A DNA stretch of 64,000 nucleotides, taken from Daejeonella sp. Its GTDB lineage: Bacteria; Bacteroidota; Bacteroidia; Sphingobacteriales; Sphingobacteriaceae. The notes beneath the pieces were generated by a model. The model worked only from the letters and a program-made list of their open reading frames with translations. It had not been told where the DNA came from and did not search any database. Made by a program: the position numbers and the translations under genes. This document shows positions 1 through 64,000 of this stretch, in pieces. Position 1 is the stretch's first letter, and the number at the start of each line of letters is the position of its first letter. The stretch spans positions 11,737 through 75,736 of the forward strand of contig JBBJNR010000004.1 in NCBI GenBank assembly GCA_037719315.1, given 5' to 3'.

Positions 1-294
1 TACCGAAAAGCTTATAAACTAACCATTTATAGTACAAAGCAGGGCGCATCGGATTCATTCCCGGCAGTATAGCCGGGATCTCCTGACTTAAGCACTAAAT
101 TTTAACCTACTTTAGAACATTGCGTTTTTTATTCCTGGTTGATCCAAATTCTGAGCAAGACATATACTGCGCATGTCTTTGGGGGGATCCCGGGCCTTCG
201 CCCCGGGAAAAATCCTCCATTTTCTGAATCAAAAAATAATCGCCTGCATAAAAAATCCCATCTTTGCATAAATTTTTGAGCGAGTATTCTATCT

Positions 295-3147
295 ATGGAT
301 AAATCTATTCCCGACCTTGGTGAGCAAAGTGAAGTTGAAGTTCTTGGTGCCCGGGTACATAATTTAAAAAATATAGATGTTTCTTTTCCGCGCAATAAGC
401 TGGTTGTTATAACCGGCCTGAGCGGCAGCGGAAAATCGTCGCTGGCTTTCGACACGATTTACGCAGAAGGCCAGCGTCGTTATATGGAGACCTTCAGTGC
501 CTATTCACGTCAGTTCCTTGGGGGGATGGAACGGCCCGACGTTGACAAAATATCGGGTTTAAGCCCTGTTATTGCGATCGAACAGAAAACTACCAGCAAA
601 AACCCTCGTTCTACAGTAGGTACGATAACTGAAATTTATGATTTCATGCGGCTGCTCTTTGCCCGAACCGGGGAAGCTTACTCCTATGTTAGCGGAGAGA
701 AGATGGAGCGTATGACCGAGGATCAGATCCTGAAAAATATCCAGGAAAAGTTCGACGGACAGGCAATAAATATATTAGCTCCGGTTGTCAAGGGCCGGAA
801 AGGCCATTACCGCGAGCTGTTTGAGCAAATCCGTAAGCAGGGCTATCTCAAAGTACGCGTGGATGGCGAGATCCAGGACATTACTCCCAAGATGCAGCTG
901 GACAGGTATAAGATCCATGATATTGAAATGGTAATTGACCGCCTACTGGTCAGTGAGCAGGATAACACGCGACTGTATGATTCCATCCAATCGGCGCTGA
1001 AAGTCTCGAAAGGTATTATTAAGATCAGCGACAAAGAAAATAAAGAATTCTTCTATAGTAAATACCTGATGGATCCTGTTTCGGGGATTTCCTATGACGA
1101 ACCTCAGCCCAACACATTTTCTTTTAATTCGCCCTACGGCGCCTGTGTACGCTGCGGCGGCTTAGGATATATTTTTGAGGTGGACCGGAATTCAGTGATC
1201 CCAAATCAAAAATTAAGCATCATGCAGGGCGGCCTTGCCCCGCTCGGAGAATACCGGGAAACGTGGGTGTTCCAGATCCTCAAAGCTCTTGCAAAAAAAT
1301 ACAGCTTCTCGCTGTCCACTCCGCTTGAAAAAATACCGGAAGAAATTGTTGAAGTCATACTCAATGGTTCTCCTGATATCGTCACTGTTCCGGTGGAATA
1401 CAATAAGTGGAATGTTCAAAACTACCAGATCTCATTTGACGGCATCATAAAGATGCTGGAAGAGCAAACCGAACGACGGGGGGATGATGTTGGAGAAGAC
1501 CTGGAAAATTACCGTGCGCTTAAGACGTGTCCTGAATGCGGGGGTGCAAGGCTCAAAAAAGAATCCCTGCACATCAAGGTAAATGAAAAAAACATCTATG
1601 AGCTGGCCTGCATGGATATTACCAGGCTTTTTGAATGGTTTGAGAACATTGAAAACCGGCTTAGTGAGAGGCAGAATATCATAGCGAAGGAAATACTTAA
1701 AGAGATCCGCTCGCGCATCGGTTTTCTCCTCGATGTGGGGTTAAATTACCTTACTTTAGACAGAACTGCAAAGACCCTGTCCGGAGGGGAAGCCCAGCGG
1801 ATCAGGCTGGCCACCCAGATCGGATCACAACTTGTGAATGTTCTTTACATCCTGGACGAGCCAAGTATCGGTCTTCACCAGCGTGATAATGCGCGATTGA
1901 TCTCGGCTTTAAAAAACCTTCGGGATATCGGCAATACGGTATTGGTGGTTGAACATGATAAGGATATGATCATGCAGGCCGACCACGTAATTGACATGGG
2001 CCCTGCTGCTGGTGAGCATGGAGGCGAGGTGGTAGGACAAGGTACACCGGAAGAGTTTGCGAAGGCAAAAACCCTGACCAATGATTATATCAGCGGCAGA
2101 AAAGAAATTTCCATTCCCTTGAAACGCAGAAAAGGTAACGGCAAATCCCTGATCCTGAAAAATGTCAGCGGCAATAATCTGAAGAACGTATCCGTGGAAT
2201 TTCCTTTGGGTAAATTCATTTGTGTGAGCGGAGTTTCAGGAAGCGGGAAATCCACTTTAATTGCCGAAACACTGTATCCTATCCTGAACCATCATTTTTT
2301 CCGGGCGAAGAAAAAACCTATGCCTTATAAAAAGATTGAAGGATTGGAGCATATCGATAAGGTCATCGAAATTGATCAAACTCCGATCGGTAGGACCCCA
2401 CGATCTAATCCGTCAACTTACACCGGCGTATTCTCCGATATCAGGAACCTCTATGTTATGCTTCCCGAAGCTAAGATAAGGGGCTATAAACCCGGGCGCT
2501 TTTCATTTAACGTAAAAGGGGGGCGCTGCGAAACGTGTCAGGGCGCCGGGATGAAGCTGATCGAGATGAATTTCCTGCCGGATGTGCAGGTGCCGTGTGA
2601 AGAATGCAGCGGAAAACGTTATAACCGCGAAACACTGGAAGTTCGCTACCGCGGAAAATCAATCAGTGATGTACTGGATATGAGCATTGAAGATGCGGTT
2701 GCATTCTTCGAGCCTATTCCTTCCATTTATCGTAAGATCAAAACTTTGCAGGAGGTGGGGCTGGGCTATATCCGTTTGGGACAATCTTCTACAACGCTCT
2801 CAGGGGGTGAAGCGCAGCGGGTTAAACTTGCTACAGAGCTGTCTAAAAAAGACACGGGGAATACGTTTTATATTCTTGATGAGCCGACTACCGGACTGCA
2901 TTTCGAGGATATCAGCGTTCTTCTGGGCGTCCTTAACCGTCTGGTCGATCATGGAAATACGATCCTGGTTATCGAACATAACCTGGATGTGATCAAAGTA
3001 GCCGATTGGGTAATCGACCTTGGGCCTGAAGGCGGATCAGGTGGCGGTGAGATCCTTTTTGAAGGCGCTCCGGAAGATTTGGTTAAAGTGAAAAAAAGTC
3101 ATACGGGAAAATATCTGGGGATAGAAATGGGGGTTAAGAAGGGGTGA
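295..3147 (+). CDS. uvrA: Excinuclease ABC subunit A
   Basis: Two ABC ATPase modules ([23 protein letters not shown], two LSGGEAQR signatures) and CxxC zinc fingers; 950 aa. Confidence 0.98.
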
Positions 3148-3162
3148 AGTTAAAAGCGAAAG

Positions 3163-3262
3163 GGTTTTAACCGCCAAACGCGCCAAGATCTACGCAGTGC
3201 GCCAAGCCCAGCTTAGCGACCATTGCGAAAACCCTGTGCGGCCTTTGCGGTAAAAAAAAACC
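3163..3262. repeat. Imperfect long inverted-repeat (REP-like) element of the ACCGC...CGCAAAG / CTTTGCG...GCGGT type
   Basis: Left arm ttttaaccgccaaacgcgccaagatctacgcagtgcgccaag pairs imperfectly with right arm cttagcgaccattgcgaaaaccctgtgcggcctttgcggtaaaa; a related copy lies at 11543-11677. Confidence 0.65.
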
Positions 3263-3323
3263 TTGCCCAAGGCAAGCCCCCTCTGCGCGGCAAAAAAACC
3301 ATCCCTTTTATCTACCTTAGACC

Positions 3324-4877
3324 ATGCTCAACCTTCTAACTTCTTCACAGATCAGGGATGCAGATGCGCATACCATTGCAACTAAGCCACTCAGCTCTTT
3401 TGATCTTATGGAATCGGCAGCCAGGGCATTCGTAACCGAGTTTAAAAAGGAATTCCCTGATAAAAACATACCCCTTACTATCTTTTGCGGTACGGGGAAT
3501 AATGGCGGAGATGGTTTAGCAATCGCGAGACTTCTCAAACAAGAGGACTGCACACATATTTATGTGAAAATTGTACGGTTTTCCAGCAAGTCAACCAAAA
3601 ACTTCGATGCCAATCTTACCAGCTTAAAAAATACAGACATTCCAGTTGCAGAATTGCTAAGAGAAGAAGACCTTTCCAGCGAGCATCCCGGATTAATTAT
3701 CGATGCCTTACTCGGCTCCGGAATAAATAAACCTGTTGAAGGCTTCTTAAAATCGATCATTGAACACATCAATAATTCAGAAAAAAAAGTAATCTCCGTT
3801 GATATACCCAGTGGGTTTTTCTCCGATGGGATTATTGATAATCAGGATGTTGTCATCAGGGCTAACCTTACAATAAGCTTCCAGCGGCCAAAGATTAACT
3901 TCTTTTTCCCGGAGTCTGCCGCCGCCCTAAAAAGATTTAAAGTCGTACCCATAGGATTGGATGAAGATTACATTGAATCTGTACCTGTACAGTGGAAACT
4001 GATTGGGGAAGCGGACATTCGTGATATTCTGAAGGCGAGAAAGCCCTTCAGCCATAAAGGAAGTTATGGTCACGCTTTGATTATTTCTGGAAACCGGGAA
4101 ACCATGGGTGCGGCTCTGCTGTGTGCAGACGCATGTCTGCATTCCGGTGCCGGTTTGACGACAGCCTGTATCCCTGAAAGCGGATTAACGGCTTTAAACA
4201 CCAGGTCCCCGGAGGTCATGGCTTTGATCAGGGATGAGGGTTTAGTCAAAGAGAAGCTGGAAAACTACGCGTCCATAGCTTTCGGTCCCGGAACGGGAAC
4301 AGATCCCGATAGTGTGAATCTTTTCAAGGACATCTTAAGTCGCCAAAAAGTTCCGATGGTAGTTGACGCCGATGGTTTAAGCATTCTATCCGAAAATACG
4401 GAGCTATTTTCCGCGCTCGGTGCGACGAGCGTACTTACACCACACATGAAAGAATTTGACCGCATGTTTGGTGAACATCAGTCGTGGTGGGAACGGGTTG
4501 AAACGGCACGAAAGAAAGCCCGGGAACTTGGTATCATCATCCTTTTAAAAAACCAATATTCCTTTGTTGTCCTTCCGGACGGCGACGTGCTTATTAATCC
4601 CACAGGAAACCCTGCAATGGCAACAGGCGGTATGGGAGATGTTCTGACCGGAATGATCGCAGGTTTTTTAGCGCAGGGATATTCTGCTAAAGAAGCGACG
4701 ATGCTTGGATGTTATTTGCATGGTGAGGCCGGAGATGAGTTAAAAGAGGAGGGGATGAATAATATACCGCCACGGTATCTTATAGAAAGATTACCTTATT
4801 TAATTGATACGTACTTAAATGGCAAAAGTCCTTCCCGGACGCTCCACAAGAGCTATCCGGGAAAAGCTAAATTATAA
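3324..4877 (+). CDS. nnr: Bifunctional NAD(P)H-hydrate epimerase/dehydratase (YjeF family)
   Basis: N-terminal GxGNNGGDG, HKGSYGHALIISG, LTPHMKEFDR and GNPAMATGGMGDVLTG motifs. Confidence 0.95.
   Translation: MLNLLTSSQIRDADAHTIATKPLSSFDLMESAARAFVTEFKKEFPDKNIPLTIFCGTGNNGGDGLAIARLLKQEDCTHIYVKIVRFSSKSTKNFDANLTSLKNTDIPVAELLREEDLSSEHPGLIIDALLGSGINKPVEGFLKSIIEHINNSEKKVISVDIPSGFFSDGIIDNQDVVIRANLTISFQRPKINFFFPESAAALKRFKVVPIGLDEDYIESVPVQWKLIGEADIRDILKARKPFSHKGSYGHALIISGNRETMGAALLCADACLHSGAGLTTACIPESGLTALNTRSPEVMALIRDEGLVKEKLENYASIAFGPGTGTDPDSVNLFKDILSRQKVPMVVDADGLSILSENTELFSALGATSVLTPHMKEFDRMFGEHQSWWERVETARKKARELGIIILLKNQYSFVVLPDGDVLINPTGNPAMATGGMGDVLTGMIAGFLAQGYSAKEATMLGCYLHGEAGDELKEEGMNNIPPRYLIERLPYLIDTYLNGKSPSRTLHKSYPGKAKL
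4832..4863. terminator. Hairpin at the convergent nnr/comB junction
   Basis: ttcccgga-cgctc-cacaa-gagc-ta-tccgggaa with an 8-bp perfect outer stem; short T-run follows on the minus strand. Confidence 0.45.
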
Positions 4878-5595
4878 TATCCAACTTCAGCTTAACCAAC
4901 CTTTCCCCATCCAAAACCGGTATGCTCGTTGTAATATCAACCCTCAGACAGAAAGCGATATCTTCTTCAATACCCAGTTTCTTGAGTCTCTCGCTGTGGG
5001 AGGTTTTTTTGAGATAGGTATTGAGATCGTTTTTAGCGATATTGTAGAGGTCTTCTGCAGCTATACCAGAATCGTCTAAATGGTAGTTTTCATCTTTTAA
5101 AAGGTGAACCACTCCCCCGGCAAATAAGGTATCCTCCAGGTTTACTTTATCTTTCCAACCGGAGCATAAAAGCAATACATCATTGGGCTGGGTCTTTAGC
5201 CAGTTGCAAAGCGCCCCGAGATTCAGGAATGACCCGATCACTATTTTGCTTGCACCGCGGGACAGGTTGATCGCATGGGTACCATTTGTGGTAGTTAAAA
5301 CCACTGTTTTTCCTTCAACTTTATCCTTTATGTAGGAAAAAGGGGAATTCCCGAAATCAAAGCCTGCAACCACCTCGCCATTTCTTTCTGCAGCCAGTAA
5401 AAATGCAGAATGCCGGTAAGATTCACAGGCCTCGACCGTTGCCACCGGGATGATGGCTTCAGCGCCGTTTGCTATCCCATAACAAATAGACGACGTTGCC
5501 CGGAAAATGTCGATCACCACGACAATGCTTTGCTTGAAATCGTACAAATGCAATAAAGCAGGTGTAAGGCATACTTCGAGATTACGTTTTTGCAT
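4867..5595 (-). CDS. comB: 2-phosphosulfolactate phosphatase family protein
   Basis: VVVIDIFRATSSI, FDFGNSP, LTTTNGT and LEDTLFAG motifs. Confidence 0.9.
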   Translation of the reverse strand: MQKRNLEVCLTPALLHLYDFKQSIVVVIDIFRATSSICYGIANGAEAIIPVATVEACESYRHSAFLLAAERNGEVVAGFDFGNSPFSYIKDKVEGKTVVLTTTNGTHAINLSRGASKIVIGSFLNLGALCNWLKTQPNDVLLLCSGWKDKVNLEDTLFAGGVVHLLKDENYHLDDSGIAAEDLYNIAKNDLNTYLKKTSHSERLKKLGIEEDIAFCLRVDITTSIPVLDGERLVKLKLDIII

Positions 5596-5611
5596 CCGGA
5601 TATCTAAGAGA

Positions 5612-6688
5612 TTATTTAAAAGGGAATTTAACTACCTGCGCCTTTATTTTGTTGTCTCGGATCCTTATATAAATCTCAGATCCTTCTTTTGAGAATTCTT
5701 TTGCGATGTAACCCAGCCCTATTGCCTTCTGAAGGGAGGGGGCCTGCGTTCCCGAAGTCACTTTACCAATTGTGTTCCCTTCCGGATCAGTTATTTCATA
5801 GTCATGACGGGGAATTCCACGCTCGATCATTTCAAATCCAACAAGCTTCCGGCTTACTCCTTCCTGCTTTTGAGCGGCCAGGCTTTCTGAATTAATGAAG
5901 TTTTTAGTGAATTTAGTTACCCAGGCCAGGCCGGCTTCAATGGGGGATGTGGTATCATCTATATCATTGCCGTATAGGCAAAATCCCATTTCAAGTCTGA
6001 GCGTATCTCTCGCCGCCAGGCCAATAGGTTTTATCCCGAAGGGCACGCCCGCCCTAAATATTTCATCCCATATATGTTCCGCATGCTTATTATCGAAATA
6101 TAATTCAAAGCCACCGGCGCCGGTATACCCCGTTGCCGAGATCAGCACATTATCAACTCCGGCGAATGTGCCCCTTTTAAAGGTGTAATATTCCATGGAA
6201 GAAAGATCAATATCCGTCAGGCTTTGCAATGCTTCCGCCGACTTCGGGCCCTGGACGGCAAGTAAAGAAGTTTGGTCAGAAATATTCTTCATTTCAACAC
6301 CATTAGTATTATATTTTGATATCCAGTCCCAGTCTTTATCAATATTTGACGCATTGACGACCAGCATGTACGTTTTTTCATCTAAGCGGTAAACGAGCAG
6401 GTCGTCTACGATACCCCCCGTTTCATTCGGAAGACATGAATACTGGATCTTCCCGTCGAAAAGCCTTGACGCATCGTTTGAGCTTACTTTCTGGATCAGA
6501 TCCAGGGCACCATCGCCTTTCAGGATAAATTCGCCCATATGGCTTACATCAAACACCCCAACACTATTGCGGACAACTTCATGCTCGGCATTTATTCCGC
6601 TGTATTGCACGGGCATGTTAAATCCGGCAAAGGGAACCATTTTGGCACCAAGGTTAATGTGGATATCATTTAAAGCTATATTCTTCAT
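5612..6688 (-). CDS. gcvT: Glycine cleavage system aminomethyltransferase T
   Basis: [18 protein letters not shown] and [13 protein letters not shown] motifs. Confidence 0.97.
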
Positions 6689-6711
6689 TTCGGGAATAGA
6701 ATTGATTGCGG

Positions 6712-6719
6712 CAAAAGTA
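6712..6719 (-). promoter_or_regulatory. Bacteroidota primary-sigma -7 element for gcvT
   Basis: TACTTTTG on the minus strand matches TAnnTTTG, about 24 nt upstream of the ATG. Confidence 0.6.
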
Positions 6720-6760
6720 ATTAAAAACGCTTAAAAGCCGCTGTTAATTTGCTTAGTAGG

Positions 6761-7360
6761 CTATAGCGGAAGGCGAATCTGGGGATCTGTAACCCGGAAC
6801 GTTCTGCGGTGATAAGGTGACATGCCGTAGGAAATGACCGCATCCCTGTGCTTGATTGTTGGATAACCTTTATTATTACACCAATCGTACTGGGGATGTT
6901 CAGCAGAAAGCCTGTGCATGTAATCATCACGGTAAGTTTTGGCAAGAATAGAAGCGGCTGCAATGGAATAATATTTGCCATCTCCCTTAATTATACATTG
7001 ATGGCGGATCTTTTGGTAACATTTAAAGCGGTTTCCATCTATTAATATAAATTCAGGGCGTATGTGAAGCTTTTCAAGGGCCAGGTGCATTGCAAGGAAG
7101 GAGGCATTCAATATGTTGATCCTGTCGATCTCCTGGTGATCTACCTGGGCTACCGCATAGGCAATAGCTTCGCGTTCTATAAACTCCCTGAGCAGATAAC
7201 GATCTTTTTCACACAGCTGCTTCGAATCCGTCAGCACCCCATGCGAGAAGTTTCTCGGCAGGATGACGGCGGCAGCAAATACTGGCCCTGCCAGACAGCC
7301 ACGCCCCGCTTCATCGCAGCCCGCTTCAATAAGTTCTTCCTGAAAATACGATAAAAGCAT
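6761..7360 (-). CDS. rnhB: Ribonuclease HII
   Basis: [41 protein letters not shown] motifs. Confidence 0.97.
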
Positions 7361-7386
7361 AGCGGATCGATAGGAGTTTATGGCAG

Positions 7387-7394
7387 CAAATTTA
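7387..7394 (-). promoter_or_regulatory. Bacteroidota -7 element for rnhB
   Basis: TAAATTTG on the minus strand, 27 nt upstream of the ATG. Confidence 0.55.
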
Positions 7395-7414
7395 AAAATT
7401 CCCCTGATATATCT

Positions 7415-8659
7415 TTATACTATTCGGATAGACAGAAGGGTAATATCGTCAGAATTCATCCTCGCGTTGTTAGTGAGCTGTATATTTCTTAAGATAGCTT
7501 CATTCAGATCATCAACCAGCAGGTGCGAGCTGTTCTGAATATGATCGACCAGTTCTTCATCAGAAATATACACCTCTTCATTTGCACTTTCCACCAGGCC
7601 GTCTGTGTAATTAAATATCAGGCTGCCCGGCGATAAGAGCTCGGTTCCGACCCGGATTGATGGAAGCTTGTCAAAAGCTCCGATAATTGTTGTTCCTTCT
7701 TTGAGGAACTTCACTTTACCATCCATGATCAGTATGGGCGGGTTATGACCGGCATTAACGTATTTCAGCTGCCGGGTATTCTCATTATAGAGCCCTAAAA
7801 AAAGCGTAATGAACCGTTCTCCGTTCGTATTGGAAACAACGATCTCATTCAGACGTTCCGTAACTTTTACGAGGTCACTTTCAACAGAGGCCCAGGCACG
7901 GAGGCTTGCCTGAAAATTTGCCATTAACAGCGCGGCCGGCACGCCCTTTCCTGATGCGTCGGCTATGCACCATAGAAATTCCCCGGACCGTAATTTTATG
8001 AAATCGAAATAATCACCTCCTATATTTTGATTGGGCAGATAGGTCGCTCCCACCTCCATAGAACCAGTTTTAGGCAAGCTTCTTGGAATAAGCATCCCCT
8101 GAACTTCAACTGCCAGCTCCATATCACGCTGCAGTCGCTCCCTGTCAACCCTTTCTTTAAACAGCTTTTTGTTTTCCAGGGCAACCACAATCACATTGAT
8201 CAGCGTCTGAATAAAATTCAAATCGTTATCCAGAAGCTGGTGACCGGTATCGAAATCCCCGATCAGTACAAAAGCGAGGAATTCATCCTTGTGAAATACA
8301 GGAACGAAATACTCATACTTTTTAAGCAGTTCATCCTGATTTGTCTTTAAGGCGGTAATATTTTTGTAGTCTGCAAGCGCCTGGCAGGTTTGCTGTAAGG
8401 TTTTCGCGTTCTCAAATATGCCCCCAAAACGAGCGGCACAGTAAAAATGTTCACTTTCGCGAATTAACAGGCGGACTGTCCCTATTTTAAGATGGACATT
8501 GAGGATCACTTCAAGCATCTCGAAAAGAATACCCGATGAGCTATTCTTGTTAATCGCCTGGGTAATTTCCAGCAAAGAATTTAGCTCCGCCTGCCTTTTT
8601 AAAAGGAGTTGAATTAACTCACTCTCATCATTAACTACTGGAGTTGGAATCTGTGCCAA
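7415..8659 (-). CDS. PP2C/SpoIIE-type (RsbU-like) protein serine phosphatase with N-terminal GAF-like region
   Basis: IGGDYFD, IADASGKGVPAALLMA, YVNAGHNPP, YTDGLVE, DDITLL motifs. Confidence 0.9.
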   Translation of the reverse strand: MAQIPTPVVNDESELIQLLLKRQAELNSLLEITQAINKNSSSGILFEMLEVILNVHLKIGTVRLLIRESEHFYCAARFGGIFENAKTLQQTCQALADYKNITALKTNQDELLKKYEYFVPVFHKDEFLAFVLIGDFDTGHQLLDNDLNFIQTLINVIVVALENKKLFKERVDRERLQRDMELAVEVQGMLIPRSLPKTGSMEVGATYLPNQNIGGDYFDFIKLRSGEFLWCIADASGKGVPAALLMANFQASLRAWASVESDLVKVTERLNEIVVSNTNGERFITLFLGLYNENTRQLKYVNAGHNPPILIMDGKVKFLKEGTTIIGAFDKLPSIRVGTELLSPGSLIFNYTDGLVESANEEVYISDEELVDHIQNSSHLLVDDLNEAILRNIQLTNNARMNSDDITLLSIRIV

Positions 8660-8775
8660 TATTCATTGGTGATGGTGCGTTTAAAAATAGTAAATTATTG
8701 CGGAAAAACAACAGCACGTTACGACTTAGGTGCTTTATGAGACTTTAATTAAGTTCATGTCTTACACCGGGGCTG

Positions 8776-9909
8776 TTATCGCACCATCCTTCCTTTCCAT
8801 TTATATTTTCCCGAATTACCGGCTATACCTATAAAGATCAGGTAAAAGATATGAACGACAGTGGTCAACGGTTGGTACCACAACAATCGGCTTCTTCCTG
8901 CAAAGGAACATATCGCATTTAAAAAAAACAGCTCAGAGGCAAGCTTCAGGCCTAGAGCACCGGCGCTTAACATCCAGAAAGCCGGGTGGAAAAACCCAGC
9001 CACGAAATTCAGGACGATCAGCAGGTTAAATAACCAAACAGATACGCCCAAAAAAACAATGCTTTTATTTTTATACCGGGTACTTTTGGAAGCCCAGCGC
9101 TTCCTCTGCTGAATAAATTCCCCCAGCGTTTCTTTAGCGTGTGTATACACTATCGCATCCTTCGATTTGCAGAACCCTATACCGTCGGGATATGCGGAAG
9201 CGACCTTATGCAGAAATAGCTCATCATCTCCTGATGCCAGATCATCAATTCCCTTAAAACCTTTTAATTCAAAAAAGACGTCGCGGCGATACGCAAGGTT
9301 GGCTCCATTGCACGTTGCAGGCATTTTATTTCCAATCCCTGCCGCCCCCAGGCCGATCAGAAACAGGAATTCGAGGGTTTGGACTTCTTCGAATGCATTT
9401 TTTTCTTCAAAAAATGCTACGGGTGATGATACAAGCTTATAGTTTCCCGATTCATAAAATCCCACAATAGTTTTAAGCCATGAGGCACCCATTCTACAAT
9501 CCGCATCGGTTGTTATGATCAGTTCACCGTCAGCCACCTGGATTGCCTCGGTAATGGCCTTTTTCTTATATGAATTCAGCTTTTCATTTTCATTCAACTG
9601 GATCAATGTTACCCGCCGGTCTGAATAAGACGAAATTATCCCAGCAGTACGGTCTGTGGAATGGTCGTCAACTACGATCAGCCGGAACAATTCTGAAGGG
9701 TAATCCTGCGACAAAATATCCAAAATGGTTTTTTCGATGTTATTCTCTTCATTCCGGGCGGCAATCAATATGCTGACAGAGGTAACGGGTGAGTTTCCCG
9801 CATTACTGAAAAATGGCAGCTTGTCCCATCCTAACCTGAGGTAGCATATCATGCCTACGTAGAAGATTGTAAGGCAAATGGTTAGAATATTAATTACGGC
9901 TGTTACCAA
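8776..9909 (-). CDS. Family 2 glycosyltransferase, membrane-anchored
   Basis: SILIAARNEE, VVDDHSTD, TTDADC, ASGDD, QRKRW motifs; terminal hydrophobic segments. Confidence 0.9.
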   Translation of the reverse strand: MVTAVINILTICLTIFYVGMICYLRLGWDKLPFFSNAGNSPVTSVSILIAARNEENNIEKTILDILSQDYPSELFRLIVVDDHSTDRTAGIISSYSDRRVTLIQLNENEKLNSYKKKAITEAIQVADGELIITTDADCRMGASWLKTIVGFYESGNYKLVSSPVAFFEEKNAFEEVQTLEFLFLIGLGAAGIGNKMPATCNGANLAYRRDVFFELKGFKGIDDLASGDDELFLHKVASAYPDGIGFCKSKDAIVYTHAKETLGEFIQQRKRWASKSTRYKNKSIVFLGVSVWLFNLLIVLNFVAGFFHPAFWMLSAGALGLKLASELFFLNAICSFAGRSRLLWYQPLTTVVHIFYLIFIGIAGNSGKYKWKGRMVR

Positions 9910-10882
9910 AGAAATTAAGTTTTAATACGAATACAGAACCCAAAATAGCGGGAATAATTAAATTAACAAGCCAGATACATGTGGTTGCCGCCATAATTGC
10001 TAATTCCTGTCCGGTAATGAACGCAAAAAAATAGCTTGCTGTAGATGCCCTGACCCCTATATCCAGCAAATCCAGGGATGGCAGCGCTGATTGTATAAAG
10101 AATAGAATAAATAAGATCATAATCATTGGGAAAACCGGGATCTGCGGAACAAGGAGGTGAATGATCAGGAAATATTGAGTGGTAAACACGAGGTATCTTG
10201 AGATACAATAAGTTAAAACCCTGAACATGTCTGCTTTTTTATATTTAGCGAGAATGCTGAAAAACCTTCTGAACGGTTTAATAAATTTTATTTTCGACAA
10301 CAGGCCATCAACCCATTTTATATTAAAATAAAACAAAAGAAAAAAACTACAGAACACAGCTACCAGAAATGTCAGGGCAAAGTTGACCAATATGTTCAGT
10401 TCCATGAACCGGCTTACAAACCATAAAAGGGCTAAGGATCCAAAAATATTTGTAATTACCATTTGCCCGATTGCCCCGACGCTCATGCACACAACGCCGA
10501 TAATCCGCTTCCTTGGCGACAGGAAAAAAACGCGTCCACCATACTCGCCTATCCGGTTTGGGGTAAAAACCGCCAGGGTTAATCCGCAAAAAACAGATTC
10601 AACTGCTTTCCATGTGCTGATCTTTTCAACCTTGTTTAACAGATATTTCCACTTTAATGCTTCGAGAAACCAGTTGAGAAGCATCAGCGAAAACAAGGCC
10701 AGCACTACGATCCATACATCTACAGGAGCAAGGGCAGCCGCTAGCGAACGGAAATCACTGATACTGCGATTATTGCTCAATTTTTGAAAAATAAACCCGA
10801 AAGCCAGTATTAAAATGGCGATCTTAATAATGATACTTAGATTTTTCTTTGCGGAATGGTTCAATAGGTCTTTTTTCTGCAA
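9890..10882 (-). CDS. Lysylphosphatidylglycerol synthase TM / UPF0104 family membrane protein
   Basis: Polytopic hydrophobic protein with LEALKW and FTPNRIGEYGGR motifs. Confidence 0.8.
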   Translation of the reverse strand: MQKKDLLNHSAKKNLSIIIKIAILILAFGFIFQKLSNNRSISDFRSLAAALAPVDVWIVVLALFSLMLLNWFLEALKWKYLLNKVEKISTWKAVESVFCGLTLAVFTPNRIGEYGGRVFFLSPRKRIIGVVCMSVGAIGQMVITNIFGSLALLWFVSRFMELNILVNFALTFLVAVFCSFFLLFYFNIKWVDGLLSKIKFIKPFRRFFSILAKYKKADMFRVLTYCISRYLVFTTQYFLIIHLLVPQIPVFPMIMILFILFFIQSALPSLDLLDIGVRASTASYFFAFITGQELAIMAATTCIWLVNLIIPAILGSVFVLKLNFFGNSRN

Positions 10883-10952
10883 TGTTAAGAAAAAGCTTCG
10901 CCGAATTAGAATTTTGGAAAAAGCTTTGCCTGCAAATTGCTAATATTGAGGG

Positions 10953-11519
10953 ATGTTAAAAGAGAAAGCCAAGGAAAGGGTCATCCTGGGGATAGACCCC
11001 GGAACAAGCATCATGGGCTATGGGATAGTTAAAGAAGTAAAGAGTAATATAGATCTTATTTGCATGGGTGTTGTCAAGTTGGACCACCTGGACGGTCATC
11101 CCCATAAATTAAAACACATCTTTGAAAAGACGGTCTTGCTTATAGAGCAATATAATCCTGACTGCCTGGCTGTTGAAGCACCCTTTTACGGAAAAAATAT
11201 CCAGGTGATGCTAAAACTGGGCAGGGCTCAGGGTGTGGCTATGGCTGCCGCATTATCAAGGAGCCTGCCCATCTTTGAGTACTCCCCCCGGAAAATAAAG
11301 CAGTCAATCACCGGAAATGGCAATTCATCAAAAGAACAGGTTGGGGCAATGCTCAAAACCTTATTAAAGTTTAGCGAAGCTCCGGAATTTCTCGACGCTA
11401 CAGATGGCCTTGCAGTTGCTGTATGTCATTCTTTTCAAAAACTAAGTGCTTCAGGAGGCAAAAAAAATTATTCGGGGTGGGATGCGTTTGCAAAGGATAA
11501 TGTGAAACGGATTAAGTAA
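10953..11519 (+). CDS. ruvC: Crossover junction endodeoxyribonuclease RuvC
   Basis: ILGIDPG, AVEAPF, EYSPRKIKQSITGNG, DATDGLAVA motifs. Confidence 0.97.
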   Translation: MLKEKAKERVILGIDPGTSIMGYGIVKEVKSNIDLICMGVVKLDHLDGHPHKLKHIFEKTVLLIEQYNPDCLAVEAPFYGKNIQVMLKLGRAQGVAMAAALSRSLPIFEYSPRKIKQSITGNGNSSKEQVGAMLKTLLKFSEAPEFLDATDGLAVAVCHSFQKLSASGGKKNYSGWDAFAKDNVKRIK

Positions 11520-11520
11520 A

Positions 11521-11677
11521 TTCTCACCGCAATTGAGCAGTTTTCTCACCGCAGAATGAGCAGAGGTTTTTCGCCCGCCCGGCTGAGACCGTTCGGACGG
11601 GCAAAGTACACTAAAGGCCGCTGTTCAGACTTGGAGAGCTTTGCGTAAATCTTGGCTTCCTTCGCGGTAAAAAAACC
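11521..11677. repeat. Inverted-repeat element (same family as 3163-3262) with a duplicated left end and a nested 28-bp mini-hairpin
   Basis: ttctcaccgc..gagcag occurs twice (11521, 11543); insert cccgcccggctgagaccgttcggacggg (11574-11601) interrupts tcg|caaag; right arm ctttgcgtaaatcttggcttccttcgcggtaaaa. Confidence 0.65.
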
Positions 11678-11678
11678 T

Positions 11679-12071
11679 TTAGAGCTGCTCCATTATCCTA
11701 TCAGCAATCTCCTCCAGCTTCTCATCAGAAAGTTTAAGCTTGGCCCGGCTAAAGTTCATATCGTCCATGCTGCTCATTGGGATAAGATGAACATGGACAT
11801 GAGGCACTTCGAGCCCGATAACCGTTACCCCTACCCTAAGGCATGGAACAGCCTTTTTTAGTCCTTTGGCAACAATCTGGGCGAACATCATCAAACCTAC
11901 ATAGCTTTCGCTGTCCATATCAAAAATGTAATCGATCTCAGTTTTAGGAATGACCAGCACATGGCCCTCAACAAGAGGATTTACATCCAGGAATGCCAGA
12001 TAGTCGATAGTTTCCGCCACCTTATGTGAAGGTATCTCACCGGAGACAATTTTTGAGAAGATAGATTCCAT
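11679..12071 (-). CDS. HIT family protein
   Basis: SIFSKIVSGEIP, GHVLVIPK, VPHVHVHLIP histidine triad; start moved to MESIF (12071). Confidence 0.95.
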   Translation of the reverse strand: MESIFSKIVSGEIPSHKVAETIDYLAFLDVNPLVEGHVLVIPKTEIDYIFDMDSESYVGLMMFAQIVAKGLKKAVPCLRVGVTVIGLEVPHVHVHLIPMSSMDDMNFSRAKLKLSDEKLEEIADRIMEQL

Positions 12072-12108
12072 AAGGAGTTGTACGTTATAGGTTATAAGTT
12101 GTAAGTCT
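12072..12108. repeat. Heptanucleotide tandem array (GTTRTAN x4), single arm
   Basis: gttgtac gttatag gttataa gttgtaa gtct at 12077-12108, directly upstream of the HIT start codon. Confidence 0.7.
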
Positions 12109-12132
12109 GCTTGCAATTAAAGTTTTTGATAT

Positions 12133-12606
12133 CTATCTGCTTATTTCAACGATTTCAAACTCGATCTTTCCTGCCGGAACAACTATTTCAGCTTTATCTC
12201 CAACAGATTTACCCAGCAATCCCTGTGCTATGGGTGACTTCACAGAAATCTTGCCAGATTTTAGGTCAGCTTCACTTTCTGATACCAGCTGATAGCTCAT
12301 GGTGGCCCCATTGTTCATGTTTTTAATCTTCACAATAGATAAAGCCAGCACTTTCGTTAGATCAAGCTTCGACTCGTCGATTAATCGTGCATTGGCCAGG
12401 ACATTCGTAAGCTTCGAAATTTTAGACTCGTGGTGGCCCTGGGCTTCCTTTGCCGCATCGTATTCTGCATTCTCCGAAAGATCTCCTTTATCCCTCGCCT
12501 CTGCAATTGCTTTTGATATCTGGGAACGTCCTTCGGTCTTTAAATGATGAAGCTCCTCCTTTAATTTATCTAATCCCTCCTGGGTATAATATGTTACATC
12601 ACTCAT
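12133..12606 (-). CDS. greA: Transcription elongation factor GreA
   Basis: EARDKGDLSENAEYDAAKE and ISVKSPIAQGLLGK motifs; start moved to MSDVTY (12606). Confidence 0.97.
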   Translation of the reverse strand: MSDVTYYTQEGLDKLKEELHHLKTEGRSQISKAIAEARDKGDLSENAEYDAAKEAQGHHESKISKLTNVLANARLIDESKLDLTKVLALSIVKIKNMNNGATMSYQLVSESEADLKSGKISVKSPIAQGLLGKSVGDKAEIVVPAGKIEFEIVEISR

Positions 12607-12643
12607 GTCTCTCTCAATTTTATGGTAAACTCTATAAAACAAA

Positions 12644-12677
12644 CAAGACTATGTCGGCTTAAGCCAATATAGTCTTG
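12644..12677 (-). terminator. Intrinsic-terminator-like hairpin in the greA 5-prime region
   Basis: Minus strand: CAAGACTATAT-T-GGC-TTAA-GCC-G-ACATAGTCTTG followed by TTTGTTTT. Confidence 0.7.
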
Positions 12678-12778
12678 CTCATATCAATACGAAGATAATA
12701 TTTTTGATTTTAGATTTCCAAATTTCTGTTGTGAAATAAGATAAATTTTGAATGGAAAAATTGTTGTCGGACTTAAAG

Positions 12779-13711
12779 TCAGGAGATCATTAGTCCTTTC
12801 AACTTTTCAACCAGCACCTCCGAAATCTTTCGATAAGACTCTACTGACCAGCCCGCAACATGAGGGCTTAAAATAACTTTATCGCTTTCGATAAGTTCCT
12901 GGTACCAATCCTGTTCAGCCAAAGCAGGGAATTTTTCCACCTCAAGCACGTCAAGTCCGGCGGCTAGTATCTTTCCACTTCTTAGTCCGTTCAGAACGGA
13001 TTTAGTATTGACGATTTCGCCACGTGAAGCATTTAATAGTATGATCGCCTTTTTGAAGTGAAACAAGTACTCATCATTAAATAACTGCCTGGTTTCGCGC
13101 GTGAGAGGAACATGGAAGCTTAACACATCTGCCTGTTTTACAACCTCTTCCATGCTTACTTCTTTTACATAATGGTCGCTAAAGCCGGTTTTATATTTAT
13201 CATAAGCTAGTACATTTACGTCAAACCCCGATAGCTTTTGAGCCAGGCTGCGCCCATTATTACCATATCCAATAATGGCTATAGTCCTGCCCTTTAGCTC
13301 CCAGCCCCTGTTCCCTTCACGGTCCCATATGCCATTACGGATTTGCTGGTCCCCGTTCCTGAGTCTATTGAGCAAACCCAGCAGCATGCCAATTATATGC
13401 TCTCCTACCGCATCGCGGTTTCCTTCAGGGGCATTCAGGCAGCTTATTCCTTTCGAAACTGCGTACTCTTCATCCACATTATCCATCCCTGCGCCTGCTC
13501 TTGCTATGAACTTTAGATTTGTACCTGCGTCGATGACTTCCCGGTCGATCATAAACTTGGTACGGATGGCGATACCTGTGTAACCGTCAAGTAGTTTCAA
13601 TGTCTCTGCACGGCTGATCAAGGGCATATCATGGCATTCATAGCCAAGTTTTTCTGCTTCTTCTTTAAAGGACGGGTGCAGGTGATCTGCTATAAGAATT
13701 TTTTTAGTCAT
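12779..13711 (-). CDS. D-isomer-specific 2-hydroxyacid dehydrogenase (SerA-like)
   Basis: RAGAGMDNVD, IIGYGNNG, SFHVPLT, NASRGE, SPHVAGWS motifs; start moved to MTKKIL. Confidence 0.9.
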   Translation of the reverse strand: MTKKILIADHLHPSFKEEAEKLGYECHDMPLISRAETLKLLDGYTGIAIRTKFMIDREVIDAGTNLKFIARAGAGMDNVDEEYAVSKGISCLNAPEGNRDAVGEHIIGMLLGLLNRLRNGDQQIRNGIWDREGNRGWELKGRTIAIIGYGNNGRSLAQKLSGFDVNVLAYDKYKTGFSDHYVKEVSMEEVVKQADVLSFHVPLTRETRQLFNDEYLFHFKKAIILLNASRGEIVNTKSVLNGLRSGKILAAGLDVLEVEKFPALAEQDWYQELIESDKVILSPHVAGWSVESYRKISEVLVEKLKGLMIS

Positions 13712-13721
13712 TGATGTATAA

Positions 13722-14501
13722 TTATCTCGATACACTCACCAGGTTCGTAAGCTTAACAAAGTCATTTACACTTAATCTCTCTGCACGTAGGTCCAGCAGA
13801 GGATCGTCGTTCATATCTTCTTTACTGACCAGGGACGACAAAGCATTCCTTAATGTTTTTCGGCGCTGGTTGAAGCCTGCTTTTACCACTTTCCAGAATA
13901 ATTTTTCATCACAGTCCAGCCTTTCGACTTCATTTCGCGTAAGACGAATTACAGCCGATGTCACCTTTGGAGGGGGATTAAACACACCGGGCTTCACGGA
14001 AAATAAATACTCTACCTTGTAAAATGCCTGCAGGAAAACACTCAGAATTCCGTACTCTTTGCTTCCTGGTTTCTCTGCGCACCGCTCTGCTACCTCTTTC
14101 TGAAACATCCCCACAAGCTCCACAACCTGGTCGCGGTTATCCAGCACTTTAAAGAGAATCTGCGATGAAATATTGTATGGGAAGTTTCCAATAATGCCGA
14201 ACTTGCCCGGGAAAACACTGCTGAAGTCCATTTCAAGAAAATCACCGTTGATAAGCCTGTCGCCCAGGTGAGGGTATTTTTTTTTGAGGTAGTTGAATGA
14301 TTCCGTATCAATATCAATAAGATAAGCTTGAGGATCATCTTTACTCAATAAGAAATCAGACAAGATCCCCATACCCGGACCAACCTCCAGCACCTGGTGA
14401 TATTTATCCGTGGATTTTAGGCTGCTAACGATCTTCTCAGCTATATTCTTATCCGTTAAAAAATGCTGTCCGAGATGTTTCTTTGCCTTAACTATACTCA
14501 T
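13722..14501 (-). CDS. rsmA: 16S rRNA m6,2A1518/1519 dimethyltransferase
   Basis: KKHLGQHFL, LEVGPGMG, GNFPYNISS, FNPPPKV, FNQRRKTLRN motifs. Confidence 0.97.
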   Translation of the reverse strand: MSIVKAKKHLGQHFLTDKNIAEKIVSSLKSTDKYHQVLEVGPGMGILSDFLLSKDDPQAYLIDIDTESFNYLKKKYPHLGDRLINGDFLEMDFSSVFPGKFGIIGNFPYNISSQILFKVLDNRDQVVELVGMFQKEVAERCAEKPGSKEYGILSVFLQAFYKVEYLFSVKPGVFNPPPKVTSAVIRLTRNEVERLDCDEKLFWKVVKAGFNQRRKTLRNALSSLVSKEDMNDDPLLDLRAERLSVNDFVKLTNLVSVSR

Positions 14502-14517
14502 TTAGTTTTATTTGAGG

Positions 14518-14525
14518 CAAATTTA
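14518..14525 (-). promoter_or_regulatory. Bacteroidota -7 element for rsmA
   Basis: TAAATTTG on the minus strand, 17 nt upstream of the ATG. Confidence 0.55.
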
Positions 14526-14534
14526 CGGATTTAC

Positions 14535-14783
14535 GTTGTAAGTCTTGAAGGGAGTTGTACGTAGTACGTTGTACGTTGTACGTTCTTTCAAAACGCAAAA
14601 AGGGTTTGTAAGTTATAGGTTGTAAGTCTTCCAACACTAAGAGTGCCGCTTATGGAAAATTTTCAATGTAGAAGCAGGAATCTAGGTGTAAGATTCTCCG
14701 TCCAGACGTATAACGTAAAACGTACTACGTACAACTCCCTTTCTCCGCCCAGACGTATAACGTACAACGTAAAACGTACAACT
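14535..14783. repeat. Complex heptanucleotide (GTTGTAC) array locus with inverted and direct repeats
   Basis: 35-bp inverted repeat 14549-14583 / 14706-14740 (2 mismatches); 43-bp direct repeat 14694-14736 / 14741-14783; extra heptads at 14605-14630. Confidence 0.85.
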
Positions 14784-14860
14784 TAACGATTAAAGTCTTT
14801 ATTTTGCAAGATATTCAGAATTTGTCATCTGATATAAAAGAGAATTACAGGTACAACGGC

Positions 14861-15916
14861 ATGAGCGATAAAATTAAGATAGGTATATCCATAGGCGATG
14901 TTAACGGCATCGGATTAGAAGTGATTATAAAAACCCTGATGGATAACCGTGTATTGGAATATTGCACACCTATCGTATACGGACACACCAAAGTTGAATC
15001 CTTCCATCGCAAGACGATGGACCTTAACGAATTTAATTTTAATGTGATCAGTGCAGCAGCTGAGGCAAACGACAAGCGTGCAAATCTGATCAATTGCTGG
15101 GAAGAGGACGTCCGCATTGAACTGGGTGTGAGCACCGAGACCGGGGGAAAGTATGCATTTATTTCTTTGGAAAAAGCGCTGGATGATCTGATAGCAGGCA
15201 ACACAGACGCACTGGTTACGGCTCCGATCAACAAGCACAATATTCAAAGTGAAAATTTTCAATTTGCCGGGCACACGGAATACATCCAGGCGAAAACAGG
15301 TTCGGCCGATTCACTGATGTTCCTGGTAAGCGAGGATATAAAAGTTGGTATAGTCACCGGACATATCCCCGTGAAGGAAATACCTGAAAAGATCAGTATT
15401 GAGAAGATCCTTTCCAAGCTGGGCCTGATGAATGAAAGCCTGAAAAAAGATTTCTGGATACAGAAGCCAAAAATTGCGGTTTTAGGTCTGAATCCCCATG
15501 CAGGAGATAATGGACTAATTGGTAATGAAGAAATGGAAATAATAATCCCTGCAATATCAGAAGCTAACGCAAAGGGGATATTTGCGTTCGGGCCCTATGC
15601 TGCAGATGGCTTTTTTGCCGCCCAAACCTACGCCAAGTTTGATGCCGTTCTGGCCATGTATCATGACCAGGGACTGATCCCATTCAAACAAATGGCCTTT
15701 CATAACGGGGTAAATTTTACGGCGGGGCTGCCGGTAGTACGAACATCACCTGATCATGGAACAGGATATGATATTGCCGGCAAAAATATAGCATCCGAAA
15801 GTTCATTTCGTGAGGCTTTATTTACAGCGATTAATATTGTAGAGCGCCGCAGGGAGAGCCGGCAGCTAGCGTCCAATCCCTTAAAACTGAGTAAGTTCTC
15901 AAAGGACAGGGATTAA
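14861..15916 (+). CDS. pdxA: 4-hydroxythreonine-4-phosphate dehydrogenase
   Basis: GDVNGIGLE, TAPINK, GHTEY, GLNPHAGD, AMYHDQGLIPFK, RTSPDHGT motifs; start moved to MSDKIK. Confidence 0.96.
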   Translation: MSDKIKIGISIGDVNGIGLEVIIKTLMDNRVLEYCTPIVYGHTKVESFHRKTMDLNEFNFNVISAAAEANDKRANLINCWEEDVRIELGVSTETGGKYAFISLEKALDDLIAGNTDALVTAPINKHNIQSENFQFAGHTEYIQAKTGSADSLMFLVSEDIKVGIVTGHIPVKEIPEKISIEKILSKLGLMNESLKKDFWIQKPKIAVLGLNPHAGDNGLIGNEEMEIIIPAISEANAKGIFAFGPYAADGFFAAQTYAKFDAVLAMYHDQGLIPFKQMAFHNGVNFTAGLPVVRTSPDHGTGYDIAGKNIASESSFREALFTAINIVERRRESRQLASNPLKLSKFSKDRD

Positions 15917-15973
15917 GCGTGAGATGCTACTTCCTGATTTTCAAAAAACTGTTCCCAACTAAATAAATTTTCG

Positions 15974-15981
15974 TAAATTTG
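15974..15981 (+). promoter_or_regulatory. Bacteroidota -7 element for the DUF177-rpmF-plsX-fabH operon
   Basis: TAAATTTG, 20 nt upstream of the TTG start. Confidence 0.6.
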
Positions 15982-16000
15982 CAGGCTCAATTGGCGTGCT

Positions 16001-16534
16001 TTGAAATCGTTACAACAATACAGCATTCCATATACCGGATTAAACCTTGGGATTCACCAGTTTGAATTTGAGGTGGGCGATGCGTTCTTCACTGAATTTG
16101 AGTACTCTCTGGTTAAGAGCGCTGCGCTGAAAGTGAAGCTTGATCTTGAAAAACAGGAGACGATGATGATCCTGAATTTTCATATCTCCGGTGAGATGAA
16201 GCTGGGATGTGACGTTTGCCTGGCGGATTATCCGTATGATGTAGAAATAAACGAACGTCAGATCGCAAAGTTCACAGGCAGTACGGATCTGGAGGAAGAT
16301 ACCGAAGAGATCATTGTACTGGCTAAAAATGAAAATGAGATCAATGTAGCTTCGCTGATCTATGAATATATTAACCTGGCGGTTCCATACATTAACCGCT
16401 GCGGTGATGAAGGGAACACTGAATGGTGCGATCAGGAAATGATCGAAAAATTGAAGCAGCTTTCGGGCGACGCTAGAGCGGAGGACGAAAATGCAGACCC
16501 CCGCTGGGAGGCATTAAAAAATATTAAAAAGTAA
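16001..16534 (+). CDS. DUF177/YceD family protein
   Basis: CDVC motif, DPRWEALKNIK C-terminus, canonical position before rpmF. Confidence 0.9.
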   Translation: MKSLQQYSIPYTGLNLGIHQFEFEVGDAFFTEFEYSLVKSAALKVKLDLEKQETMMILNFHISGEMKLGCDVCLADYPYDVEINERQIAKFTGSTDLEEDTEEIIVLAKNENEINVASLIYEYINLAVPYINRCGDEGNTEWCDQEMIEKLKQLSGDARAEDENADPRWEALKNIKK

Positions 16535-16551
16535 ATTAATACATACAAAAA

Positions 16552-16743
16552 ATGGCACATCCAAAACGGAAAATATCCAAGTCAAGAAGAGATAAGAGAA
16601 GGACCCACTACAAAGCAGAGGCTCCGGGTTTAACTACCTGCCAGACTACCGGCGCTGTACATTTACCTCACCGTGCCTATACAGTTGATGGCAACTTATA
16701 TTATAACGGTAAAATGGTTATCGAGAATACTTCTGTAGCATAA
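16552..16743 (+). CDS. rpmF: 50S ribosomal protein L32
   Basis: [19 protein letters not shown]. Confidence 0.97.
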
Positions 16744-16755
16744 CATCTTTCAGAA

Positions 16756-17691
16756 ATGAGGATTGGCTTAGATATAATGGGCGGAGATTTTGCTCCCAAA
16801 GCAGCAGTTTTGGGAGCAATAGCAGCTCAAAAAGCCTTATTGCCCGATCAGAAGATCGTTCTTTTTGGAGATAAACATCAGGCCCTGCCCTTTCTTGCAG
16901 AACATGGGCTTAGCCCGGATACTTTTGAATTTGTTCACACTACCGAGATGATCGGAATGGGTGAACACGCTACAAAATCTGTTCTCCAAAAGCCCAACTC
17001 CAGTATTAGCCTTGGCTTTCAGCATCTTAAAGATGGCAGGATAGACTCTTTCTCCTCTGCGGGAAATACAGGCGCTATGCTTGTGGGAGCGGTATTCAGC
17101 GTAAAACCGGTACCCGGTGTGATCCGTCCGGCAGTTGCGACAAATATTCCCAAACTTAAATCCGGATTTGGGATCATGCTTGACGTAGGTGCCAATGCAG
17201 ATTGCAAACCGGAAGTTCTGGCTCAATTTGGAATTTTAGGCAGTTTATACGCAGAACATGTTTATCACATGCAAAATCCTAAAGTTGCACTGATGAACAT
17301 TGGGGAGGAAGAAGAAAAAGGAAACGTGCTTACACAGGCAACTTTCCCGCTTCTCCAAAAAACTAATCTCAATTTTATTGGAAACATTGAGGGGCGCGAT
17401 CTGTTCAATGACAAGGCGGATGTAATTGTTTGCGATGGGTTTACAGGAAATGTCATGCTTAAACTGGCGGAAACATTTTATATTCTTACACTGAAAAAAG
17501 GCTTCAAGGATGAATTCTTTGACAGGTTCAATTATGAACAATATGGCGGAAGTCCTATTCTGGGCGTAAACGCCCCTGTTTTGATCGGCCATGGCATATC
17601 AACGCCTGAAGCGATAAAAAACATGATAATTCTGTCCCGAACGATGATTGAAACCCAGTTTGTCGATAAAATCAAAGAAGCTTTTAAATAA
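16756..17691 (+). CDS. plsX: Phosphate acyltransferase PlsX
   Basis: IGLDIMGGDFAP, SAGNTGAM, LDVGANAD, CDGFTGNV, IGHG motifs. Confidence 0.97.
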   Translation: MRIGLDIMGGDFAPKAAVLGAIAAQKALLPDQKIVLFGDKHQALPFLAEHGLSPDTFEFVHTTEMIGMGEHATKSVLQKPNSSISLGFQHLKDGRIDSFSSAGNTGAMLVGAVFSVKPVPGVIRPAVATNIPKLKSGFGIMLDVGANADCKPEVLAQFGILGSLYAEHVYHMQNPKVALMNIGEEEEKGNVLTQATFPLLQKTNLNFIGNIEGRDLFNDKADVIVCDGFTGNVMLKLAETFYILTLKKGFKDEFFDRFNYEQYGGSPILGVNAPVLIGHGISTPEAIKNMIILSRTMIETQFVDKIKEAFK

Positions 17692-17706
17692 TTACTCTTG
17701 AATATT

Positions 17707-18693
17707 ATGTCAAAGGTCCATGCTGCAATAACAGCCGTTGATGGCTACGTGCCAGATTATATCCTAACAAATAAGGAACTGGAAGGCATGGTCGAAACCA
17801 ACGATGAGTGGATAACCACGCGTACGGGGATCAAAGAGCGCCGGATACTGAAGGGCAACCTCGGCACCTCCGACATGGCAGTAATAGCGGTGAACGGCTT
17901 ACTTAAGAAACGCGGGATCAGCGCTTCAGAGATCGACCTCATCATTTTCTGTACGACAACCCCGGACATGGTTTTTCCGGCAACAGCCAATGTCCTGGCT
18001 AATAAGATCGGCGCTACAAATGCCTGGGGATATGACCTGAACGCTGCGTGTTCGGGTTTTTTATTTGGCCTGGCTACCGGGTCCCAGTTCATTGAAGCAG
18101 GAAAACATCAGAAAGTTATCGTGGTTGGAGGTGATAAAATGTCGTCTATCATCAATTATAAAGACCGCACAAGCTGTATCATTTTCGGGGACGGTTGCGG
18201 CGCAGTGCTTCTTGAACCAAATACGGAAGGTTACGGCGTGATCGATTCTATACTAAAAAGTGATGGGTCCGGTGCGCCTTATCTTCATCAAAAGGCCGGG
18301 GGCTCGTTAAGGCCCGCCAGTCACGACACGGTGGATAATGATGAGCATTTTCTTTACCAGGAGGGGCAGGCAGTGTTCAAATTTGCGGTCACCAATATGG
18401 CCGACGTAGCTGCCGATATCATGGACAGAAATGACCTGAGTGCCGACGATGTGGCATGGTTGGTTCCTCATCAGGCAAACAAGCGCATCATTGATGCCAC
18501 CAGCAACCGTACCGGTATAGACCCGGCAAAGGTTATGATCAATATTGAGCGTTATGGAAATACCACGAACGGCACCATCCCATTATGTTTGTGGGAATGG
18601 GAAAGTAAACTCAAAAAAGGCGATAATGTTATCCTTGCCGCATTTGGAGGAGGGTTTACCTGGGGTTCCATCTATTTGAAATGGGCGTATTAA
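17707..18693 (+). CDS. fabH: 3-oxoacyl-ACP synthase III
   Basis: WITTRTGIKERR, AACSGF, FGDG, VPHQAN, YGNT, AFGGGFTWG motifs. Confidence 0.97.
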   Translation: MSKVHAAITAVDGYVPDYILTNKELEGMVETNDEWITTRTGIKERRILKGNLGTSDMAVIAVNGLLKKRGISASEIDLIIFCTTTPDMVFPATANVLANKIGATNAWGYDLNAACSGFLFGLATGSQFIEAGKHQKVIVVGGDKMSSIINYKDRTSCIIFGDGCGAVLLEPNTEGYGVIDSILKSDGSGAPYLHQKAGGSLRPASHDTVDNDEHFLYQEGQAVFKFAVTNMADVAADIMDRNDLSADDVAWLVPHQANKRIIDATSNRTGIDPAKVMINIERYGNTTNGTIPLCLWEWESKLKKGDNVILAAFGGGFTWGSIYLKWAY

Positions 18694-18695
18694 TT

Positions 18696-18765
18696 AGTTG
18701 AAAGTGGAGAGTTGAAAGTTGAAAGCGATACTGTACTTTTAACATTCAAAATTCCAAACTTAACT
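18696..18765. repeat. Heptanucleotide (AGTTGAA) array with degenerate reverse-complement arm
   Basis: agttgaa agtggag agttgaa agttgaa (18696-18723), then tttaaca ttcaaaa ttccaaa cttaact (about 18738-18765). Confidence 0.7.
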
Positions 18766-18812
18766 TAAAATTTATTATAAATTTAGACTAACCGAAAACT
18801 AAACTATAAAAA

Positions 18813-19292
18813 ATGGATATTAAACAAATTCAGGAACTCATCAAGTTTGTTTCCAGATCTGGGGTAAATGAAGTATCAATTGAGCAGAAAGAGTTTAAAA
18901 TTACCATAAAAACGAATCAGCCTCCTACGTACGTAATGGCGCCTCCCGCAGCGGTTCCGCAGCAGGCTATTGCCCTTACTAGTGCTCCGGCAGCAGCAGG
19001 TTCCGCGCCAGGCGCAGAAGCCATTACCCCGCCGAAAGAAGAAAGCTCGAATTACATAACGGTAAAATCCCCCATGATCGGAACGTTTTACCGTTCTTCA
19101 AGTCCCGATAAGCCTTTACTTGCTAATGTTGGCGATGAGATCAAAGCCGGCCAGGTATTGTGTATTATCGAAGCTATGAAGCTTTTCAACGAGATCGAAT
19201 CGGAAGTAAGCGGTCGTATCGTTAAAATTCTGGCGGACAATGCAAGCCCGGTTGAATATGATCAGCCATTATTCCTGGTTGAACCAATTTAA
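18813..19292 (+). CDS. accB: Acetyl-CoA carboxylase biotin carboxyl carrier protein
   Basis: KSPMIGTFYR and IIEAMKLFNEIE biotinylation motif. Confidence 0.97.
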   Translation: MDIKQIQELIKFVSRSGVNEVSIEQKEFKITIKTNQPPTYVMAPPAAVPQQAIALTSAPAAAGSAPGAEAITPPKEESSNYITVKSPMIGTFYRSSSPDKPLLANVGDEIKAGQVLCIIEAMKLFNEIESEVSGRIVKILADNASPVEYDQPLFLVEPI

Positions 19293-19373
19293 TTTGAAGA
19301 TCTATAATTTGAAGATTAATGCATAATTGCAGAGTCTCCATTTTCAAATTGCCAAAATTTCAAATTTTCAAAT
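19291..19373. repeat. Octanucleotide (ATTTGAAA / TTTCAAAT) array with inverted arms
   Basis: aatttgaag at 19291 and 19306; tttcaaat tgccaaaa tttcaaat tttcaaat at 19342-19373. Confidence 0.65.
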
Positions 19374-19382
19374 TAAAAAACT

Positions 19383-20723
19383 ATGTTTAAGAAAATACTG
19401 ATTGCAAATCGTGGCGAGATCGCTTTAAGGATCATTCGAACCTGTAAAGAGATGGGAGTTAAAACCGTTGCGGTCTACTCGACAGCAGACCGTGACAGTT
19501 TGCATGTTCGATTTGCAGATGAAGCAGTTTGCATCGGGCCACCGGCTAGTAAAGACTCATACCTCAGCATCCCTAATATTATTTCAGCAGCCGAACTAAC
19601 GAATGCAGATGCGATACATCCTGGCTATGGATTCTTATCAGAAAACTCTAAATTCTCAGCTATTTGCCACGATTACGGGATCAAATTTATAGGTGCTACT
19701 GCAGATCAGATCAACGGGATGGGTGATAAGGCATCAGCAAAGGAGACGATGAAAAAAGCCGGCGTACCTACCATTCCCGGCTCAGAGGGCTTGGTAAATG
19801 ATGTTAAAGAAGGAATTAAACTTTCGAACGAAATAGGATACCCCGTTATACTCAAGGCTACAGCCGGCGGCGGCGGTCGCGGGATGAGGATTGTATGGAA
19901 GGATGAAGAATTTGAACCGGCATGGGACTCTGCAAGGCAGGAATCAGCTGCCGCCTTCGGGAATGACGGCCTTTACCTTGAAAAATATGTAGAAGATCCG
20001 CGTCACATTGAAATCCAGGTCGTGGGAGATCAATATGGCAAGGTATGCCACTTATCTGAGCGCGATTGTTCCATTCAGCGCAGGCATCAGAAGCTTGTCG
20101 AAGAATCGCCATCGCCCTTCATGACCCCAGAGCTAAGGGAAAGAATGGGCGACGCAGCTATTAAAGGAGCCCAGGCCGTTAACTATGAAGGCGCCGGAAC
20201 GGTGGAGTTCCTGGTTGACAAGCACCGGAACTTCTATTTTATGGAAATGAATACCCGGATCCAGGTAGAGCATCCGGTAACGGAAGAGGTTATTAATTTT
20301 GACCTGATCAAAGAACAGATTAAAGTGGCTTCGGGGATTCCGATCTCCGGTAAAAACTATATTCCTGAGATGCACGCCATCGAATGCCGGATCAATGCGG
20401 AAGACCCTTTCAACAATTTCAGGCCTTCTCCGGGATTGATCACACATTTTCATTCCCCGGGAGGACATGGAGTGCGGGTAGATACGCACGTATACGCCGG
20501 ATACCAGATCCCTCCGAATTACGACTCGATGATTGCAAAGCTGATCTGCGTGGCACAGACGCGTGAAGAAGCCATTTGCACGATGGAACGCTCGCTGAGC
20601 GAATTTGTCATTGAAGGGGTAAAAACTACCATTCCTTTCCACCTGCGATTGATGAAGGACCCAAACTTCCGCGCGGGTAATTTCACTACCAAGTTTATGG
20701 AAAGCTTCGATCTGAGCGAATGA
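19383..20723 (+). CDS. accC: Acetyl-CoA carboxylase biotin carboxylase
   Basis: [49 protein letters not shown] motifs. Confidence 0.98.
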
Positions 20724-20830
20724 TGTGTTTGGATAGCTACGAAAACTAATTGAGCAGGGAAATCGTTTATTGGAAACAGATAGGTATCAGGAATTGTCAC
20801 AAATGATTGATGCATTAAAAATACTGTATC

Positions 20831-20869
20831 ATACCATTCTTAAATCAAGAAGAATGGTATTTTTGTTTT
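20831..20869 (+). terminator. Intrinsic-terminator-like hairpin between accC and tatC
   Basis: ataccattctt-aaatcaag-aagaatggtat (11-bp perfect stem) followed by ttttgtttt. Confidence 0.7.
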
Positions 20870-20875
20870 AAAATT

Positions 20876-21751
20876 ATGAGCGAAGAAAAAACTGACCTTA
20901 TTAAGGCCATCAAAGAAAAGGGTAAGACCATTGAAGCCGAAATGTCTTTTTTTGATCATCTGGATGTTCTTCGCGGGCACCTCATCCGGGCTTCTATAGC
21001 CATTGTTCTGTTCACTATTCTCGCTTTCAGCTTTTATGATTTTATCTTTAATAAGGTGATCATGGCTCCCGGGCAGACTGACTTCTGGACCTACCGAATG
21101 ATGTGCGCGGCAACGGAAAAATTTAATCTTGGAGCTGAATTTTGTGTTACAAAATTGAATTTCATCATAATCAACACCCAATTGGGAGGTCAGTTCACCC
21201 TGCAGCTAAATTCCTCTCTGATGATCGGTATTGTTCTGGGATTTCCATACTTATTATTTGAAATATGGCGCTTTATAAAGCCTGCACTTCATGAAAATGA
21301 GCGCAATTCAGCAAGCGGATTTGTTCTCTGGGCATCCTTACTATTTATTGTGGGCGTACTCTTTGGTTATTATATTATATCGCCATTATCGATAAACTTT
21401 TTATCTAACTATGAGGTAAGTTCAATCATTAATAACAATATTGAAATTGACTCCTATTTCTCAATTCTTGCAACCCTTACAATAGGAGCAGGAATAATTT
21501 TCGAGCTGCCTATCATTATTTTCATTCTTTCTAAACTGGGAATAATGACCCCCGCTTTTATGCGATCATCCCGCAGATATGCCACTGTTATCATTCTGAT
21601 TATAGCAGCGGTAGTTACGCCGACTCCCGATCTGATTACCATGTTTACAGTTAGCTTACCTTTATTCCTGCTTTACGAAGCCAGTATTTATGTTTCTGCA
21701 CACGTAGAAAGCCGGAAGAAAAAAGCTGAAATCGCTTTTTATAAAGATTGA
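20876..21751 (+). CDS. tatC: Twin-arginine translocase subunit TatC
   Basis: EMSFFDHLDVLR, FEIWRFIKPAL, FELP, AAVVTPTPD motifs. Confidence 0.96.
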   Translation: MSEEKTDLIKAIKEKGKTIEAEMSFFDHLDVLRGHLIRASIAIVLFTILAFSFYDFIFNKVIMAPGQTDFWTYRMMCAATEKFNLGAEFCVTKLNFIIINTQLGGQFTLQLNSSLMIGIVLGFPYLLFEIWRFIKPALHENERNSASGFVLWASLLFIVGVLFGYYIISPLSINFLSNYEVSSIINNNIEIDSYFSILATLTIGAGIIFELPIIIFILSKLGIMTPAFMRSSRRYATVIILIIAAVVTPTPDLITMFTVSLPLFLLYEASIYVSAHVESRKKKAEIAFYKD

Positions 21752-21801
21752 CAGAAGCATAAATGCTCAATGATTTATTGAATAAATCTTAAATTTATAC
21801 C

Positions 21802-22233
21802 ATGAATACGATAAGCATCGCTATTGGCGGGGACCATGCCGGTTTTAAACATAAAAAATTACTGATTGATTTTTTGAAAGAGCATTCAATTAAGGATTTT
21901 GGAACTTATAGTACTGATTCTGTTGACTATCCGGATTTTGCTCATCCTGTGGCCAGCGCTGTCGAAAACTCTGAATACAGCATCGGAATTCTAATCTGCG
22001 GAAGCGCGAACGGCGTTGCGATTACCGCTAACAAGCACCAGGGGATCAGGGCGGCAATTTGCTGGAATGAGGAACTTGCTGAATTGGCAAGGTCCCATAA
22101 TGATGCGAATGTACTTTGCATACCGGCGCGCTTCGTTTCGGAAGATCTTGCGAAAAAGATCGCTCATAAGTTCATTAGCTCAGCGTTCGAGGGCGGACGC
22201 CATGCTAACAGGGTTGACAAGATCTCCTGCTAA
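21802..22233 (+). CDS. rpiB: Ribose-5-phosphate isomerase B
   Basis: GGDHAG, VDYPDFA, ICGSANG, ARSHNDANVL, FEGGRH motifs. Confidence 0.96.
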   Translation: MNTISIAIGGDHAGFKHKKLLIDFLKEHSIKDFGTYSTDSVDYPDFAHPVASAVENSEYSIGILICGSANGVAITANKHQGIRAAICWNEELAELARSHNDANVLCIPARFVSEDLAKKIAHKFISSAFEGGRHANRVDKISC

Positions 22234-22256
22234 TTTTTAAACTAACCTTTTATTAA

Positions 22257-23861
22257 ATGATAAGAAAGTCACTTTTTGCATTACTGATTTCAGGTATTTG
22301 CCTTGGGGTATTTGCCCAGGATCCAATCGCACAGAAATATGCGGGCCAAATCACTTCCAAACTAGGGAAAAAACACCTGAAAATACTTGCATCAGATAAA
22401 TTTGAAGGCAGGGAGACCGGGAAACCCGGAGCGGAAAAAGCTGCGGCATACATCGCCAAAGAATTTAAAAAACTGGGCCTTACAGCTCCGGTAAATGGCA
22501 GCTATTTTCAGGAAGTTCCCCTCGTGCAGACCGCATTTGAAGTCAGCTCATTCTCCGCAAACGGTAATACTCTGACCCAGGGGAAAGATTTTCTCTTTAC
22601 TGGCGGCGGTGCAAATAAAACTATCACCGGCACTGAGGTGGTTTTTATCGGGTACGGGATCAGCGCTGAAAATTATGATGACCTAAAGAATATCGATCTT
22701 GCGGGCAAAATTGTTCTTCTCATCAATAAAGGAGAGCCTACAGCAAATGGAGTATCTTCTATTAGTAAAACAAGCACTCCTTCCGACTGGACAAGCAGCC
22801 GCTCTAAGCGCCTGCAGAATGTCTTGAGCAAAGGCCCGGCCTTGGTTTTGGCAGTAAATCCTGATGTCAGTGCATCACTTAAACAATATCGTCCTGCATC
22901 CGGAAGGTTAAGCCTTAAAAAAGAAGCGGCTCCAGTTCCCTCCACCCGTCCCGCATCTGCAGCGATGGTTAATATCACACCTGAAGTAGCAGACCTGATC
23001 CTGAAGAATTCCGGGAAAACCTATGATGGCTTGAAGTCTGCCATTGATAATAGCGGCGCTCCGCAGACTCAGATACTAAAATCTGCGATCTCCATAAATT
23101 ACGGTCCGGTATTAAAAGATGTCAAATCTTCCAATGTACTGGGTTATATAGAAGGTTCTGATCTGAAGGAGGAAGTGCTGGTATTTTCAGCGCATTACGA
23201 TCACATCGGGCTTACTACGGATGGCGGAGCAGACAAGGTAAATAACGGAGCTGACGATGATGGGTCAGGAACAACTGGTGTCCTGGAGATTGCCAGGGCG
23301 TATGCCAAAGCAAAAAAAGCAGGTCATGGTCCGCGCAGAAGTATTCTGTTCTTACTGGTAACGGGCGAGGAAAAAGGCCTTTTAGGTTCTGAATGGTACG
23401 CGGAACACCCGATTTACCCAATGGCCAATACCGTTACCGACCTAAACATTGACATGATCGGGAGAATTGGAGAAGAATACAAAGGTGCAGCAGATTCAGC
23501 AAATTACTGCTATTTAATTGGTTCTGATAAGCTTAGCACCGACTTGCATAAGATCAGTGAGAACGCCAATTCCGTTTATACCAAATTAAAGATCGATTAT
23601 AAATATAACGACCCTAAAGATCCGGAGCGCATTTACTACCGCTCAGATCACTATAATTTCGCGAAAAACGGGGTTCCTATCGTATTTTATTTTAATGGGG
23701 TACATGAGGATTACCATAAGGCTGGTGATGAAGTTCAAAAGATAAACTTCGATCTGTTAACCAAGCGTGCCCAGCTTGTATTCTATACGGGATGGGACCT
23801 TGCTAATCGGGATAAAAGGCCTGTGGTTGATGTTACTAATAATATGCCTAGTACGAGGTAG
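22257..23861 (+). CDS. Secreted M28 family metallopeptidase with PA insert
   Basis: Signal peptide; EGRETG, SAHYDH, GADDDGSG, GEEKGLLGS, NIDMIGR, RSDHYNF, YHKAGD motifs. Confidence 0.93.
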   Translation: MIRKSLFALLISGICLGVFAQDPIAQKYAGQITSKLGKKHLKILASDKFEGRETGKPGAEKAAAYIAKEFKKLGLTAPVNGSYFQEVPLVQTAFEVSSFSANGNTLTQGKDFLFTGGGANKTITGTEVVFIGYGISAENYDDLKNIDLAGKIVLLINKGEPTANGVSSISKTSTPSDWTSSRSKRLQNVLSKGPALVLAVNPDVSASLKQYRPASGRLSLKKEAAPVPSTRPASAAMVNITPEVADLILKNSGKTYDGLKSAIDNSGAPQTQILKSAISINYGPVLKDVKSSNVLGYIEGSDLKEEVLVFSAHYDHIGLTTDGGADKVNNGADDDGSGTTGVLEIARAYAKAKKAGHGPRRSILFLLVTGEEKGLLGSEWYAEHPIYPMANTVTDLNIDMIGRIGEEYKGAADSANYCYLIGSDKLSTDLHKISENANSVYTKLKIDYKYNDPKDPERIYYRSDHYNFAKNGVPIVFYFNGVHEDYHKAGDEVQKINFDLLTKRAQLVFYTGWDLANRDKRPVVDVTNNMPSTR

Positions 23862-23887
23862 AAGTTGATTGGTACGGCGTTTAGTTT

Positions 23888-23910
23888 CCCCTCCTTTTTT
23901 CAAGGAGGGG
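23888..23910. repeat. GC-rich hairpin (REP-like or terminator) between convergent genes
   Basis: cccctcctt-ttttc-aaggagggg, 9-bp perfect stem with no clear U-tract on either side. Confidence 0.5.
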
Positions 23911-23952
23911 GGAGCAAAACCGGGTTGTAAACCAGAAAATCTTCCAGTTATG

Positions 23953-24606
23953 TCAATTCCTAACGTAAACAGGTAATTTTTTTACCCTCAATTTCCGTTC
24001 CGCTTCAAAACGTGCAATAGCATTCGGCTGCGACGAATGATACAGGGATAGATCCATATCGCTGTCGCCTGCTACAGCCCTGGGAACATAAACCGACGAG
24101 CTGCCGCCCCTGCTTAATATGCCCTCCAAGACCGATACACCAACATTAATACCCGTAGCAGCTGCCTGCGACATGTAACGCATGTTCTGTACCTTTGCCC
24201 TGATGATCATATCAGTGCCTAAGATTTTCGCCAGCTCATCAGAAGGCAGCCTCCAGGAATCGTGAATGGAAATCCCGCTTTTCTCTAACCTGTCATTGAT
24301 CAATTTAACATCGAGAAGCCTTACATCCCATTTATTCCGGATGGGCTTGCTTGATGCATGATAAAGAAAATCATCATGTATTAACTGCTGCAGCTTCAAG
24401 CTCTCCTCATTCTCCATTTTCTGAACCCTGTCAGCATCCCAATTTTTGGGCAAATTACCGCTATACGACACTTCTGCAGGAAGGACCGCCAGCGTTTGCC
24501 CGCTTAGCGTGGCTTTCGAAAAGAATGCCTTGTCTTTATAGACGTTGGAATTACAGGCGGTAACAAATAAAATAGCCGGTAAAATAAGAATGATAGAAAG
24601 TTTCAT
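23953..24606 (-). CDS. Hypothetical lipoprotein
   Basis: Signal peptide with lipobox VTAC at residue 18; 217-aa ORF with its own promoter-like motif. Confidence 0.75.
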   Translation of the reverse strand: MKLSIILILPAILFVTACNSNVYKDKAFFSKATLSGQTLAVLPAEVSYSGNLPKNWDADRVQKMENEESLKLQQLIHDDFLYHASSKPIRNKWDVRLLDVKLINDRLEKSGISIHDSWRLPSDELAKILGTDMIIRAKVQNMRYMSQAAATGINVGVSVLEGILSRGGSSSVYVPRAVAGDSDMDLSLYHSSQPNAIARFEAERKLRVKKLPVYVRN

Positions 24607-24632
24607 AAGATTGTCTTAAAACGGTATACTTA

Positions 24633-24661
24633 TAGACGACAGATGCGTGGAAAGAGTTACA
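24633..24661 (-). promoter_or_regulatory. ECF-sigma-type promoter (TGTAAC-N17-CGTCTA) for the lipoprotein gene
   Basis: Minus strand tgtaac-tctttccacgcatctgt-cgtcta, 27 nt upstream of the ATG. Confidence 0.55.
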
Positions 24662-24764
24662 AACAAAAATAAAAAAAAAACTATGCATGCATAGCAATAT
24701 TAAAAATTGCAAAGGAAACCTAAACAATAAGGGGCGTTAAGATCAAAATACTTAAATTCGCACG

Positions 24765-26162
24765 ATGAGCACACTGGCATCCGATTTCATTTCTACTTCA
24801 GGTACTAAAGCGTTTGACCTCGATCACCGGCGGATCATTAACAATAATATTGGTAAGTATGACACCGCTGTTCTAAGAGGCTTATCCAGATTGTCTAATC
24901 TCGAAAATTCGAAACGCAAGGCACATACGGTCAAATGGAAGGTGATGGAAAACCTGGACAAGCATTTGCCTGAATTTGAGGCCAATTTTCAGCGAAAAGG
25001 AGGTAAAGTGATCTGGGCAAATGATGCTGATGAAGCCCAAAAAGAAATCCTCAATATCATTAAAAGAGCCAATGCCAAAACCGTCATTAAATCAAAATCA
25101 ATGGTTACGGAAGAAATTCATTTAAATGAATTTCTTGAACAAAACCATATAAGCGCTGTTGAGAGCGATCTTGGCGAATACATTGTCCAGCTTCTCGGTC
25201 AGAAACCTTATCATATTGTAACCCCGGCAATGCATCTTAGCAAAGAGGATATTGCTAAACTTTTTAATGAAAAATTCGGCACTCCGACAGACGCCACACC
25301 GGAACAACTGACATTAAAAGCCAGGGAGCTCCTTAGGGATAAATATACCTCAGCTGACATCGGAATAACCGGCGGCAATTTCCTGATCGCCGATACGGGA
25401 AGTATCGCCCTGACTGAAAATGAAGGAAATGCCAGGCTCACTACCACTTTTCCCAGGATCCATATTGCAATAGTGGGTATCGAAAAAATAATTCCGTCCA
25501 TGCAGGATCTTGACCTATTCTGGCCCTTGCTGTCGACGCATGGGACCGGTCAGAACCTGACCGTATACAATACTATTCTTGGCGGTCCGAAACAAGCACA
25601 TGAAAGTGATGGTCCGGAAGAAATGTATGTCATATTATTAGATAACGGCCGCACTAACCTTCTTGCTCAAAAAGATCAGCGTCAGGGGCTTTACTGCATT
25701 CGCTGCGGCGCATGCCTGAATGCGTGTCCGGTGTACAAAAACATTGGAGGGCATACCTACGAAACTACCTATAGCGGGCCAATCGGATCGATCATCACCC
25801 CTCACATGGCTGGAATGAAAGAGTTCAAGCACTTAAGCTATGCCTCAAGCCTTTGCGGAAAATGCTCGGAAGTATGCCCGGTAAAGATCGACATCCACAA
25901 AATGCTTTTGCTAAACCGCAGAGATTCCGTTGACCAGGGGCTAAGCCCGGCCACTGAGAGCATCAGCTGGAAAGGATGGAAAATGGGTATGATGAAACGG
26001 AAAATGATGGATATGATCGGCGGAAGCTGGAAAAACAGAATTCTGAAGACCTTTTTCAAAAAAAGCTGGGGGGCGAACCGTGAACTGCCGGAAGTCGCTA
26101 AAAAATCATTCAGCGAACAATGGAGGGACGGTGAAAGCGGAAAGCTCAAGGCTGAACGCTGA
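24765..26162 (+). CDS. lutB: Lactate utilization protein B (LutB/LldF), 4Fe-4S protein
   Basis: KSKSMVTEEI, ESDLGEYI, HIVTPAMH, CIRCGACLNACP and CGKCSEVCP ferredoxin motifs. Confidence 0.92.
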   Translation: MSTLASDFISTSGTKAFDLDHRRIINNNIGKYDTAVLRGLSRLSNLENSKRKAHTVKWKVMENLDKHLPEFEANFQRKGGKVIWANDADEAQKEILNIIKRANAKTVIKSKSMVTEEIHLNEFLEQNHISAVESDLGEYIVQLLGQKPYHIVTPAMHLSKEDIAKLFNEKFGTPTDATPEQLTLKARELLRDKYTSADIGITGGNFLIADTGSIALTENEGNARLTTTFPRIHIAIVGIEKIIPSMQDLDLFWPLLSTHGTGQNLTVYNTILGGPKQAHESDGPEEMYVILLDNGRTNLLAQKDQRQGLYCIRCGACLNACPVYKNIGGHTYETTYSGPIGSIITPHMAGMKEFKHLSYASSLCGKCSEVCPVKIDIHKMLLLNRRDSVDQGLSPATESISWKGWKMGMMKRKMMDMIGGSWKNRILKTFFKKSWGANRELPEVAKKSFSEQWRDGESGKLKAER

Positions 26163-26174
26163 ATGCTGAAAGCT
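26133..26174. repeat. Heptanucleotide (GAAAGCT) array x6 overlapping the lutB stop codon
   Basis: gaaagcg gaaagct caaggct gaacgct gaatgct gaaagct. Confidence 0.75.
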
Positions 26175-26203
26175 TATAGAAAACTCATCACATAATTGCT
26201 GAA

Positions 26204-28186
26204 ATGAATTTCGACCGTAAAGATATTTCTGATACCCGCCTCCTAAATTTCTACAGACTGCTGCTGAAGCCGCGTTTGATCGAGGAAAAAATGCTAATCC
26301 TGTTAAGACAAGGACGCATCGGCAAGTGGTTTTCCGGGATTGGCCAGGAAGCAATCGCCGTAGGAACCACACTCGCGATGAAGGATGAGGAGTATATCCT
26401 TCCGATGCATCGAAACCTTGGCGTTTTTACAAGCAGAGGGATTCCTTTATCCCGCCTAATGGCTCAATGGCAAGGCAAAAGCTCAGGATTTACAAAAGGC
26501 CGAGACAGATCCTTTCACTTCGGCACCAAAGAATATAATATTGTTGGAATGATATCGCATCTGGGGCCTCAGCTTGCTATTGCAGACGGAATTGCCCTGG
26601 CAGACGTATTAAGGAATGATCAAAAGGCGACTTTAGTTTTTACGGGCGAGGGGGCTACCAGCGAAGGCGACTTCCATGAAGCGCTTAATGTGGCTGCTGT
26701 ATGGGATCTGCCCGTGATATTTATTATTGAGAACAATGCATATGGCCTGTCGACCCCCACAAATGAACAGTATCGATGTAAAAGCCTGGTTGATAAAGCT
26801 GTTGGATATGGTATCGAAGGAATTCGCATCGATGGCAATAATATTCTGGAAGTTTATCATACAATAAACCAAATTGCTGTAGATATTCGTCAGAAACCTC
26901 GTCCTGTGCTGATCGAATGCATGACGTTTCGAATGAGAGGGCATGAGGAAGCTTCAGGCACTAAATATATTCCTAAGGAATTGTTTACAGAGTGGGAAAA
27001 GAAGGACCCTCTGAAAAACTTCGAAGAATACCTGCTACAGGAGAAAATATTAAGCGAAAATACAATTTTGGAAATACGGTCGGAATTTAAGCTTGAGATC
27101 GATTCGGAAATTGAAAAGGCATTTGCAGAAGATGATATTATTGCAGAAACGGATATCGAAGTTGATGACATGTATGCGGTTCATAAATCTGAACCAATCG
27201 ACGCCTCTGATCCCTCCGCTAAAACAGATAAACGGTATATAGATGCTATCAGTGATGGACTGCGGCAATCTATGCAGAAATTTCCTGAGTTAGTGATTAT
27301 GGGTCAGGACATTGCCGAATATGGCGGGGCTTTTAAAATAACGCTGGGCTTTGTGGAAGAATTTGGAAAAGCCAGGGTACGGAACACCCCTATCTGCGAG
27401 TCGGCGATAGTTGGAGCAGCACTTGGTTTATCTATAAATGGCCATAAAGCCGTAATGGAAATGCAATTCGCGGATTTTGCTACCTGCGGATTTAACCAGA
27501 TAATTAACAATCTGGCGAAGACCCATTATCGCTGGGCTGAAAAAGCTGATGTGGTGGTGCGTATGCCTACTGGCGCCGGAACCGGAGCCGGACCATTTCA
27601 TTCTCAAAGTAACGAGGCATGGTTTACCAAGACCCCTGGTCTCAAAGTTGTCTACCCCGCTTTTCCCTCGGACGCCAAAGGTCTCTTAAATGCTGCAATT
27701 GAGGATCCCAATCCGGTAATTTACTTTGAGCATAAATATCTTTACCGCGCCATATCCGAACTTGTTTTTGATGATTACTATACCCTGGAAATCGGCAAAG
27801 CAAGGCTGGTTCAGGAGGGCGATCAGATAAGCATAGTTACCTACGGGCTCGGTGTGCACTGGGCTATGGAATATCTGGGGGATCATCCGGAGATATCTGC
27901 AGACCTCGTTGACCTTCGCAGCCTGCAACCATGGGATAAAAATGCAGTAGAGCAATCCGTAAAAAAGACGGGCCGTGTGATCATCCTTCATGAAGATACA
28001 CTTACCGGTGGTTTCGGAGGTGAGATCAGCGCGCACATTGCAGAACATTGCTTTGAATTTCTGGATGCCCCGGTCATGCGATGTGCGAGCTTAGATACAG
28101 CAATACCGATGAATAAGTCGTTGGAAGATAATTTTCTAGCGAAATCGCGCCTCCATGATCAAATAAAGAGCTTGCTGAAGTATTAG
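26204..28186 (+). CDS. Fused 2-oxoacid dehydrogenase E1 alpha/beta subunit
   Basis: GIGQEA, GEGATSEGDFHEALN TPP-binding motif, NTPICESAIVG, PFHSQS, HEDTLTGGFGGE; 660 aa. Confidence 0.93.
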   Translation: MNFDRKDISDTRLLNFYRLLLKPRLIEEKMLILLRQGRIGKWFSGIGQEAIAVGTTLAMKDEEYILPMHRNLGVFTSRGIPLSRLMAQWQGKSSGFTKGRDRSFHFGTKEYNIVGMISHLGPQLAIADGIALADVLRNDQKATLVFTGEGATSEGDFHEALNVAAVWDLPVIFIIENNAYGLSTPTNEQYRCKSLVDKAVGYGIEGIRIDGNNILEVYHTINQIAVDIRQKPRPVLIECMTFRMRGHEEASGTKYIPKELFTEWEKKDPLKNFEEYLLQEKILSENTILEIRSEFKLEIDSEIEKAFAEDDIIAETDIEVDDMYAVHKSEPIDASDPSAKTDKRYIDAISDGLRQSMQKFPELVIMGQDIAEYGGAFKITLGFVEEFGKARVRNTPICESAIVGAALGLSINGHKAVMEMQFADFATCGFNQIINNLAKTHYRWAEKADVVVRMPTGAGTGAGPFHSQSNEAWFTKTPGLKVVYPAFPSDAKGLLNAAIEDPNPVIYFEHKYLYRAISELVFDDYYTLEIGKARLVQEGDQISIVTYGLGVHWAMEYLGDHPEISADLVDLRSLQPWDKNAVEQSVKKTGRVIILHEDTLTGGFGGEISAHIAEHCFEFLDAPVMRCASLDTAIPMNKSLEDNFLAKSRLHDQIKSLLKY

Positions 28187-28203
28187 GGCCGTGGGATATC
28201 GCA

Positions 28204-28812
28204 TCAGGTAACCAAAGTAACTTCCGAAAGCGGATTAAACAGGTACATAGCCCCCGTCTTTACTTCCACGCACTTATACCGCTTTCTCACCAATTCCCCT
28301 TTTTTAAATACCCTTCCATTTTTTATAGAAAACAGACTGTTAACTGGAAGCTTTTCTATATGAACTATACCTTCAGGCTTTTTATCGTATTGATTTAATA
28401 CCCTGAAAAGGTTCAGGTCAGTACAGCTTGATGCAGAAGGATTCTCGAGGTACCTTACAATAGCCTGCTTCACATCGGGTGGAAATATAGTTTGTTCAAA
28501 GAATGGCTTCATCATCCTTTTAAAGTTGCTTTTCCACTCCGGACCGTGGGGCTTTGCCTTTCGCTTATGTTCATTCCACGTAAGCAGGTGAGCGAATTCA
28601 TGCACGGTGGTGATCAGGAAAGCATAGGGATTAAGATTATAGTTAACAGATATCCTATGGCCTTCATCCTTAAAAGGATGCCTGTAATCCCCGTATTTGG
28701 TAGTCCGCCCCTTTGATATCTTAAATTCGCACTTGAAATAATCAATCCAGCGTGCAATTACCGGCGCGGCCCCCTCGGGCATATAGTTATTGAGTACATT
28801 AACTTTATCCAA
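28204..28812 (-). CDS. SprT-like zinc metalloprotease domain protein
   Basis: TTVHEFAH HExxH motif and HGPEWK. Confidence 0.88.
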   Translation of the reverse strand: MDKVNVLNNYMPEGAAPVIARWIDYFKCEFKISKGRTTKYGDYRHPFKDEGHRISVNYNLNPYAFLITTVHEFAHLLTWNEHKRKAKPHGPEWKSNFKRMMKPFFEQTIFPPDVKQAIVRYLENPSASSCTDLNLFRVLNQYDKKPEGIVHIEKLPVNSLFSIKNGRVFKKGELVRKRYKCVEVKTGAMYLFNPLSEVTLVT

Positions 28813-28813
28813 T

Positions 28814-30928
28814 TTACTTTAATAGCTGGTATACGATAAGGCTTGCAATATAAGCCAGCGAGGTCATGTACGCAAATTGTATGGCAGGCCATTTCCAGCT
28901 TTTTGTTTCCCGGTAAACAATTGCAACCGTACTTATACATTGCATGGCGAAGGCATAAAAAACCATTAACGAAAAGGCAACAGCTACCGTAAAAACGGGA
29001 AGTCCCGTTTCAGAATTTCTAGCCGCCATCATTTTATCGCGGACAGAGGCGAGATTCGAATTATCCGCTTCCACGCTGTAAATGGTTGCCATCGTCCCGA
29101 CAAAAACTTCACGGGCGGCGAATGAAGTGATTAAGGCAATCCCAATCTTCCAGTCAAATCCCAGGGGCCGGATTACCGGTTCAATAGATTTGCCAAGTAT
29201 ACCCGCATATGAATTCTCCAATTTCTCTGAAGACACCAGGCGATCAATCTCGTGCTTTGGATATTTTTCAACATAGGCTTCAGACCGGTATTTTTGATCA
29301 ATGTCATTGAATTTTCCGGAGGGTCCGTAGGAAGACAGCACCCATAGGATTATAGATACCGCTATGATTATCTTCCCCGCCTCAAAAACAAAAGCTTTAA
29401 CGCTTCTGTACATGGTGAGCAACACGTTATTCCATCGCGGCATCCGGTATACCGGAAGCTCCATGATAAAATAGCCGCGTTCGCGTGACCTGATGATCAG
29501 CTTCATTGCCCAGGCCACAATGATCGCACTAACAATACTTAGCAAGTACAAAGCCATTAAGGCAATCCCCTGCATGTTAATAAAGCCCCAAACCTTCTGA
29601 TCCGGTACCACCATGGAAATCAAAAGAGTGTAAACAGGCAGCCTTGCTGAACAGGCGATCAGTGGAGTAACCATAATTGTGATCATCCTGTCCTTCCAGT
29701 TTTCGATATTCCGCGTACTCATAATAGACGGAACGGCACAGGCGAATCCACCGATCATTGGAACAACTGACTTCCCGCTGAGGCCCACTTTACGCATGAT
29801 CTTATCCATCATGAAAGTAACGCGGGACATGTAGCCCGTATCCTCAAGGATAGATATGAAAGCAAAAAGTATGGCGATCTGAGGTATAAATATCAGCACT
29901 CCGCTAAGTCCTGCTAATACGCCGTCTATCAGCAGATCCGAAAAAACACCTTGCGGAAGCACCTGGTGGCTTAGATTGGTGACCCAAATGAACAGGTTTT
30001 CAATAAGCGACATGGGATACTCCGACCAGGCGAATATAGACTGGAAAATGAGGAACAGGATCAGGAAAAATATGACAAACCCAAAAAGCCTGTGTGTCAG
30101 TATATTATCTATCCTGTTGCTCATCGTTTCCTTCCCCGGATCAGAATTTAGCTTTACCGTATCAAAAAGAACATCATTTATAAAGCTGTACCTGCCAATA
30201 GTTTCAGTGGCCTGGGATTTTTGTGAATGAAAGGAAAACTCATTTTTAATTTCCTCGATCCGTATATTTTCTTCGTCAGACAGAAAGGAGAGCTGCTCAT
30301 GCTGATGTGCCAGTTGAAGGGCTACATAGGGATATTTTATATTCAGGTCTCGTCTGATCGCATGGATCAGATCAGGAGCCAGGGCCGGAACATCGATTGA
30401 AGGAAACTGGGTGGGAATAGAGCTGCTTTGACTGATAGCAAGCTTTAGCCCTTCAATTCCTTCAAGTTTCCGCGCTGAAATAGGCACTATCTGAACCCCA
30501 AGCTTTAAAGCCAGATCATCGACAGCTATTTCGATCCCCGCCTGCATGGAAAGATCCATCATGTTCAACGCGATGACGATCGGGATACGCAGGTCTGCTA
30601 CCTGCGAAAAAAGCAGGAGGTTTCGTTTGAGGTTGGAAGCATCGGCTACAAATACGATAAGATCGGGGTGGACCGGACTGTTTTTATCAGCGAGGGCATC
30701 CATAACAATACGCTCATCTCTGCTTTTAGGATAGAAGCTGTACGTTCCGGGAAGGTCGATGATACGTGCGGTGCGGCCGTCAGGAAGTTTGGAAAAGCCC
30801 TCCTTTTTCTCAACCGTTACACCCGGAAAATTGCCAATCTTCTGACTTAACCCGGTAAGAACATTAAAAAGCGTAGATTTTCCGGAGTTGGGATTTCCAA
30901 CAAGTGCAACTTTTAACTCCTGACCCAA
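28814..30928 (-). CDS. feoB: Ferrous iron transport protein B
   Basis: GNPNSGKST, NFPGVTVEKK, DLPGTYS, NMMD G-motifs; FACAVP and CSARLPVY gate motifs. Confidence 0.97.
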   Translation of the reverse strand: MGQELKVALVGNPNSGKSTLFNVLTGLSQKIGNFPGVTVEKKEGFSKLPDGRTARIIDLPGTYSFYPKSRDERIVMDALADKNSPVHPDLIVFVADASNLKRNLLLFSQVADLRIPIVIALNMMDLSMQAGIEIAVDDLALKLGVQIVPISARKLEGIEGLKLAISQSSSIPTQFPSIDVPALAPDLIHAIRRDLNIKYPYVALQLAHQHEQLSFLSDEENIRIEEIKNEFSFHSQKSQATETIGRYSFINDVLFDTVKLNSDPGKETMSNRIDNILTHRLFGFVIFFLILFLIFQSIFAWSEYPMSLIENLFIWVTNLSHQVLPQGVFSDLLIDGVLAGLSGVLIFIPQIAILFAFISILEDTGYMSRVTFMMDKIMRKVGLSGKSVVPMIGGFACAVPSIMSTRNIENWKDRMITIMVTPLIACSARLPVYTLLISMVVPDQKVWGFINMQGIALMALYLLSIVSAIIVAWAMKLIIRSRERGYFIMELPVYRMPRWNNVLLTMYRSVKAFVFEAGKIIIAVSIILWVLSSYGPSGKFNDIDQKYRSEAYVEKYPKHEIDRLVSSEKLENSYAGILGKSIEPVIRPLGFDWKIGIALITSFAAREVFVGTMATIYSVEADNSNLASVRDKMMAARNSETGLPVFTVAVAFSLMVFYAFAMQCISTVAIVYRETKSWKWPAIQFAYMTSLAYIASLIVYQLLK

Positions 30929-30930
30929 AA

Positions 30931-31146
30931 TTATTGCATGATGATGGTGGAAGCTTCCCGCTTCCTCAGACTTAACTGGTATCCGGAAACAGTGATCGCA
31001 ATCGGATCACCGAGAGGCGCTATGCGTTCAACCACAATTGATTCGCCTGGCAGGCATCCCATTTCCATCAGTTTAATTGACATTTCAAGGTCTGTAAATT
31101 CCTTTATTATCCCTGATTGGCCTGGTTGAAATTGTGAAAGCTTCAT
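30931..31146 (-). CDS. feoA: Ferrous iron transport protein A
   Basis: LMEMGCLPGE and APLGDPI motifs; immediately upstream of feoB. Confidence 0.95.
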   Translation of the reverse strand: MKLSQFQPGQSGIIKEFTDLEMSIKLMEMGCLPGESIVVERIAPLGDPIAITVSGYQLSLRKREASTIIMQ

Positions 31147-31163
31147 GTTTCTATAAATCTATC

Positions 31164-31197
31164 CAAAAATAAAGTTTATTTAAATTAATTCCAAATA
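31164..31197 (-). promoter_or_regulatory. feoAB promoter (-7 TATTTTTG, -33 TTTG) overlapped by a 21-bp imperfect palindrome (candidate iron-repressor operator)
   Basis: CAAAAATA at 31164-71, CAAA at 31192-95, palindrome TATTTAAATTAATTCCAAATA at 31177-97. Confidence 0.55.
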
Positions 31198-31277
31198 GCG
31201 GATAAGGTAATTAGCATCGAAACGTCATTTTTACACGATAATTTTGCTTCCCTTATTCAAAGGAAGGTGTCTGAAGG

Positions 31278-31410
31278 TTGCCACGGGCTTCAGCCCGTGG
31301 GGAGAGATGATCATGTGAGTGGGCTTTAGCCCAAATTCTGATACAATTCCTTATTTGGGCTAAAGCCCACTCATAAATAATCCAATACCTCCCGCTAAAG
31401 CTGGAGGCAA
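31278..31410. repeat. REPIN/BIME-like module of four GGCTTTAGCC-type palindromes
   Basis: TTG-CCACGGGC-ttca-GCCCGTGG; perfect 21-bp inverted repeat 31316-36 / 31353-73; inverted CCTCCCGCTAAAGCTGGAGGCAA. Confidence 0.8.
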
Positions 31411-31527
31411 TTGACGCTGAATCGCAACTAACCCTAGCTTTCCTGGAGGTAAATATTTGTGTTTACAGGGCAACTGCGATAGGTAGGGAGAGGAAAACTA
31501 CACGCTGTAAAGCTTCAAAGTTTCCCT

Positions 31528-31653
31528 TTAATAGCCGTTAGAAGCAGGATAGCTTTGAATAAATTTAGGACACTTACACCCTTTCTTGAAAATCCCACAG
31601 GAGGACAGGCTGAGTGCGATAAGCAGGCAAAATATCTTAAAGCAATTTTTCAT
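31528..31653 (-). CDS. Small (41 aa) lipoprotein with CxCP motif; below the ORF track cut-off
   Basis: [41 protein letters not shown]: basic N-region, hydrophobic core, lipobox LSSC; ATG overlaps the 3-prime end of the VanZ-like gene. Confidence 0.75.
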   Translation of the reverse strand: MKNCFKIFCLLIALSLSSCGIFKKGCKCPKFIQSYPASNGY

Positions 31654-32041
31654 TAAAACGCGTTCGATGCAAAAATATATAACTGAAAATACCCATTCCC
31701 ACTCCTATCATATCGGCAAACAAATCCCACCACTCTGCTGAACGATAGGTAAACACCGTTAATTGGAGTATCTCTATCAGAACTCCTAAACCTACGGTGA
31801 TGAACAGTATCTTTAGTAAAGTTACTCCGCGATACGAATAACTTGCCTGCTGCTGTATCTTGCCGTAAAACAAAAGAACCGTCAGCACAAAAAAGAATCC
31901 TGTATGGGCCAGCTTATCAAACCCCTCAAAAAACCTCAGACCTCCAATATTTGTATCCCCCAAAGGTATGTCGCACATAATGACAACAAATATTGCCCAT
32001 AGGATAGCCAAATACTGGTACTTTATAATTTTTAACATCAA
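31637..32041 (-). CDS. VanZ-like family membrane protein
   Basis: [26 protein letters not shown] motifs; usual position after gcvH. Confidence 0.85.
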
Positions 32042-32418
32042 GCTCCGACCTGTACTTTATAGTCCGCTGCAGACAGAAGGCCTTCAATCTGAGAGGCATC
32101 CGATAGCTCGATCTTAACCATCCAGCCATCTCCGTAAGGGTCACTATTTACCAGCTCGGGATTGGCATCCAGCTTTCGGTTTATCTCAGCAATTTTTCCC
32201 GAAAGGGGCATAAAGAGGTCCGAAACTGTTTTCACTGCTTCTACAGTCCCAAAAACATCTTCCTGGGCAACGTCCTTACCAAGTGTGTTGATATCAACGT
32301 ATACAATATCTCCAAGTTCATGCTGCGCAAATTCTGTTATTCCAACGTATGCAAGACTGCCTTCAATACGGATCCATTCATGATCTTTAGTATATTTTAA
32401 TTCTTCAGGGAAGTTCAT
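32038..32418 (-). CDS. gcvH: Glycine cleavage system H protein
   Basis: [24 protein letters not shown] lipoyl motif, NSDPYGDGW. Confidence 0.97.
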
Positions 32419-32467
32419 TTGTTTTGTTTTTTGTTCAAAAATAGTTTAAGTAGGGCAGACTTCCAAA

Positions 32468-32590
32468 AAGGAGCAAAGATCAAGGATCAAAGAATAAAGA
32501 CTCAATTTGATGTGACAAATCAAATTCCTAGTCTGAATTTTTATTCTATACTCTTTGTTTTTGTTCCTTGATCTTTGCTCCTTGTTCCTT
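32468..32590. repeat. Heptanucleotide (AAGATCA) array with inverted arms
   Basis: Five heptads at 32469-32503; perfect 19-bp inverted repeat 32468-86 / 32565-83; inner hairpin aatttgat/atcaaatt. Confidence 0.8.
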
Positions 32591-32597
32591 AATCTAT

Positions 32598-35500
32598 CTA
32601 TAATGTAAACCTCAAATTCACCCCGAAATTACTGAACGATGTATTGAATGTTTGTGAGGTATACGGTTTAGTAATGTTACCGTCATAGAACAGCACCAGT
32701 TTAAAGCGCTGGTTCAATATATAATCAACTGACGGGCGAATCGTAATATTTTGAGCGCCCGAAGAAACTTCCGCATCATCCACATCTGCGCGGTAAATAA
32801 TCACTTTGCTATCCCGTAAAGCAAAATCAACCTTGAAGGTCATATCATTATCCATCTTTAAGCCCTTGAACAATCCGAGAGGGAAACGGAAACGGTTGGT
32901 ACGATAGCCCATCCCGAAAACCGCCCCATCTTCCTTTTGCTGGGCCAGCTGGCTGTTGGACAGGCTGAAGCTAAGCGCACGCGACTTCCGGTATTCCAGG
33001 TTAATGGTCATATTATTCTTAAGCCTCATATCCACTCCGAGTAAAGGCAAAAATTGTTCGAATAGGGTAACCTGGGAAAACTGGTAAAAGGGCAGAAAAT
33101 TACTGTTCGCATCCCTGACGTTTACGGCGCCGTTTGCCGTTTGATAGCGGACCAGCGAATTAAATCCGTTCACGCTGTAAGTAGAACGGTAAGTGTGGTT
33201 AAAATCAATCGACGTAAATATGTCATTGAAAAAATTGAACTTACTTAAGCCATTGTAAGTTAAGCGCCAGTTAGGAATAGGTATTTTAGGAAAGCGATTC
33301 AAGGAAACTGTATTTGCATCCTTACCTGTGTACGCGGCGATGAATGATGCGATGAGCACATCCTGGGAATTTTTACTATACCCATCCGAAAAGCCGCCGC
33401 TTGACCCAGTGGAATTTGGGTTTGCTGAGCCAAGTCTTTGAGAGATGATTGCCCTGTTCTCTTCCAGCTGCCGGAAGAGACGCGATGAATTATTAGTTTT
33501 ATTCTCCTTACTGAACGCCGTGCGCAATGAAAAATAGGATACGCTATAGTCACCGGTAGTAACAGGACTTAAGTTCTCAAAGCTATTTACTGAGGGTAAA
33601 AATTTAAAGTTTGTGGAGTAGTTGAAATTCTGCCGCCGGGAAGCCGTTAATTCAATACGCAGATCACGGAAGGGTTCCAGCATCCCGCGGAAGTCCATGT
33701 CTTCCCTGTTGGTGGTAATATATAACTGGTTGAGCAGCGAATCACGTGTTATCCAGTTATTGTTAATCGCCCTGCCACGTATGTCCCGCTGACTTCCAAA
33801 CAGGAAGTCATATCCAGGGGCACTTGCATCGAGATCTTGTCCCAGAAAGTTAGTCGATGGTAAATACCCCGGCAGAAAAGTACCTTGAGTCTTTGTATAA
33901 GCACCGCTTACATTTTTCAAACTCGTAAGGAAACTAACAAAGAATTTGCCTACCCCCTTCTCTGCCTGGCTGGCGGTACGGACAAAACCAAATTTATTAT
34001 AAAGCGCTACCAGGCCCAGCGTGGGATTCAACTGAATGGTGCGTGAATTCTGAATGGTATTCCCGATATTAATTTCAGGACTGCGGAGCGTTAAAAGAGG
34101 CTCGGTCTGCCAGTTAAACCCCGCGCCATATCGGGCTGCCACCGTTATCCAGTCTAAGCCAGGGATCTTATTTATTGGAAGGTTATAAGTAATGTTCATG
34201 GTATGGCCATAGTCCGTTGTCCGGCCAAGCTTCTTCAGATTACTCCATAAAGTATCGCGTTTAAGACCGTCTATCCTCCCCTCCGGTTCATCGATTATCG
34301 AGTAATTTGTAGCATTAAAATCCAGCTGCATAGAGCGTGTTAAATTCCAGCTGATGCCGTACAACCTGGACATCTGGAAATTTTTATTGAAGTTGGTATT
34401 GACCGGCAGAAAATTGTTCGGATCATTGTCCCTCAATGTATTTTCAGAATACAAGCGGTCTACGTCTATTCTGAAATTAAGGACTGATGGAAGCAAGCTG
34501 AAATTAAAATCCCGGATCAGGGAAAGGCTTTTTGATTTAATGAGCTTCTCAAAAGGCGTGATCGATTTCGCCTGCCTCGCATAATTATATTGCATGCCTG
34601 CCCTGTAGGTCTTTTGAATCGTGTTTTCATTAATATAGTCCCGGTGATTGAACTCATTAAACGCATAGGTGGCGCTAAGGTTCTCAATATCCCAGAGCCT
34701 GACCTTGCTGTCAGGATTAGTTTTAATCTTGCGGACATTGGTAAAGTTGATACTTTTCCGTGAGGTATAATCTTCGGTGATGAAACGGAGTGAATCGCGG
34801 TCAGACCTTGAGGAATTCCTCAGCACCGTTTTAAATTCGGTATCCTGGTTCCTGGGATCGTATTGGGGGCTTCCCACCTGTGAGGAAAAGTTTACGTACA
34901 TAGGCACTTTAATCCCGGTGCGTTCCGGAAAGAATTTCCCCAGCTCCATACTTCCCGAAAGGTCGAATAACACATCATCTTCACGGTTGCGCTCGCTCAC
35001 TTTTCGATCGATCGATCCAAATCCAATCGTGCTTTTACTGCCTGAAATGGTAATATCTGCAAAATCTGCAAGCTTCGCGTTAAGCCTTGCAGTAGAGGCC
35101 CAGCCGCCGCGTTCGTCAAAATCTGTAAGACGAAGTTCATTAAACCAGACCTGGGCTGTTTTATCCAGTCCATCATCTGTTCCCGGACTTGCAGGGTTAC
35201 GTAAAGGGTTACGAACGCCAAGCATATAAACCCTCACCTTGCTGAGGTCCGGCTGACCTTTCACAACGATTGTATTGACTCCATCCTGGTAAAGGAACGG
35301 CCGGTTAATCGGCCAGGGCTGCCCATTGAACAGGGCTTTATTCCTGGCCGCTTTTGCAAGCTGAAATAACCTCAGCTCTATATCAAGTTTATTTTGCGCA
35401 GGCCATATCGCATTAGGGTCCCTAGACCCTGGGTTAGTTACTTTTAGCGGAATATCATAATCATAATAGTTATCCTGGTTATCTGTTCCCACCCTCAGGA

Positions 35501-38500
35501 ATGCACGCAGGTCGTTATCACCCAGTTGGTTTCCTTCGGCATGGATAAACATTTCCATTCTCCTGTAAGAACGAAAATCATTAAAGGTCGTACGGAACGA
35601 CGCCCTGCCATAGCCATCCCTCAGGTCGCGTACCGTTAAAGAAAGTGACTGTTCATTTTGCTCAGACTCCCCCCGGAAATTTGTATAATCTTTTTCCCGC
35701 TGAATGCCCGGGGGCAGGACATAAGGGATGGGCGTACGCTTGCCGTTTTCTTCAATATTTACAGTTCCCACATCAATGGAGGAATTATCAAGACCAGGGT
35801 TGATCAGCCCGGGATCCGCAATCACTTTTGAAGGATTATTTTCAGAGTTATATCTTCTCCATTCGCCCCTTACCAGTTGAAGCTTTGCAAGGCGCATCAC
35901 CGTCGTGTCTGCAAAGTTTGTCATGAACATCCTGATGAAACGGATAGATTTAAAATCCTCTATATTTCCGACTTTCTGAATATAATCCGCGACCGGGATT
36001 TTAAACTGGATCCATTTTACCGTTTCTGTTTTACCGTTAGCCAGCTTGACTGTTGCCGGGACAATGTCGGTGATGTAATTCGATCCAACAGTCATCAGAT
36101 CCTGCGGACGGATAGAAACTTTGTACTGGTAATATTCATCTGCCTGGGTAGAATTATTGTCCCTGTTGATATCTTCACCATCAGGCAATGAGGTTGCGGC
36201 CGTATTTTCAATCCCGGTCTGGTCCCGGGATTGCTGAGGCGTTTTGGAGTTGCCTTCCGGGCTATTATACTTTTCATACCTCTTTAGAATTCCAGCATTC
36301 TGCTGATCGAGATTTGATCCCCTATAATACTGGTAATCATCTGATGACGGATCTGCATCCAGCGCTATCCCAGCCTGCGGGTTAATAGTTGCCTTAACCT
36401 GGTTAAGAAATGTGGTGTACTGCTGCGCCTCTTCAGCACTTCCAAGTCCGTCAATTCCCACATCCTGAAAAGCCCGGGCGTCAGAATTATTATCAAAGGC
36501 TTGTATCACAGGTTGTAGCTTGGGCACCCTGCCCCACACGGTCACATCTGTTTTAGCAGTATTCCCATCTACCGGCAAACCATTCTCCAGGCTTTTTCTG
36601 CCATCTTTTAATATATCCTCGGTAATATTTCCGAGGTTAAAATAGACGTCCCCACCGGGGCTGGTTGTATTATACAGAAAGGGGTCGAGCATCCACATTT
36701 CGATAAACTCGATATTGAGCGCTTCGAAATCATTTGTTTCCAACTTTCTAAAGATCCCGCCCCAGCGGCTTCGTGGATTCGAAAGGCTTCCATCCGGGTT
36801 CAGGCCGTTAGGCGTAAAATTATATGGTCCTCTGATAGTGGGATAAAATGCCAGGTCAAAGGTAGGGAGTATAATGGCCTGTCCCGTCGGAGAATCTTTA
36901 AATGGAAAAACTTCGCGCTCAAAAACCTGGCGCACATAGTGGTTAGAAAGCTGGTTCTTATCCCTTCTGATGTTATCGGGGGTCAGGGAATTACCTGTGA
37001 TAAAGAATATAGGATCGATGTTATAGAAAGCCAGGCGTGCCCTGTTATAACCGTACGCCAGGTCATTGTTCAGCCTGGATTCCGGGAACAGCTGCGGGGT
37101 ACCAGAGATCTGCCAGGCTATGGCGCTTTTAATGTCTATCAGCGACCTGCTGGCCTCAAAGTCGTCGAGATAGCTGGCGCCATTCCGGCTTCCAGCAAAA
37201 TTCAGCGCTCTTGGATGTCCGGGAATAAGATTGGCATATTCACCGCTAAAGGTTAAGGTAGATGGCTCTTTTGTATTTATAAAAGGGATCTTATCCACCA
37301 TCCTGGTCAGCCACCTGGAATCAGAGCTGTAATTGGCATCCAGTCCCCATATCGTATTGGAAATGGCTTCCTCGCCTATATTTACCTTTTCCGTCAGCGG
37401 TTTTTCCGTTAAGTTCATGAACGTGCCGCCCAGGTTAAGCTTATTGCTGACCCGGTAATCGAAGCGGGATCCCATGAGGGACCGCTGCTGAAGACCAAAA
37501 AGCTCATTGTTTTCGAGCTTAATACGGATCTGCTGTCCTGAATTCAGTAATGCCTGGTTCAGTATCCTAACGATTCCAATATTATAATCCACAGTAAAAT
37601 CCACACCTTCCTGCAAGGGGAGGGTTCCGGCAACAACCTGAACGGAGCCTTGGGGGATATTGATGGCATTTAACTGGAATTCTGAACCGGATTGCGACTG
37701 GTACGTCCCGCGGATCTGATACCTGTTCAGTCTTTGGAACAATTGCTGAGCCAGCACTTTTGTAGAGTCGTATAGCGGCTGAAAAACATACTTATCTATT
37801 AGATTTCGTTCACTTACAGGATTGAATCGTCTGGCCAGGTCTGAGCCAAATGGCTCGACCAAAGGAAAAGTGATCCGGCCGTTCATGGGATCAATCGTTA
37901 TACCTTCCAGAAAGTCAAAAAAGCCATCAGGCTTACGGTCATTCTGCTGGTTCAGGTTATCCAGATTTGTTAGTTGAAGCCACAGTTTTCCAGTAGTATT
38001 CTGGCCTTCCGTAATTTGCGGAGTTTCCACGCCGGTATCTTCGCCAAGCCTGAAAATATTCAATCTAAAATCTGTACGGCTAACCTGGTAAGCGCCTAAA
38101 GAATAGATATTCTTCATCATCAGGTCCCATGTTGGAAGCGCTGTTTTAAGCGTCTCATTCTTCAATAATTTTACGTACAGGACTTTAGGCGTTGTATTGT
38201 CAACCGTGACATCTGTAGAAAATTCACCTACCTGGTACTCCACTCCGTTGATCGTATACCGGAAAGCCACTGCTAATACCTCATCGGCATTCAGAGAGGT
38301 GTTGAGTGAGATATAACCCAGCCTGGGGTTCAGAATAAATTCCTTATCCGTAAGATTCCGTGCAAAGGTCAGCTTAGCAAAGTTATCGGTTGCACCATTT
38401 CCCTGAAAGTAGGCATTTGCATCATTCGTGTTGGTCAGCCTTGTACCGGGGGGTATGTTTTGCAGCAGGTCATTAGACTGCTGGGGAAAGCCTGGTCCGT

Positions 38501-39644
38501 TGAAACCAGCAGGCAGCACAGAGAAACCCGCCCCGCCCCGAACCTGAGCGGAATTATAAACATTGTTCTCCCCAAGGTCAATTAAGCCCAAAACGTCCCT
38601 GGAATTTACGGTGCTGTTAGACCTGTTCGTTACCCAGACTTCAATTTTGGTGATGTTGATACTGGAGTTAATAAGCGGGATAATTTCAAGGGCCTTATTA
38701 TAGTTATTGCGAAAATACTGCGCGAGGAAATAGTGCTTATTGGGCTCGTAATTGTCGGCCGAAATGCTGAATTCATTTTGCTGTGATCCATTGGTTATGG
38801 TGATCTCCCGCTGCTGTGATTTCTGCTGCGAGAAAACACTGGTCACGTTTAAGCGTCCAAACTGCAACTGGGTTTTCAACCCGAACAATGCCTGGCTTCC
38901 CGATATCAGGGAAGAGCTTAAAGGAAGGCTCACGTTCCCGGCTTCGATCTTCCTGATTATTTCATCATCCTTGCCGGTATAATCAAGCTTAACCTGGTTT
39001 TCGAAATCAAACTGGGCCTCGGTATTGTAATTCGTTGTTATCCGGAGCTTCTCGCCGATCTGCCCCACAACATTCATCTGTATCCGCTGCTCGAAATCGA
39101 AATTTCCCTGGCTCCGCTGTCTCTCGTTAAACAAGGGGTTTTCGTTCCTGTTCAGACGGCCGGAAAACGTGAGGTCGGCAGAGCCCTGCGGGCGGATATC
39201 GATGATGGACCCCCCGAATATCTTTTCAAAAGAGCGGCTGTTGATCTTGACAGGAGGAATGAAATCAGGCTCCCTTGCCTCGGCGAGTGGAAGATCAGCA
39301 AGCTCGCGCCAATAATTTCTTTTGATCAGTTCATTCTCATATTTCTGATATTCTTCAATACTCAGATATTGCGGGGCCCTATAGAGCCGGTCCCCGATTT
39401 TCTCCCGGATGATATACCGCTTTGAAACCGGGTCAAACTCCACGCTTCTCCTGATATTCGATGGGTTAGGAAGTATAATTCCCGGCTGGCGTTTTAACTG
39501 AATGGTTTTAGAATCGGGAAAAGGGTAAGTTAGTTTTGACGTGTCTTTTTTGACGGCGGTATTTTGAGCAAATGCCTCTCCCGTACAGAGCATAAAGAAG
39601 AGAAAGCATACTCTTCTCAAACTAAAAGACACAGCACTTTTCAA
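32598..39644 (-). CDS. sprA: Type IX secretion system outer-membrane translocon SprA (Sov)
   Basis: 2348 aa; FGGSIIDIRPQGSA, YNTEAQFDFENQVKLDY, KIEVWVTN motifs; ends in beta-barrel signal VNLRFTL; adjacent to ruvA. Confidence 0.95.
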   Translation of the reverse strand: MKSAVSFSLRRVCFLFFMLCTGEAFAQNTAVKKDTSKLTYPFPDSKTIQLKRQPGIILPNPSNIRRSVEFDPVSKRYIIREKIGDRLYRAPQYLSIEEYQKYENELIKRNYWRELADLPLAEAREPDFIPPVKINSRSFEKIFGGSIIDIRPQGSADLTFSGRLNRNENPLFNERQRSQGNFDFEQRIQMNVVGQIGEKLRITTNYNTEAQFDFENQVKLDYTGKDDEIIRKIEAGNVSLPLSSSLISGSQALFGLKTQLQFGRLNVTSVFSQQKSQQREITITNGSQQNEFSISADNYEPNKHYFLAQYFRNNYNKALEIIPLINSSINITKIEVWVTNRSNSTVNSRDVLGLIDLGENNVYNSAQVRGGAGFSVLPAGFNGPGFPQQSNDLLQNIPPGTRLTNTNDANAYFQGNGATDNFAKLTFARNLTDKEFILNPRLGYISLNTSLNADEVLAVAFRYTINGVEYQVGEFSTDVTVDNTTPKVLYVKLLKNETLKTALPTWDLMMKNIYSLGAYQVSRTDFRLNIFRLGEDTGVETPQITEGQNTTGKLWLQLTNLDNLNQQNDRKPDGFFDFLEGITIDPMNGRITFPLVEPFGSDLARRFNPVSERNLIDKYVFQPLYDSTKVLAQQLFQRLNRYQIRGTYQSQSGSEFQLNAINIPQGSVQVVAGTLPLQEGVDFTVDYNIGIVRILNQALLNSGQQIRIKLENNELFGLQQRSLMGSRFDYRVSNKLNLGGTFMNLTEKPLTEKVNIGEEAISNTIWGLDANYSSDSRWLTRMVDKIPFINTKEPSTLTFSGEYANLIPGHPRALNFAGSRNGASYLDDFEASRSLIDIKSAIAWQISGTPQLFPESRLNNDLAYGYNRARLAFYNIDPIFFITGNSLTPDNIRRDKNQLSNHYVRQVFEREVFPFKDSPTGQAIILPTFDLAFYPTIRGPYNFTPNGLNPDGSLSNPRSRWGGIFRKLETNDFEALNIEFIEMWMLDPFLYNTTSPGGDVYFNLGNITEDILKDGRKSLENGLPVDGNTAKTDVTVWGRVPKLQPVIQAFDNNSDARAFQDVGIDGLGSAEEAQQYTTFLNQVKATINPQAGIALDADPSSDDYQYYRGSNLDQQNAGILKRYEKYNSPEGNSKTPQQSRDQTGIENTAATSLPDGEDINRDNNSTQADEYYQYKVSIRPQDLMTVGSNYITDIVPATVKLANGKTETVKWIQFKIPVADYIQKVGNIEDFKSIRFIRMFMTNFADTTVMRLAKLQLVRGEWRRYNSENNPSKVIADPGLINPGLDNSSIDVGTVNIEENGKRTPIPYVLPPGIQREKDYTNFRGESEQNEQSLSLTVRDLRDGYGRASFRTTFNDFRSYRRMEMFIHAEGNQLGDNDLRAFLRVGTDNQDNYYDYDIPLKVTNPGSRDPNAIWPAQNKLDIELRLFQLAKAARNKALFNGQPWPINRPFLYQDGVNTIVVKGQPDLSKVRVYMLGVRNPLRNPASPGTDDGLDKTAQVWFNELRLTDFDERGGWASTARLNAKLADFADITISGSKSTIGFGSIDRKVSERNREDDVLFDLSGSMELGKFFPERTGIKVPMYVNFSSQVGSPQYDPRNQDTEFKTVLRNSSRSDRDSLRFITEDYTSRKSINFTNVRKIKTNPDSKVRLWDIENLSATYAFNEFNHRDYINENTIQKTYRAGMQYNYARQAKSITPFEKLIKSKSLSLIRDFNFSLLPSVLNFRIDVDRLYSENTLRDNDPNNFLPVNTNFNKNFQMSRLYGISWNLTRSMQLDFNATNYSIIDEPEGRIDGLKRDTLWSNLKKLGRTTDYGHTMNITYNLPINKIPGLDWITVAARYGAGFNWQTEPLLTLRSPEINIGNTIQNSRTIQLNPTLGLVALYNKFGFVRTASQAEKGVGKFFVSFLTSLKNVSGAYTKTQGTFLPGYLPSTNFLGQDLDASAPGYDFLFGSQRDIRGRAINNNWITRDSLLNQLYITTNREDMDFRGMLEPFRDLRIELTASRRQNFNYSTNFKFLPSVNSFENLSPVTTGDYSVSYFSLRTAFSKENKTNNSSRLFRQLEENRAIISQRLGSANPNSTGSSGGFSDGYSKNSQDVLIASFIAAYTGKDANTVSLNRFPKIPIPNWRLTYNGLSKFNFFNDIFTSIDFNHTYRSTYSVNGFNSLVRYQTANGAVNVRDANSNFLPFYQFSQVTLFEQFLPLLGVDMRLKNNMTINLEYRKSRALSFSLSNSQLAQQKEDGAVFGMGYRTNRFRFPLGLFKGLKMDNDMTFKVDFALRDSKVIIYRADVDDAEVSSGAQNITIRPSVDYILNQRFKLVLFYDGNITKPYTSQTFNTSFSNFGVNLRFTL

Positions 39645-39666
39645 TTTCCTTTGTTATTGATCGTAA

Positions 39667-40251
39667 TTATAAGCTTTTCAAGGCAATTTTTATTAGTCTC
39701 TCTACTGTTAAATTTTCTCCTTCAGATCGTACTGCAACATCTAATGCTTTTTCGGCAACGTTTTTATTGAACCCTAACATAATCAGGGCAGATAAGGCCT
39801 CATCTTTAGCCGTCACGTTATGAGGCATAGAGATTAAGGAGTCAGGGCCTTCCTTCTTTAATTTATCCTGTAGTTCAAGGATCATTCGCTGGGCTGATTT
39901 AGGTCCTATCCCCTTGATCCTCTGAATCAAAGGGACATCGCCCTTTACAATTGCCATTTGTATTTCTGCCGGGGTGATTGACGATAATATCATCCTTCCG
40001 GTATTCGGGCCAATGCCCGATACCGAAATAAGGTGAAGAAATAAGCGCCGTTCGCCCTCATCGAAAAAACCATATAAGGTATGCCCGTCTTCTTTTACAT
40101 GAAGCCAGGTAAAAAGTTTACAACGCTCATCCCCCTTTAACGCCGCATACGTGTTCAGGGAAATATTAATATGATACCCGACCCCACCTGCATCTATTAC
40201 TACATACGTAGGGCACTTAAAAACAAGTTTGCCATCAATATAAGCGTACAT
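39667..40251 (-). CDS. ruvA: Holliday junction branch migration protein RuvA
   Basis: GVGYHI, LYGF, SVSGIGP, IKGIGPKSAQR, ALIMLGF motifs. Confidence 0.97.
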   Translation of the reverse strand: MYAYIDGKLVFKCPTYVVIDAGGVGYHINISLNTYAALKGDERCKLFTWLHVKEDGHTLYGFFDEGERRLFLHLISVSGIGPNTGRMILSSITPAEIQMAIVKGDVPLIQRIKGIGPKSAQRMILELQDKLKKEGPDSLISMPHNVTAKDEALSALIMLGFNKNVAEKALDVAVRSEGENLTVERLIKIALKSL

Positions 40252-40260
40252 TATTTATTT

Positions 40261-42579
40261 CTAAGATTTAGTAAGGCGTCCAAAAATACCCTTCCGGCGA
40301 CCGGCAGAAGCCTGCAGTTGTTTTGTTTGCGCATCCACCACCGCAATGGTGACCATATTGACGATCTCCCTGACAGAACTGTCAAGCTGCAGTACATGCA
40401 CCGGTTTATTCAAGCCAAGCAGAATGGGCCCTACAGCCTCAGCGCCTCCCAGTTCCTGTAATAATTTATAAGCTATATTTCCTGATTCAAGATTTGGAAA
40501 GATCAGCACGTTGGCTGCTGCGCCGATCAGCCTGCTGAAAGGATAATTGCCCTTGAGTAAGTCGGGGTTCATTGCAAAATTAGCCTGCATTTCCCCATCG
40601 ACAATAATTTCCGGGTATTTTGAATGCAGGGCTTTAACCGCCTGCCGTACTTTTTCAGGTACAATACCATCATTCGAGCCAAAATTGGAATAGGATAACA
40701 TCGCTATCCGCGGCTGAATATTAAATTTCTTAACTGAACGGTCTATTAAAACAGTGATATCGACTAACTCATCCACGGTAGGATTTTCATTTACCGTAGT
40801 ATCGCCAAAAAAGACAGGGCCTTTTTTCGTCAGCATCATGTACATTCCGGCAACACGGTTAACACCCGCTTCGATACCAATTACCTGCAAAGCGGGTTTT
40901 ATAGTGGTTGCATAATCCTTCGTCAGGCCGGAAATCAACGCATCTGCTTGTCCGAACTGCACCATGGTTGCTCCGTAATAATTACGGTCACGCATCAGCT
41001 TGTCAGCTTCAAATGAAGTTATTCCCCGTCGCTGACGTTTTTTGTATAAAAACTCAGCGTACTGGGCGCAAATATTCTTTTCTTCTACGGGATTGATGAT
41101 CTCAACGCCATCCAGTTCCAGCTCATGATCAGAAATGATCTGTTTAATTTTCTCTTTATTCCCTAGTAAAATAGGAATGGCAATACCTTCTTCTTTAACG
41201 ATCTGGGCAGATTTCAGGATCTTATAATTATCGGCTTCTGCAAATACCACACGTTTTGGTTCTGTCTTCGCTTTATTGGTCACCGCCCTCAGTAGCTTAT
41301 CATCCATCCCCAGACGTGATTTAAGCTCATCCTTATAAGCCTCCCAGTCTGTTATGATCTTGCGCGCCACCCCCGAATCGATGGCCGCTTTGGCTACAGC
41401 CGGAGATACTGCTGTGATCAGTCGCAGGTCTATTGGCTTAGGAATGATATATTCTTTGCCAAATTTTAAGTTCCGGGAATTATAGGCAAGATTTACAGCT
41501 TCGGGAACAGTCCGTTTTGCTAGTTCTGCAATTGCCTTAACAGCTGCCCTTTTCATTTCTTCATTAATACCTGTAGCCCTGACATCAAGGGCGCCCCTGA
41601 AAATGTACGGGAAGCCCAGCACATTATTCACCTGGTTAGGATAATCCGAGCGCCCTGTAGCCATAATAATGTCCTTACGGGTCTTTACAGCAAGCTCATA
41701 GCCAATTTCAGGGTTTGGATTAGCCATGGCAAATACGATCGGATTCTTGGCCATGGTCCTAAGCATGTCTGCTGTGAGCACATCCGGGGAAGAAAGCCCA
41801 ATAAAAACATCTGAATCCTTCATTGCATCGGCCAGCGTGCTGATCTTTCTTGACGTAGCAAATTCTGCCTTCGTACCTTCCAGGTTATCACGGTCTTTCC
41901 TGATTACTCCGGAACGGTCGAGCATCACAATATTTTCTATTTTTGCCCCCAGGCTCACGTACAAACGGGTACACGAAATAGCAGCTGCACCTGCGCCGTT
42001 CACAACAATCTTAATCTTATCCAGCTTCTTTTTTTGAAGCTCACAAGCATTCAACAGAGCTGCCGCGGAGATGATTGCCGTACCATGCTGATCATCGTGC
42101 ATCACCGGGATCGACATCGCTTCTTTCAGTCGGCGTTCAATTTCGAAACATTCCGGAGCTTTGATATCCTCCAGGTTTATGCCGCCAAACGTTGGCTCCA
42201 GCGCTTTTACAATCTTAACAAATTCGTCGATATTATCCGAATCTATCTCCAGGTCGAACACATCAATATCTGCAAATATTTTAAACAGCAGGCCCTTGCC
42301 CTCCATCACCGGCTTGCTAGCCTCCGGACCGATATCACCAAGGCCCAGAACGGCGGACCCATTACTGATTACTGCAACAAGATTTCCCTTAGCGGTGTAT
42401 TTGTATACGTCTTCTTTATTCTCGGCTATTCTGAGACAGGGTTCGGCAACTCCCGGCGAATAGGCCAGGGAAAGATCTCTCTGTGAATTGGTGGGTTTAG
42501 TAGGAACTACCTGGATCTTTCCGGGACGCCCCTGGGAATGATAGTCCAGTGCATCTTGCTTACGATTAGTTTTACTCAT
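40261..42579 (-). CDS. maeB: NADP-dependent malic enzyme with C-terminal phosphotransacetylase-like domain
   Basis: [49 protein letters not shown] motifs. Confidence 0.95.
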
Positions 42580-42603
42580 TAAGTCGGGAATTGGTTAATG
42601 CGG

Positions 42604-42611
42604 CAAAATTA
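42604..42611 (-). promoter_or_regulatory. Bacteroidota -7 element for the maeB-ruvA-sprA operon
   Basis: TAATTTTG on the minus strand, 25 nt upstream of the ATG. Confidence 0.55.
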
Positions 42612-42679
42612 CAATTCTTTTTCTTTTAAATAATGGTTAAAACTCTGCGCTGAACTATTTAAGATGCCGGAACCAAAAT

Positions 42680-44059
42680 CTATAAGCAGTTGATTTTAAG
42701 GCTCATACCAGGTCTTATCGCCGATATTGTCAATCCGTTGAGCGCTTTTATCTTTGTAACAGTAGCTCCTCTGAATTTATCAGCTATCCCCGACAAGGTA
42801 TCCCCCACTTTTACAATGTAGTGCAGGTATCCTCCCTCCATTCTCTCGGGCTTTGCGCCCGCTAAGGCAGACAAACGAATGTTCTGTCCCGGAGCTAACA
42901 CCACGGTCTTTAGATTGTTCCATACCTTTAGGTCCTGCACTTCAACGCCGTACTGATCCGCTATATGGTTCAGGCTTTGCCCTTCCTCCACCCGATGAAC
43001 TTCTGATGGGCCGGATTTTAACTTCGGAGAAATTTTTGTAACTGAAACGGCAACAGCAGATGTGCTGGTTTCATATCCGTTAAGTATCTTATAGAGGGAG
43101 GCGAACATCCCATTTGTAATACCCGGAATCACCAGTGGTTTCGGAAACGCTGCCGAGCCATTAACGATCTGTTTTTTGTAGGATGGATTCAAAATAAGCA
43201 AGTCTTTCAGATCGAGATCAGCGGCTCTGGCGATACTGCTCATGGATATCCTCTTATTTACCGGAATTACATCAGTTTGCGTATTAAACGTCGCAGGCCT
43301 TACCTCAATATTGTGTTTCTGATAATAATTCATTGCATACATAGTTGCAATAAAAGCAGGCACGTAATTTTGCGTTTCCCTGGGAAGGAACGGGCGCACT
43401 TTCCAAAAATCTGCTACGCCACCGGATTTTACGATAGCACGGGTGACTGCGCCTGTGCCGCAATTAAAAGCAGCGATGGTTAATAACCAATCGCCAATCT
43501 TTTTGTATGAGTCCAGAAAATAATGCGCCGCGGCGTAACTTGCTTTGACAGGATCTTTACGTTCATCAACATCGCTATCCATCACCAGTCCATATCCCTT
43601 AGCTGTTGTGTACATAAATTGCCAGGGACCAACCGCCCCCGACCTGGAAACAGCCTGAGGGTTCAGGGCAGACTCGATCACGGTCATGAATTTGAGCTCC
43701 TCAGGCAGACCGGCCTCTTTTAATGCTTTTTCAAAGATCGGGAAGTAATATTTTGATAGCCCGAGCATCTTACCGATCTGCTCCTTCCTGTTCAGGTAAA
43801 TATCAATATATGATTGAACATGCTCATTATAATCCAAAGAGACACTTTTCTGTAGCGAGTCAAGCCTGCGTTTATAAACTACGTTGTGCAAATTGATCAG
43901 GGGATATCCTGCTGAGTTAAAGATAGTGTCTGCGGATTGTATGGGCTGTAATTTTTCCCCGTTTATTTCAGAAGCCAAATAAGATTTGTTCACCAATGCA
44001 TTTGCCGGAGTGGCTAGATACATAACAGCAAACATGACGAAGGTCAATGTTCTTATCAT
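42680..44059 (-). CDS. Lytic murein transglycosylase (MltD-like) with two LysM domains
   Basis: IESALNP, GAVGPWQFM, AAFNCG, ETQNYVP SLT motifs; two C-terminal LysM repeats. Confidence 0.93.
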   Translation of the reverse strand: MIRTLTFVMFAVMYLATPANALVNKSYLASEINGEKLQPIQSADTIFNSAGYPLINLHNVVYKRRLDSLQKSVSLDYNEHVQSYIDIYLNRKEQIGKMLGLSKYYFPIFEKALKEAGLPEELKFMTVIESALNPQAVSRSGAVGPWQFMYTTAKGYGLVMDSDVDERKDPVKASYAAAHYFLDSYKKIGDWLLTIAAFNCGTGAVTRAIVKSGGVADFWKVRPFLPRETQNYVPAFIATMYAMNYYQKHNIEVRPATFNTQTDVIPVNKRISMSSIARAADLDLKDLLILNPSYKKQIVNGSAAFPKPLVIPGITNGMFASLYKILNGYETSTSAVAVSVTKISPKLKSGPSEVHRVEEGQSLNHIADQYGVEVQDLKVWNNLKTVVLAPGQNIRLSALAGAKPERMEGGYLHYIVKVGDTLSGIADKFRGATVTKIKALNGLTISAIRPGMSLKINCL

Positions 44060-44118
44060 ATTTTACTAAATAAGCACGGCTATGTACCGCAAGTTAAACA
44101 ACATCTATTAACCTGAAA

Positions 44119-45552
44119 TCAAAGGCTTTTCAGGAGTTCTGCAATATTTTTTGAAAATGACAATAATTTATCTTCCCCGAATTGTTTCCCCAAAAACTGA
44201 ATACCTAACGGAAGACCTGCCTTATTATTGCCCGCGGGCAGAGAAATTGCAGGAATCCCTGCAAGAGATGCCTGGACGGTAAAAATATCTGCTAAATAAT
44301 TTACCACCGGGTCATTACTTGCTTCGCCGATTGTAAATGCCGGAGCAGGTGCGGTGGGCAGCATGATAAAGTCGAACTCCGTTAAAATCTCGTCCGTTTT
44401 ATCACGAATGAGCCTGCGTATCTTCTGCGCTTTTGCATAATAGGCATCATAATAACCTGCGCTAAGAACAAAAGTCCCAAGGATAATACGGCGCTTTACC
44501 TCCGGTCCGAACCCTTCGGAGCGCGACTTTTTGTAAGTAGACTCCAGGTCTGCAGAACTTGCGCTCCTATACCCGTAGTGGACGCCATCATAGCGGGCCA
44601 GGTTTGAAGACGCCTCAGCCATGGTCAGAATATAATAAGCCGGCACAACATAGTCAAGCAATTCAAAAGAAACAGGCTCAACTACATGTCCTTCTGCTTT
44701 TAATCGTGCAATGCAGCTTTCAAACATCGACTTTATTTCAGGATCCAGGCCTTGTGAATTCAGCGCTTCAGATAAATATGCAATTCTCTTCATCCCATTC
44801 AGTGTACTCATTTTTGAATACGACGGAACGACGCGCGTGGATGCTGTACTATCGAAATCGTCGGAACCGGCGATAACTTCCAGTAAAAGAGCCGCATCAT
44901 CCACAGAGCGGGTGATTGGTCCTACCTGGTCGAAAGAAGAAGCGTAAGAGATTATTCCATGCCTGGAGACACGACCGTAGGTAGGCTTCAAGCCGATAAC
45001 CCCGCAAAAAGAGGCGGGCTGGCGAACGGACCCCCCGGTGTCGGTTCCCAGCGCAGCAAGGCAAAGACCGGCCTGAACCGCAACCGCAGCGCCTCCGGAA
45101 GATCCGCCCGAAACCTTTGTAATATCCGCATTGTTCCTTACCGGACCGAAGAAGGAGCTTTCATTAGAAGCCCCCATGGCAAATTCATCGCAGTTTAAGC
45201 GGCCAATAATGATTGCATCTTCTGCCAAAAGCCTTTCAACTACAGTAGCTGAGAACGGGGAAGTATAGTTATCGAGTATCCTTGAGCATGCCGAAACTTT
45301 GTGCCCTGTATAACAAATATTATCTTTAATGCCGATCACCATCCCGGCAAGGCGGCCATAGCTGCCCGCGGCTATTTTATCCTGGACCAGTAAGGCAGCT
45401 TGTTTTGCTTCTTCAGAAAACACCTCCACAAAGGCATTCAGTTCCTTCCGGTTTGCGATGCGCTGTAAATAATACGCTACCAGGTCGGGCAGGTTAATAT
45501 CTTTAGCACATAAAGCAGATTGGATTTTAGAAAGAGAGGAAAAACCTTCCAT
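44119..45552 (-). CDS. gatA: Asp/Glu-tRNA amidotransferase subunit A
   Basis: IKDNI, GGSSGG, DTGGSVRQPAS, FGPEVKRRIILGT motifs. Confidence 0.96.
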   Translation of the reverse strand: MEGFSSLSKIQSALCAKDINLPDLVAYYLQRIANRKELNAFVEVFSEEAKQAALLVQDKIAAGSYGRLAGMVIGIKDNICYTGHKVSACSRILDNYTSPFSATVVERLLAEDAIIIGRLNCDEFAMGASNESSFFGPVRNNADITKVSGGSSGGAAVAVQAGLCLAALGTDTGGSVRQPASFCGVIGLKPTYGRVSRHGIISYASSFDQVGPITRSVDDAALLLEVIAGSDDFDSTASTRVVPSYSKMSTLNGMKRIAYLSEALNSQGLDPEIKSMFESCIARLKAEGHVVEPVSFELLDYVVPAYYILTMAEASSNLARYDGVHYGYRSASSADLESTYKKSRSEGFGPEVKRRIILGTFVLSAGYYDAYYAKAQKIRRLIRDKTDEILTEFDFIMLPTAPAPAFTIGEASNDPVVNYLADIFTVQASLAGIPAISLPAGNNKAGLPLGIQFLGKQFGEDKLLSFSKNIAELLKSL

Positions 45553-45719
45553 AAATGGAATGCAGTGATTAGAGATGAACAGCTAAATGGGCTAAACTTC
45601 AAAAGCTCCCTTCGGGGATTGGCTCTTCATCGTCTCTAAAGATACCCTTCAGATAAAAAACATACGATGACCCTCTTATCTCCCAAATCCTTCTGGGGTA
45701 TAAGGATCATTAGATTAAA

Positions 45720-45923
45720 TTATTTAATGTCCTGATCTTTGGATGATGGCGTAGCAGGATCCCCTTCACCATTCTGGGCAGTTTTGAATTCCTTGATGCC
45801 TTTTCCCAAGCCACGCATCAATTCCGGAATTTTTTTACCTCCAAATAATAACAATACCACTACTACGATTAGAACGATTTCAGTAACTCCAAGCCCTGCT
45901 ATCAACAATGTTGAATTTAACAT
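45720..45923 (-). CDS. tatA: Twin-arginine translocase TatA/E subunit (short copy)
   Basis: [24 protein letters not shown]. Confidence 0.93.
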
Positions 45924-45933
45924 AATTATTTGT

Positions 45934-46311
45934 TTAATGTGCTATTTTATTGTGTTCTGTACTCAGCGATCCCGGCACTTCTGTTTCGTCTGAAATACCG
46001 CCATCAGGTGTTAATGTAGCATCAGCAGTTTTATTTTCAGGATCATCCATATCGGCGGAAGCATCAGACATCGTGTTGATTTTTCCTTCAGCCTTATCCA
46101 TATCGGCCGTAGCCTCAGACGCTGTATTAATATTATTATGGATCTCTCTTTTTATCCCGTCAGAAGCGTCTTTAAATTCCCTTAATCCCTTACCCAGGCC
46201 ACGCGCCAGTTCAGGCAGCTTCTTTCCGCCAAACAAAAGCAGGACTACAAGAAATATCAGGATCATCTCCGGTCCCCCGATATTCATAATTAAAAATATT
46301 GAACTATACAT
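45934..46311 (-). CDS. Twin-arginine translocase TatA/B-family subunit (long acidic tail)
   Basis: [29 protein letters not shown]; 17-aa internal duplication in the tail. Confidence 0.88.
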
Positions 46312-46365
46312 CTCTCAAAAAATCAATATACAAATATAGGCAATTAAAAATACCTTTAAATTAAT

Positions 46366-47631
46366 TTAATTCGCCAGCCAACTGGCAGGATTCATCGGAC
46401 TAGCCCCTTTACGCACTTCAAAGTGTACTTCGGTTGTACCGTCAACGGCATCAGTAATGACCGTACCTATATTTTGCTTTAACGTAACTTTCTGCCCTCT
46501 TGATACATTTGCACTTTTTAAATTGGAATAAACGGTAAAATATTCGCCGTGGCGTATCAAAACCGCAAAAGAGCCTGCAAAATTTTGTACTGCCGCAACC
46601 TCGCCACCAAATACAGCACGCACGGCCGAGCCTGGCGCTGTTTTTATATCTACCCCGTTATTCTCCGTTGTTACGTTTCGTCCATAGGTGTGGTTCCCGA
46701 AATCTTCAATAATGATGCCATTGCTTACCGGCCATGGAAGGCTGCCCCTGCTGCTTAGGAAATCAGACGATAATTTGGCGGATTCGGGAGTCGCTGCCAG
46801 GATACTTGATCCTTTTGATATAGGCTTCGTGTCGGGGGCATCTTTGTTTTCTGACTTTGCTCTGGCGGCGGCCGCCCTTGCTTCAGCCTCTGCCCTCTTC
46901 CTGGCTGCCTCAATTTCACGATTAATGGCATTCTGAATCGCCCTGTTCAGGGTAGCAGATTCCCTTTGTTTTTTGGAAAGCTCCTGCTTCAATTTTCTCT
47001 CCTGGTTGCTTAGCCCTGTCAATACCCTTGATTTACTGTTCTTCTGAACGCCCAGCGTCTTCCGTTCCTTTTGCTGATCGCTCAGTAAATGGCTTTTCTC
47101 CTGTTTGTTCCTATCCAGCTCAGAAATTCTAACGTTCAGGTCTGTTGAAGTCCCTTCAATGTACATGGCCTGCTTCTTACGGTACTCGCTGAACTGCTGA
47201 AGGTATTTCAGCCGCTTGTAAGCCTGGTTAAAATTCTGGGCGGCAAAAATAAACATCAGCTTGCTGTATGAGCTTTGATTCCGGAAGGCAAAAAGTACCA
47301 TGCCGGCATATTCCTTTTTAAGCTTGTCTAGTTGGGATTGAAGGGAGCGGACGGCGCTGGTATTATCAGAGATCTGATTATCCAGCAGTTTCACCTCCGA
47401 ATTAATGGTGCTTATCTTTTCCTCGCGAAGCCGGATCTGCGCATTGAGCGCCCTGATCTGTTTTAGCGAAAGGCTTTTATTTGTGGAGGTCTGATTGAGG
47501 CTGCTGTTCAGGGATGCAATTTCACGTGTTAACGCGTCCTTCCGACGTTTAAGCTCAGAGCTGCTCTGACCATAAGCCGTTGAGCAAGTACAAAATATAG
47601 CAATATATAAGAAATACCTCAGCAACTTCAT
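46366..47631 (-). CDS. Murein hydrolase activator EnvC family (coiled coil + M23-like domain)
   Basis: Long coiled coil, GSLPWPV, degenerate M23 motifs (NNGVD, YSNL, HFEVR). Confidence 0.9.
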   Translation of the reverse strand: MKLLRYFLYIAIFCTCSTAYGQSSSELKRRKDALTREIASLNSSLNQTSTNKSLSLKQIRALNAQIRLREEKISTINSEVKLLDNQISDNTSAVRSLQSQLDKLKKEYAGMVLFAFRNQSSYSKLMFIFAAQNFNQAYKRLKYLQQFSEYRKKQAMYIEGTSTDLNVRISELDRNKQEKSHLLSDQQKERKTLGVQKNSKSRVLTGLSNQERKLKQELSKKQRESATLNRAIQNAINREIEAARKRAEAEARAAAARAKSENKDAPDTKPISKGSSILAATPESAKLSSDFLSSRGSLPWPVSNGIIIEDFGNHTYGRNVTTENNGVDIKTAPGSAVRAVFGGEVAAVQNFAGSFAVLIRHGEYFTVYSNLKSANVSRGQKVTLKQNIGTVITDAVDGTTEVHFEVRKGASPMNPASWLAN

Positions 47632-47645
47632 TCAGGTAAATGTAT

Positions 47646-48461
47646 CTAATTTTTGATCAAAAAACGCTCAGGAACTCTAAAAGGCATATCCACAGGCACA
47701 TCCAATTCGACTTTCGTGAAACTCAGGTCAAGGGTGATACTTTTATTTTTCGCCTGAGATTTCATCAGCATCGCATGCGGGAACTGCTGCTGGGACAACA
47801 ACCGGAAGTCACCATAGGTGGCAATCAGCGATTGTCCTGCTAATGCATCACTTAACCTGGTTTGAACGACGTTATTCTGACCATTTACTAGAACATTATA
47901 CATTATCGGCCCGATAACGCTTTTTAGTTCTGCCTGTGCAGCCGTTATAGTCACATCCGTAGACTCGCTGATAAATTCGGGAATGAGGTTACCTATCAAT
48001 ACCGCCTGAAGCGTTCCAAAATTGATCTTGTTATTGGTAAATTCATAGAGATAACTAAAAGGTTTTTTAATATACTCATTCTCCAGCTTGTTTAATACCT
48101 TAACACTGTCCGGTGTAATCAAAGCCCTTGCAACCTCCAATCCGGCGATAGCTGTAACAGAAACCCAAATCGCCTCATTATTTTTAATGCGGATATTCAT
48201 CGTCACATCGTTAGAGTTATTTCCAATGCTGAGCCCTGTCTTGGCCTTCATAGACAAGGTGTTGAAAGTGGTTGTTCGATTTTTGATAGCCAGAAGCCTA
48301 TCCTGCTTCGGATCAATTCCATTATTCTCAACCGGGGGCGTCACTGTAGTTTCCGAGGGAAGCGGCGCCGGGCTAAGCACTGCTTTTTTTGCCTTACAGC
48401 CAGCGAGTACGCCAAGCAAAAACAAAATAATAATCGCTTTATTCAATATATTTCTTTTCAT
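47646..48461 (-). CDS. DUF4292-type lipoprotein
   Basis: Lipobox LAGC; conserved position between the TPR gene and the EnvC-like gene; start moved to MKRNIL. Confidence 0.75.
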   Translation of the reverse strand: MKRNILNKAIIILFLLGVLAGCKAKKAVLSPAPLPSETTVTPPVENNGIDPKQDRLLAIKNRTTTFNTLSMKAKTGLSIGNNSNDVTMNIRIKNNEAIWVSVTAIAGLEVARALITPDSVKVLNKLENEYIKKPFSYLYEFTNNKINFGTLQAVLIGNLIPEFISESTDVTITAAQAELKSVIGPIMYNVLVNGQNNVVQTRLSDALAGQSLIATYGDFRLLSQQQFPHAMLMKSQAKNKSITLDLSFTKVELDVPVDMPFRVPERFLIKN

Positions 48462-50166
48462 TGATTTTTCTATCCAGTTTATCTGACCCTGGGCCAAGGG
48501 CTTTTGCCTTCTCCCATTGCTTTAGCGCCAGTTCCTTTTCATTTAATAAATATAAAATATCACCATAATGTTCCACCTGGGTAGAATTATTAGTGCTATC
48601 GTTTCTCAAGGCTTTTTCTATCCAGGTTCTGGCTTCCTGGTACTTCTTCTGCCGGAATAAGATCCATGCATACGTGTCTTCTGACGAAGCGTTGCCAGGG
48701 TTAAGCTGAACGGAGCGCTGGGACATTTTTTCGGCCTTGTCCAGGTTCTCACCCCTTAACGACAAATAGTATGCATAATTGTTCAGCACATAACTATTAT
48801 CGGGATTTATCCCGAGAGCTTTGTCATAGGCCTGATCTGATTCTTTATATTTTTTTAAGGCATTATAAGAGTCCCCGAGGGTAGAAAATATCCGTGATTG
48901 TATCTCCGCATCTTCTGTTTCAAGATCACCTGCATTTCTAAGATAAGATACCGCCTTCTCATGTCTGTTAGTCTGTCCGTAAGCAATCCCCGTATATAAA
49001 TACACCTCTGCCTGGTTTGGAAATATGGTTAGGGCTTCTTCCCCATCGGTTATCGCCAGCTGAAAATCCCCCTGCCCCACTTCAATGCGCAATAGCTGCT
49101 CCCAGATCTGGTATACCTGATCGTTAAGCTTCAGCGCTTTCTTATAAGAATCGCGGGCTTCCTTGTATTTTTTCTCCTGGAAAAGGACATCGCCGTACAC
49201 AGCAAAAGCCTTGGCCTCATCGGCGTGAGTTTTGGTCATGATGGACGCAAGCTCGTTTGCATAAGCCCTTGCTTTCATATCAGCAAACAAGGGGAAAAAA
49301 GAAAGCACGATGCGCACCTTTTCGTCAACACTGAGATTAGGATCTGCAAAAGCAACTTTCAGCTCAATAAATGCATTTTCAGACTGGTTTAGAGCTTTAT
49401 AATTATCTGCAAGGACAAGCCGGATAAGCGCATTTGCGGGCTCCAGCGCTTTTGCTTTGTTCAGGATTCCAATGGCTTTCGCACGGTCGCCGGATTTGGT
49501 GTATACCTCGCTGAGGTATAAATAATTGCGCACATCATCAGGCTTATCTTTTATTTGCTGTTCAAGCTCCTCTTCTACCTTTTCAGGTTTCCCCTGCTGC
49601 ATCAAGATACGCTGCCTAGCCGCAGAGAGATCCTCCGAAGATCCAAACTTCGATTCGATCTCTTCATACGCCGCTACAGCCTGATTTGATTTTTTGAGGA
49701 TCATCAGGGCGTTTGCACGGTCATAATAGTATGACTCATTCCCGGGGGCCAGCCGGATAAGCTCCTCAAGAACCAGTACGAGCTCTGAGACATTATTTGT
49801 CTTTTTATAGATATCCGCAAGAAAAGACCAGTACCACCTGTTATCCGGCTTCACGGTCACCGCATTTCTGATCAACCGTTCAGCCTCAGCTTGTTTACCC
49901 TGGGCGAAACTGAGGGATGAGAGCTCGAACATGGCGGCATCATTCTGGGGGTCTATCTCCATCACTTTATTGAAAAAAGTAGTCGCCTGGGGATAATTCT
50001 CCATTAATTTTTCATGCAGCCCGTCAAAATAGAGTTCGGTGACCTGCAGGCTATCCTTCTGATTTAAAACTTTACCTACGACGATCACTGGCCCCTGCCT
50101 GGTTTGCGCCTGCAGGCTGGTTATGAAAATCGAAAGGCTTAATGTTATGATCAGTTTCGCTTTCAT
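48439..50166 (-). CDS. Exported tetratricopeptide-repeat protein
   Basis: Signal peptide, many TPR helices, LNNYAYYL and DTYAWILF motifs; start moved to MKAKLI. Confidence 0.9.
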   Translation of the reverse strand: MKAKLIITLSLSIFITSLQAQTRQGPVIVVGKVLNQKDSLQVTELYFDGLHEKLMENYPQATTFFNKVMEIDPQNDAAMFELSSLSFAQGKQAEAERLIRNAVTVKPDNRWYWSFLADIYKKTNNVSELVLVLEELIRLAPGNESYYYDRANALMILKKSNQAVAAYEEIESKFGSSEDLSAARQRILMQQGKPEKVEEELEQQIKDKPDDVRNYLYLSEVYTKSGDRAKAIGILNKAKALEPANALIRLVLADNYKALNQSENAFIELKVAFADPNLSVDEKVRIVLSFFPLFADMKARAYANELASIMTKTHADEAKAFAVYGDVLFQEKKYKEARDSYKKALKLNDQVYQIWEQLLRIEVGQGDFQLAITDGEEALTIFPNQAEVYLYTGIAYGQTNRHEKAVSYLRNAGDLETEDAEIQSRIFSTLGDSYNALKKYKESDQAYDKALGINPDNSYVLNNYAYYLSLRGENLDKAEKMSQRSVQLNPGNASSEDTYAWILFRQKKYQEARTWIEKALRNDSTNNSTQVEHYGDILYLLNEKELALKQWEKAKALGPGSDKLDRKINEKKYIE

Positions 50167-50167
50167 A

Positions 50168-50599
50168 TTATAATCCGGTATGTCCGTAACCACCCGCACC
50201 ACGGACCGTTTCAGTCAGCAGCTCAACCTCTTCCCAATTGACTTGCTCATGGCGCGAAATGATCATTTGAGCGATACGATCGCCATTGCCCACTTCAAAG
50301 TCTGTATCCGAAAAATTGATCAGCAGGATCTTTAATTCTCCGCGGTAATCCGCATCAATAGTCCCCGGTGAATTTAGTATGCTGATCCCATGCTTTAATG
50401 CCAGTCCGCTCCGGGGCCTTATCTGAGCTTCAAAACCAACAGGCAGCTCCATATATAAGCCCGTTGGAATAAGTTTCCTTCCCATCGGGGCAATGATAAC
50501 AGTTTCCGTAAGATCAGCACGCAGATCCATTCCAGCCGAAGCCGAAGTTTCATAAGCCGGGAGTGCGTGAGCGGATCTGTTTATAATTTTAATGTTCAC
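50168..50599 (-). CDS. dut: dUTP diphosphatase
   Basis: [38 protein letters not shown] motifs. Confidence 0.97.
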
Positions 50600-50601
50600 T
50601 G

Positions 50602-50629
50602 TTTGAGGTGTGAGATATGAGATGTGAGG
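50602..50629. repeat. Heptanucleotide (TGTGAGA) array x4, single arm
   Basis: tttgagg tgtgaga tatgaga tgtgagg in the 35-nt gap immediately before the dut start. Confidence 0.7.
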
Positions 50630-50634
50630 TTGAT

Positions 50635-52143
50635 TTAAAGATTTTCTGATTTAAATATTGCCGTTAATTCCTTACGTTCTATATATAATGTTGTTACTGT
50701 AAATATAACAAACAGTGCATTTCCAATGATCAAATTACGATTAAATACCACAAATGATACAAATACTATACCTACAGATGCTAACAGATATCCTGCATTT
50801 TTTTTAATATTATATGGGATAGGGTAATTCTTTTGTCCCATCACATAGGATAATATCATCATCGTGGTATATGCAGTTAGGGAGATCCATGCAGATGCCA
50901 CATAGCTGTATTCAGGTATGAACATGATATTCAAAATAATCGTTAAAACCGCCCCAATACCAGAAATATATAATCCATAACGTGTCTGATCAGATAATTT
51001 GTACCAGATCGATAAATTAATATAAATCCCAAGGCTGACATACCCAAATAATAAAACCGGAACTATCTTTAAACCAGACCAGTACAGCGCCTTTTGTTTA
51101 GGATCATCCCCGTCTATAAAATACTTTAAGAGCTCGATATTCGCAACCAGCATAACAAAGATCAGGCAAACAGCTATTACGAAATAGTTCATGATCCGGG
51201 CATAGGTATCTCCTGAATTCTTATTTTTCGCATGGCTGAAAAAGAACGGTTCTGCTCCCAGGCGGAATGCCTGTATGAATATGCTTAGAAAGATCGCGAT
51301 TTTAGAACAAGCCCCATAAATACCTGCTTCCTGATCTGATATCCCTGAGGGAAGCAGGTATCCCAAAAATATTTTATCAACATTCTCATTTATGATGAAT
51401 GAAATATTGGCAATAAACACCGGAAAGCTATAGAACATCATATCTTTCAGGAGTTTTTTGTCGTACTTCAATTGAAGCTGCAGAATTTGCGGCAATAGAA
51501 ATACAAGCGTTAGCACACTTGCTATGAGATTAGAAAGGAACACATATCCAACCCATCCCGGCCGGTACCATCCCGTTATCAGGCTTTCACCTGGCAAGTG
51601 CTGTTTAATAATAAAGGGAACGACGTATATAAAGAAGAGATTAAGACCCACAAATATGAGGATATTGGCAAATTTAATGATGCTGTAACGGATGGGTTTG
51701 CCGTCAGCGCGGAGTTTTGCAAAAGGAATTACTGCCAGAGCATCAGCAAGCAGTATCCAGATAAAATATTTTACATAGGTAGCATAGTCCTGGTTATAAA
51801 CCTTTCCATCCTGCATCCAAACCGCAATGTCCTTAACAAAAAGAAGCGTAAATAATAAGAATACTGATGAAACAGCACATACAACAACAAAGGTGTTGTT
51901 ATATACTTTTTGCTTTTCATTCTCATACTTATTCAGGTACCGGAAGAAAGTGGTTTCCATACCAAATGCAAGAAATGCATTCAGCATAGAAGCCCAGGCG
52001 AACATAACCGTAAGAGTACCGTAAACTTTTACCGGATAGACCCTAACATAAATTGGAGTAAGAACAAAATTAAGAAGCCTGGAAATAACCGTGCTTAATC
52101 CGTAAATAGCAGTCTGACCGGCAAATTTTTTAATTGCTGACAA
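50635..52143 (-). CDS. Oligosaccharide flippase (Wzx/MATE-like polysaccharide biosynthesis protein)
   Basis: About 12-14 TM segments; [31 protein letters not shown] motifs. Confidence 0.88.
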
Positions 52144-52167
52144 TTAGAGAGATAATTAGCATTGTGA

Positions 52168-52440
52168 CTACCTTTTAACAAGCTCGAAATTACGATATTC
52201 TTTGAATTCCCCTTCCGAAACATCGACTTTTTCTACCAGGGAACGGTCTGACCCTTTGTGACAAAACTCCAGGAAAAGCTCCAGTGAAAAATCATCGCCT
52301 TCAGCTTCAATAAACACGGTTCCATCGGGGAGATTACGTACCGAACCTTTTATACCCAGCTGATCGGCAACAGCTTTACTTGTAGCCCTGAAAAAAACTC
52401 CCTGAACCTTGCCACTAATATTAATATCCAGATGCTTCAT
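52168..52440 (-). CDS. acyP: Acylphosphatase
   Basis: [11 protein letters not shown] and [11 protein letters not shown] motifs. Confidence 0.93.
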
Positions 52441-52446
52441 ATCAAA

Positions 52447-53389
52447 TTAAAAGGTCAATTTACTAATCCTGGCTTTCTCGGCAATAAATTCATCCCATAT
52501 CTCCTGCAAAATTTGCGCGGCAGGCTTTATTTCATGGATGGTTGATGCTATTTGCCCGATCTCCAGCTCGCCATCTTCCACATTGCCTTCAAACATGCCC
52601 AATTTGGCACGTCCGCGGCCTAGTAAGGCCATCAGATCGGAGCGGCTAGCTCCATCTGCTTCGGCTTTTTCCACCTGACGGAAGAATTCATTTTTCATCA
52701 ACCTTACTGGGATAAGCGACTTCATGCTTAGTTTGGTATCACCCTCCTTTGCATTCACCATGGCATTTTTAAAATTATTATGGGCAGATGATTCTAAAGA
52801 GGCAGCAAATAAGGAGCCCACCTGAACCGCTTCCGCACCAAGCGCTATGGCAGCAAGCATTGCCTTTCCGCTTCCAATCCCGCCAGCTGCAATTACCGGA
52901 ACCGATACTGCCTGGCAGATCTCCGGGACCAGGCACAATGTGGTGGTTTCTTCACGGCCGTTATGTCCGCCGGCTTCAAAGCCTTCGGCAACGACGGCGT
53001 CCACTCCGCTTTGTTCTGCCTTCTGTGCAAATTTTATATTGGCGATCACATGGACAACCTTCATATCATGTTCTTTCAGAAAAGCTGTCCATTTTGAAGG
53101 ATCTCCCGCAGAAGTGAAGACGGTCTTCACCTGTTCTTCTGCCAGAATATCCATTATTTCCCCAATATTTGGATAACAAGGGCACATTTACACCAAAAGG
53201 CTTCGAAGTAGCAGCTTTACATTTCCGGATATGGTCCCGCAAAATTTCCGGGTACATAGAACCGGCGCCGATCAGGCCCAGGCCACCGGCATTTGAGACG
53301 GCAGACGCCAGTCGCCAGCCGCTGCACCAGACCATACCTGCCTGAATGATTGGAAATTCTATATCAAAAAGCTTTTTAAGAGAGTTCAT
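52447..53389 (-). pseudogene. Nitronate monooxygenase / FabK-like flavin oxidoreductase split by a frameshift near 53174
   Basis: N-half (PIIQAGMVW...PFGVNVPLL) and C-half (YPNIG...AEGFEAGGH, IAAGGI) lie in different frames; adding 2 nt in CCCTTGTTATCCA restores VNVPLLYPN. Confidence 0.85.
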
Positions 53390-53603
53390 TGCTGTAAAGT
53401 TGAACTTTTATGGTCACAACAGCAAAATTAGGTGAAATGAGTGGGGATCATTCCGATCTACCATGGACGCAGCGTAGCTCGCCAGTTGTCAGAAATTTGA
53501 ATGAACCGCTAAGTGACAAAGATTGTGGTTAGGGGTATTGAGGTCCAGAGCCTTAATCGGGAGGTCCCTCGTCACCTGAAGGGGCGCCAGGGAGAAATTC
53601 ATT

Positions 53604-55532
53604 TCACGAAGCAATACTTCTGGTAGCCCTGCCTACCACCAAACTTTTAACCATTTTCACAATCCCCTGTGCATCAAATCCACATTCCGACCACAGCTCA
53701 GGTTGTTCGCCATGTTCAATAATCTTATCGGGGATCCCAAGACGGACAACCCGAGAGGAATAATTATGGTCTGCCATGAATTCGAGGATGGCACTACCCA
53801 TGCCGCCCTGGACACAGCCGTCCTCTATAGTTACTACGTGTTTAAACTTTTTGAATACCTGGTGCAGGAGCGTTTCATCAAGCGGCTTAGCAAAGCGCAT
53901 ATCGTAATGCGCCGGATGAATCCCTTCAGAATTCAATTCCAGGCAGGCTTTCACAGCTTCGTTGCCTATATGCCCGATACTGAGTATAGCGACATCTTCC
54001 CCTTCGCATATCGTTCTGGCTTTTCCTATCTCAATTTCTTTCATAGGCCTTCTCCAGTCGGTCATGACCCCGTTGCCGCGAGGGTACCTGATGCTGAAAG
54101 GCCCTTTATTTCCCTGCTGCGCGGTGAACATCAGATTTCTCAGCTCCTCCTCATTCATCGGGGCTGAAACTATCATGTTTGGGATACATCGCATGTAAGC
54201 CAGATCGTAGGCGCCGTGATGTGTGGGGCCGTCAGAACCCGCAAATCCGGCACGATCAAGGCAAAAAACGACATTTAATTTTTGTATGGCCACATCGTGT
54301 ATCACCTGGTCAAAGGCACGCTGCATAAAGGTTGAATAGATATTACAGAACGGGATCATACCTTGCGTAGCCAGTCCGGCCGAGAATGTTACCGCATGCT
54401 GCTCTGCTATCCCAACGTCAAATGCACGTTCGGGCATCGCCTTCATCATAATATTTAAGGACGACCCGGAAGGCATCGCAGGCGTAACACCCATGATCTT
54501 GCTGTTCTTTTCCGCAAGTTCCACCATGGTGTTGCCAAAGACATCCTGGTATTTCGGGGCCAGGGGCTTATCGGTAACTGTTTTTTGAATTTCACCGGTG
54601 ATCTTATCAAAAAGACCGGGGGAATGCCATTTGGTTTGGTCTCTTTCTGCCAGTGCGTACCCTTTGCCTTTGACCGTTACGCAATGCAGCAGTTTCGGTC
54701 CGGGAATATCTTTGAGGTCGCTAAGCACTTTGACCATATGTTTTACGTCATGACCGTCAATAGGCCCGAAATAGCGGAATTTAAGTGCCTCGAAGAAATT
54801 GCTTTTCTTAAGCAAGCCCCCTTTTATAGATTTTTCCACTTTCTTTACTATTTCATGGGCATTCGGGCCAAGTTCTGAGATCTTGGTAAGGACATAAGAA
54901 ATATCATCGCGAAAGCGGTTGTAGGATTTTGAAGTTGTAATATCAGTCAGATATTCTTTCAGCGCGCCCACATTCGGATCGATAGACATGCAGTTATCAT
55001 TCAGGATCACCAGGATATTCGATTTTTCAATACCCGCATGGTTCAGCGCTTCAAAAGCCATTCCGCCGGTCATCGCACCGTCTCCTATAACAGCCACATG
55101 CTGCCTGTTGGTTTCGCCCTTGTAGTTTGAAGCCACCGCCATGCCCAGTGCAGCAGATATTGACGTCGAAGAATGGCCTACTCCGAAGGTATCATACTCG
55201 CTTTCGGCGCGTTTGGGGAACCCACTTATGCCTTTATAAATGCGGTTTGTATGGAAGCTGTGACGCCTGCCGGTAAGGATCTTATGGCCGTATGCCTGAT
55301 GTCCTACATCCCAGACCAGCTGATCGTAGGGCGTGTTCAGCACGTAATGGAGCGCCACGGTCAGCTCAACAACCCCTAAGCTGGACCCAAAGTGCCCCCC
55401 GTTGACAGAAACTGTATCTACGATGAACTGCCTGAGTTCTGCGCAGATCCGGTCCAGATCTGCCTCCTGGAATTTTTTCAGATCAGAAGGGTAGTTTATC
55501 TGCTCGAGAAATTCGCCTGCCTTAACTTCCAT
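53604..55532 (-). CDS. dxs: 1-deoxy-D-xylulose-5-phosphate synthase
   Basis: GGHFGSSLGVVEL, WDVGHQAYGHK, GDGAMTGG, DVGIAEQHA, RYPRG motifs. Confidence 0.98.
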   Translation of the reverse strand: MEVKAGEFLEQINYPSDLKKFQEADLDRICAELRQFIVDTVSVNGGHFGSSLGVVELTVALHYVLNTPYDQLVWDVGHQAYGHKILTGRRHSFHTNRIYKGISGFPKRAESEYDTFGVGHSSTSISAALGMAVASNYKGETNRQHVAVIGDGAMTGGMAFEALNHAGIEKSNILVILNDNCMSIDPNVGALKEYLTDITTSKSYNRFRDDISYVLTKISELGPNAHEIVKKVEKSIKGGLLKKSNFFEALKFRYFGPIDGHDVKHMVKVLSDLKDIPGPKLLHCVTVKGKGYALAERDQTKWHSPGLFDKITGEIQKTVTDKPLAPKYQDVFGNTMVELAEKNSKIMGVTPAMPSGSSLNIMMKAMPERAFDVGIAEQHAVTFSAGLATQGMIPFCNIYSTFMQRAFDQVIHDVAIQKLNVVFCLDRAGFAGSDGPTHHGAYDLAYMRCIPNMIVSAPMNEEELRNLMFTAQQGNKGPFSIRYPRGNGVMTDWRRPMKEIEIGKARTICEGEDVAILSIGHIGNEAVKACLELNSEGIHPAHYDMRFAKPLDETLLHQVFKKFKHVVTIEDGCVQGGMGSAILEFMADHNYSSRVVRLGIPDKIIEHGEQPELWSECGFDAQGIVKMVKSLVVGRATRSIAS

Positions 55533-55557
55533 GTAGGTTTTGTAAAAAATTATCCAG

Positions 55558-55565
55558 CAAAAATA
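55558..55565 (-). promoter_or_regulatory. Bacteroidota -7 element for dxs
   Basis: TATTTTTG on the minus strand, 26 nt upstream of the ATG. Confidence 0.55.
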
Positions 55566-55623
55566 ACTTATTTATGAAACTTTTTTTAATAAAAGGTTGA
55601 TCCGGGAAAGGTTGTGGAATGAG

Positions 55624-55752
55624 ATCTGAATTCTGGGGTCTGATGTTTGAGGTCGGAGGCTGATGGATGAAAGCAGTAAGCTGAAGTCCGAGATGGTAGG
55701 CTTTTGCATGTCAGACTTCCGGCCTCAGACCTCCGACTTCCGTCCCCGACCT
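55624..55752. repeat. Degenerate heptanucleotide (GTCGGAG / CTCCGAC) arrays with inverted arms
   Basis: atctgaa ttctggg gtctgat gtttgag gtcggag (55624-58); tcagact tccggcc tcagacc tccgact tccgtcc ccgacct (55711-52). Confidence 0.7.
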
Positions 55753-55790
55753 TCATTTTCTCATTTCCCTTGCTTACTTTTGATCTGCAC

Positions 55791-56552
55791 ATGACAGCTC
55801 AGGAAAATTTCGAAATCAGGCTTCCCCAATTTGAAGGGCCCTTTGACCTGCTTTTATTTTTTATTGAACGGGATGAACTTAATATTCAGGATGTTCCTAT
55901 AGCTAAGATTACCGATGATTTCTTGAATTACCTGCACCATATGAGCGCGTTGAACATGGAGATTGCCAGCGAATTCATTTTTGTTGCAGCAACCCTGATG
56001 CGGATCAAGGCTAAGATGCTTTTACCGCGTCTGGACCTGGATGAACTGGGTAACGAGATCGACCTGAAGCAAGACCTGATCCGGAAACTGATTGAGTACA
56101 AGAAGATCAAGCTGGTTGCCGAAGAATTCCGGCTGCTGGAACACGAGCGCTTTCAGCAGGAAAAACGGGGAAATATTCCGTTTGATCTTCAGCGGATCGC
56201 CTTGACATCTGAACCCGGTGAAGAATTGGAATCCTTCGATCTTTATAAATTACTGATGGCCTACAGTAAGGTCATTAACCGTAACCTTCAGCGTGATAAT
56301 ACGGACGGGCATGTGGTTGAGCAATATCCGTATAACATTGAAGATCAAAAAACTGCGATTAGAAAGCTACTGGAAATAAATAAGAAGCTGGACTTTAAAG
56401 GTTTGTGGGCTAGCTCAGAAAACAAAGTTCATTTTGTATATAATTTTCTAGCCCTTTTGGAGATGCTGCAGCAGGACCTGATCTCCGTGCAAACGGGTCA
56501 TGGCTTTAATAATTTCCGGATCGAAGCGAAACTTAGCTCAACCGGATCTTAA
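55791..56552 (+). CDS. scpA: Segregation and condensation protein A
   Basis: FEGPFDLLLFFI, ASEFIFVAATLMRIKAKMLLP, FLALLEM motifs; start moved to MTAQEN. Confidence 0.92.
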   Translation: MTAQENFEIRLPQFEGPFDLLLFFIERDELNIQDVPIAKITDDFLNYLHHMSALNMEIASEFIFVAATLMRIKAKMLLPRLDLDELGNEIDLKQDLIRKLIEYKKIKLVAEEFRLLEHERFQQEKRGNIPFDLQRIALTSEPGEELESFDLYKLLMAYSKVINRNLQRDNTDGHVVEQYPYNIEDQKTAIRKLLEINKKLDFKGLWASSENKVHFVYNFLALLEMLQQDLISVQTGHGFNNFRIEAKLSSTGS

Positions 56553-56611
56553 TTTGTATTTTTACGCGCGACGCTTTATTTTAATTTATATTATAACACT
56601 TTAATACTTAC

Positions 56612-57886
56612 ATGAAGAGAGATAAACTTATATTCAGTTTAATTGATGAAGAACAGGAACGCCAGGAAACAGGGCTGGAATTAATCGCATCGGAAAATTT
56701 TGTAAGCAAGCAGGTTATGGAAGCTGCTGGCTCGGTGCTCACCAATAAATACGCAGAAGGCTTGCCGGGAAAGCGATATTATGGAGGTTGTGAAGTTGTT
56801 GACGAGGTAGAGAGCATTGCCATCGAGCGTGCTAAAGAACTATTTAACGCCAGCTGGGCAAATGTGCAGCCGCATTCTGGCGCGCAGGCCAATGCTGCCG
56901 TTCTGCTTGCTCTTTTAAATGCCGGGGACAAGATACTGGGATTTGATCTTTCCCACGGCGGACATCTTACTCATGGGTCCCCGGTAAATTTTTCAGGGAA
57001 ATTGTACAAGCCATTTTTCTATGGTGTAGATCGCGAAAGCGGCTTAATCGATTATAAGAAGCTCGAAGAAGTAGCTTTAAAAGAAAAACCCAAAGTGATC
57101 ATTTGCGGGGCATCAGCATATTCGAGGGACTGGGACTATAAATTTATCCGTGCAGTTGCAGATAAGATCGGAGCCCTGGTGATGGCGGATATTTCCCATC
57201 CTGCGGGGATGATCGCACGCGGTCTTTTGAACGATCCGCTTCCTCATTGCCATATAGTTACTACCACAACCCATAAAACATTGAGAGGCCCGCGGGGCGG
57301 GATGATCATGATCGGACAGGATTTCGAAAATCCAATGGGGCAGAAAACCCCCAAGGGAGAGCTAAGAATGATGTCCTCTGTACTCGATATGGCTGTTTTC
57401 CCGGGAACCCAGGGAGGGCCTCTGGAACACATCATCGCGGCAAAAGCCATCGCTTTTGGTGAGGCTTTGAGCGACGGCTACATGAAATATATTGTCCAGG
57501 TGAAGAAAAATGCAGAGGCTATGGCCGAAGCTTTTGTAGAGCGGGGCTACCAGCTTATATCGGGCGGAACAGATAATCACATGATGCTAATTGACCTGAG
57601 GAATAAAAACATTACCGGCAAGGATGCGGAAAACGCATTAGGAGAAGCAGCGATAACCATCAATAAGAATATGGTGCCTTTTGATGATAAATCGCCTTTT
57701 GTAACATCAGGCATCCGCGTGGGTACTGCAGCTGTCAGCACCCGGGGATTAAAAGAGAAGCAAATGGTCAGGATAGTGGAACTGATAGATGAGATAATAT
57801 CTCAGCCGGCGCACACATCTAATTTCAAAAAGGTCCGTAAAAAAGTCAACGAAATGATGGAAAAATTTCCCTTGTATTCTAAATAG
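56612..57886 (+). CDS. glyA: Serine hydroxymethyltransferase
   Basis: [42 protein letters not shown] motifs. Confidence 0.98.
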
Positions 57887-57904
57887 AAGATTTCTATCGC
57901 ACCT

Positions 57905-60900
57905 ATGTCCGATATTTTTACAGATGTTTCTGAACATGCCCGGCTGCTTTCCTTAGAGAGCTATCAGATCGTGGATTCTATTCCTGAGAAGGAATATGAT
58001 ACGATCACGCGTTTAGCTTCCTATATCTGCAAAAAACCGATCGCTACGATCACCTTTATTGACCAGGAGAGTCAGTTCATTAAGTCGCACCTGGGAATGG
58101 AAGGGGATAAATCTCCCCGTGAAGATTCCATTTGCCAGCTCACCATCCAGCAGGACGAGTTGTTTGAAATCCGGGATACATTTTCAGATCCGCGCGTGTC
58201 CGGGCTCTCATGTGTTGTTGCGTATCCATACCTCCGCTTTTATGCTGGGGCCCCCCTTATTAATTCTGATGGCTTTAAGCTGGGTTCATTGTGCGTGATG
58301 GATATTGTTCCTGGAGAACTGGATGAACACCAAAGGCAGGCTTTAACAGATCTCGCGGCTGAAGTGGTTTCACATCTGGAGGCGCGCAAGAAAAATATCC
58401 AGCTGAACGCTTTGAATGCTAAATATGAGGGGATCAGCACCATGTTTAACAATTCTGCCGAGCTACAGATTATCATTGACCGCAGCGGAACGATCCTGCT
58501 TATAAATAACGCCGTTGAGAAATTAACGGGCTACTCGCCGGATGAATGCAGGGGGCGACCGATCTCGGATTTCTTCCTGGAAGAGGATATGATCAATATG
58601 CTTCCCAAAGTAGGCGAAGGACTTAGTGCAGGCAAGAAAAATTTTGAAATGGAAACCCGGATCAGGTTAAAGGATGGCGGAGTAAAGTGGATGGGCTGGT
58701 CTGCGGCAACTAAAAATGATAAGTGGTACATCAACGGCAGAGATATTAGTGAGCAGCGAAAGTTGATAGAAGAGCTTGAGCAGTTATCACTTGCTGCGAA
58801 CAGGGTAAATAATGGCGTGGTCATCAGTAACAAGCACAGCCATGTCATTTGGGCGAATGAAGCATCCGAGCTGATTACTGGTTACAGTTCGGCAGATCTT
58901 CTGGGCCATAGGCTGGGCGATAAATTATCCGGGGAACGGACAGATAAAAAGGTGCTGGAGAGGGCCCGGGAGTCTACAAAAAACAAACAGCCCTTTACCG
59001 TTGATCTTTTTGCTTATCGTAAGGACGGAACGCCGATATGGCTGTCCGTTCTGAATTCCGTTATACTTGATGAAAAGGGGGATATTTTTAAGGAAGTAGA
59101 GGTAATCATTGATATAACGTCCCGTAAAAAGGCTCAGGAAGAACTTGAGATGCTTTCTTTGGTGGCAAGTAAATCTGCCAGCGGTGTGGTGATCTGTGAC
59201 GGCAAGGGAAAAGTCACCTGGATAAATGCAGCAACTGAGGATCTTCTGGGCTTTACCTTAGATGAACTTAAGGGCAAGCTGCTTAGCGAGGTTGTCGCTG
59301 GCGAGGGCACAGACGAAGGTGTGCTTGAATACTCCCGCCAGGCATTGGCGAAGAAACGGCCTTACCGGATAGATCTGCAGGTTTATAAAAAAGATGGCAG
59401 TCCCATCTGGCTTCATTCATCTGCAACGCCTATCCTGAATGAGTCCGGTGAAATTGAGCGGCAGGTTGAGATCGTCAATGATATTACTGAACAGAAAAAT
59501 GCGGAAGAACAGCTTACTCTTTTATCGCTTGTAGCTAGCAAAACCATTAACGGAGTTGCTATCAGCACGAGCGACGGAAAGATCAAATGGATCAATGAGG
59601 CGCTTGAAAACTTGACAGGCTACAACCTTGAGGATTTTAAAAATACCCGGCCGGGCGACTTGTTGTCCGGAGAAGGAACAGACCAGGAACTGCTTGCCAC
59701 TGCCAGAAAGCAGGCATCTCTTTGTATCCCTTCGAATATTGAATTGTTAAGCTATAAAAAAGATGGATCACCTGTATGGCTATCGATCTCAAATACGCCA
59801 ACGTTTAATAAAGATGGCAGCCTGGATCAGCAGGTGGAGATCATTAATGATATTTCTGAGCGGAAGCTTGCGGAAGAGGAATTGATAAAAACACGCGAGG
59901 AAGCCCTTCAGCTTAGCAAAGCAAAAGAAACTTTCCTGTCCGTTATGAGCCATGAAATACGCACCCCATTAAATGCCGTTATTGGGATGTCCCATATCCT
60001 CATGGATGATAATCCTACTGAATCTCAAATGGAGAACCTGCAGATCCTGGGATTTTCTGCCCAGAACCTTCTCAAGCTGATCAACGACATTCTTGACTTT
60101 ACTAAGATTGAGACCGGGAATATGGTTCTGGAAGACGTTAATGTGGACCTCAAGGAGCTGGTTACACAAACGCTGAATTCCCTGCAATTTAAAACCGCTG
60201 AAAAAACGGTGGTACTTAAGTCTGAAATTGATCACCGCATCCCAAACTATGTTAGAGGAGACCATACCCGTCTGTACCAGATATTAATAAATCTTCTGGG
60301 CAACGCTGTTAAGTTCACCGAAGATGGCGAGGTGAAGCTCAAGATAGATCTTTTGCAGGAAACTAAGAAAAGCATAAAAGTACGGTTCGAGATCTCTGAT
60401 ACAGGTATCGGCATAGAACCGGATAAGATAGATTACATATTCAGCTCATATACACAAGCCAGTTCAGATACTACCAGGAAATATGGTGGCACCGGTTTAG
60501 GTTTGACTATCACTAAAAGCCTCGTTCAATTATATAATTCAACAATTGTGGTCGAAAGTGAGCTCGGTAAGGGATCTGCATTTAGTTTTGTTATTGATTT
60601 TAACCGTTCAGAAGATCCTTCTATCCAAACAGAAAAGAAAACTCCCCTTCAACAGCTGTCGGCGACTATACTGGTAGTTGATGATAATGAAATGAATCGC
60701 ATTCTGGCGAACAAAGTGCTGGTTAAATGGGGTGTCAAGGTTGATTTTGCTGAAAATGGCCAGATAGCTGTGGACAAGGTGCAGCAATCTGAATATGATC
60801 TTATCCTGATGGATCTGCACATGCCTGTTATGGATGGCATGGAAGCATCCAGGGCTATACGTAATCTAGGGGGATCGTTTACTACGCTGCCTATCGTCGC

Positions 60901-61036
60901 GCTTACCGCATCTATTTTTGCCCACGAACTGGAAACTATCACTGAAAGCGGAATGGATGGTTACGTGATGAAGCCATTTATACCTAACGATCTCTATAAC
61001 AAGATCAGGTCGTTGCTGAAAACCAAACCCCTGTAA
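57905..61036 (+). CDS. Hybrid sensor histidine kinase: GAF + 4 PAS + HisKA + HATPase + REC
   Basis: RFYAGAPL GAF motif; YRKDG PAS repeats; MSHEIRTPLN H-box; NAVKFT, DTGIG, GGTGLGL; ILMDLHMP receiver. Confidence 0.95.
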   Translation: MSDIFTDVSEHARLLSLESYQIVDSIPEKEYDTITRLASYICKKPIATITFIDQESQFIKSHLGMEGDKSPREDSICQLTIQQDELFEIRDTFSDPRVSGLSCVVAYPYLRFYAGAPLINSDGFKLGSLCVMDIVPGELDEHQRQALTDLAAEVVSHLEARKKNIQLNALNAKYEGISTMFNNSAELQIIIDRSGTILLINNAVEKLTGYSPDECRGRPISDFFLEEDMINMLPKVGEGLSAGKKNFEMETRIRLKDGGVKWMGWSAATKNDKWYINGRDISEQRKLIEELEQLSLAANRVNNGVVISNKHSHVIWANEASELITGYSSADLLGHRLGDKLSGERTDKKVLERARESTKNKQPFTVDLFAYRKDGTPIWLSVLNSVILDEKGDIFKEVEVIIDITSRKKAQEELEMLSLVASKSASGVVICDGKGKVTWINAATEDLLGFTLDELKGKLLSEVVAGEGTDEGVLEYSRQALAKKRPYRIDLQVYKKDGSPIWLHSSATPILNESGEIERQVEIVNDITEQKNAEEQLTLLSLVASKTINGVAISTSDGKIKWINEALENLTGYNLEDFKNTRPGDLLSGEGTDQELLATARKQASLCIPSNIELLSYKKDGSPVWLSISNTPTFNKDGSLDQQVEIINDISERKLAEEELIKTREEALQLSKAKETFLSVMSHEIRTPLNAVIGMSHILMDDNPTESQMENLQILGFSAQNLLKLINDILDFTKIETGNMVLEDVNVDLKELVTQTLNSLQFKTAEKTVVLKSEIDHRIPNYVRGDHTRLYQILINLLGNAVKFTEDGEVKLKIDLLQETKKSIKVRFEISDTGIGIEPDKIDYIFSSYTQASSDTTRKYGGTGLGLTITKSLVQLYNSTIVVESELGKGSAFSFVIDFNRSEDPSIQTEKKTPLQQLSATILVVDDNEMNRILANKVLVKWGVKVDFAENGQIAVDKVQQSEYDLILMDLHMPVMDGMEASRAIRNLGGSFTTLPIVALTASIFAHELETITESGMDGYVMKPFIPNDLYNKIRSLLKTKPL

Positions 61037-61217
61037 ATCAGAAAAAGCCGGAGCCTATATGGCATCCAGCTCTTTCTGTCAAAATTAACGCTCTCATGTT
61101 TTTGTACGGTGATTGATGGAAAAGGTTACACGAATTCAGAATTAATTTCTATTTGGCTTTAACAGGGTAATTATCAAAGGTTTAAAATTGATTAAAGGAA
61201 TTAGCCGCGCATCTTTC

Positions 61218-61913
61218 CTACTCCGTAAATGCAAGGGTAACAATACTAATTACGGTTCCCTCAACACCCAGCAATACTGCAGCACATGCTTCGAGCGTAG
61301 CCCCGGTAGTCATAACATCGTCTACCAAAAGAATATGCTTTCCGGCCAGACTAATTTTATCCTTGCAGTAGAATGCACTTTTCAGGTTCTCATATCGTTC
61401 AAACCGGGATTTCCGTGTTTGGGTTTCTGTATTTTCAATTCGTGTTAAATGATCTGACAATACGGGAATATGGAGTACGGATGCCAGCCCCTGTGAAATG
61501 CTCTCACTCTGGTTGTATCCGCGTTGTTTTAATTTTTGGGGATGAAGCGGCACAGGAACAATGAGATCTGGTTTATACCATTCAACAGAGCTGTTTAGCA
61601 CATATGCATACAACTTACCCATTCTGACGCCTGCCTCTGGCCGTTTATTGTATTTCAGCTGGTGCATAATATTCTGTATTCTGCTACCTTTCCGGAAATA
61701 GACATATGAACAGGCCTGACAGAATATAAATCTTCCCCAGAGCTGCTTTGCAAGCTTGTTTAACGGATCTTTATGAAAGTTGGTAACCGGGAGCTGGTAA
61801 ATGCAATTTGTGCAGATGACGTCTTCATTCCTGAAAAGATTTGTCCCGCATCCTGCACAGAGTTCAGGAAAGAATAAGGAGAGGAAGTCCTGGAAGTAGT
61901 GGTTTAGTGTCAT
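61218..61913 (-). CDS. ComF family amidophosphoribosyltransferase-like protein
   Basis: CxxC...CxxC N-terminus, PVPLH, RGYNQS, LLVDDVMTTGATL motifs. Confidence 0.92.
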   Translation of the reverse strand: MTLNHYFQDFLSLFFPELCAGCGTNLFRNEDVICTNCIYQLPVTNFHKDPLNKLAKQLWGRFIFCQACSYVYFRKGSRIQNIMHQLKYNKRPEAGVRMGKLYAYVLNSSVEWYKPDLIVPVPLHPQKLKQRGYNQSESISQGLASVLHIPVLSDHLTRIENTETQTRKSRFERYENLKSAFYCKDKISLAGKHILLVDDVMTTGATLEACAAVLLGVEGTVISIVTLAFTE

Positions 61914-62027
61914 TTTTTAAACAACGAGGTGCGCGGAGGTTTTTTCGCCCGCAAGGCGTTGAAATTAAAATTACAAGATTGTCGTAGCTGTTTGTTCAGC
62001 TGTGCTGCACTTTCCAGTTAACGGTAA

Positions 62028-63068
62028 TTAACTCTTCACCGCCAGCTGTCCGCATGCGGCATCGATATCTTTGCCACGGCTCCTCCGGATATTGGTATTG
62101 ATACCGTGCCTACGCAGGTAACCGGCAAACGCATCAATACGATCGGTTTCGGCATTGAGGAAATCAGCAAACATGATGGGGTTATATTCGATGATGTTCA
62201 CCTTACATGGGATATGCTTGCAAAAGCGGGCCAGCTCTTCCGCATCCTGTAAAGTGTCATTAAAGTCATGGAACACAATATATTCGTAGGTTACGGGATT
62301 CTTGGTCTTGGAAAAATAGTATTTAAGCGCATCAGCAAGCGCTTTTAATGAATTTTGCTCATTGATCGGCATGATCGTGTTTCTCTTCTCATCATTTGCC
62401 GCATGCAAAGAAAGCGCGAGGTTAAAACGCACTTCATCATCTCCCAGTTTCCTGATCATCTTGGCGATGCCGGCCGTAGAAACTGTTATCCTTTTTGCGG
62501 CCATATTCAAACCGTCTTTTGCGGTGACCCGCTCGATAGATTTAAGAACGTTGGCGTAATTAAGGAGAGGCTCACCCATTCCCATGTACACGATATTGGT
62601 TAAAGGGGTTTGATAGTTCTCCTTCGCCTGGCGATCAATGAGAACCACCTGGTCATAGATCTCATCAGGGTTCAGGTTCCGCTTTCGGTCCATGTACCCG
62701 GTTGCGCAAAACTTGCAGGTTAGACTACAGCCCACCTGTGAGCTCACGCATGCGGTCATCCGGTCTGTTGCCGGGATCAGAACACCTTCTATAATATTGC
62801 TATCGTAAAGCTTAAACGTGTTCTTTATTGTTTTATCGGAACTGAACTGGGACTGGTGGATAATGAGATTGTTGATCGTGAACAGATCTTTTAATTTTTC
62901 ACGCAGAGGCTTTGACAGGTTGCTCATCTCCTCGAAATCAGTACATGACTTTTCCCACAGCCATTCGTAAACCTGCTTCGCCCTGAATCCCGGTTCTCCA
63001 AGGGCAGAAAAATGCTCTTTAAGCTGCTCGACAGACAAGCCGCGAATATCTATTTTTGATAGTTCCAT
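62028..63068 (-). CDS. rlmN: 23S rRNA m2A2503 / tRNA methyltransferase RlmN (radical SAM)
   Basis: CVSSQVGCSLTCKFCATG, MGMGEP, SLHA, RGKDIDAACGQL motifs. Confidence 0.97.
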   Translation of the reverse strand: MELSKIDIRGLSVEQLKEHFSALGEPGFRAKQVYEWLWEKSCTDFEEMSNLSKPLREKLKDLFTINNLIIHQSQFSSDKTIKNTFKLYDSNIIEGVLIPATDRMTACVSSQVGCSLTCKFCATGYMDRKRNLNPDEIYDQVVLIDRQAKENYQTPLTNIVYMGMGEPLLNYANVLKSIERVTAKDGLNMAAKRITVSTAGIAKMIRKLGDDEVRFNLALSLHAANDEKRNTIMPINEQNSLKALADALKYYFSKTKNPVTYEYIVFHDFNDTLQDAEELARFCKHIPCKVNIIEYNPIMFADFLNAETDRIDAFAGYLRRHGINTNIRRSRGKDIDAACGQLAVKS

Positions 63069-63212
63069 TTATCCGTCGCAATTTACCAAATCAAAAATTG
63101 AAATTAGTATTCACATCTTTTAAGGATTTTCGCATGACCTTTGGGTAATCTTATTCTATATTTATAGTATAATTAACCTCAAAATTAATGTCGCTTCTCT
63201 TTACATGACGGT

Positions 63213-64000
63213 ATGATCAGGCACTTCAGCGCTGATTTCATTATCCCGGTAAGTGGTGGGCCGATAAAGGATGGAATCGTCTCGGTTGACGACACAGGCA
63301 GGGTCGTTAATTTAGCCGGGAGCGAAGATCCAGGGGCAGGCACCATCAAACGCTTTAAGGGGATTATCGTTCCGGGGTTTGTCAATACACACTGCCACCT
63401 GGAGCTTTCACATCTGGCAGGGAAAATACCTGGAGGAAACGGGCTTATTCCTTTTTTATCGGCAGTGATGGCCAAGCGGACTGCAGACCACAGAGATATT
63501 CTAGAGGCTATGGAGCTTGCCGATAAAGCCATGCAGGAAAATGGGATAGTTGCGGTCGGCGATATTTCAAATAACAGTCTTTCCAAAACGATTAAGCGCG
63601 AGAGCCCGATCCACTATCATACGTTTGTTGAATTTATAGGTTTTGATCCTCAAAACGCTGAAGCAATACTGAACAGGTCCATTGAAATTTTAAAAGAATT
63701 TGAACCCCTGCCGGCTTCCCTGGCGCCACATGCGCCATATTCGGTTTCAAAGGCACTTTTGAAGCTTCTGAGAAAAAACACCACAGGAAGTTATAAGCTT
63801 ACATCCATGCATAACCAGGAAAGCGACGAAGAGAATAAACTATACAGATATAAAACCGGGAAATATATTGATTTTTATAAAAGCTTGAATTTGAATATCG
63901 ACTTTTTCAAGCCTCACGCACGGAATTCCATACAATCGCTCCTTCCGCTATTCTCATCAGAACAGCGGATATTGCTTGTCCATAATACCTTTACAAATCT
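63213..64000 (+). CDS. Metal-dependent amidohydrolase, truncated by the window end
   Basis: Translated by hand: MIRHFSADFIIPV...IVPGFVNTHCHLELSH (HxH motif), later APHAPYSVS. Confidence 0.88.
   Translation, partial: MIRHFSADFIIPVSGGPIKDGIVSVDDTGRVVNLAGSEDPGAGTIKRFKGIIVPGFVNTHCHLELSHLAGKIPGGNGLIPFLSAVMAKRTADHRDILEAMELADKAMQENGIVAVGDISNNSLSKTIKRESPIHYHTFVEFIGFDPQNAEAILNRSIEILKEFEPLPASLAPHAPYSVSKALLKLLRKNTTGSYKLTSMHNQESDEENKLYRYKTGKYIDFYKSLNLNIDFFKPHARNSIQSLLPLFSSEQRILLVHNTFTN

Follow-up and report, generated by a model that had tools for sequence, protein, structure and literature searches.

Tandem heptamers with canonical units, the STRR, are found in the intergenic DNA of filamentous cyanobacteria. 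The intervening sequences of 23S rRNA form stems that are cleaved by RNase III, and the ORF-bearing versions from Leptospira, Coxiella and others gave the protein family PF05635 its name. Direct repeats of TAACTGA occur in Beggiatoaceae, Cyanobacteria and Bacteroidetes, the Beggiatoaceae copies lying 1 nt from start codons, and binding of a regulator has been proposed for them (PMC4679880); repeats of GGGAATC and GGGGA(C/T)T are known from Xanthomonas and Nostoc, with convergent inverted pairs in Xanthomonas (PMC4692102). Avd, a protein of diversity-generating retroelements, forms a pentamer that carries positive charge and has a defined RNA-binding element (10.1101/2023.10.23.563531).

The DNA analysed here, a stretch of 64 kb that we term the window, comes from a soil member of the Sphingobacteriaceae, with an AccC 88–93% identical to those of Pelobium, Pedobacter and Mucilaginibacter loci. 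A reading of this sequence alone had reported tandem arrays at eight loci; all eight were verified, seven with period 7 and one with period 8, and the gene names it gave at these junctions were confirmed. We propose that the arrays are probably the orphaned, gene-less arms of a widespread family of three-part TIGR02436 cassettes.

Periodic arrays in the window

A match/mismatch scan of the window returned 8 period-7 arrays with a score of at least 9, where local shuffles predicted 0.33 (maximum 2); periods 4–6 and 8–13 were at the null level, and the signal at period 14 is a harmonic of 7. Seven of the eight hits are loci listed in the sequence-only reading. The eighth (53296–53322), which that reading had rightly omitted, is a chance match to a conserved motif within the coding sequence of a nitronate-monooxygenase gene. 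The single period-8 array lies at 19353–19374. When the window is taken together with 80 related loci, 84 of 101 arrays fall outside genes, despite 89% of the sequence being coding. Seven unit types are present within the 64 kb of the window (Table 1). At five loci (14548, 18696, 19288, 32459 and 55603) the arms form inverted pairs, the second arm being composed of reverse-complement units, and at three (12074, 26130 and 50604) a lone arm stands with no such partner.

Table 1. Periodic arms and hairpins of the window
Feature	Positions	Strand	Remarks
Lone arm, greA/HIT spacer	12074–12109	-	greA stop 12133, HIT start 12071
5' (G-type) arm, rsmA/pdxA element	14527–14584	+	94% complementarity to 3' arm over 36 nt
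Additional G-type copy, 33-nt module, in loop of rsmA/pdxA element	14602–14634	+	families D1, D3, D4
3' (C-type) arm, rsmA/pdxA element	14694–14787	+	47-nt tandem duplication; period 47, 1.9 copies, 90% matches
Hairpin, fabH/accB spacer	18696–18765	+	fold -19.4 kcal/mol, z -3.6
Hairpin occupying accB/accC spacer	19288–19377	+	fold -19.3 kcal/mol, z -3.4
Lone G-type array, lutB 3' end	26130–26174	+	no stable fold
Hairpin, sprA/gcvH spacer	32459–32596	-	fold -50.3 kcal/mol, z -6.3
Lone arm, flippase-like gene/dut spacer	50604–50628	-	flippase-like stop 50635, dut start 50599
Hairpin between divergent dxs and scpA	55603–55752	+	fold -61.7 kcal/mol, z -3.8

In the rsmA/pdxA element, for which the region 14520–14800 has a predicted fold of -98 kcal/mol (z -7.3), the 5' arm consists of a short fragment (GGATTTACGTTGTAAGTCT) followed by GGGAG-(TTGTACG)n, and its complementarity to the 3' arm (14548–14584 against 14706–14741) extends through an irregular unit. 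The 3' arm reads TTCTCCGnCCAGAC-(GTATAAC, GTAAAAC, GTACnAC, GTACAAC)-T two times (families D2, I1 and I4). The lone arm ahead of HIT, which on the sense (minus) strand reads CAGAC-(TTACAAC, TTATAAC, CTATAAC, GTACAAC)-TCC, is G-poor, unstructured as RNA and 5 nt from the HIT ATG. It is 81–82% complementary to the arms at 14703 and 14750 (families D1/I2), and its array and the copies at 14551 and 14602 represent one dispersed module of 33–36 nt, found in three places within 2.7 kb.

The fabH/accB G arm, (AGTTGAA)x4.3 at 18696–18725, begins 3 nt past the fabH stop and its C arm occupies 18736–18765; in the following spacer the G arm, made of AATTTGAAG units, begins at the accB stop, and the period-8 C arm (ATTTTCAA/ATTTCAAA) stops 6–8 nt upstream of the accC ATG. 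On the sense (minus) strand of the sprA/gcvH spacer, the sprA stop is followed by a G arm (GGAGCAAAGATCAAGGA...) and a C arm that ends 37 nt short of the gcvH ATG, and between dxs and scpA the G arm (…GTTTGAGGTCGGAGGCTGA…) spans 55603–55665 and the C arm (CAGACTTCCGGCCTCAGACCTCCGACTTCCGTCCCCGAC) 55710–55752. The unstructured arm ahead of dut is G-free on the sense strand (CTCACAT, CTCATAT, CTCACAC) and lies 5 nt from the ATG. The array at 26130, with the units GGTGAAA, GCGGAAA, GCTCAAG, GCTGAAC, GCTGAAT and GCTGAAA, supplies the last ~10 codons of lutB and its stop (26162), the next gene following 30 nt on; LutB aligns with its relatives only to residue 455 of 465. By eye, the sequence downstream of 3' arms is A-rich.

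All five two-armed loci are strong predicted hairpins (z -3.4 to -7.3), in keeping with the earlier suggestion that the arms could fold in this way. A scan of 12000–20000 and 26000–33000 (covering 12074, 14548, 18696, 19288, 26130 and 32459) for intrinsic terminators, with a short GC-rich stem, a 3–8-nt loop and a T tract, classed no arm hairpin there as terminator-like. In the window the G arm precedes the C arm at 5 of 5 two-armed loci, and since this polarity is identical on either strand it is independent of gene orientation. Across cassette loci 54 are G-first versus 11 C-first (~83%), so that the fixed polarity claimed by the sequence-only reading holds in the window but elsewhere is a tendency and not a rule. 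Its other positional claim, a C arm before the start codon, was seen at seven genes (HIT, pdxA, accB, accC, gcvH, dut and scpA), with the G-poor arm 5–78 nt upstream, but is partly a reflection of the general G-poverty of Bacteroidota leaders, as C exceeds G in 68% of upstream regions overall. Most mismatches between arms are transversions, and they favour G:U over A:C only weakly (63 versus 43, p 0.06), so that selection on RNA pairing of the arms is not demonstrated.

TIGR02436 genes and their flanking arms

The suggestion in the sequence-only reading that comparable arms flank TIGR02436 genes proved well founded. A metagenomic set comprised 80 relatives, about 62 of them between accB and accC and the others at five or more other junctions. 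Significant inverted arms were present in 66 of the 75 genes testable for arms, with period 8 in both arms in 65 of these 66. On the upstream flank 73 of 75 had period-8 arrays, and on the downstream flank 74 of 75 (median 4.4 units). A diverse set of 20 further TIGR02436 genes, from Bacteroidota, Cyanobacteriota, Spirochaetota, Bacillota and Chloroflexota, had flanking period-7-type arrays in 20 of 20 cases by eye; by strict score arrays lay on both flanks in 12 of the 20, against 8 of 1193 control genes.

The complete cassette consists of a 5' arm (2 to >25 tandem units, 7 nt long except in one Bacteroidota clade, where they measure 8 nt), an ORF of ~120–130 aa encoding a four-helix bundle of the Avd-like TIGR02436/PF05635 family ('23S rRNA intervening-sequence protein'), and a 3' arm of reverse-complement units. 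It fills the spacer of two genes, usually co-directional and often operon partners, and its arms abut stop and start codons; in cyanobacteria, Treponema and Chlorohelix they adjoin the start and stop codons of the ORF itself. Complementarity is kept between arms ~500 nt apart while the unit drifts. The structure PDB 2RLD, which has five chains, is a match at E 2e-21.

The accB–accC junction connects these cassettes to the window. At one Bacteroidota locus (L053) the accB stop is followed by (TGCAAAAG, TGCAAATG, TGCAAAT), a 130-aa ORF, (ATTTGCAC, ATTTGCAC, TTTTGCA) and the accC ATG, with the arms matching perfectly over 23 nt across 505 nt. The ORF between the accB–accC arms belongs to TIGR02436 (92 bits versus a cutoff of 24) and PF05635. 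In another locus (L038) it is a frameshifted pseudogene, and this decaying copy shows an intermediate towards gene-less arms. The accB/accC arms of the window have the same unit as those of L103, L109 and L121, and share a 21-nt exact word with the arm of L152; the window hairpin corresponds to the TIGR02436 cassette of that junction without its gene. The comparison of orthologous sites suggested in the sequence-only reading thus did reveal a gene between same-unit arms in other Bacteroidota, though its term "empty sites" was inapt: a truly empty accB–accC spacer is compact (13–30 nt) and armless, as in L016 and L028, whereas the window loci are arms without a gene.

An iterated profile search of all ORFs of at least 40 aa in the window found no TIGR02436/PF05635 (Avd-like) ORF, and the loops of its arm pairs measure 10–122 nt; its loci therefore consist of arm pairs with no gene between them, or of lone arms. 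The flanking genes examined all have housekeeping roles. No TIGR02436 gene was found among 15 Sphingobacteriaceae loci either, and this absence weighs against the proposal.

The unit sequence, earlier taken to be free, instead falls into families that follow the protein clade, some of them common to cyanobacterial or spirochaete cassettes. At five different junctions, spread over Cytophagia, Flavobacteriia, Bacteroidia and a 'Spirochaetes' MAG, members of one protein clade (65–80% identical) are accompanied by G[GA]TTA[GA]T units, and the Chondrinema (Bacteroidota) protein has its closest relative in Euhalothece (Cyanobacteria), with CAGT-type units in both. Arm units follow protein clades from junction to junction and from phylum to phylum, and the arms accompany the gene. 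Within the window, the region 55600–55755 shares two 15-nt exact words, non-repeat flank included, with the two arms of TIGR02436 cassettes on Nostoc plasmids, and the 26130 array has a 15-nt identity with a Treponema cassette arm. For the 12074/14548, 18696, 32459 and 50604 units, the arms of gene-bearing cassettes contained no matching stretch of 12 nt or more. Among the seven unit types of the window, five (GTTGTAC, AGTTGAA, AAGATCA, TGTGAGA and, partly, GAAAGCT) had no counterpart in any gene-bearing cassette found and are assigned by architecture alone.

Origin of the arms and rival explanations

By analogy with the ORF-bearing 23S rRNA intervening sequences, we tentatively put forward an RNA-stem/RNase III mechanism as one possibility. 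The arms would pair in the transcript into a stem of 20–40 bp, looping out the ORF, and this stem would make the insertion tolerable inside an operon. Upon decay of the ORF the arms would collapse to a short hairpin or a single arm, and these leftovers might persist as spacer elements, serving in mRNA processing or stability or as a G-poor unstructured leader. With G-first polarity, the C-rich, G-poor arm would not lie single-stranded in the RNA ahead of its partner's synthesis. A more speculative idea is that the protein, basic and pentameric, binds the 4–5 repeat units; binding of the cassette protein to the units is in our estimate doubtful, and 2 to >25 units per array is at odds with a strict one-unit-per-subunit model. 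We infer that the cassette may be mobile, but this is unproven, as the loci examined showed neither insertion polymorphism nor target duplication, nor an enzyme that could mobilise it.

The order of events might also have been the reverse, with periodic-arm hairpins as native spacer elements of Bacteroidota operons (for mRNA processing, stability or translation uncoupling), their arms grown by slippage, the TIGR02436 genes as later guests, inserted by preference in the loops, and the window loci never gene-bearing. At accB–accC the succession of stop, G arm, loop, C arm and start recurs with lineage-specific units in four classes (Sphingobacteriia, Flavobacteriia, Cytophagia and Chitinophagia) and the gene is found in a subset only, mainly Chitinophagia-like contigs, so that the hairpin could predate the gene; furthermore, the fabH–accB units vary among related genera (GTTGAAA, GGTTAGT, GAGTAGT, ATATGTTA and GATGTGCA), as local turnover would have it. 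We nevertheless consider this order unlikely, because units of a single family accompany one protein clade at five or six unrelated junctions and across phyla, arms reach the start and stop codons of the ORF itself in cyanobacteria, Treponema and Chlorohelix, arrays on both sides accompany 60–100% of TIGR02436 genes versus 0.7% of control genes, and armless compact accB–accC spacers occur. Independent polymerase slippage, yielding ordinary heptanucleotide simple-sequence repeats of no common origin or function, is already disfavoured and strikes us as highly improbable. Copy number does vary widely, and in many genomes no long simple-sequence repeats are commoner than heptanucleotides, with slippage proposed as their cause (Mrazek 2007, as summarised in PMC4679880), but slippage sits poorly with inverted pairs that have irregular units in common, a 33–36-nt module repeated three times, enrichment of period 7 only (plus the one period-8 array), positions conserved across classes and a tight association with one gene family.

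A further reading takes the units as putative binding sites for an oligomeric protein with affinity for single-stranded nucleic acid, be it a TIGR02436 pentamer from a gene elsewhere in the genome or a cold-shock-type protein, which would compete with the hairpin and set downstream translation, the hairpin being secondary. The modal arm of 4–5 units, the pentamers formed by the family (the five chains of 2RLD; Avd) and the correlation of unit type with protein clade agree with it, as do the lone G-poor arms 5 nt from the HIT and dut starts, placed like the Beggiatoaceae TAACTGA repeats (PMC4679880). We hold it to be quite improbable, given that Dolichospermum and Nostoc have different units although the Dolichospermum protein shares 77% identity with those of Nostoc, that seven unit types in 64 kb would require many cognate paralogs, and that some arrays exceed 25 units.

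Relation to known repeat and gene systems

The probable descent of the window arrays from TIGR02436 cassettes would place them beside several described systems. As in the 23S rRNA intervening sequences, complementary flanks close a loop that contains a member of this protein family, and the transcribed host unit survives the insertion; unlike them, the cassette is housed in the spacers of protein-coding operons, its arms are tandem 7/8-nt arrays, and the window copies have no ORF. No rRNA or other Rfam family was found in the window, hence no 23S rRNA helix as an insertion site, and all its loci lie between protein-coding genes. With Avd the cassette protein shares a homologous fold and family (PF05635), Avd being pentameric, basic and RNA-binding, whereas the cassette genes are solitary, among housekeeping or defence genes, with no apparent reverse transcriptase or template/variable repeat context. 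REP/BIME elements with RAYT genes (REPtrons) and MITEs are similar in that a gene is flanked by inverted short structured repeats and gene-less copies are scattered in spacers; however, the cassette gene encodes a four-helix bundle of no known catalytic activity, not a transposase, and the arms are tandem arrays, not single palindromes. MITEs combine terminal inverted repeats with a target-site duplication and many near-identical copies; in the window there are inverted arms and a module present three times in 2.7 kb, and neither a target-site duplication nor evidence of transposition was seen.

The cyanobacterial STRR fit in period and location, but the host is a member of the Sphingobacteriaceae and the units differ, except for the GTCGGAG type, common to Nostoc plasmids. 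The STRR, the TAACTGA repeats and the Xanthomonas/Nostoc heptamers all resemble the arms as intergenic tandem heptamers of 2–6 or more copies, often adjoining a start codon, with a patchy phylogenetic distribution. Two papers on such repeats (PMC4679880, PMC4692102) link them to no flanked gene and deal with one unit per genome, as against seven types in the window; we found no paper linking heptamer arrays with a TIGR02436 gene cassette. Chondrinema cassette arms contain TAACTGA, and Planktothrix arms are GGGGATT/AATCCCC. The match between the window arrays and arms that flank TIGR02436 genes in at least five bacterial phyla links heptamer repeats, long without an explanation, with one particular cassette.

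Heptamer arrays at gene junctions of the window

Short tandem arrays are present at all eight gene junctions where the sequence-only reading had placed them (Tandem Repeats Finder and direct reading), and the names it gave to the flanking genes are correct. With an array called at a simple periodicity score of at least 9, we observed eight period-7 arrays against 0.33 expected (maximum 2) from local shuffles of the window; periods 4-6 and 8-13 lie at the null level, period 14 is a harmonic of 7, and the single period-8 array is at 19353-19374. Coding sequence makes up 89% of the DNA in the window and 80 related loci together, yet 84 of their 101 arrays fall between genes. One period-7 match, at 53296, which the earlier list lacked, is a chance coding false positive: it falls in a nitronate-monooxygenase gene, within a conserved motif at the N-terminus. 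This gene (52447-53389, minus strand) is itself apparently split into overlapping ORFs of 53066-53389 and 52447-53187, which could reflect a frameshift, a pseudogene or an assembly error.

Array loci of the window with predicted RNA folds, followed by arrays and cassette arms in other genomes
Source	Junction or host site	Position	Arms	Folded locus	Energy (kcal/mol)	z vs shuffles
Window	greA/HIT	12074	lone arm			
Window	rsmA/pdxA	14548	arm pair	14520-14800	-98	-7.3
Window	fabH/accB	18696	arm pair	18690	-19.4	-3.6
Window	accB/accC	19288	arm pair	19288	-19.3	-3.4
Window	lutB/fused E1 alpha/beta dehydrogenase	26130	lone arm			
Window	sprA/gcvH	32459	arm pair	32455, minus strand	-50.3	-6.3
Window	flippase-like/dut	50604	lone arm			
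Window	dxs/scpA	55603	arm pair	55600	-61.7	-3.8
L046	around fabH-accB	6784-6862, 9127-9239, 18914-18974, 19961-20012	long arrays			
Bernardetia			(TTAGTGA)x16 ... TCACTAA			
Nostoc	adjoining xisH/xisI		(GTCGGAG/GTCGGAA)x4-8 ... (CTCCGAC/TTCCGAC)			
Dolichospermum	helicase/DNA methylase		(GTAATTC)x4(GGAATTT)x6 ... (ACGAATT)x4			
Treponema			(GGTGAAA/GCGGAAA)x~25 ... (CTCTCCG)n			
Euhalothece			CAGTTAC ... (ACTGGTC)x13			
Chlorohelix	helicase/DNA methylase		(GATGAAG) ... (TTCATAA)			
Planktothrix	helicase/DNA methylase					
Monoglobus	hsdS/hsdR		AATTAGG ... CCTAATT			
Maribellus	hsdS/unknown gene					
Anabaena cylindrica	cas2/cas1					
Pseudanabaena	upstream of cas1					

Inverted arm pairs occur at five of these loci and, as RNA, are predicted to form stable stems that fold far better than shuffles, the three lone arms being unstructured in the same predictions. 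Read on the sense strand of the gene downstream, the arms at 12074 and 50604 contain little G and stop 5 nt short of its start codon; at 26130 the array provides the final ~10 codons of lutB together with the stop. In the rsmA/pdxA element, 14548-14584 and 14706-14741 are 94% complementary over 36 nt, the irregular unit GTAGTAC included, and the 3' arm with 14 nt of flank forms a 47-nt tandem duplication (14694-14787; 1.9 copies, 90% identical), which points to arm growth by duplication of whole modules as well as of single units. Furthermore, a 33-36-nt module, GGAG-(TTGTACG-like)x4-TCTG, is common to the 12074 array, the 14548 element and an extra copy at 14602, so that these copies are dispersed repeats rather than independent products of slippage.

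Several other readings of the arrays were considered. The units do not correspond to Bacteroidota promoter elements (TAnnTTTG), an idea that failed on inspection of the sequences; no arm hairpin resembles an intrinsic terminator in the scanned stretches 12000-20000 and 26000-33000, which cover the loci at 12074, 14548, 18696, 19288, 26130 and 32459; and an Rfam search of the window matched no family. Three array loci share CAGACTT[AC]C as an exact terminal motif; it was picked post hoc and is given no weight. A separate motif conserved in relatives, TTTATTTTGCA (14790-14860), comes after the 3' arm and ahead of the pdxA start that homology supports (~14861), and resembles the Bacteroidota -7 promoter element; if it is a promoter, the rsmA/pdxA element would be upstream of the pdxA promoter and outside the pdxA leader. 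The hairpins on either side of accB use related units, of TTGAA types in the window (18696-19377) and sharing GATGTGCA in two related loci, L007 (9160-9980) and L015 (9230-9990), so the upstream C arm could pair with the downstream G arm, looping out accB. Elsewhere, a feoA-like small ORF (30931-31146) upstream of feoB is followed by ~490 nt (31150-31636) in which neither a tRNA nor an Rfam match was found and every ORF is shorter than 60 aa.

A four-helix-bundle gene between the arms at accB-accC

The same junctions were compared in 80 Bacteroidota loci centred on accC. The window organism, which among public sequencing runs is found only in DNA runs of soil metagenomes, has its nearest accC loci in Pelobium, Pedobacter, Mucilaginibacter and Sphingobacterium (AccC identity 88-93%), which places the window in a Sphingobacteriaceae genome. 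Searches for RNA runs with a Flavobacterium-type accB-accC locus or with one cassette locus (L127) yielded none that could be used. Many loci, from Sphingobacteriia, Flavobacteriia, Cytophagia and Chitinophagia, share the window's accB-accC layout: the accB stop is followed by a G-type periodic arm, a loop and a C-type periodic arm, and a further 5-10 nt lead to the accC start. Their units are lineage-specific (AATTTGAA, GATGTGCA, AAGTTAG/AATTGTCT, CAATTAGC and others). Arms at fabH/accB are found in six Sphingobacteriaceae loci, with a different unit in each, and are missing from all the other loci compared in this family; the greA/HIT junction of a Pelobium MAG has a different periodic hairpin. 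Array sites recur between relatives, but their units turn over. Arrays of 11-16 units, of the AACTATT and AGTTAAG types, occupy several junctions around fabH-accB in a Bacteroidia MAG (L046), in whose 21 kb no four-helix-bundle gene was detected.

The orthologous accB-accC site of a Ferruginibacter MAG (L053) has a three-part architecture, with a 130-aa ORF inside the loop. Over a span of 505 nt, the flanks of this ORF, TGCAAAAGTGCAAATGTGCAAAT and ATTTGCACATTTGCACTTTTGCA, match each other perfectly in inverted orientation for 23 nt. The encoded protein belongs both to PF05635 and to TIGR02436 ('four helix bundle protein'), for which it scores 92 bits where the cutoff is 24. A pseudogene intermediate is seen in another Bacteroidota locus (L038), where a frameshifted, decaying copy occupies the same place. 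The connection to TIGR02436 cassettes that the sequence-only reading had drawn is largely right, but its description of the window loci as empty sites needs correction: in some genomes (L016, L028) the accB-accC spacer is a compact 13-30 nt without arms.

A metagenome scan with the L053 protein recovered 80 loci at 57-84% identity, ~62 of them between accB and accC and the remainder at no fewer than five different junctions, for example between mannose-1-phosphate guanylyltransferase and an exonuclease-like gene. In the examined loci the gene is co-directional with the neighbour or neighbours seen, the downstream neighbour in one locus (L105) being convergent, and the arms, where measured, touch the neighbours' stop and start codons. 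Inverted arms are significant in 66 of 75 testable loci, 65 of these 66 having period 8 in both arms; period-8 arrays occupy the upstream flank in 73 and the downstream flank in 74 of the 75, with a median of 4.4 units and a mode of 4-5. The left arm follows the pattern (AATNNNNN)n, e.g. AATGTGCA, AATTAGCA, AATGTGAA, AATTTGAA and AATGGCTC. Arms ~500 nt apart, whose unit differs between loci, have been kept complementary, with 1809 Watson-Crick pairs in 2119 aligned positions over 62 distinct pairs. As a test of selection on the sense-strand RNA, G:U and A:C mismatches were compared (63 vs 43, p 0.06), giving a weak excess of G:U that is not significant. At the window's own accB-accC junction the arms are built from the AATTTGAA/TTTCAAAT unit that is also seen in three of these cassettes (L103, L109, L121), and words as long as 21 nt recur exactly in cassette arms; hence the 8-mer locus is the gene-less form of the cassette, and we assign it as orphaned arms with high confidence.

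Cassettes in other phyla and the relation of unit to protein

The architecture extends across phyla. A tblastn search of PLSDB plasmids gave 31 records annotated 'four helix bundle protein', and all 16 of those read have period-7-type flanking arrays, mostly as complementary arms on either side. Four chromosomal or MAG cases, from Flavobacterium (PhoU/PHO4), Paludibacter, Maribellus and a 'Spirochaetes' MAG, have G[GA]TTA[GA]T units. Among these 20 diverse genes (16 plasmid and 4 chromosomal/MAG), 12 have arrays on both sides under a strict score, against 8 of 1193 control genes. The cassettes are hosted between operon partners such as RND adaptor/permease, cas2/cas1, hsdS/hsdR and helicase/methylase.

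Partners from defence or mobile-element operons often flank the four-helix-bundle genes of the plasmid and chromosomal loci (L161-L176, L390; Table). One identical 117-aa protein of this type recurs in 61 indexed blocks of contigs and lies between PhoU-like and PHO4 phosphate-transporter genes of Flavobacterium in 10 of 10 among the matches listed (L378-L387); its arms have only ~2 units (GATTAAT).

The sequence-only reading had held the unit to be free at each locus, and this does not stand: the type of arm unit goes with the protein clade and not with the junction. Proteins of the G[GA]TTA[GA]T clade are 65-80% identical and occupy five different junctions, and the Chondrinema protein has its closest relative in the cyanobacterium Euhalothece (59%), with CAGT-type units in both. 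Switches also occur, the Dolichospermum protein being 77% identical to those of Nostoc with different units. Two further window loci match such arms, the 26130 array having a 15-nt exact word in common with a Treponema arm and the 55603 hairpin having 15-nt exact words in common with both arms of Nostoc cassettes, including the non-repeat flank GTTTGAGGTCGGAGG; there is good reason to regard both as orphaned arms. For the remaining window units it is the architecture that suggests this identity. Pattern scans of viral contigs with GTTGTACGTTGTAC (at least 120 matches) and AGTTGAAAGTTGAAAG (81) yielded no TIGR02436 ORF in any fetched locus, and these match numbers are near chance on a rough estimate from 14-16-mers and the collection size.

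Polarity, a possible mechanism and known repeats

The G arm precedes the C arm at all five two-armed window loci, as had been claimed, but as a rule this polarity is only a strong tendency: when arms are placed with respect to the ORF of their cassette, 54 loci have the G-richer one upstream and 11 have it downstream, with a similar proportion, by eye, in the diverse set. A 'G arm first' hairpin reads identically on both strands, so that an adjacent start codon sees the G-poor arm and an adjacent stop codon the G-rich one. One explanation would be the composition of leaders, and indeed C exceeds G on the sense strand in 68% of all upstream regions (40 nt each) of these genomes. The corresponding figure for arrays at most 60 nt from a start codon is 34 of 42 (81%), so leader composition explains only part of the polarity; we rejected it as the sole cause, given this difference and the G-first order relative to the cassette's own ORF, which it leaves unexplained. 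Transcribing the G/U-rich arm first may ensure that the C-rich, G-poor arm is never long single-stranded RNA.

Our preferred reading of the window loci is as orphaned arms of a widespread cassette resembling an rRNA intervening sequence. In ORF-bearing 23S rRNA intervening sequences, a gene of the TIGR02436/PF05635 family occupies the loop, and the stem that closes it is a substrate of RNase III. By analogy, the arms of the cassette would pair in the transcript with the ORF looped out, the stem-closed loop would make insertion tolerable inside operons, and loss of the ORF would leave short hairpins or lone arms like those of the window. The TIGR02436 protein might, more speculatively, bind the repeat units: 2RLD, the closest relative with a solved structure, contains five chains, and the homologue Avd forms a basic pentamer whose RNA-binding element has been defined (10.1101/2023.10.23.563531). 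The weakness of the G:U excess and the great length of some arrays count, if anything, against this picture. Neither an insertion event nor a mobilising enzyme was seen in the loci studied.

In cyanobacteria, tandem repeats of heptamers were described decades ago, as STRR; they were later found in Beggiatoaceae, Xanthomonas and Bacteroidota. TIGR02436 ('23S rRNA IVS protein') reaches dozens of copies per genome, and we know of no function for it outside diversity-generating retroelements. A full-text literature search found no paper tying heptamer repeats to PF05635/TIGR02436 genes, though the link may still be published. If arms and gene form one cassette, these two long-standing orphans explain each other; arm-protein binding, RNase III processing and insertion polymorphism become experimentally tractable, and annotation pipelines could mark orphan arms as cassette relics. 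Such elements lie inside essential and defence operons (accB/accC, RND adaptor/permease, cas2/cas1, hsdS/hsdR), and one may ask how operon expression copes with them or puts them to use. We tentatively offer, as a possibility we think rather unlikely, that many unexplained bacterial heptamer and octamer arrays (STRR-type, TAACTGA, Bacteroidota) are arms or orphaned arms of one unrecognised, transposase-less, intervening-sequence-like class of cassette, which would spread within and between phyla, lodge in operons (including CRISPR-Cas and restriction-modification), be rendered harmless by its RNA stem and encode an Avd-like pentamer recognising its own units.

Among described repeats, those of Xanthomonas and Nostoc are GGGAATC and GGGGA(C/T)T, and they include convergent inverted pairs (PMC4692102). 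In Beggiatoaceae, Cyanobacteria and some Bacteroidetes, TAACTGA repeats run up to the vicinity of start codons, and their horizontal transfer was suspected with "no mechanism evident" (PMC4679880). The same heptamer lies inside the cassette arms of a Chondrinema litorale plasmid (L162, ~1270-1500 and 1860-1975), and, like the TAACTGA repeats that end at start codons, an arm of this cassette stops directly before the ATG of the RND permease.
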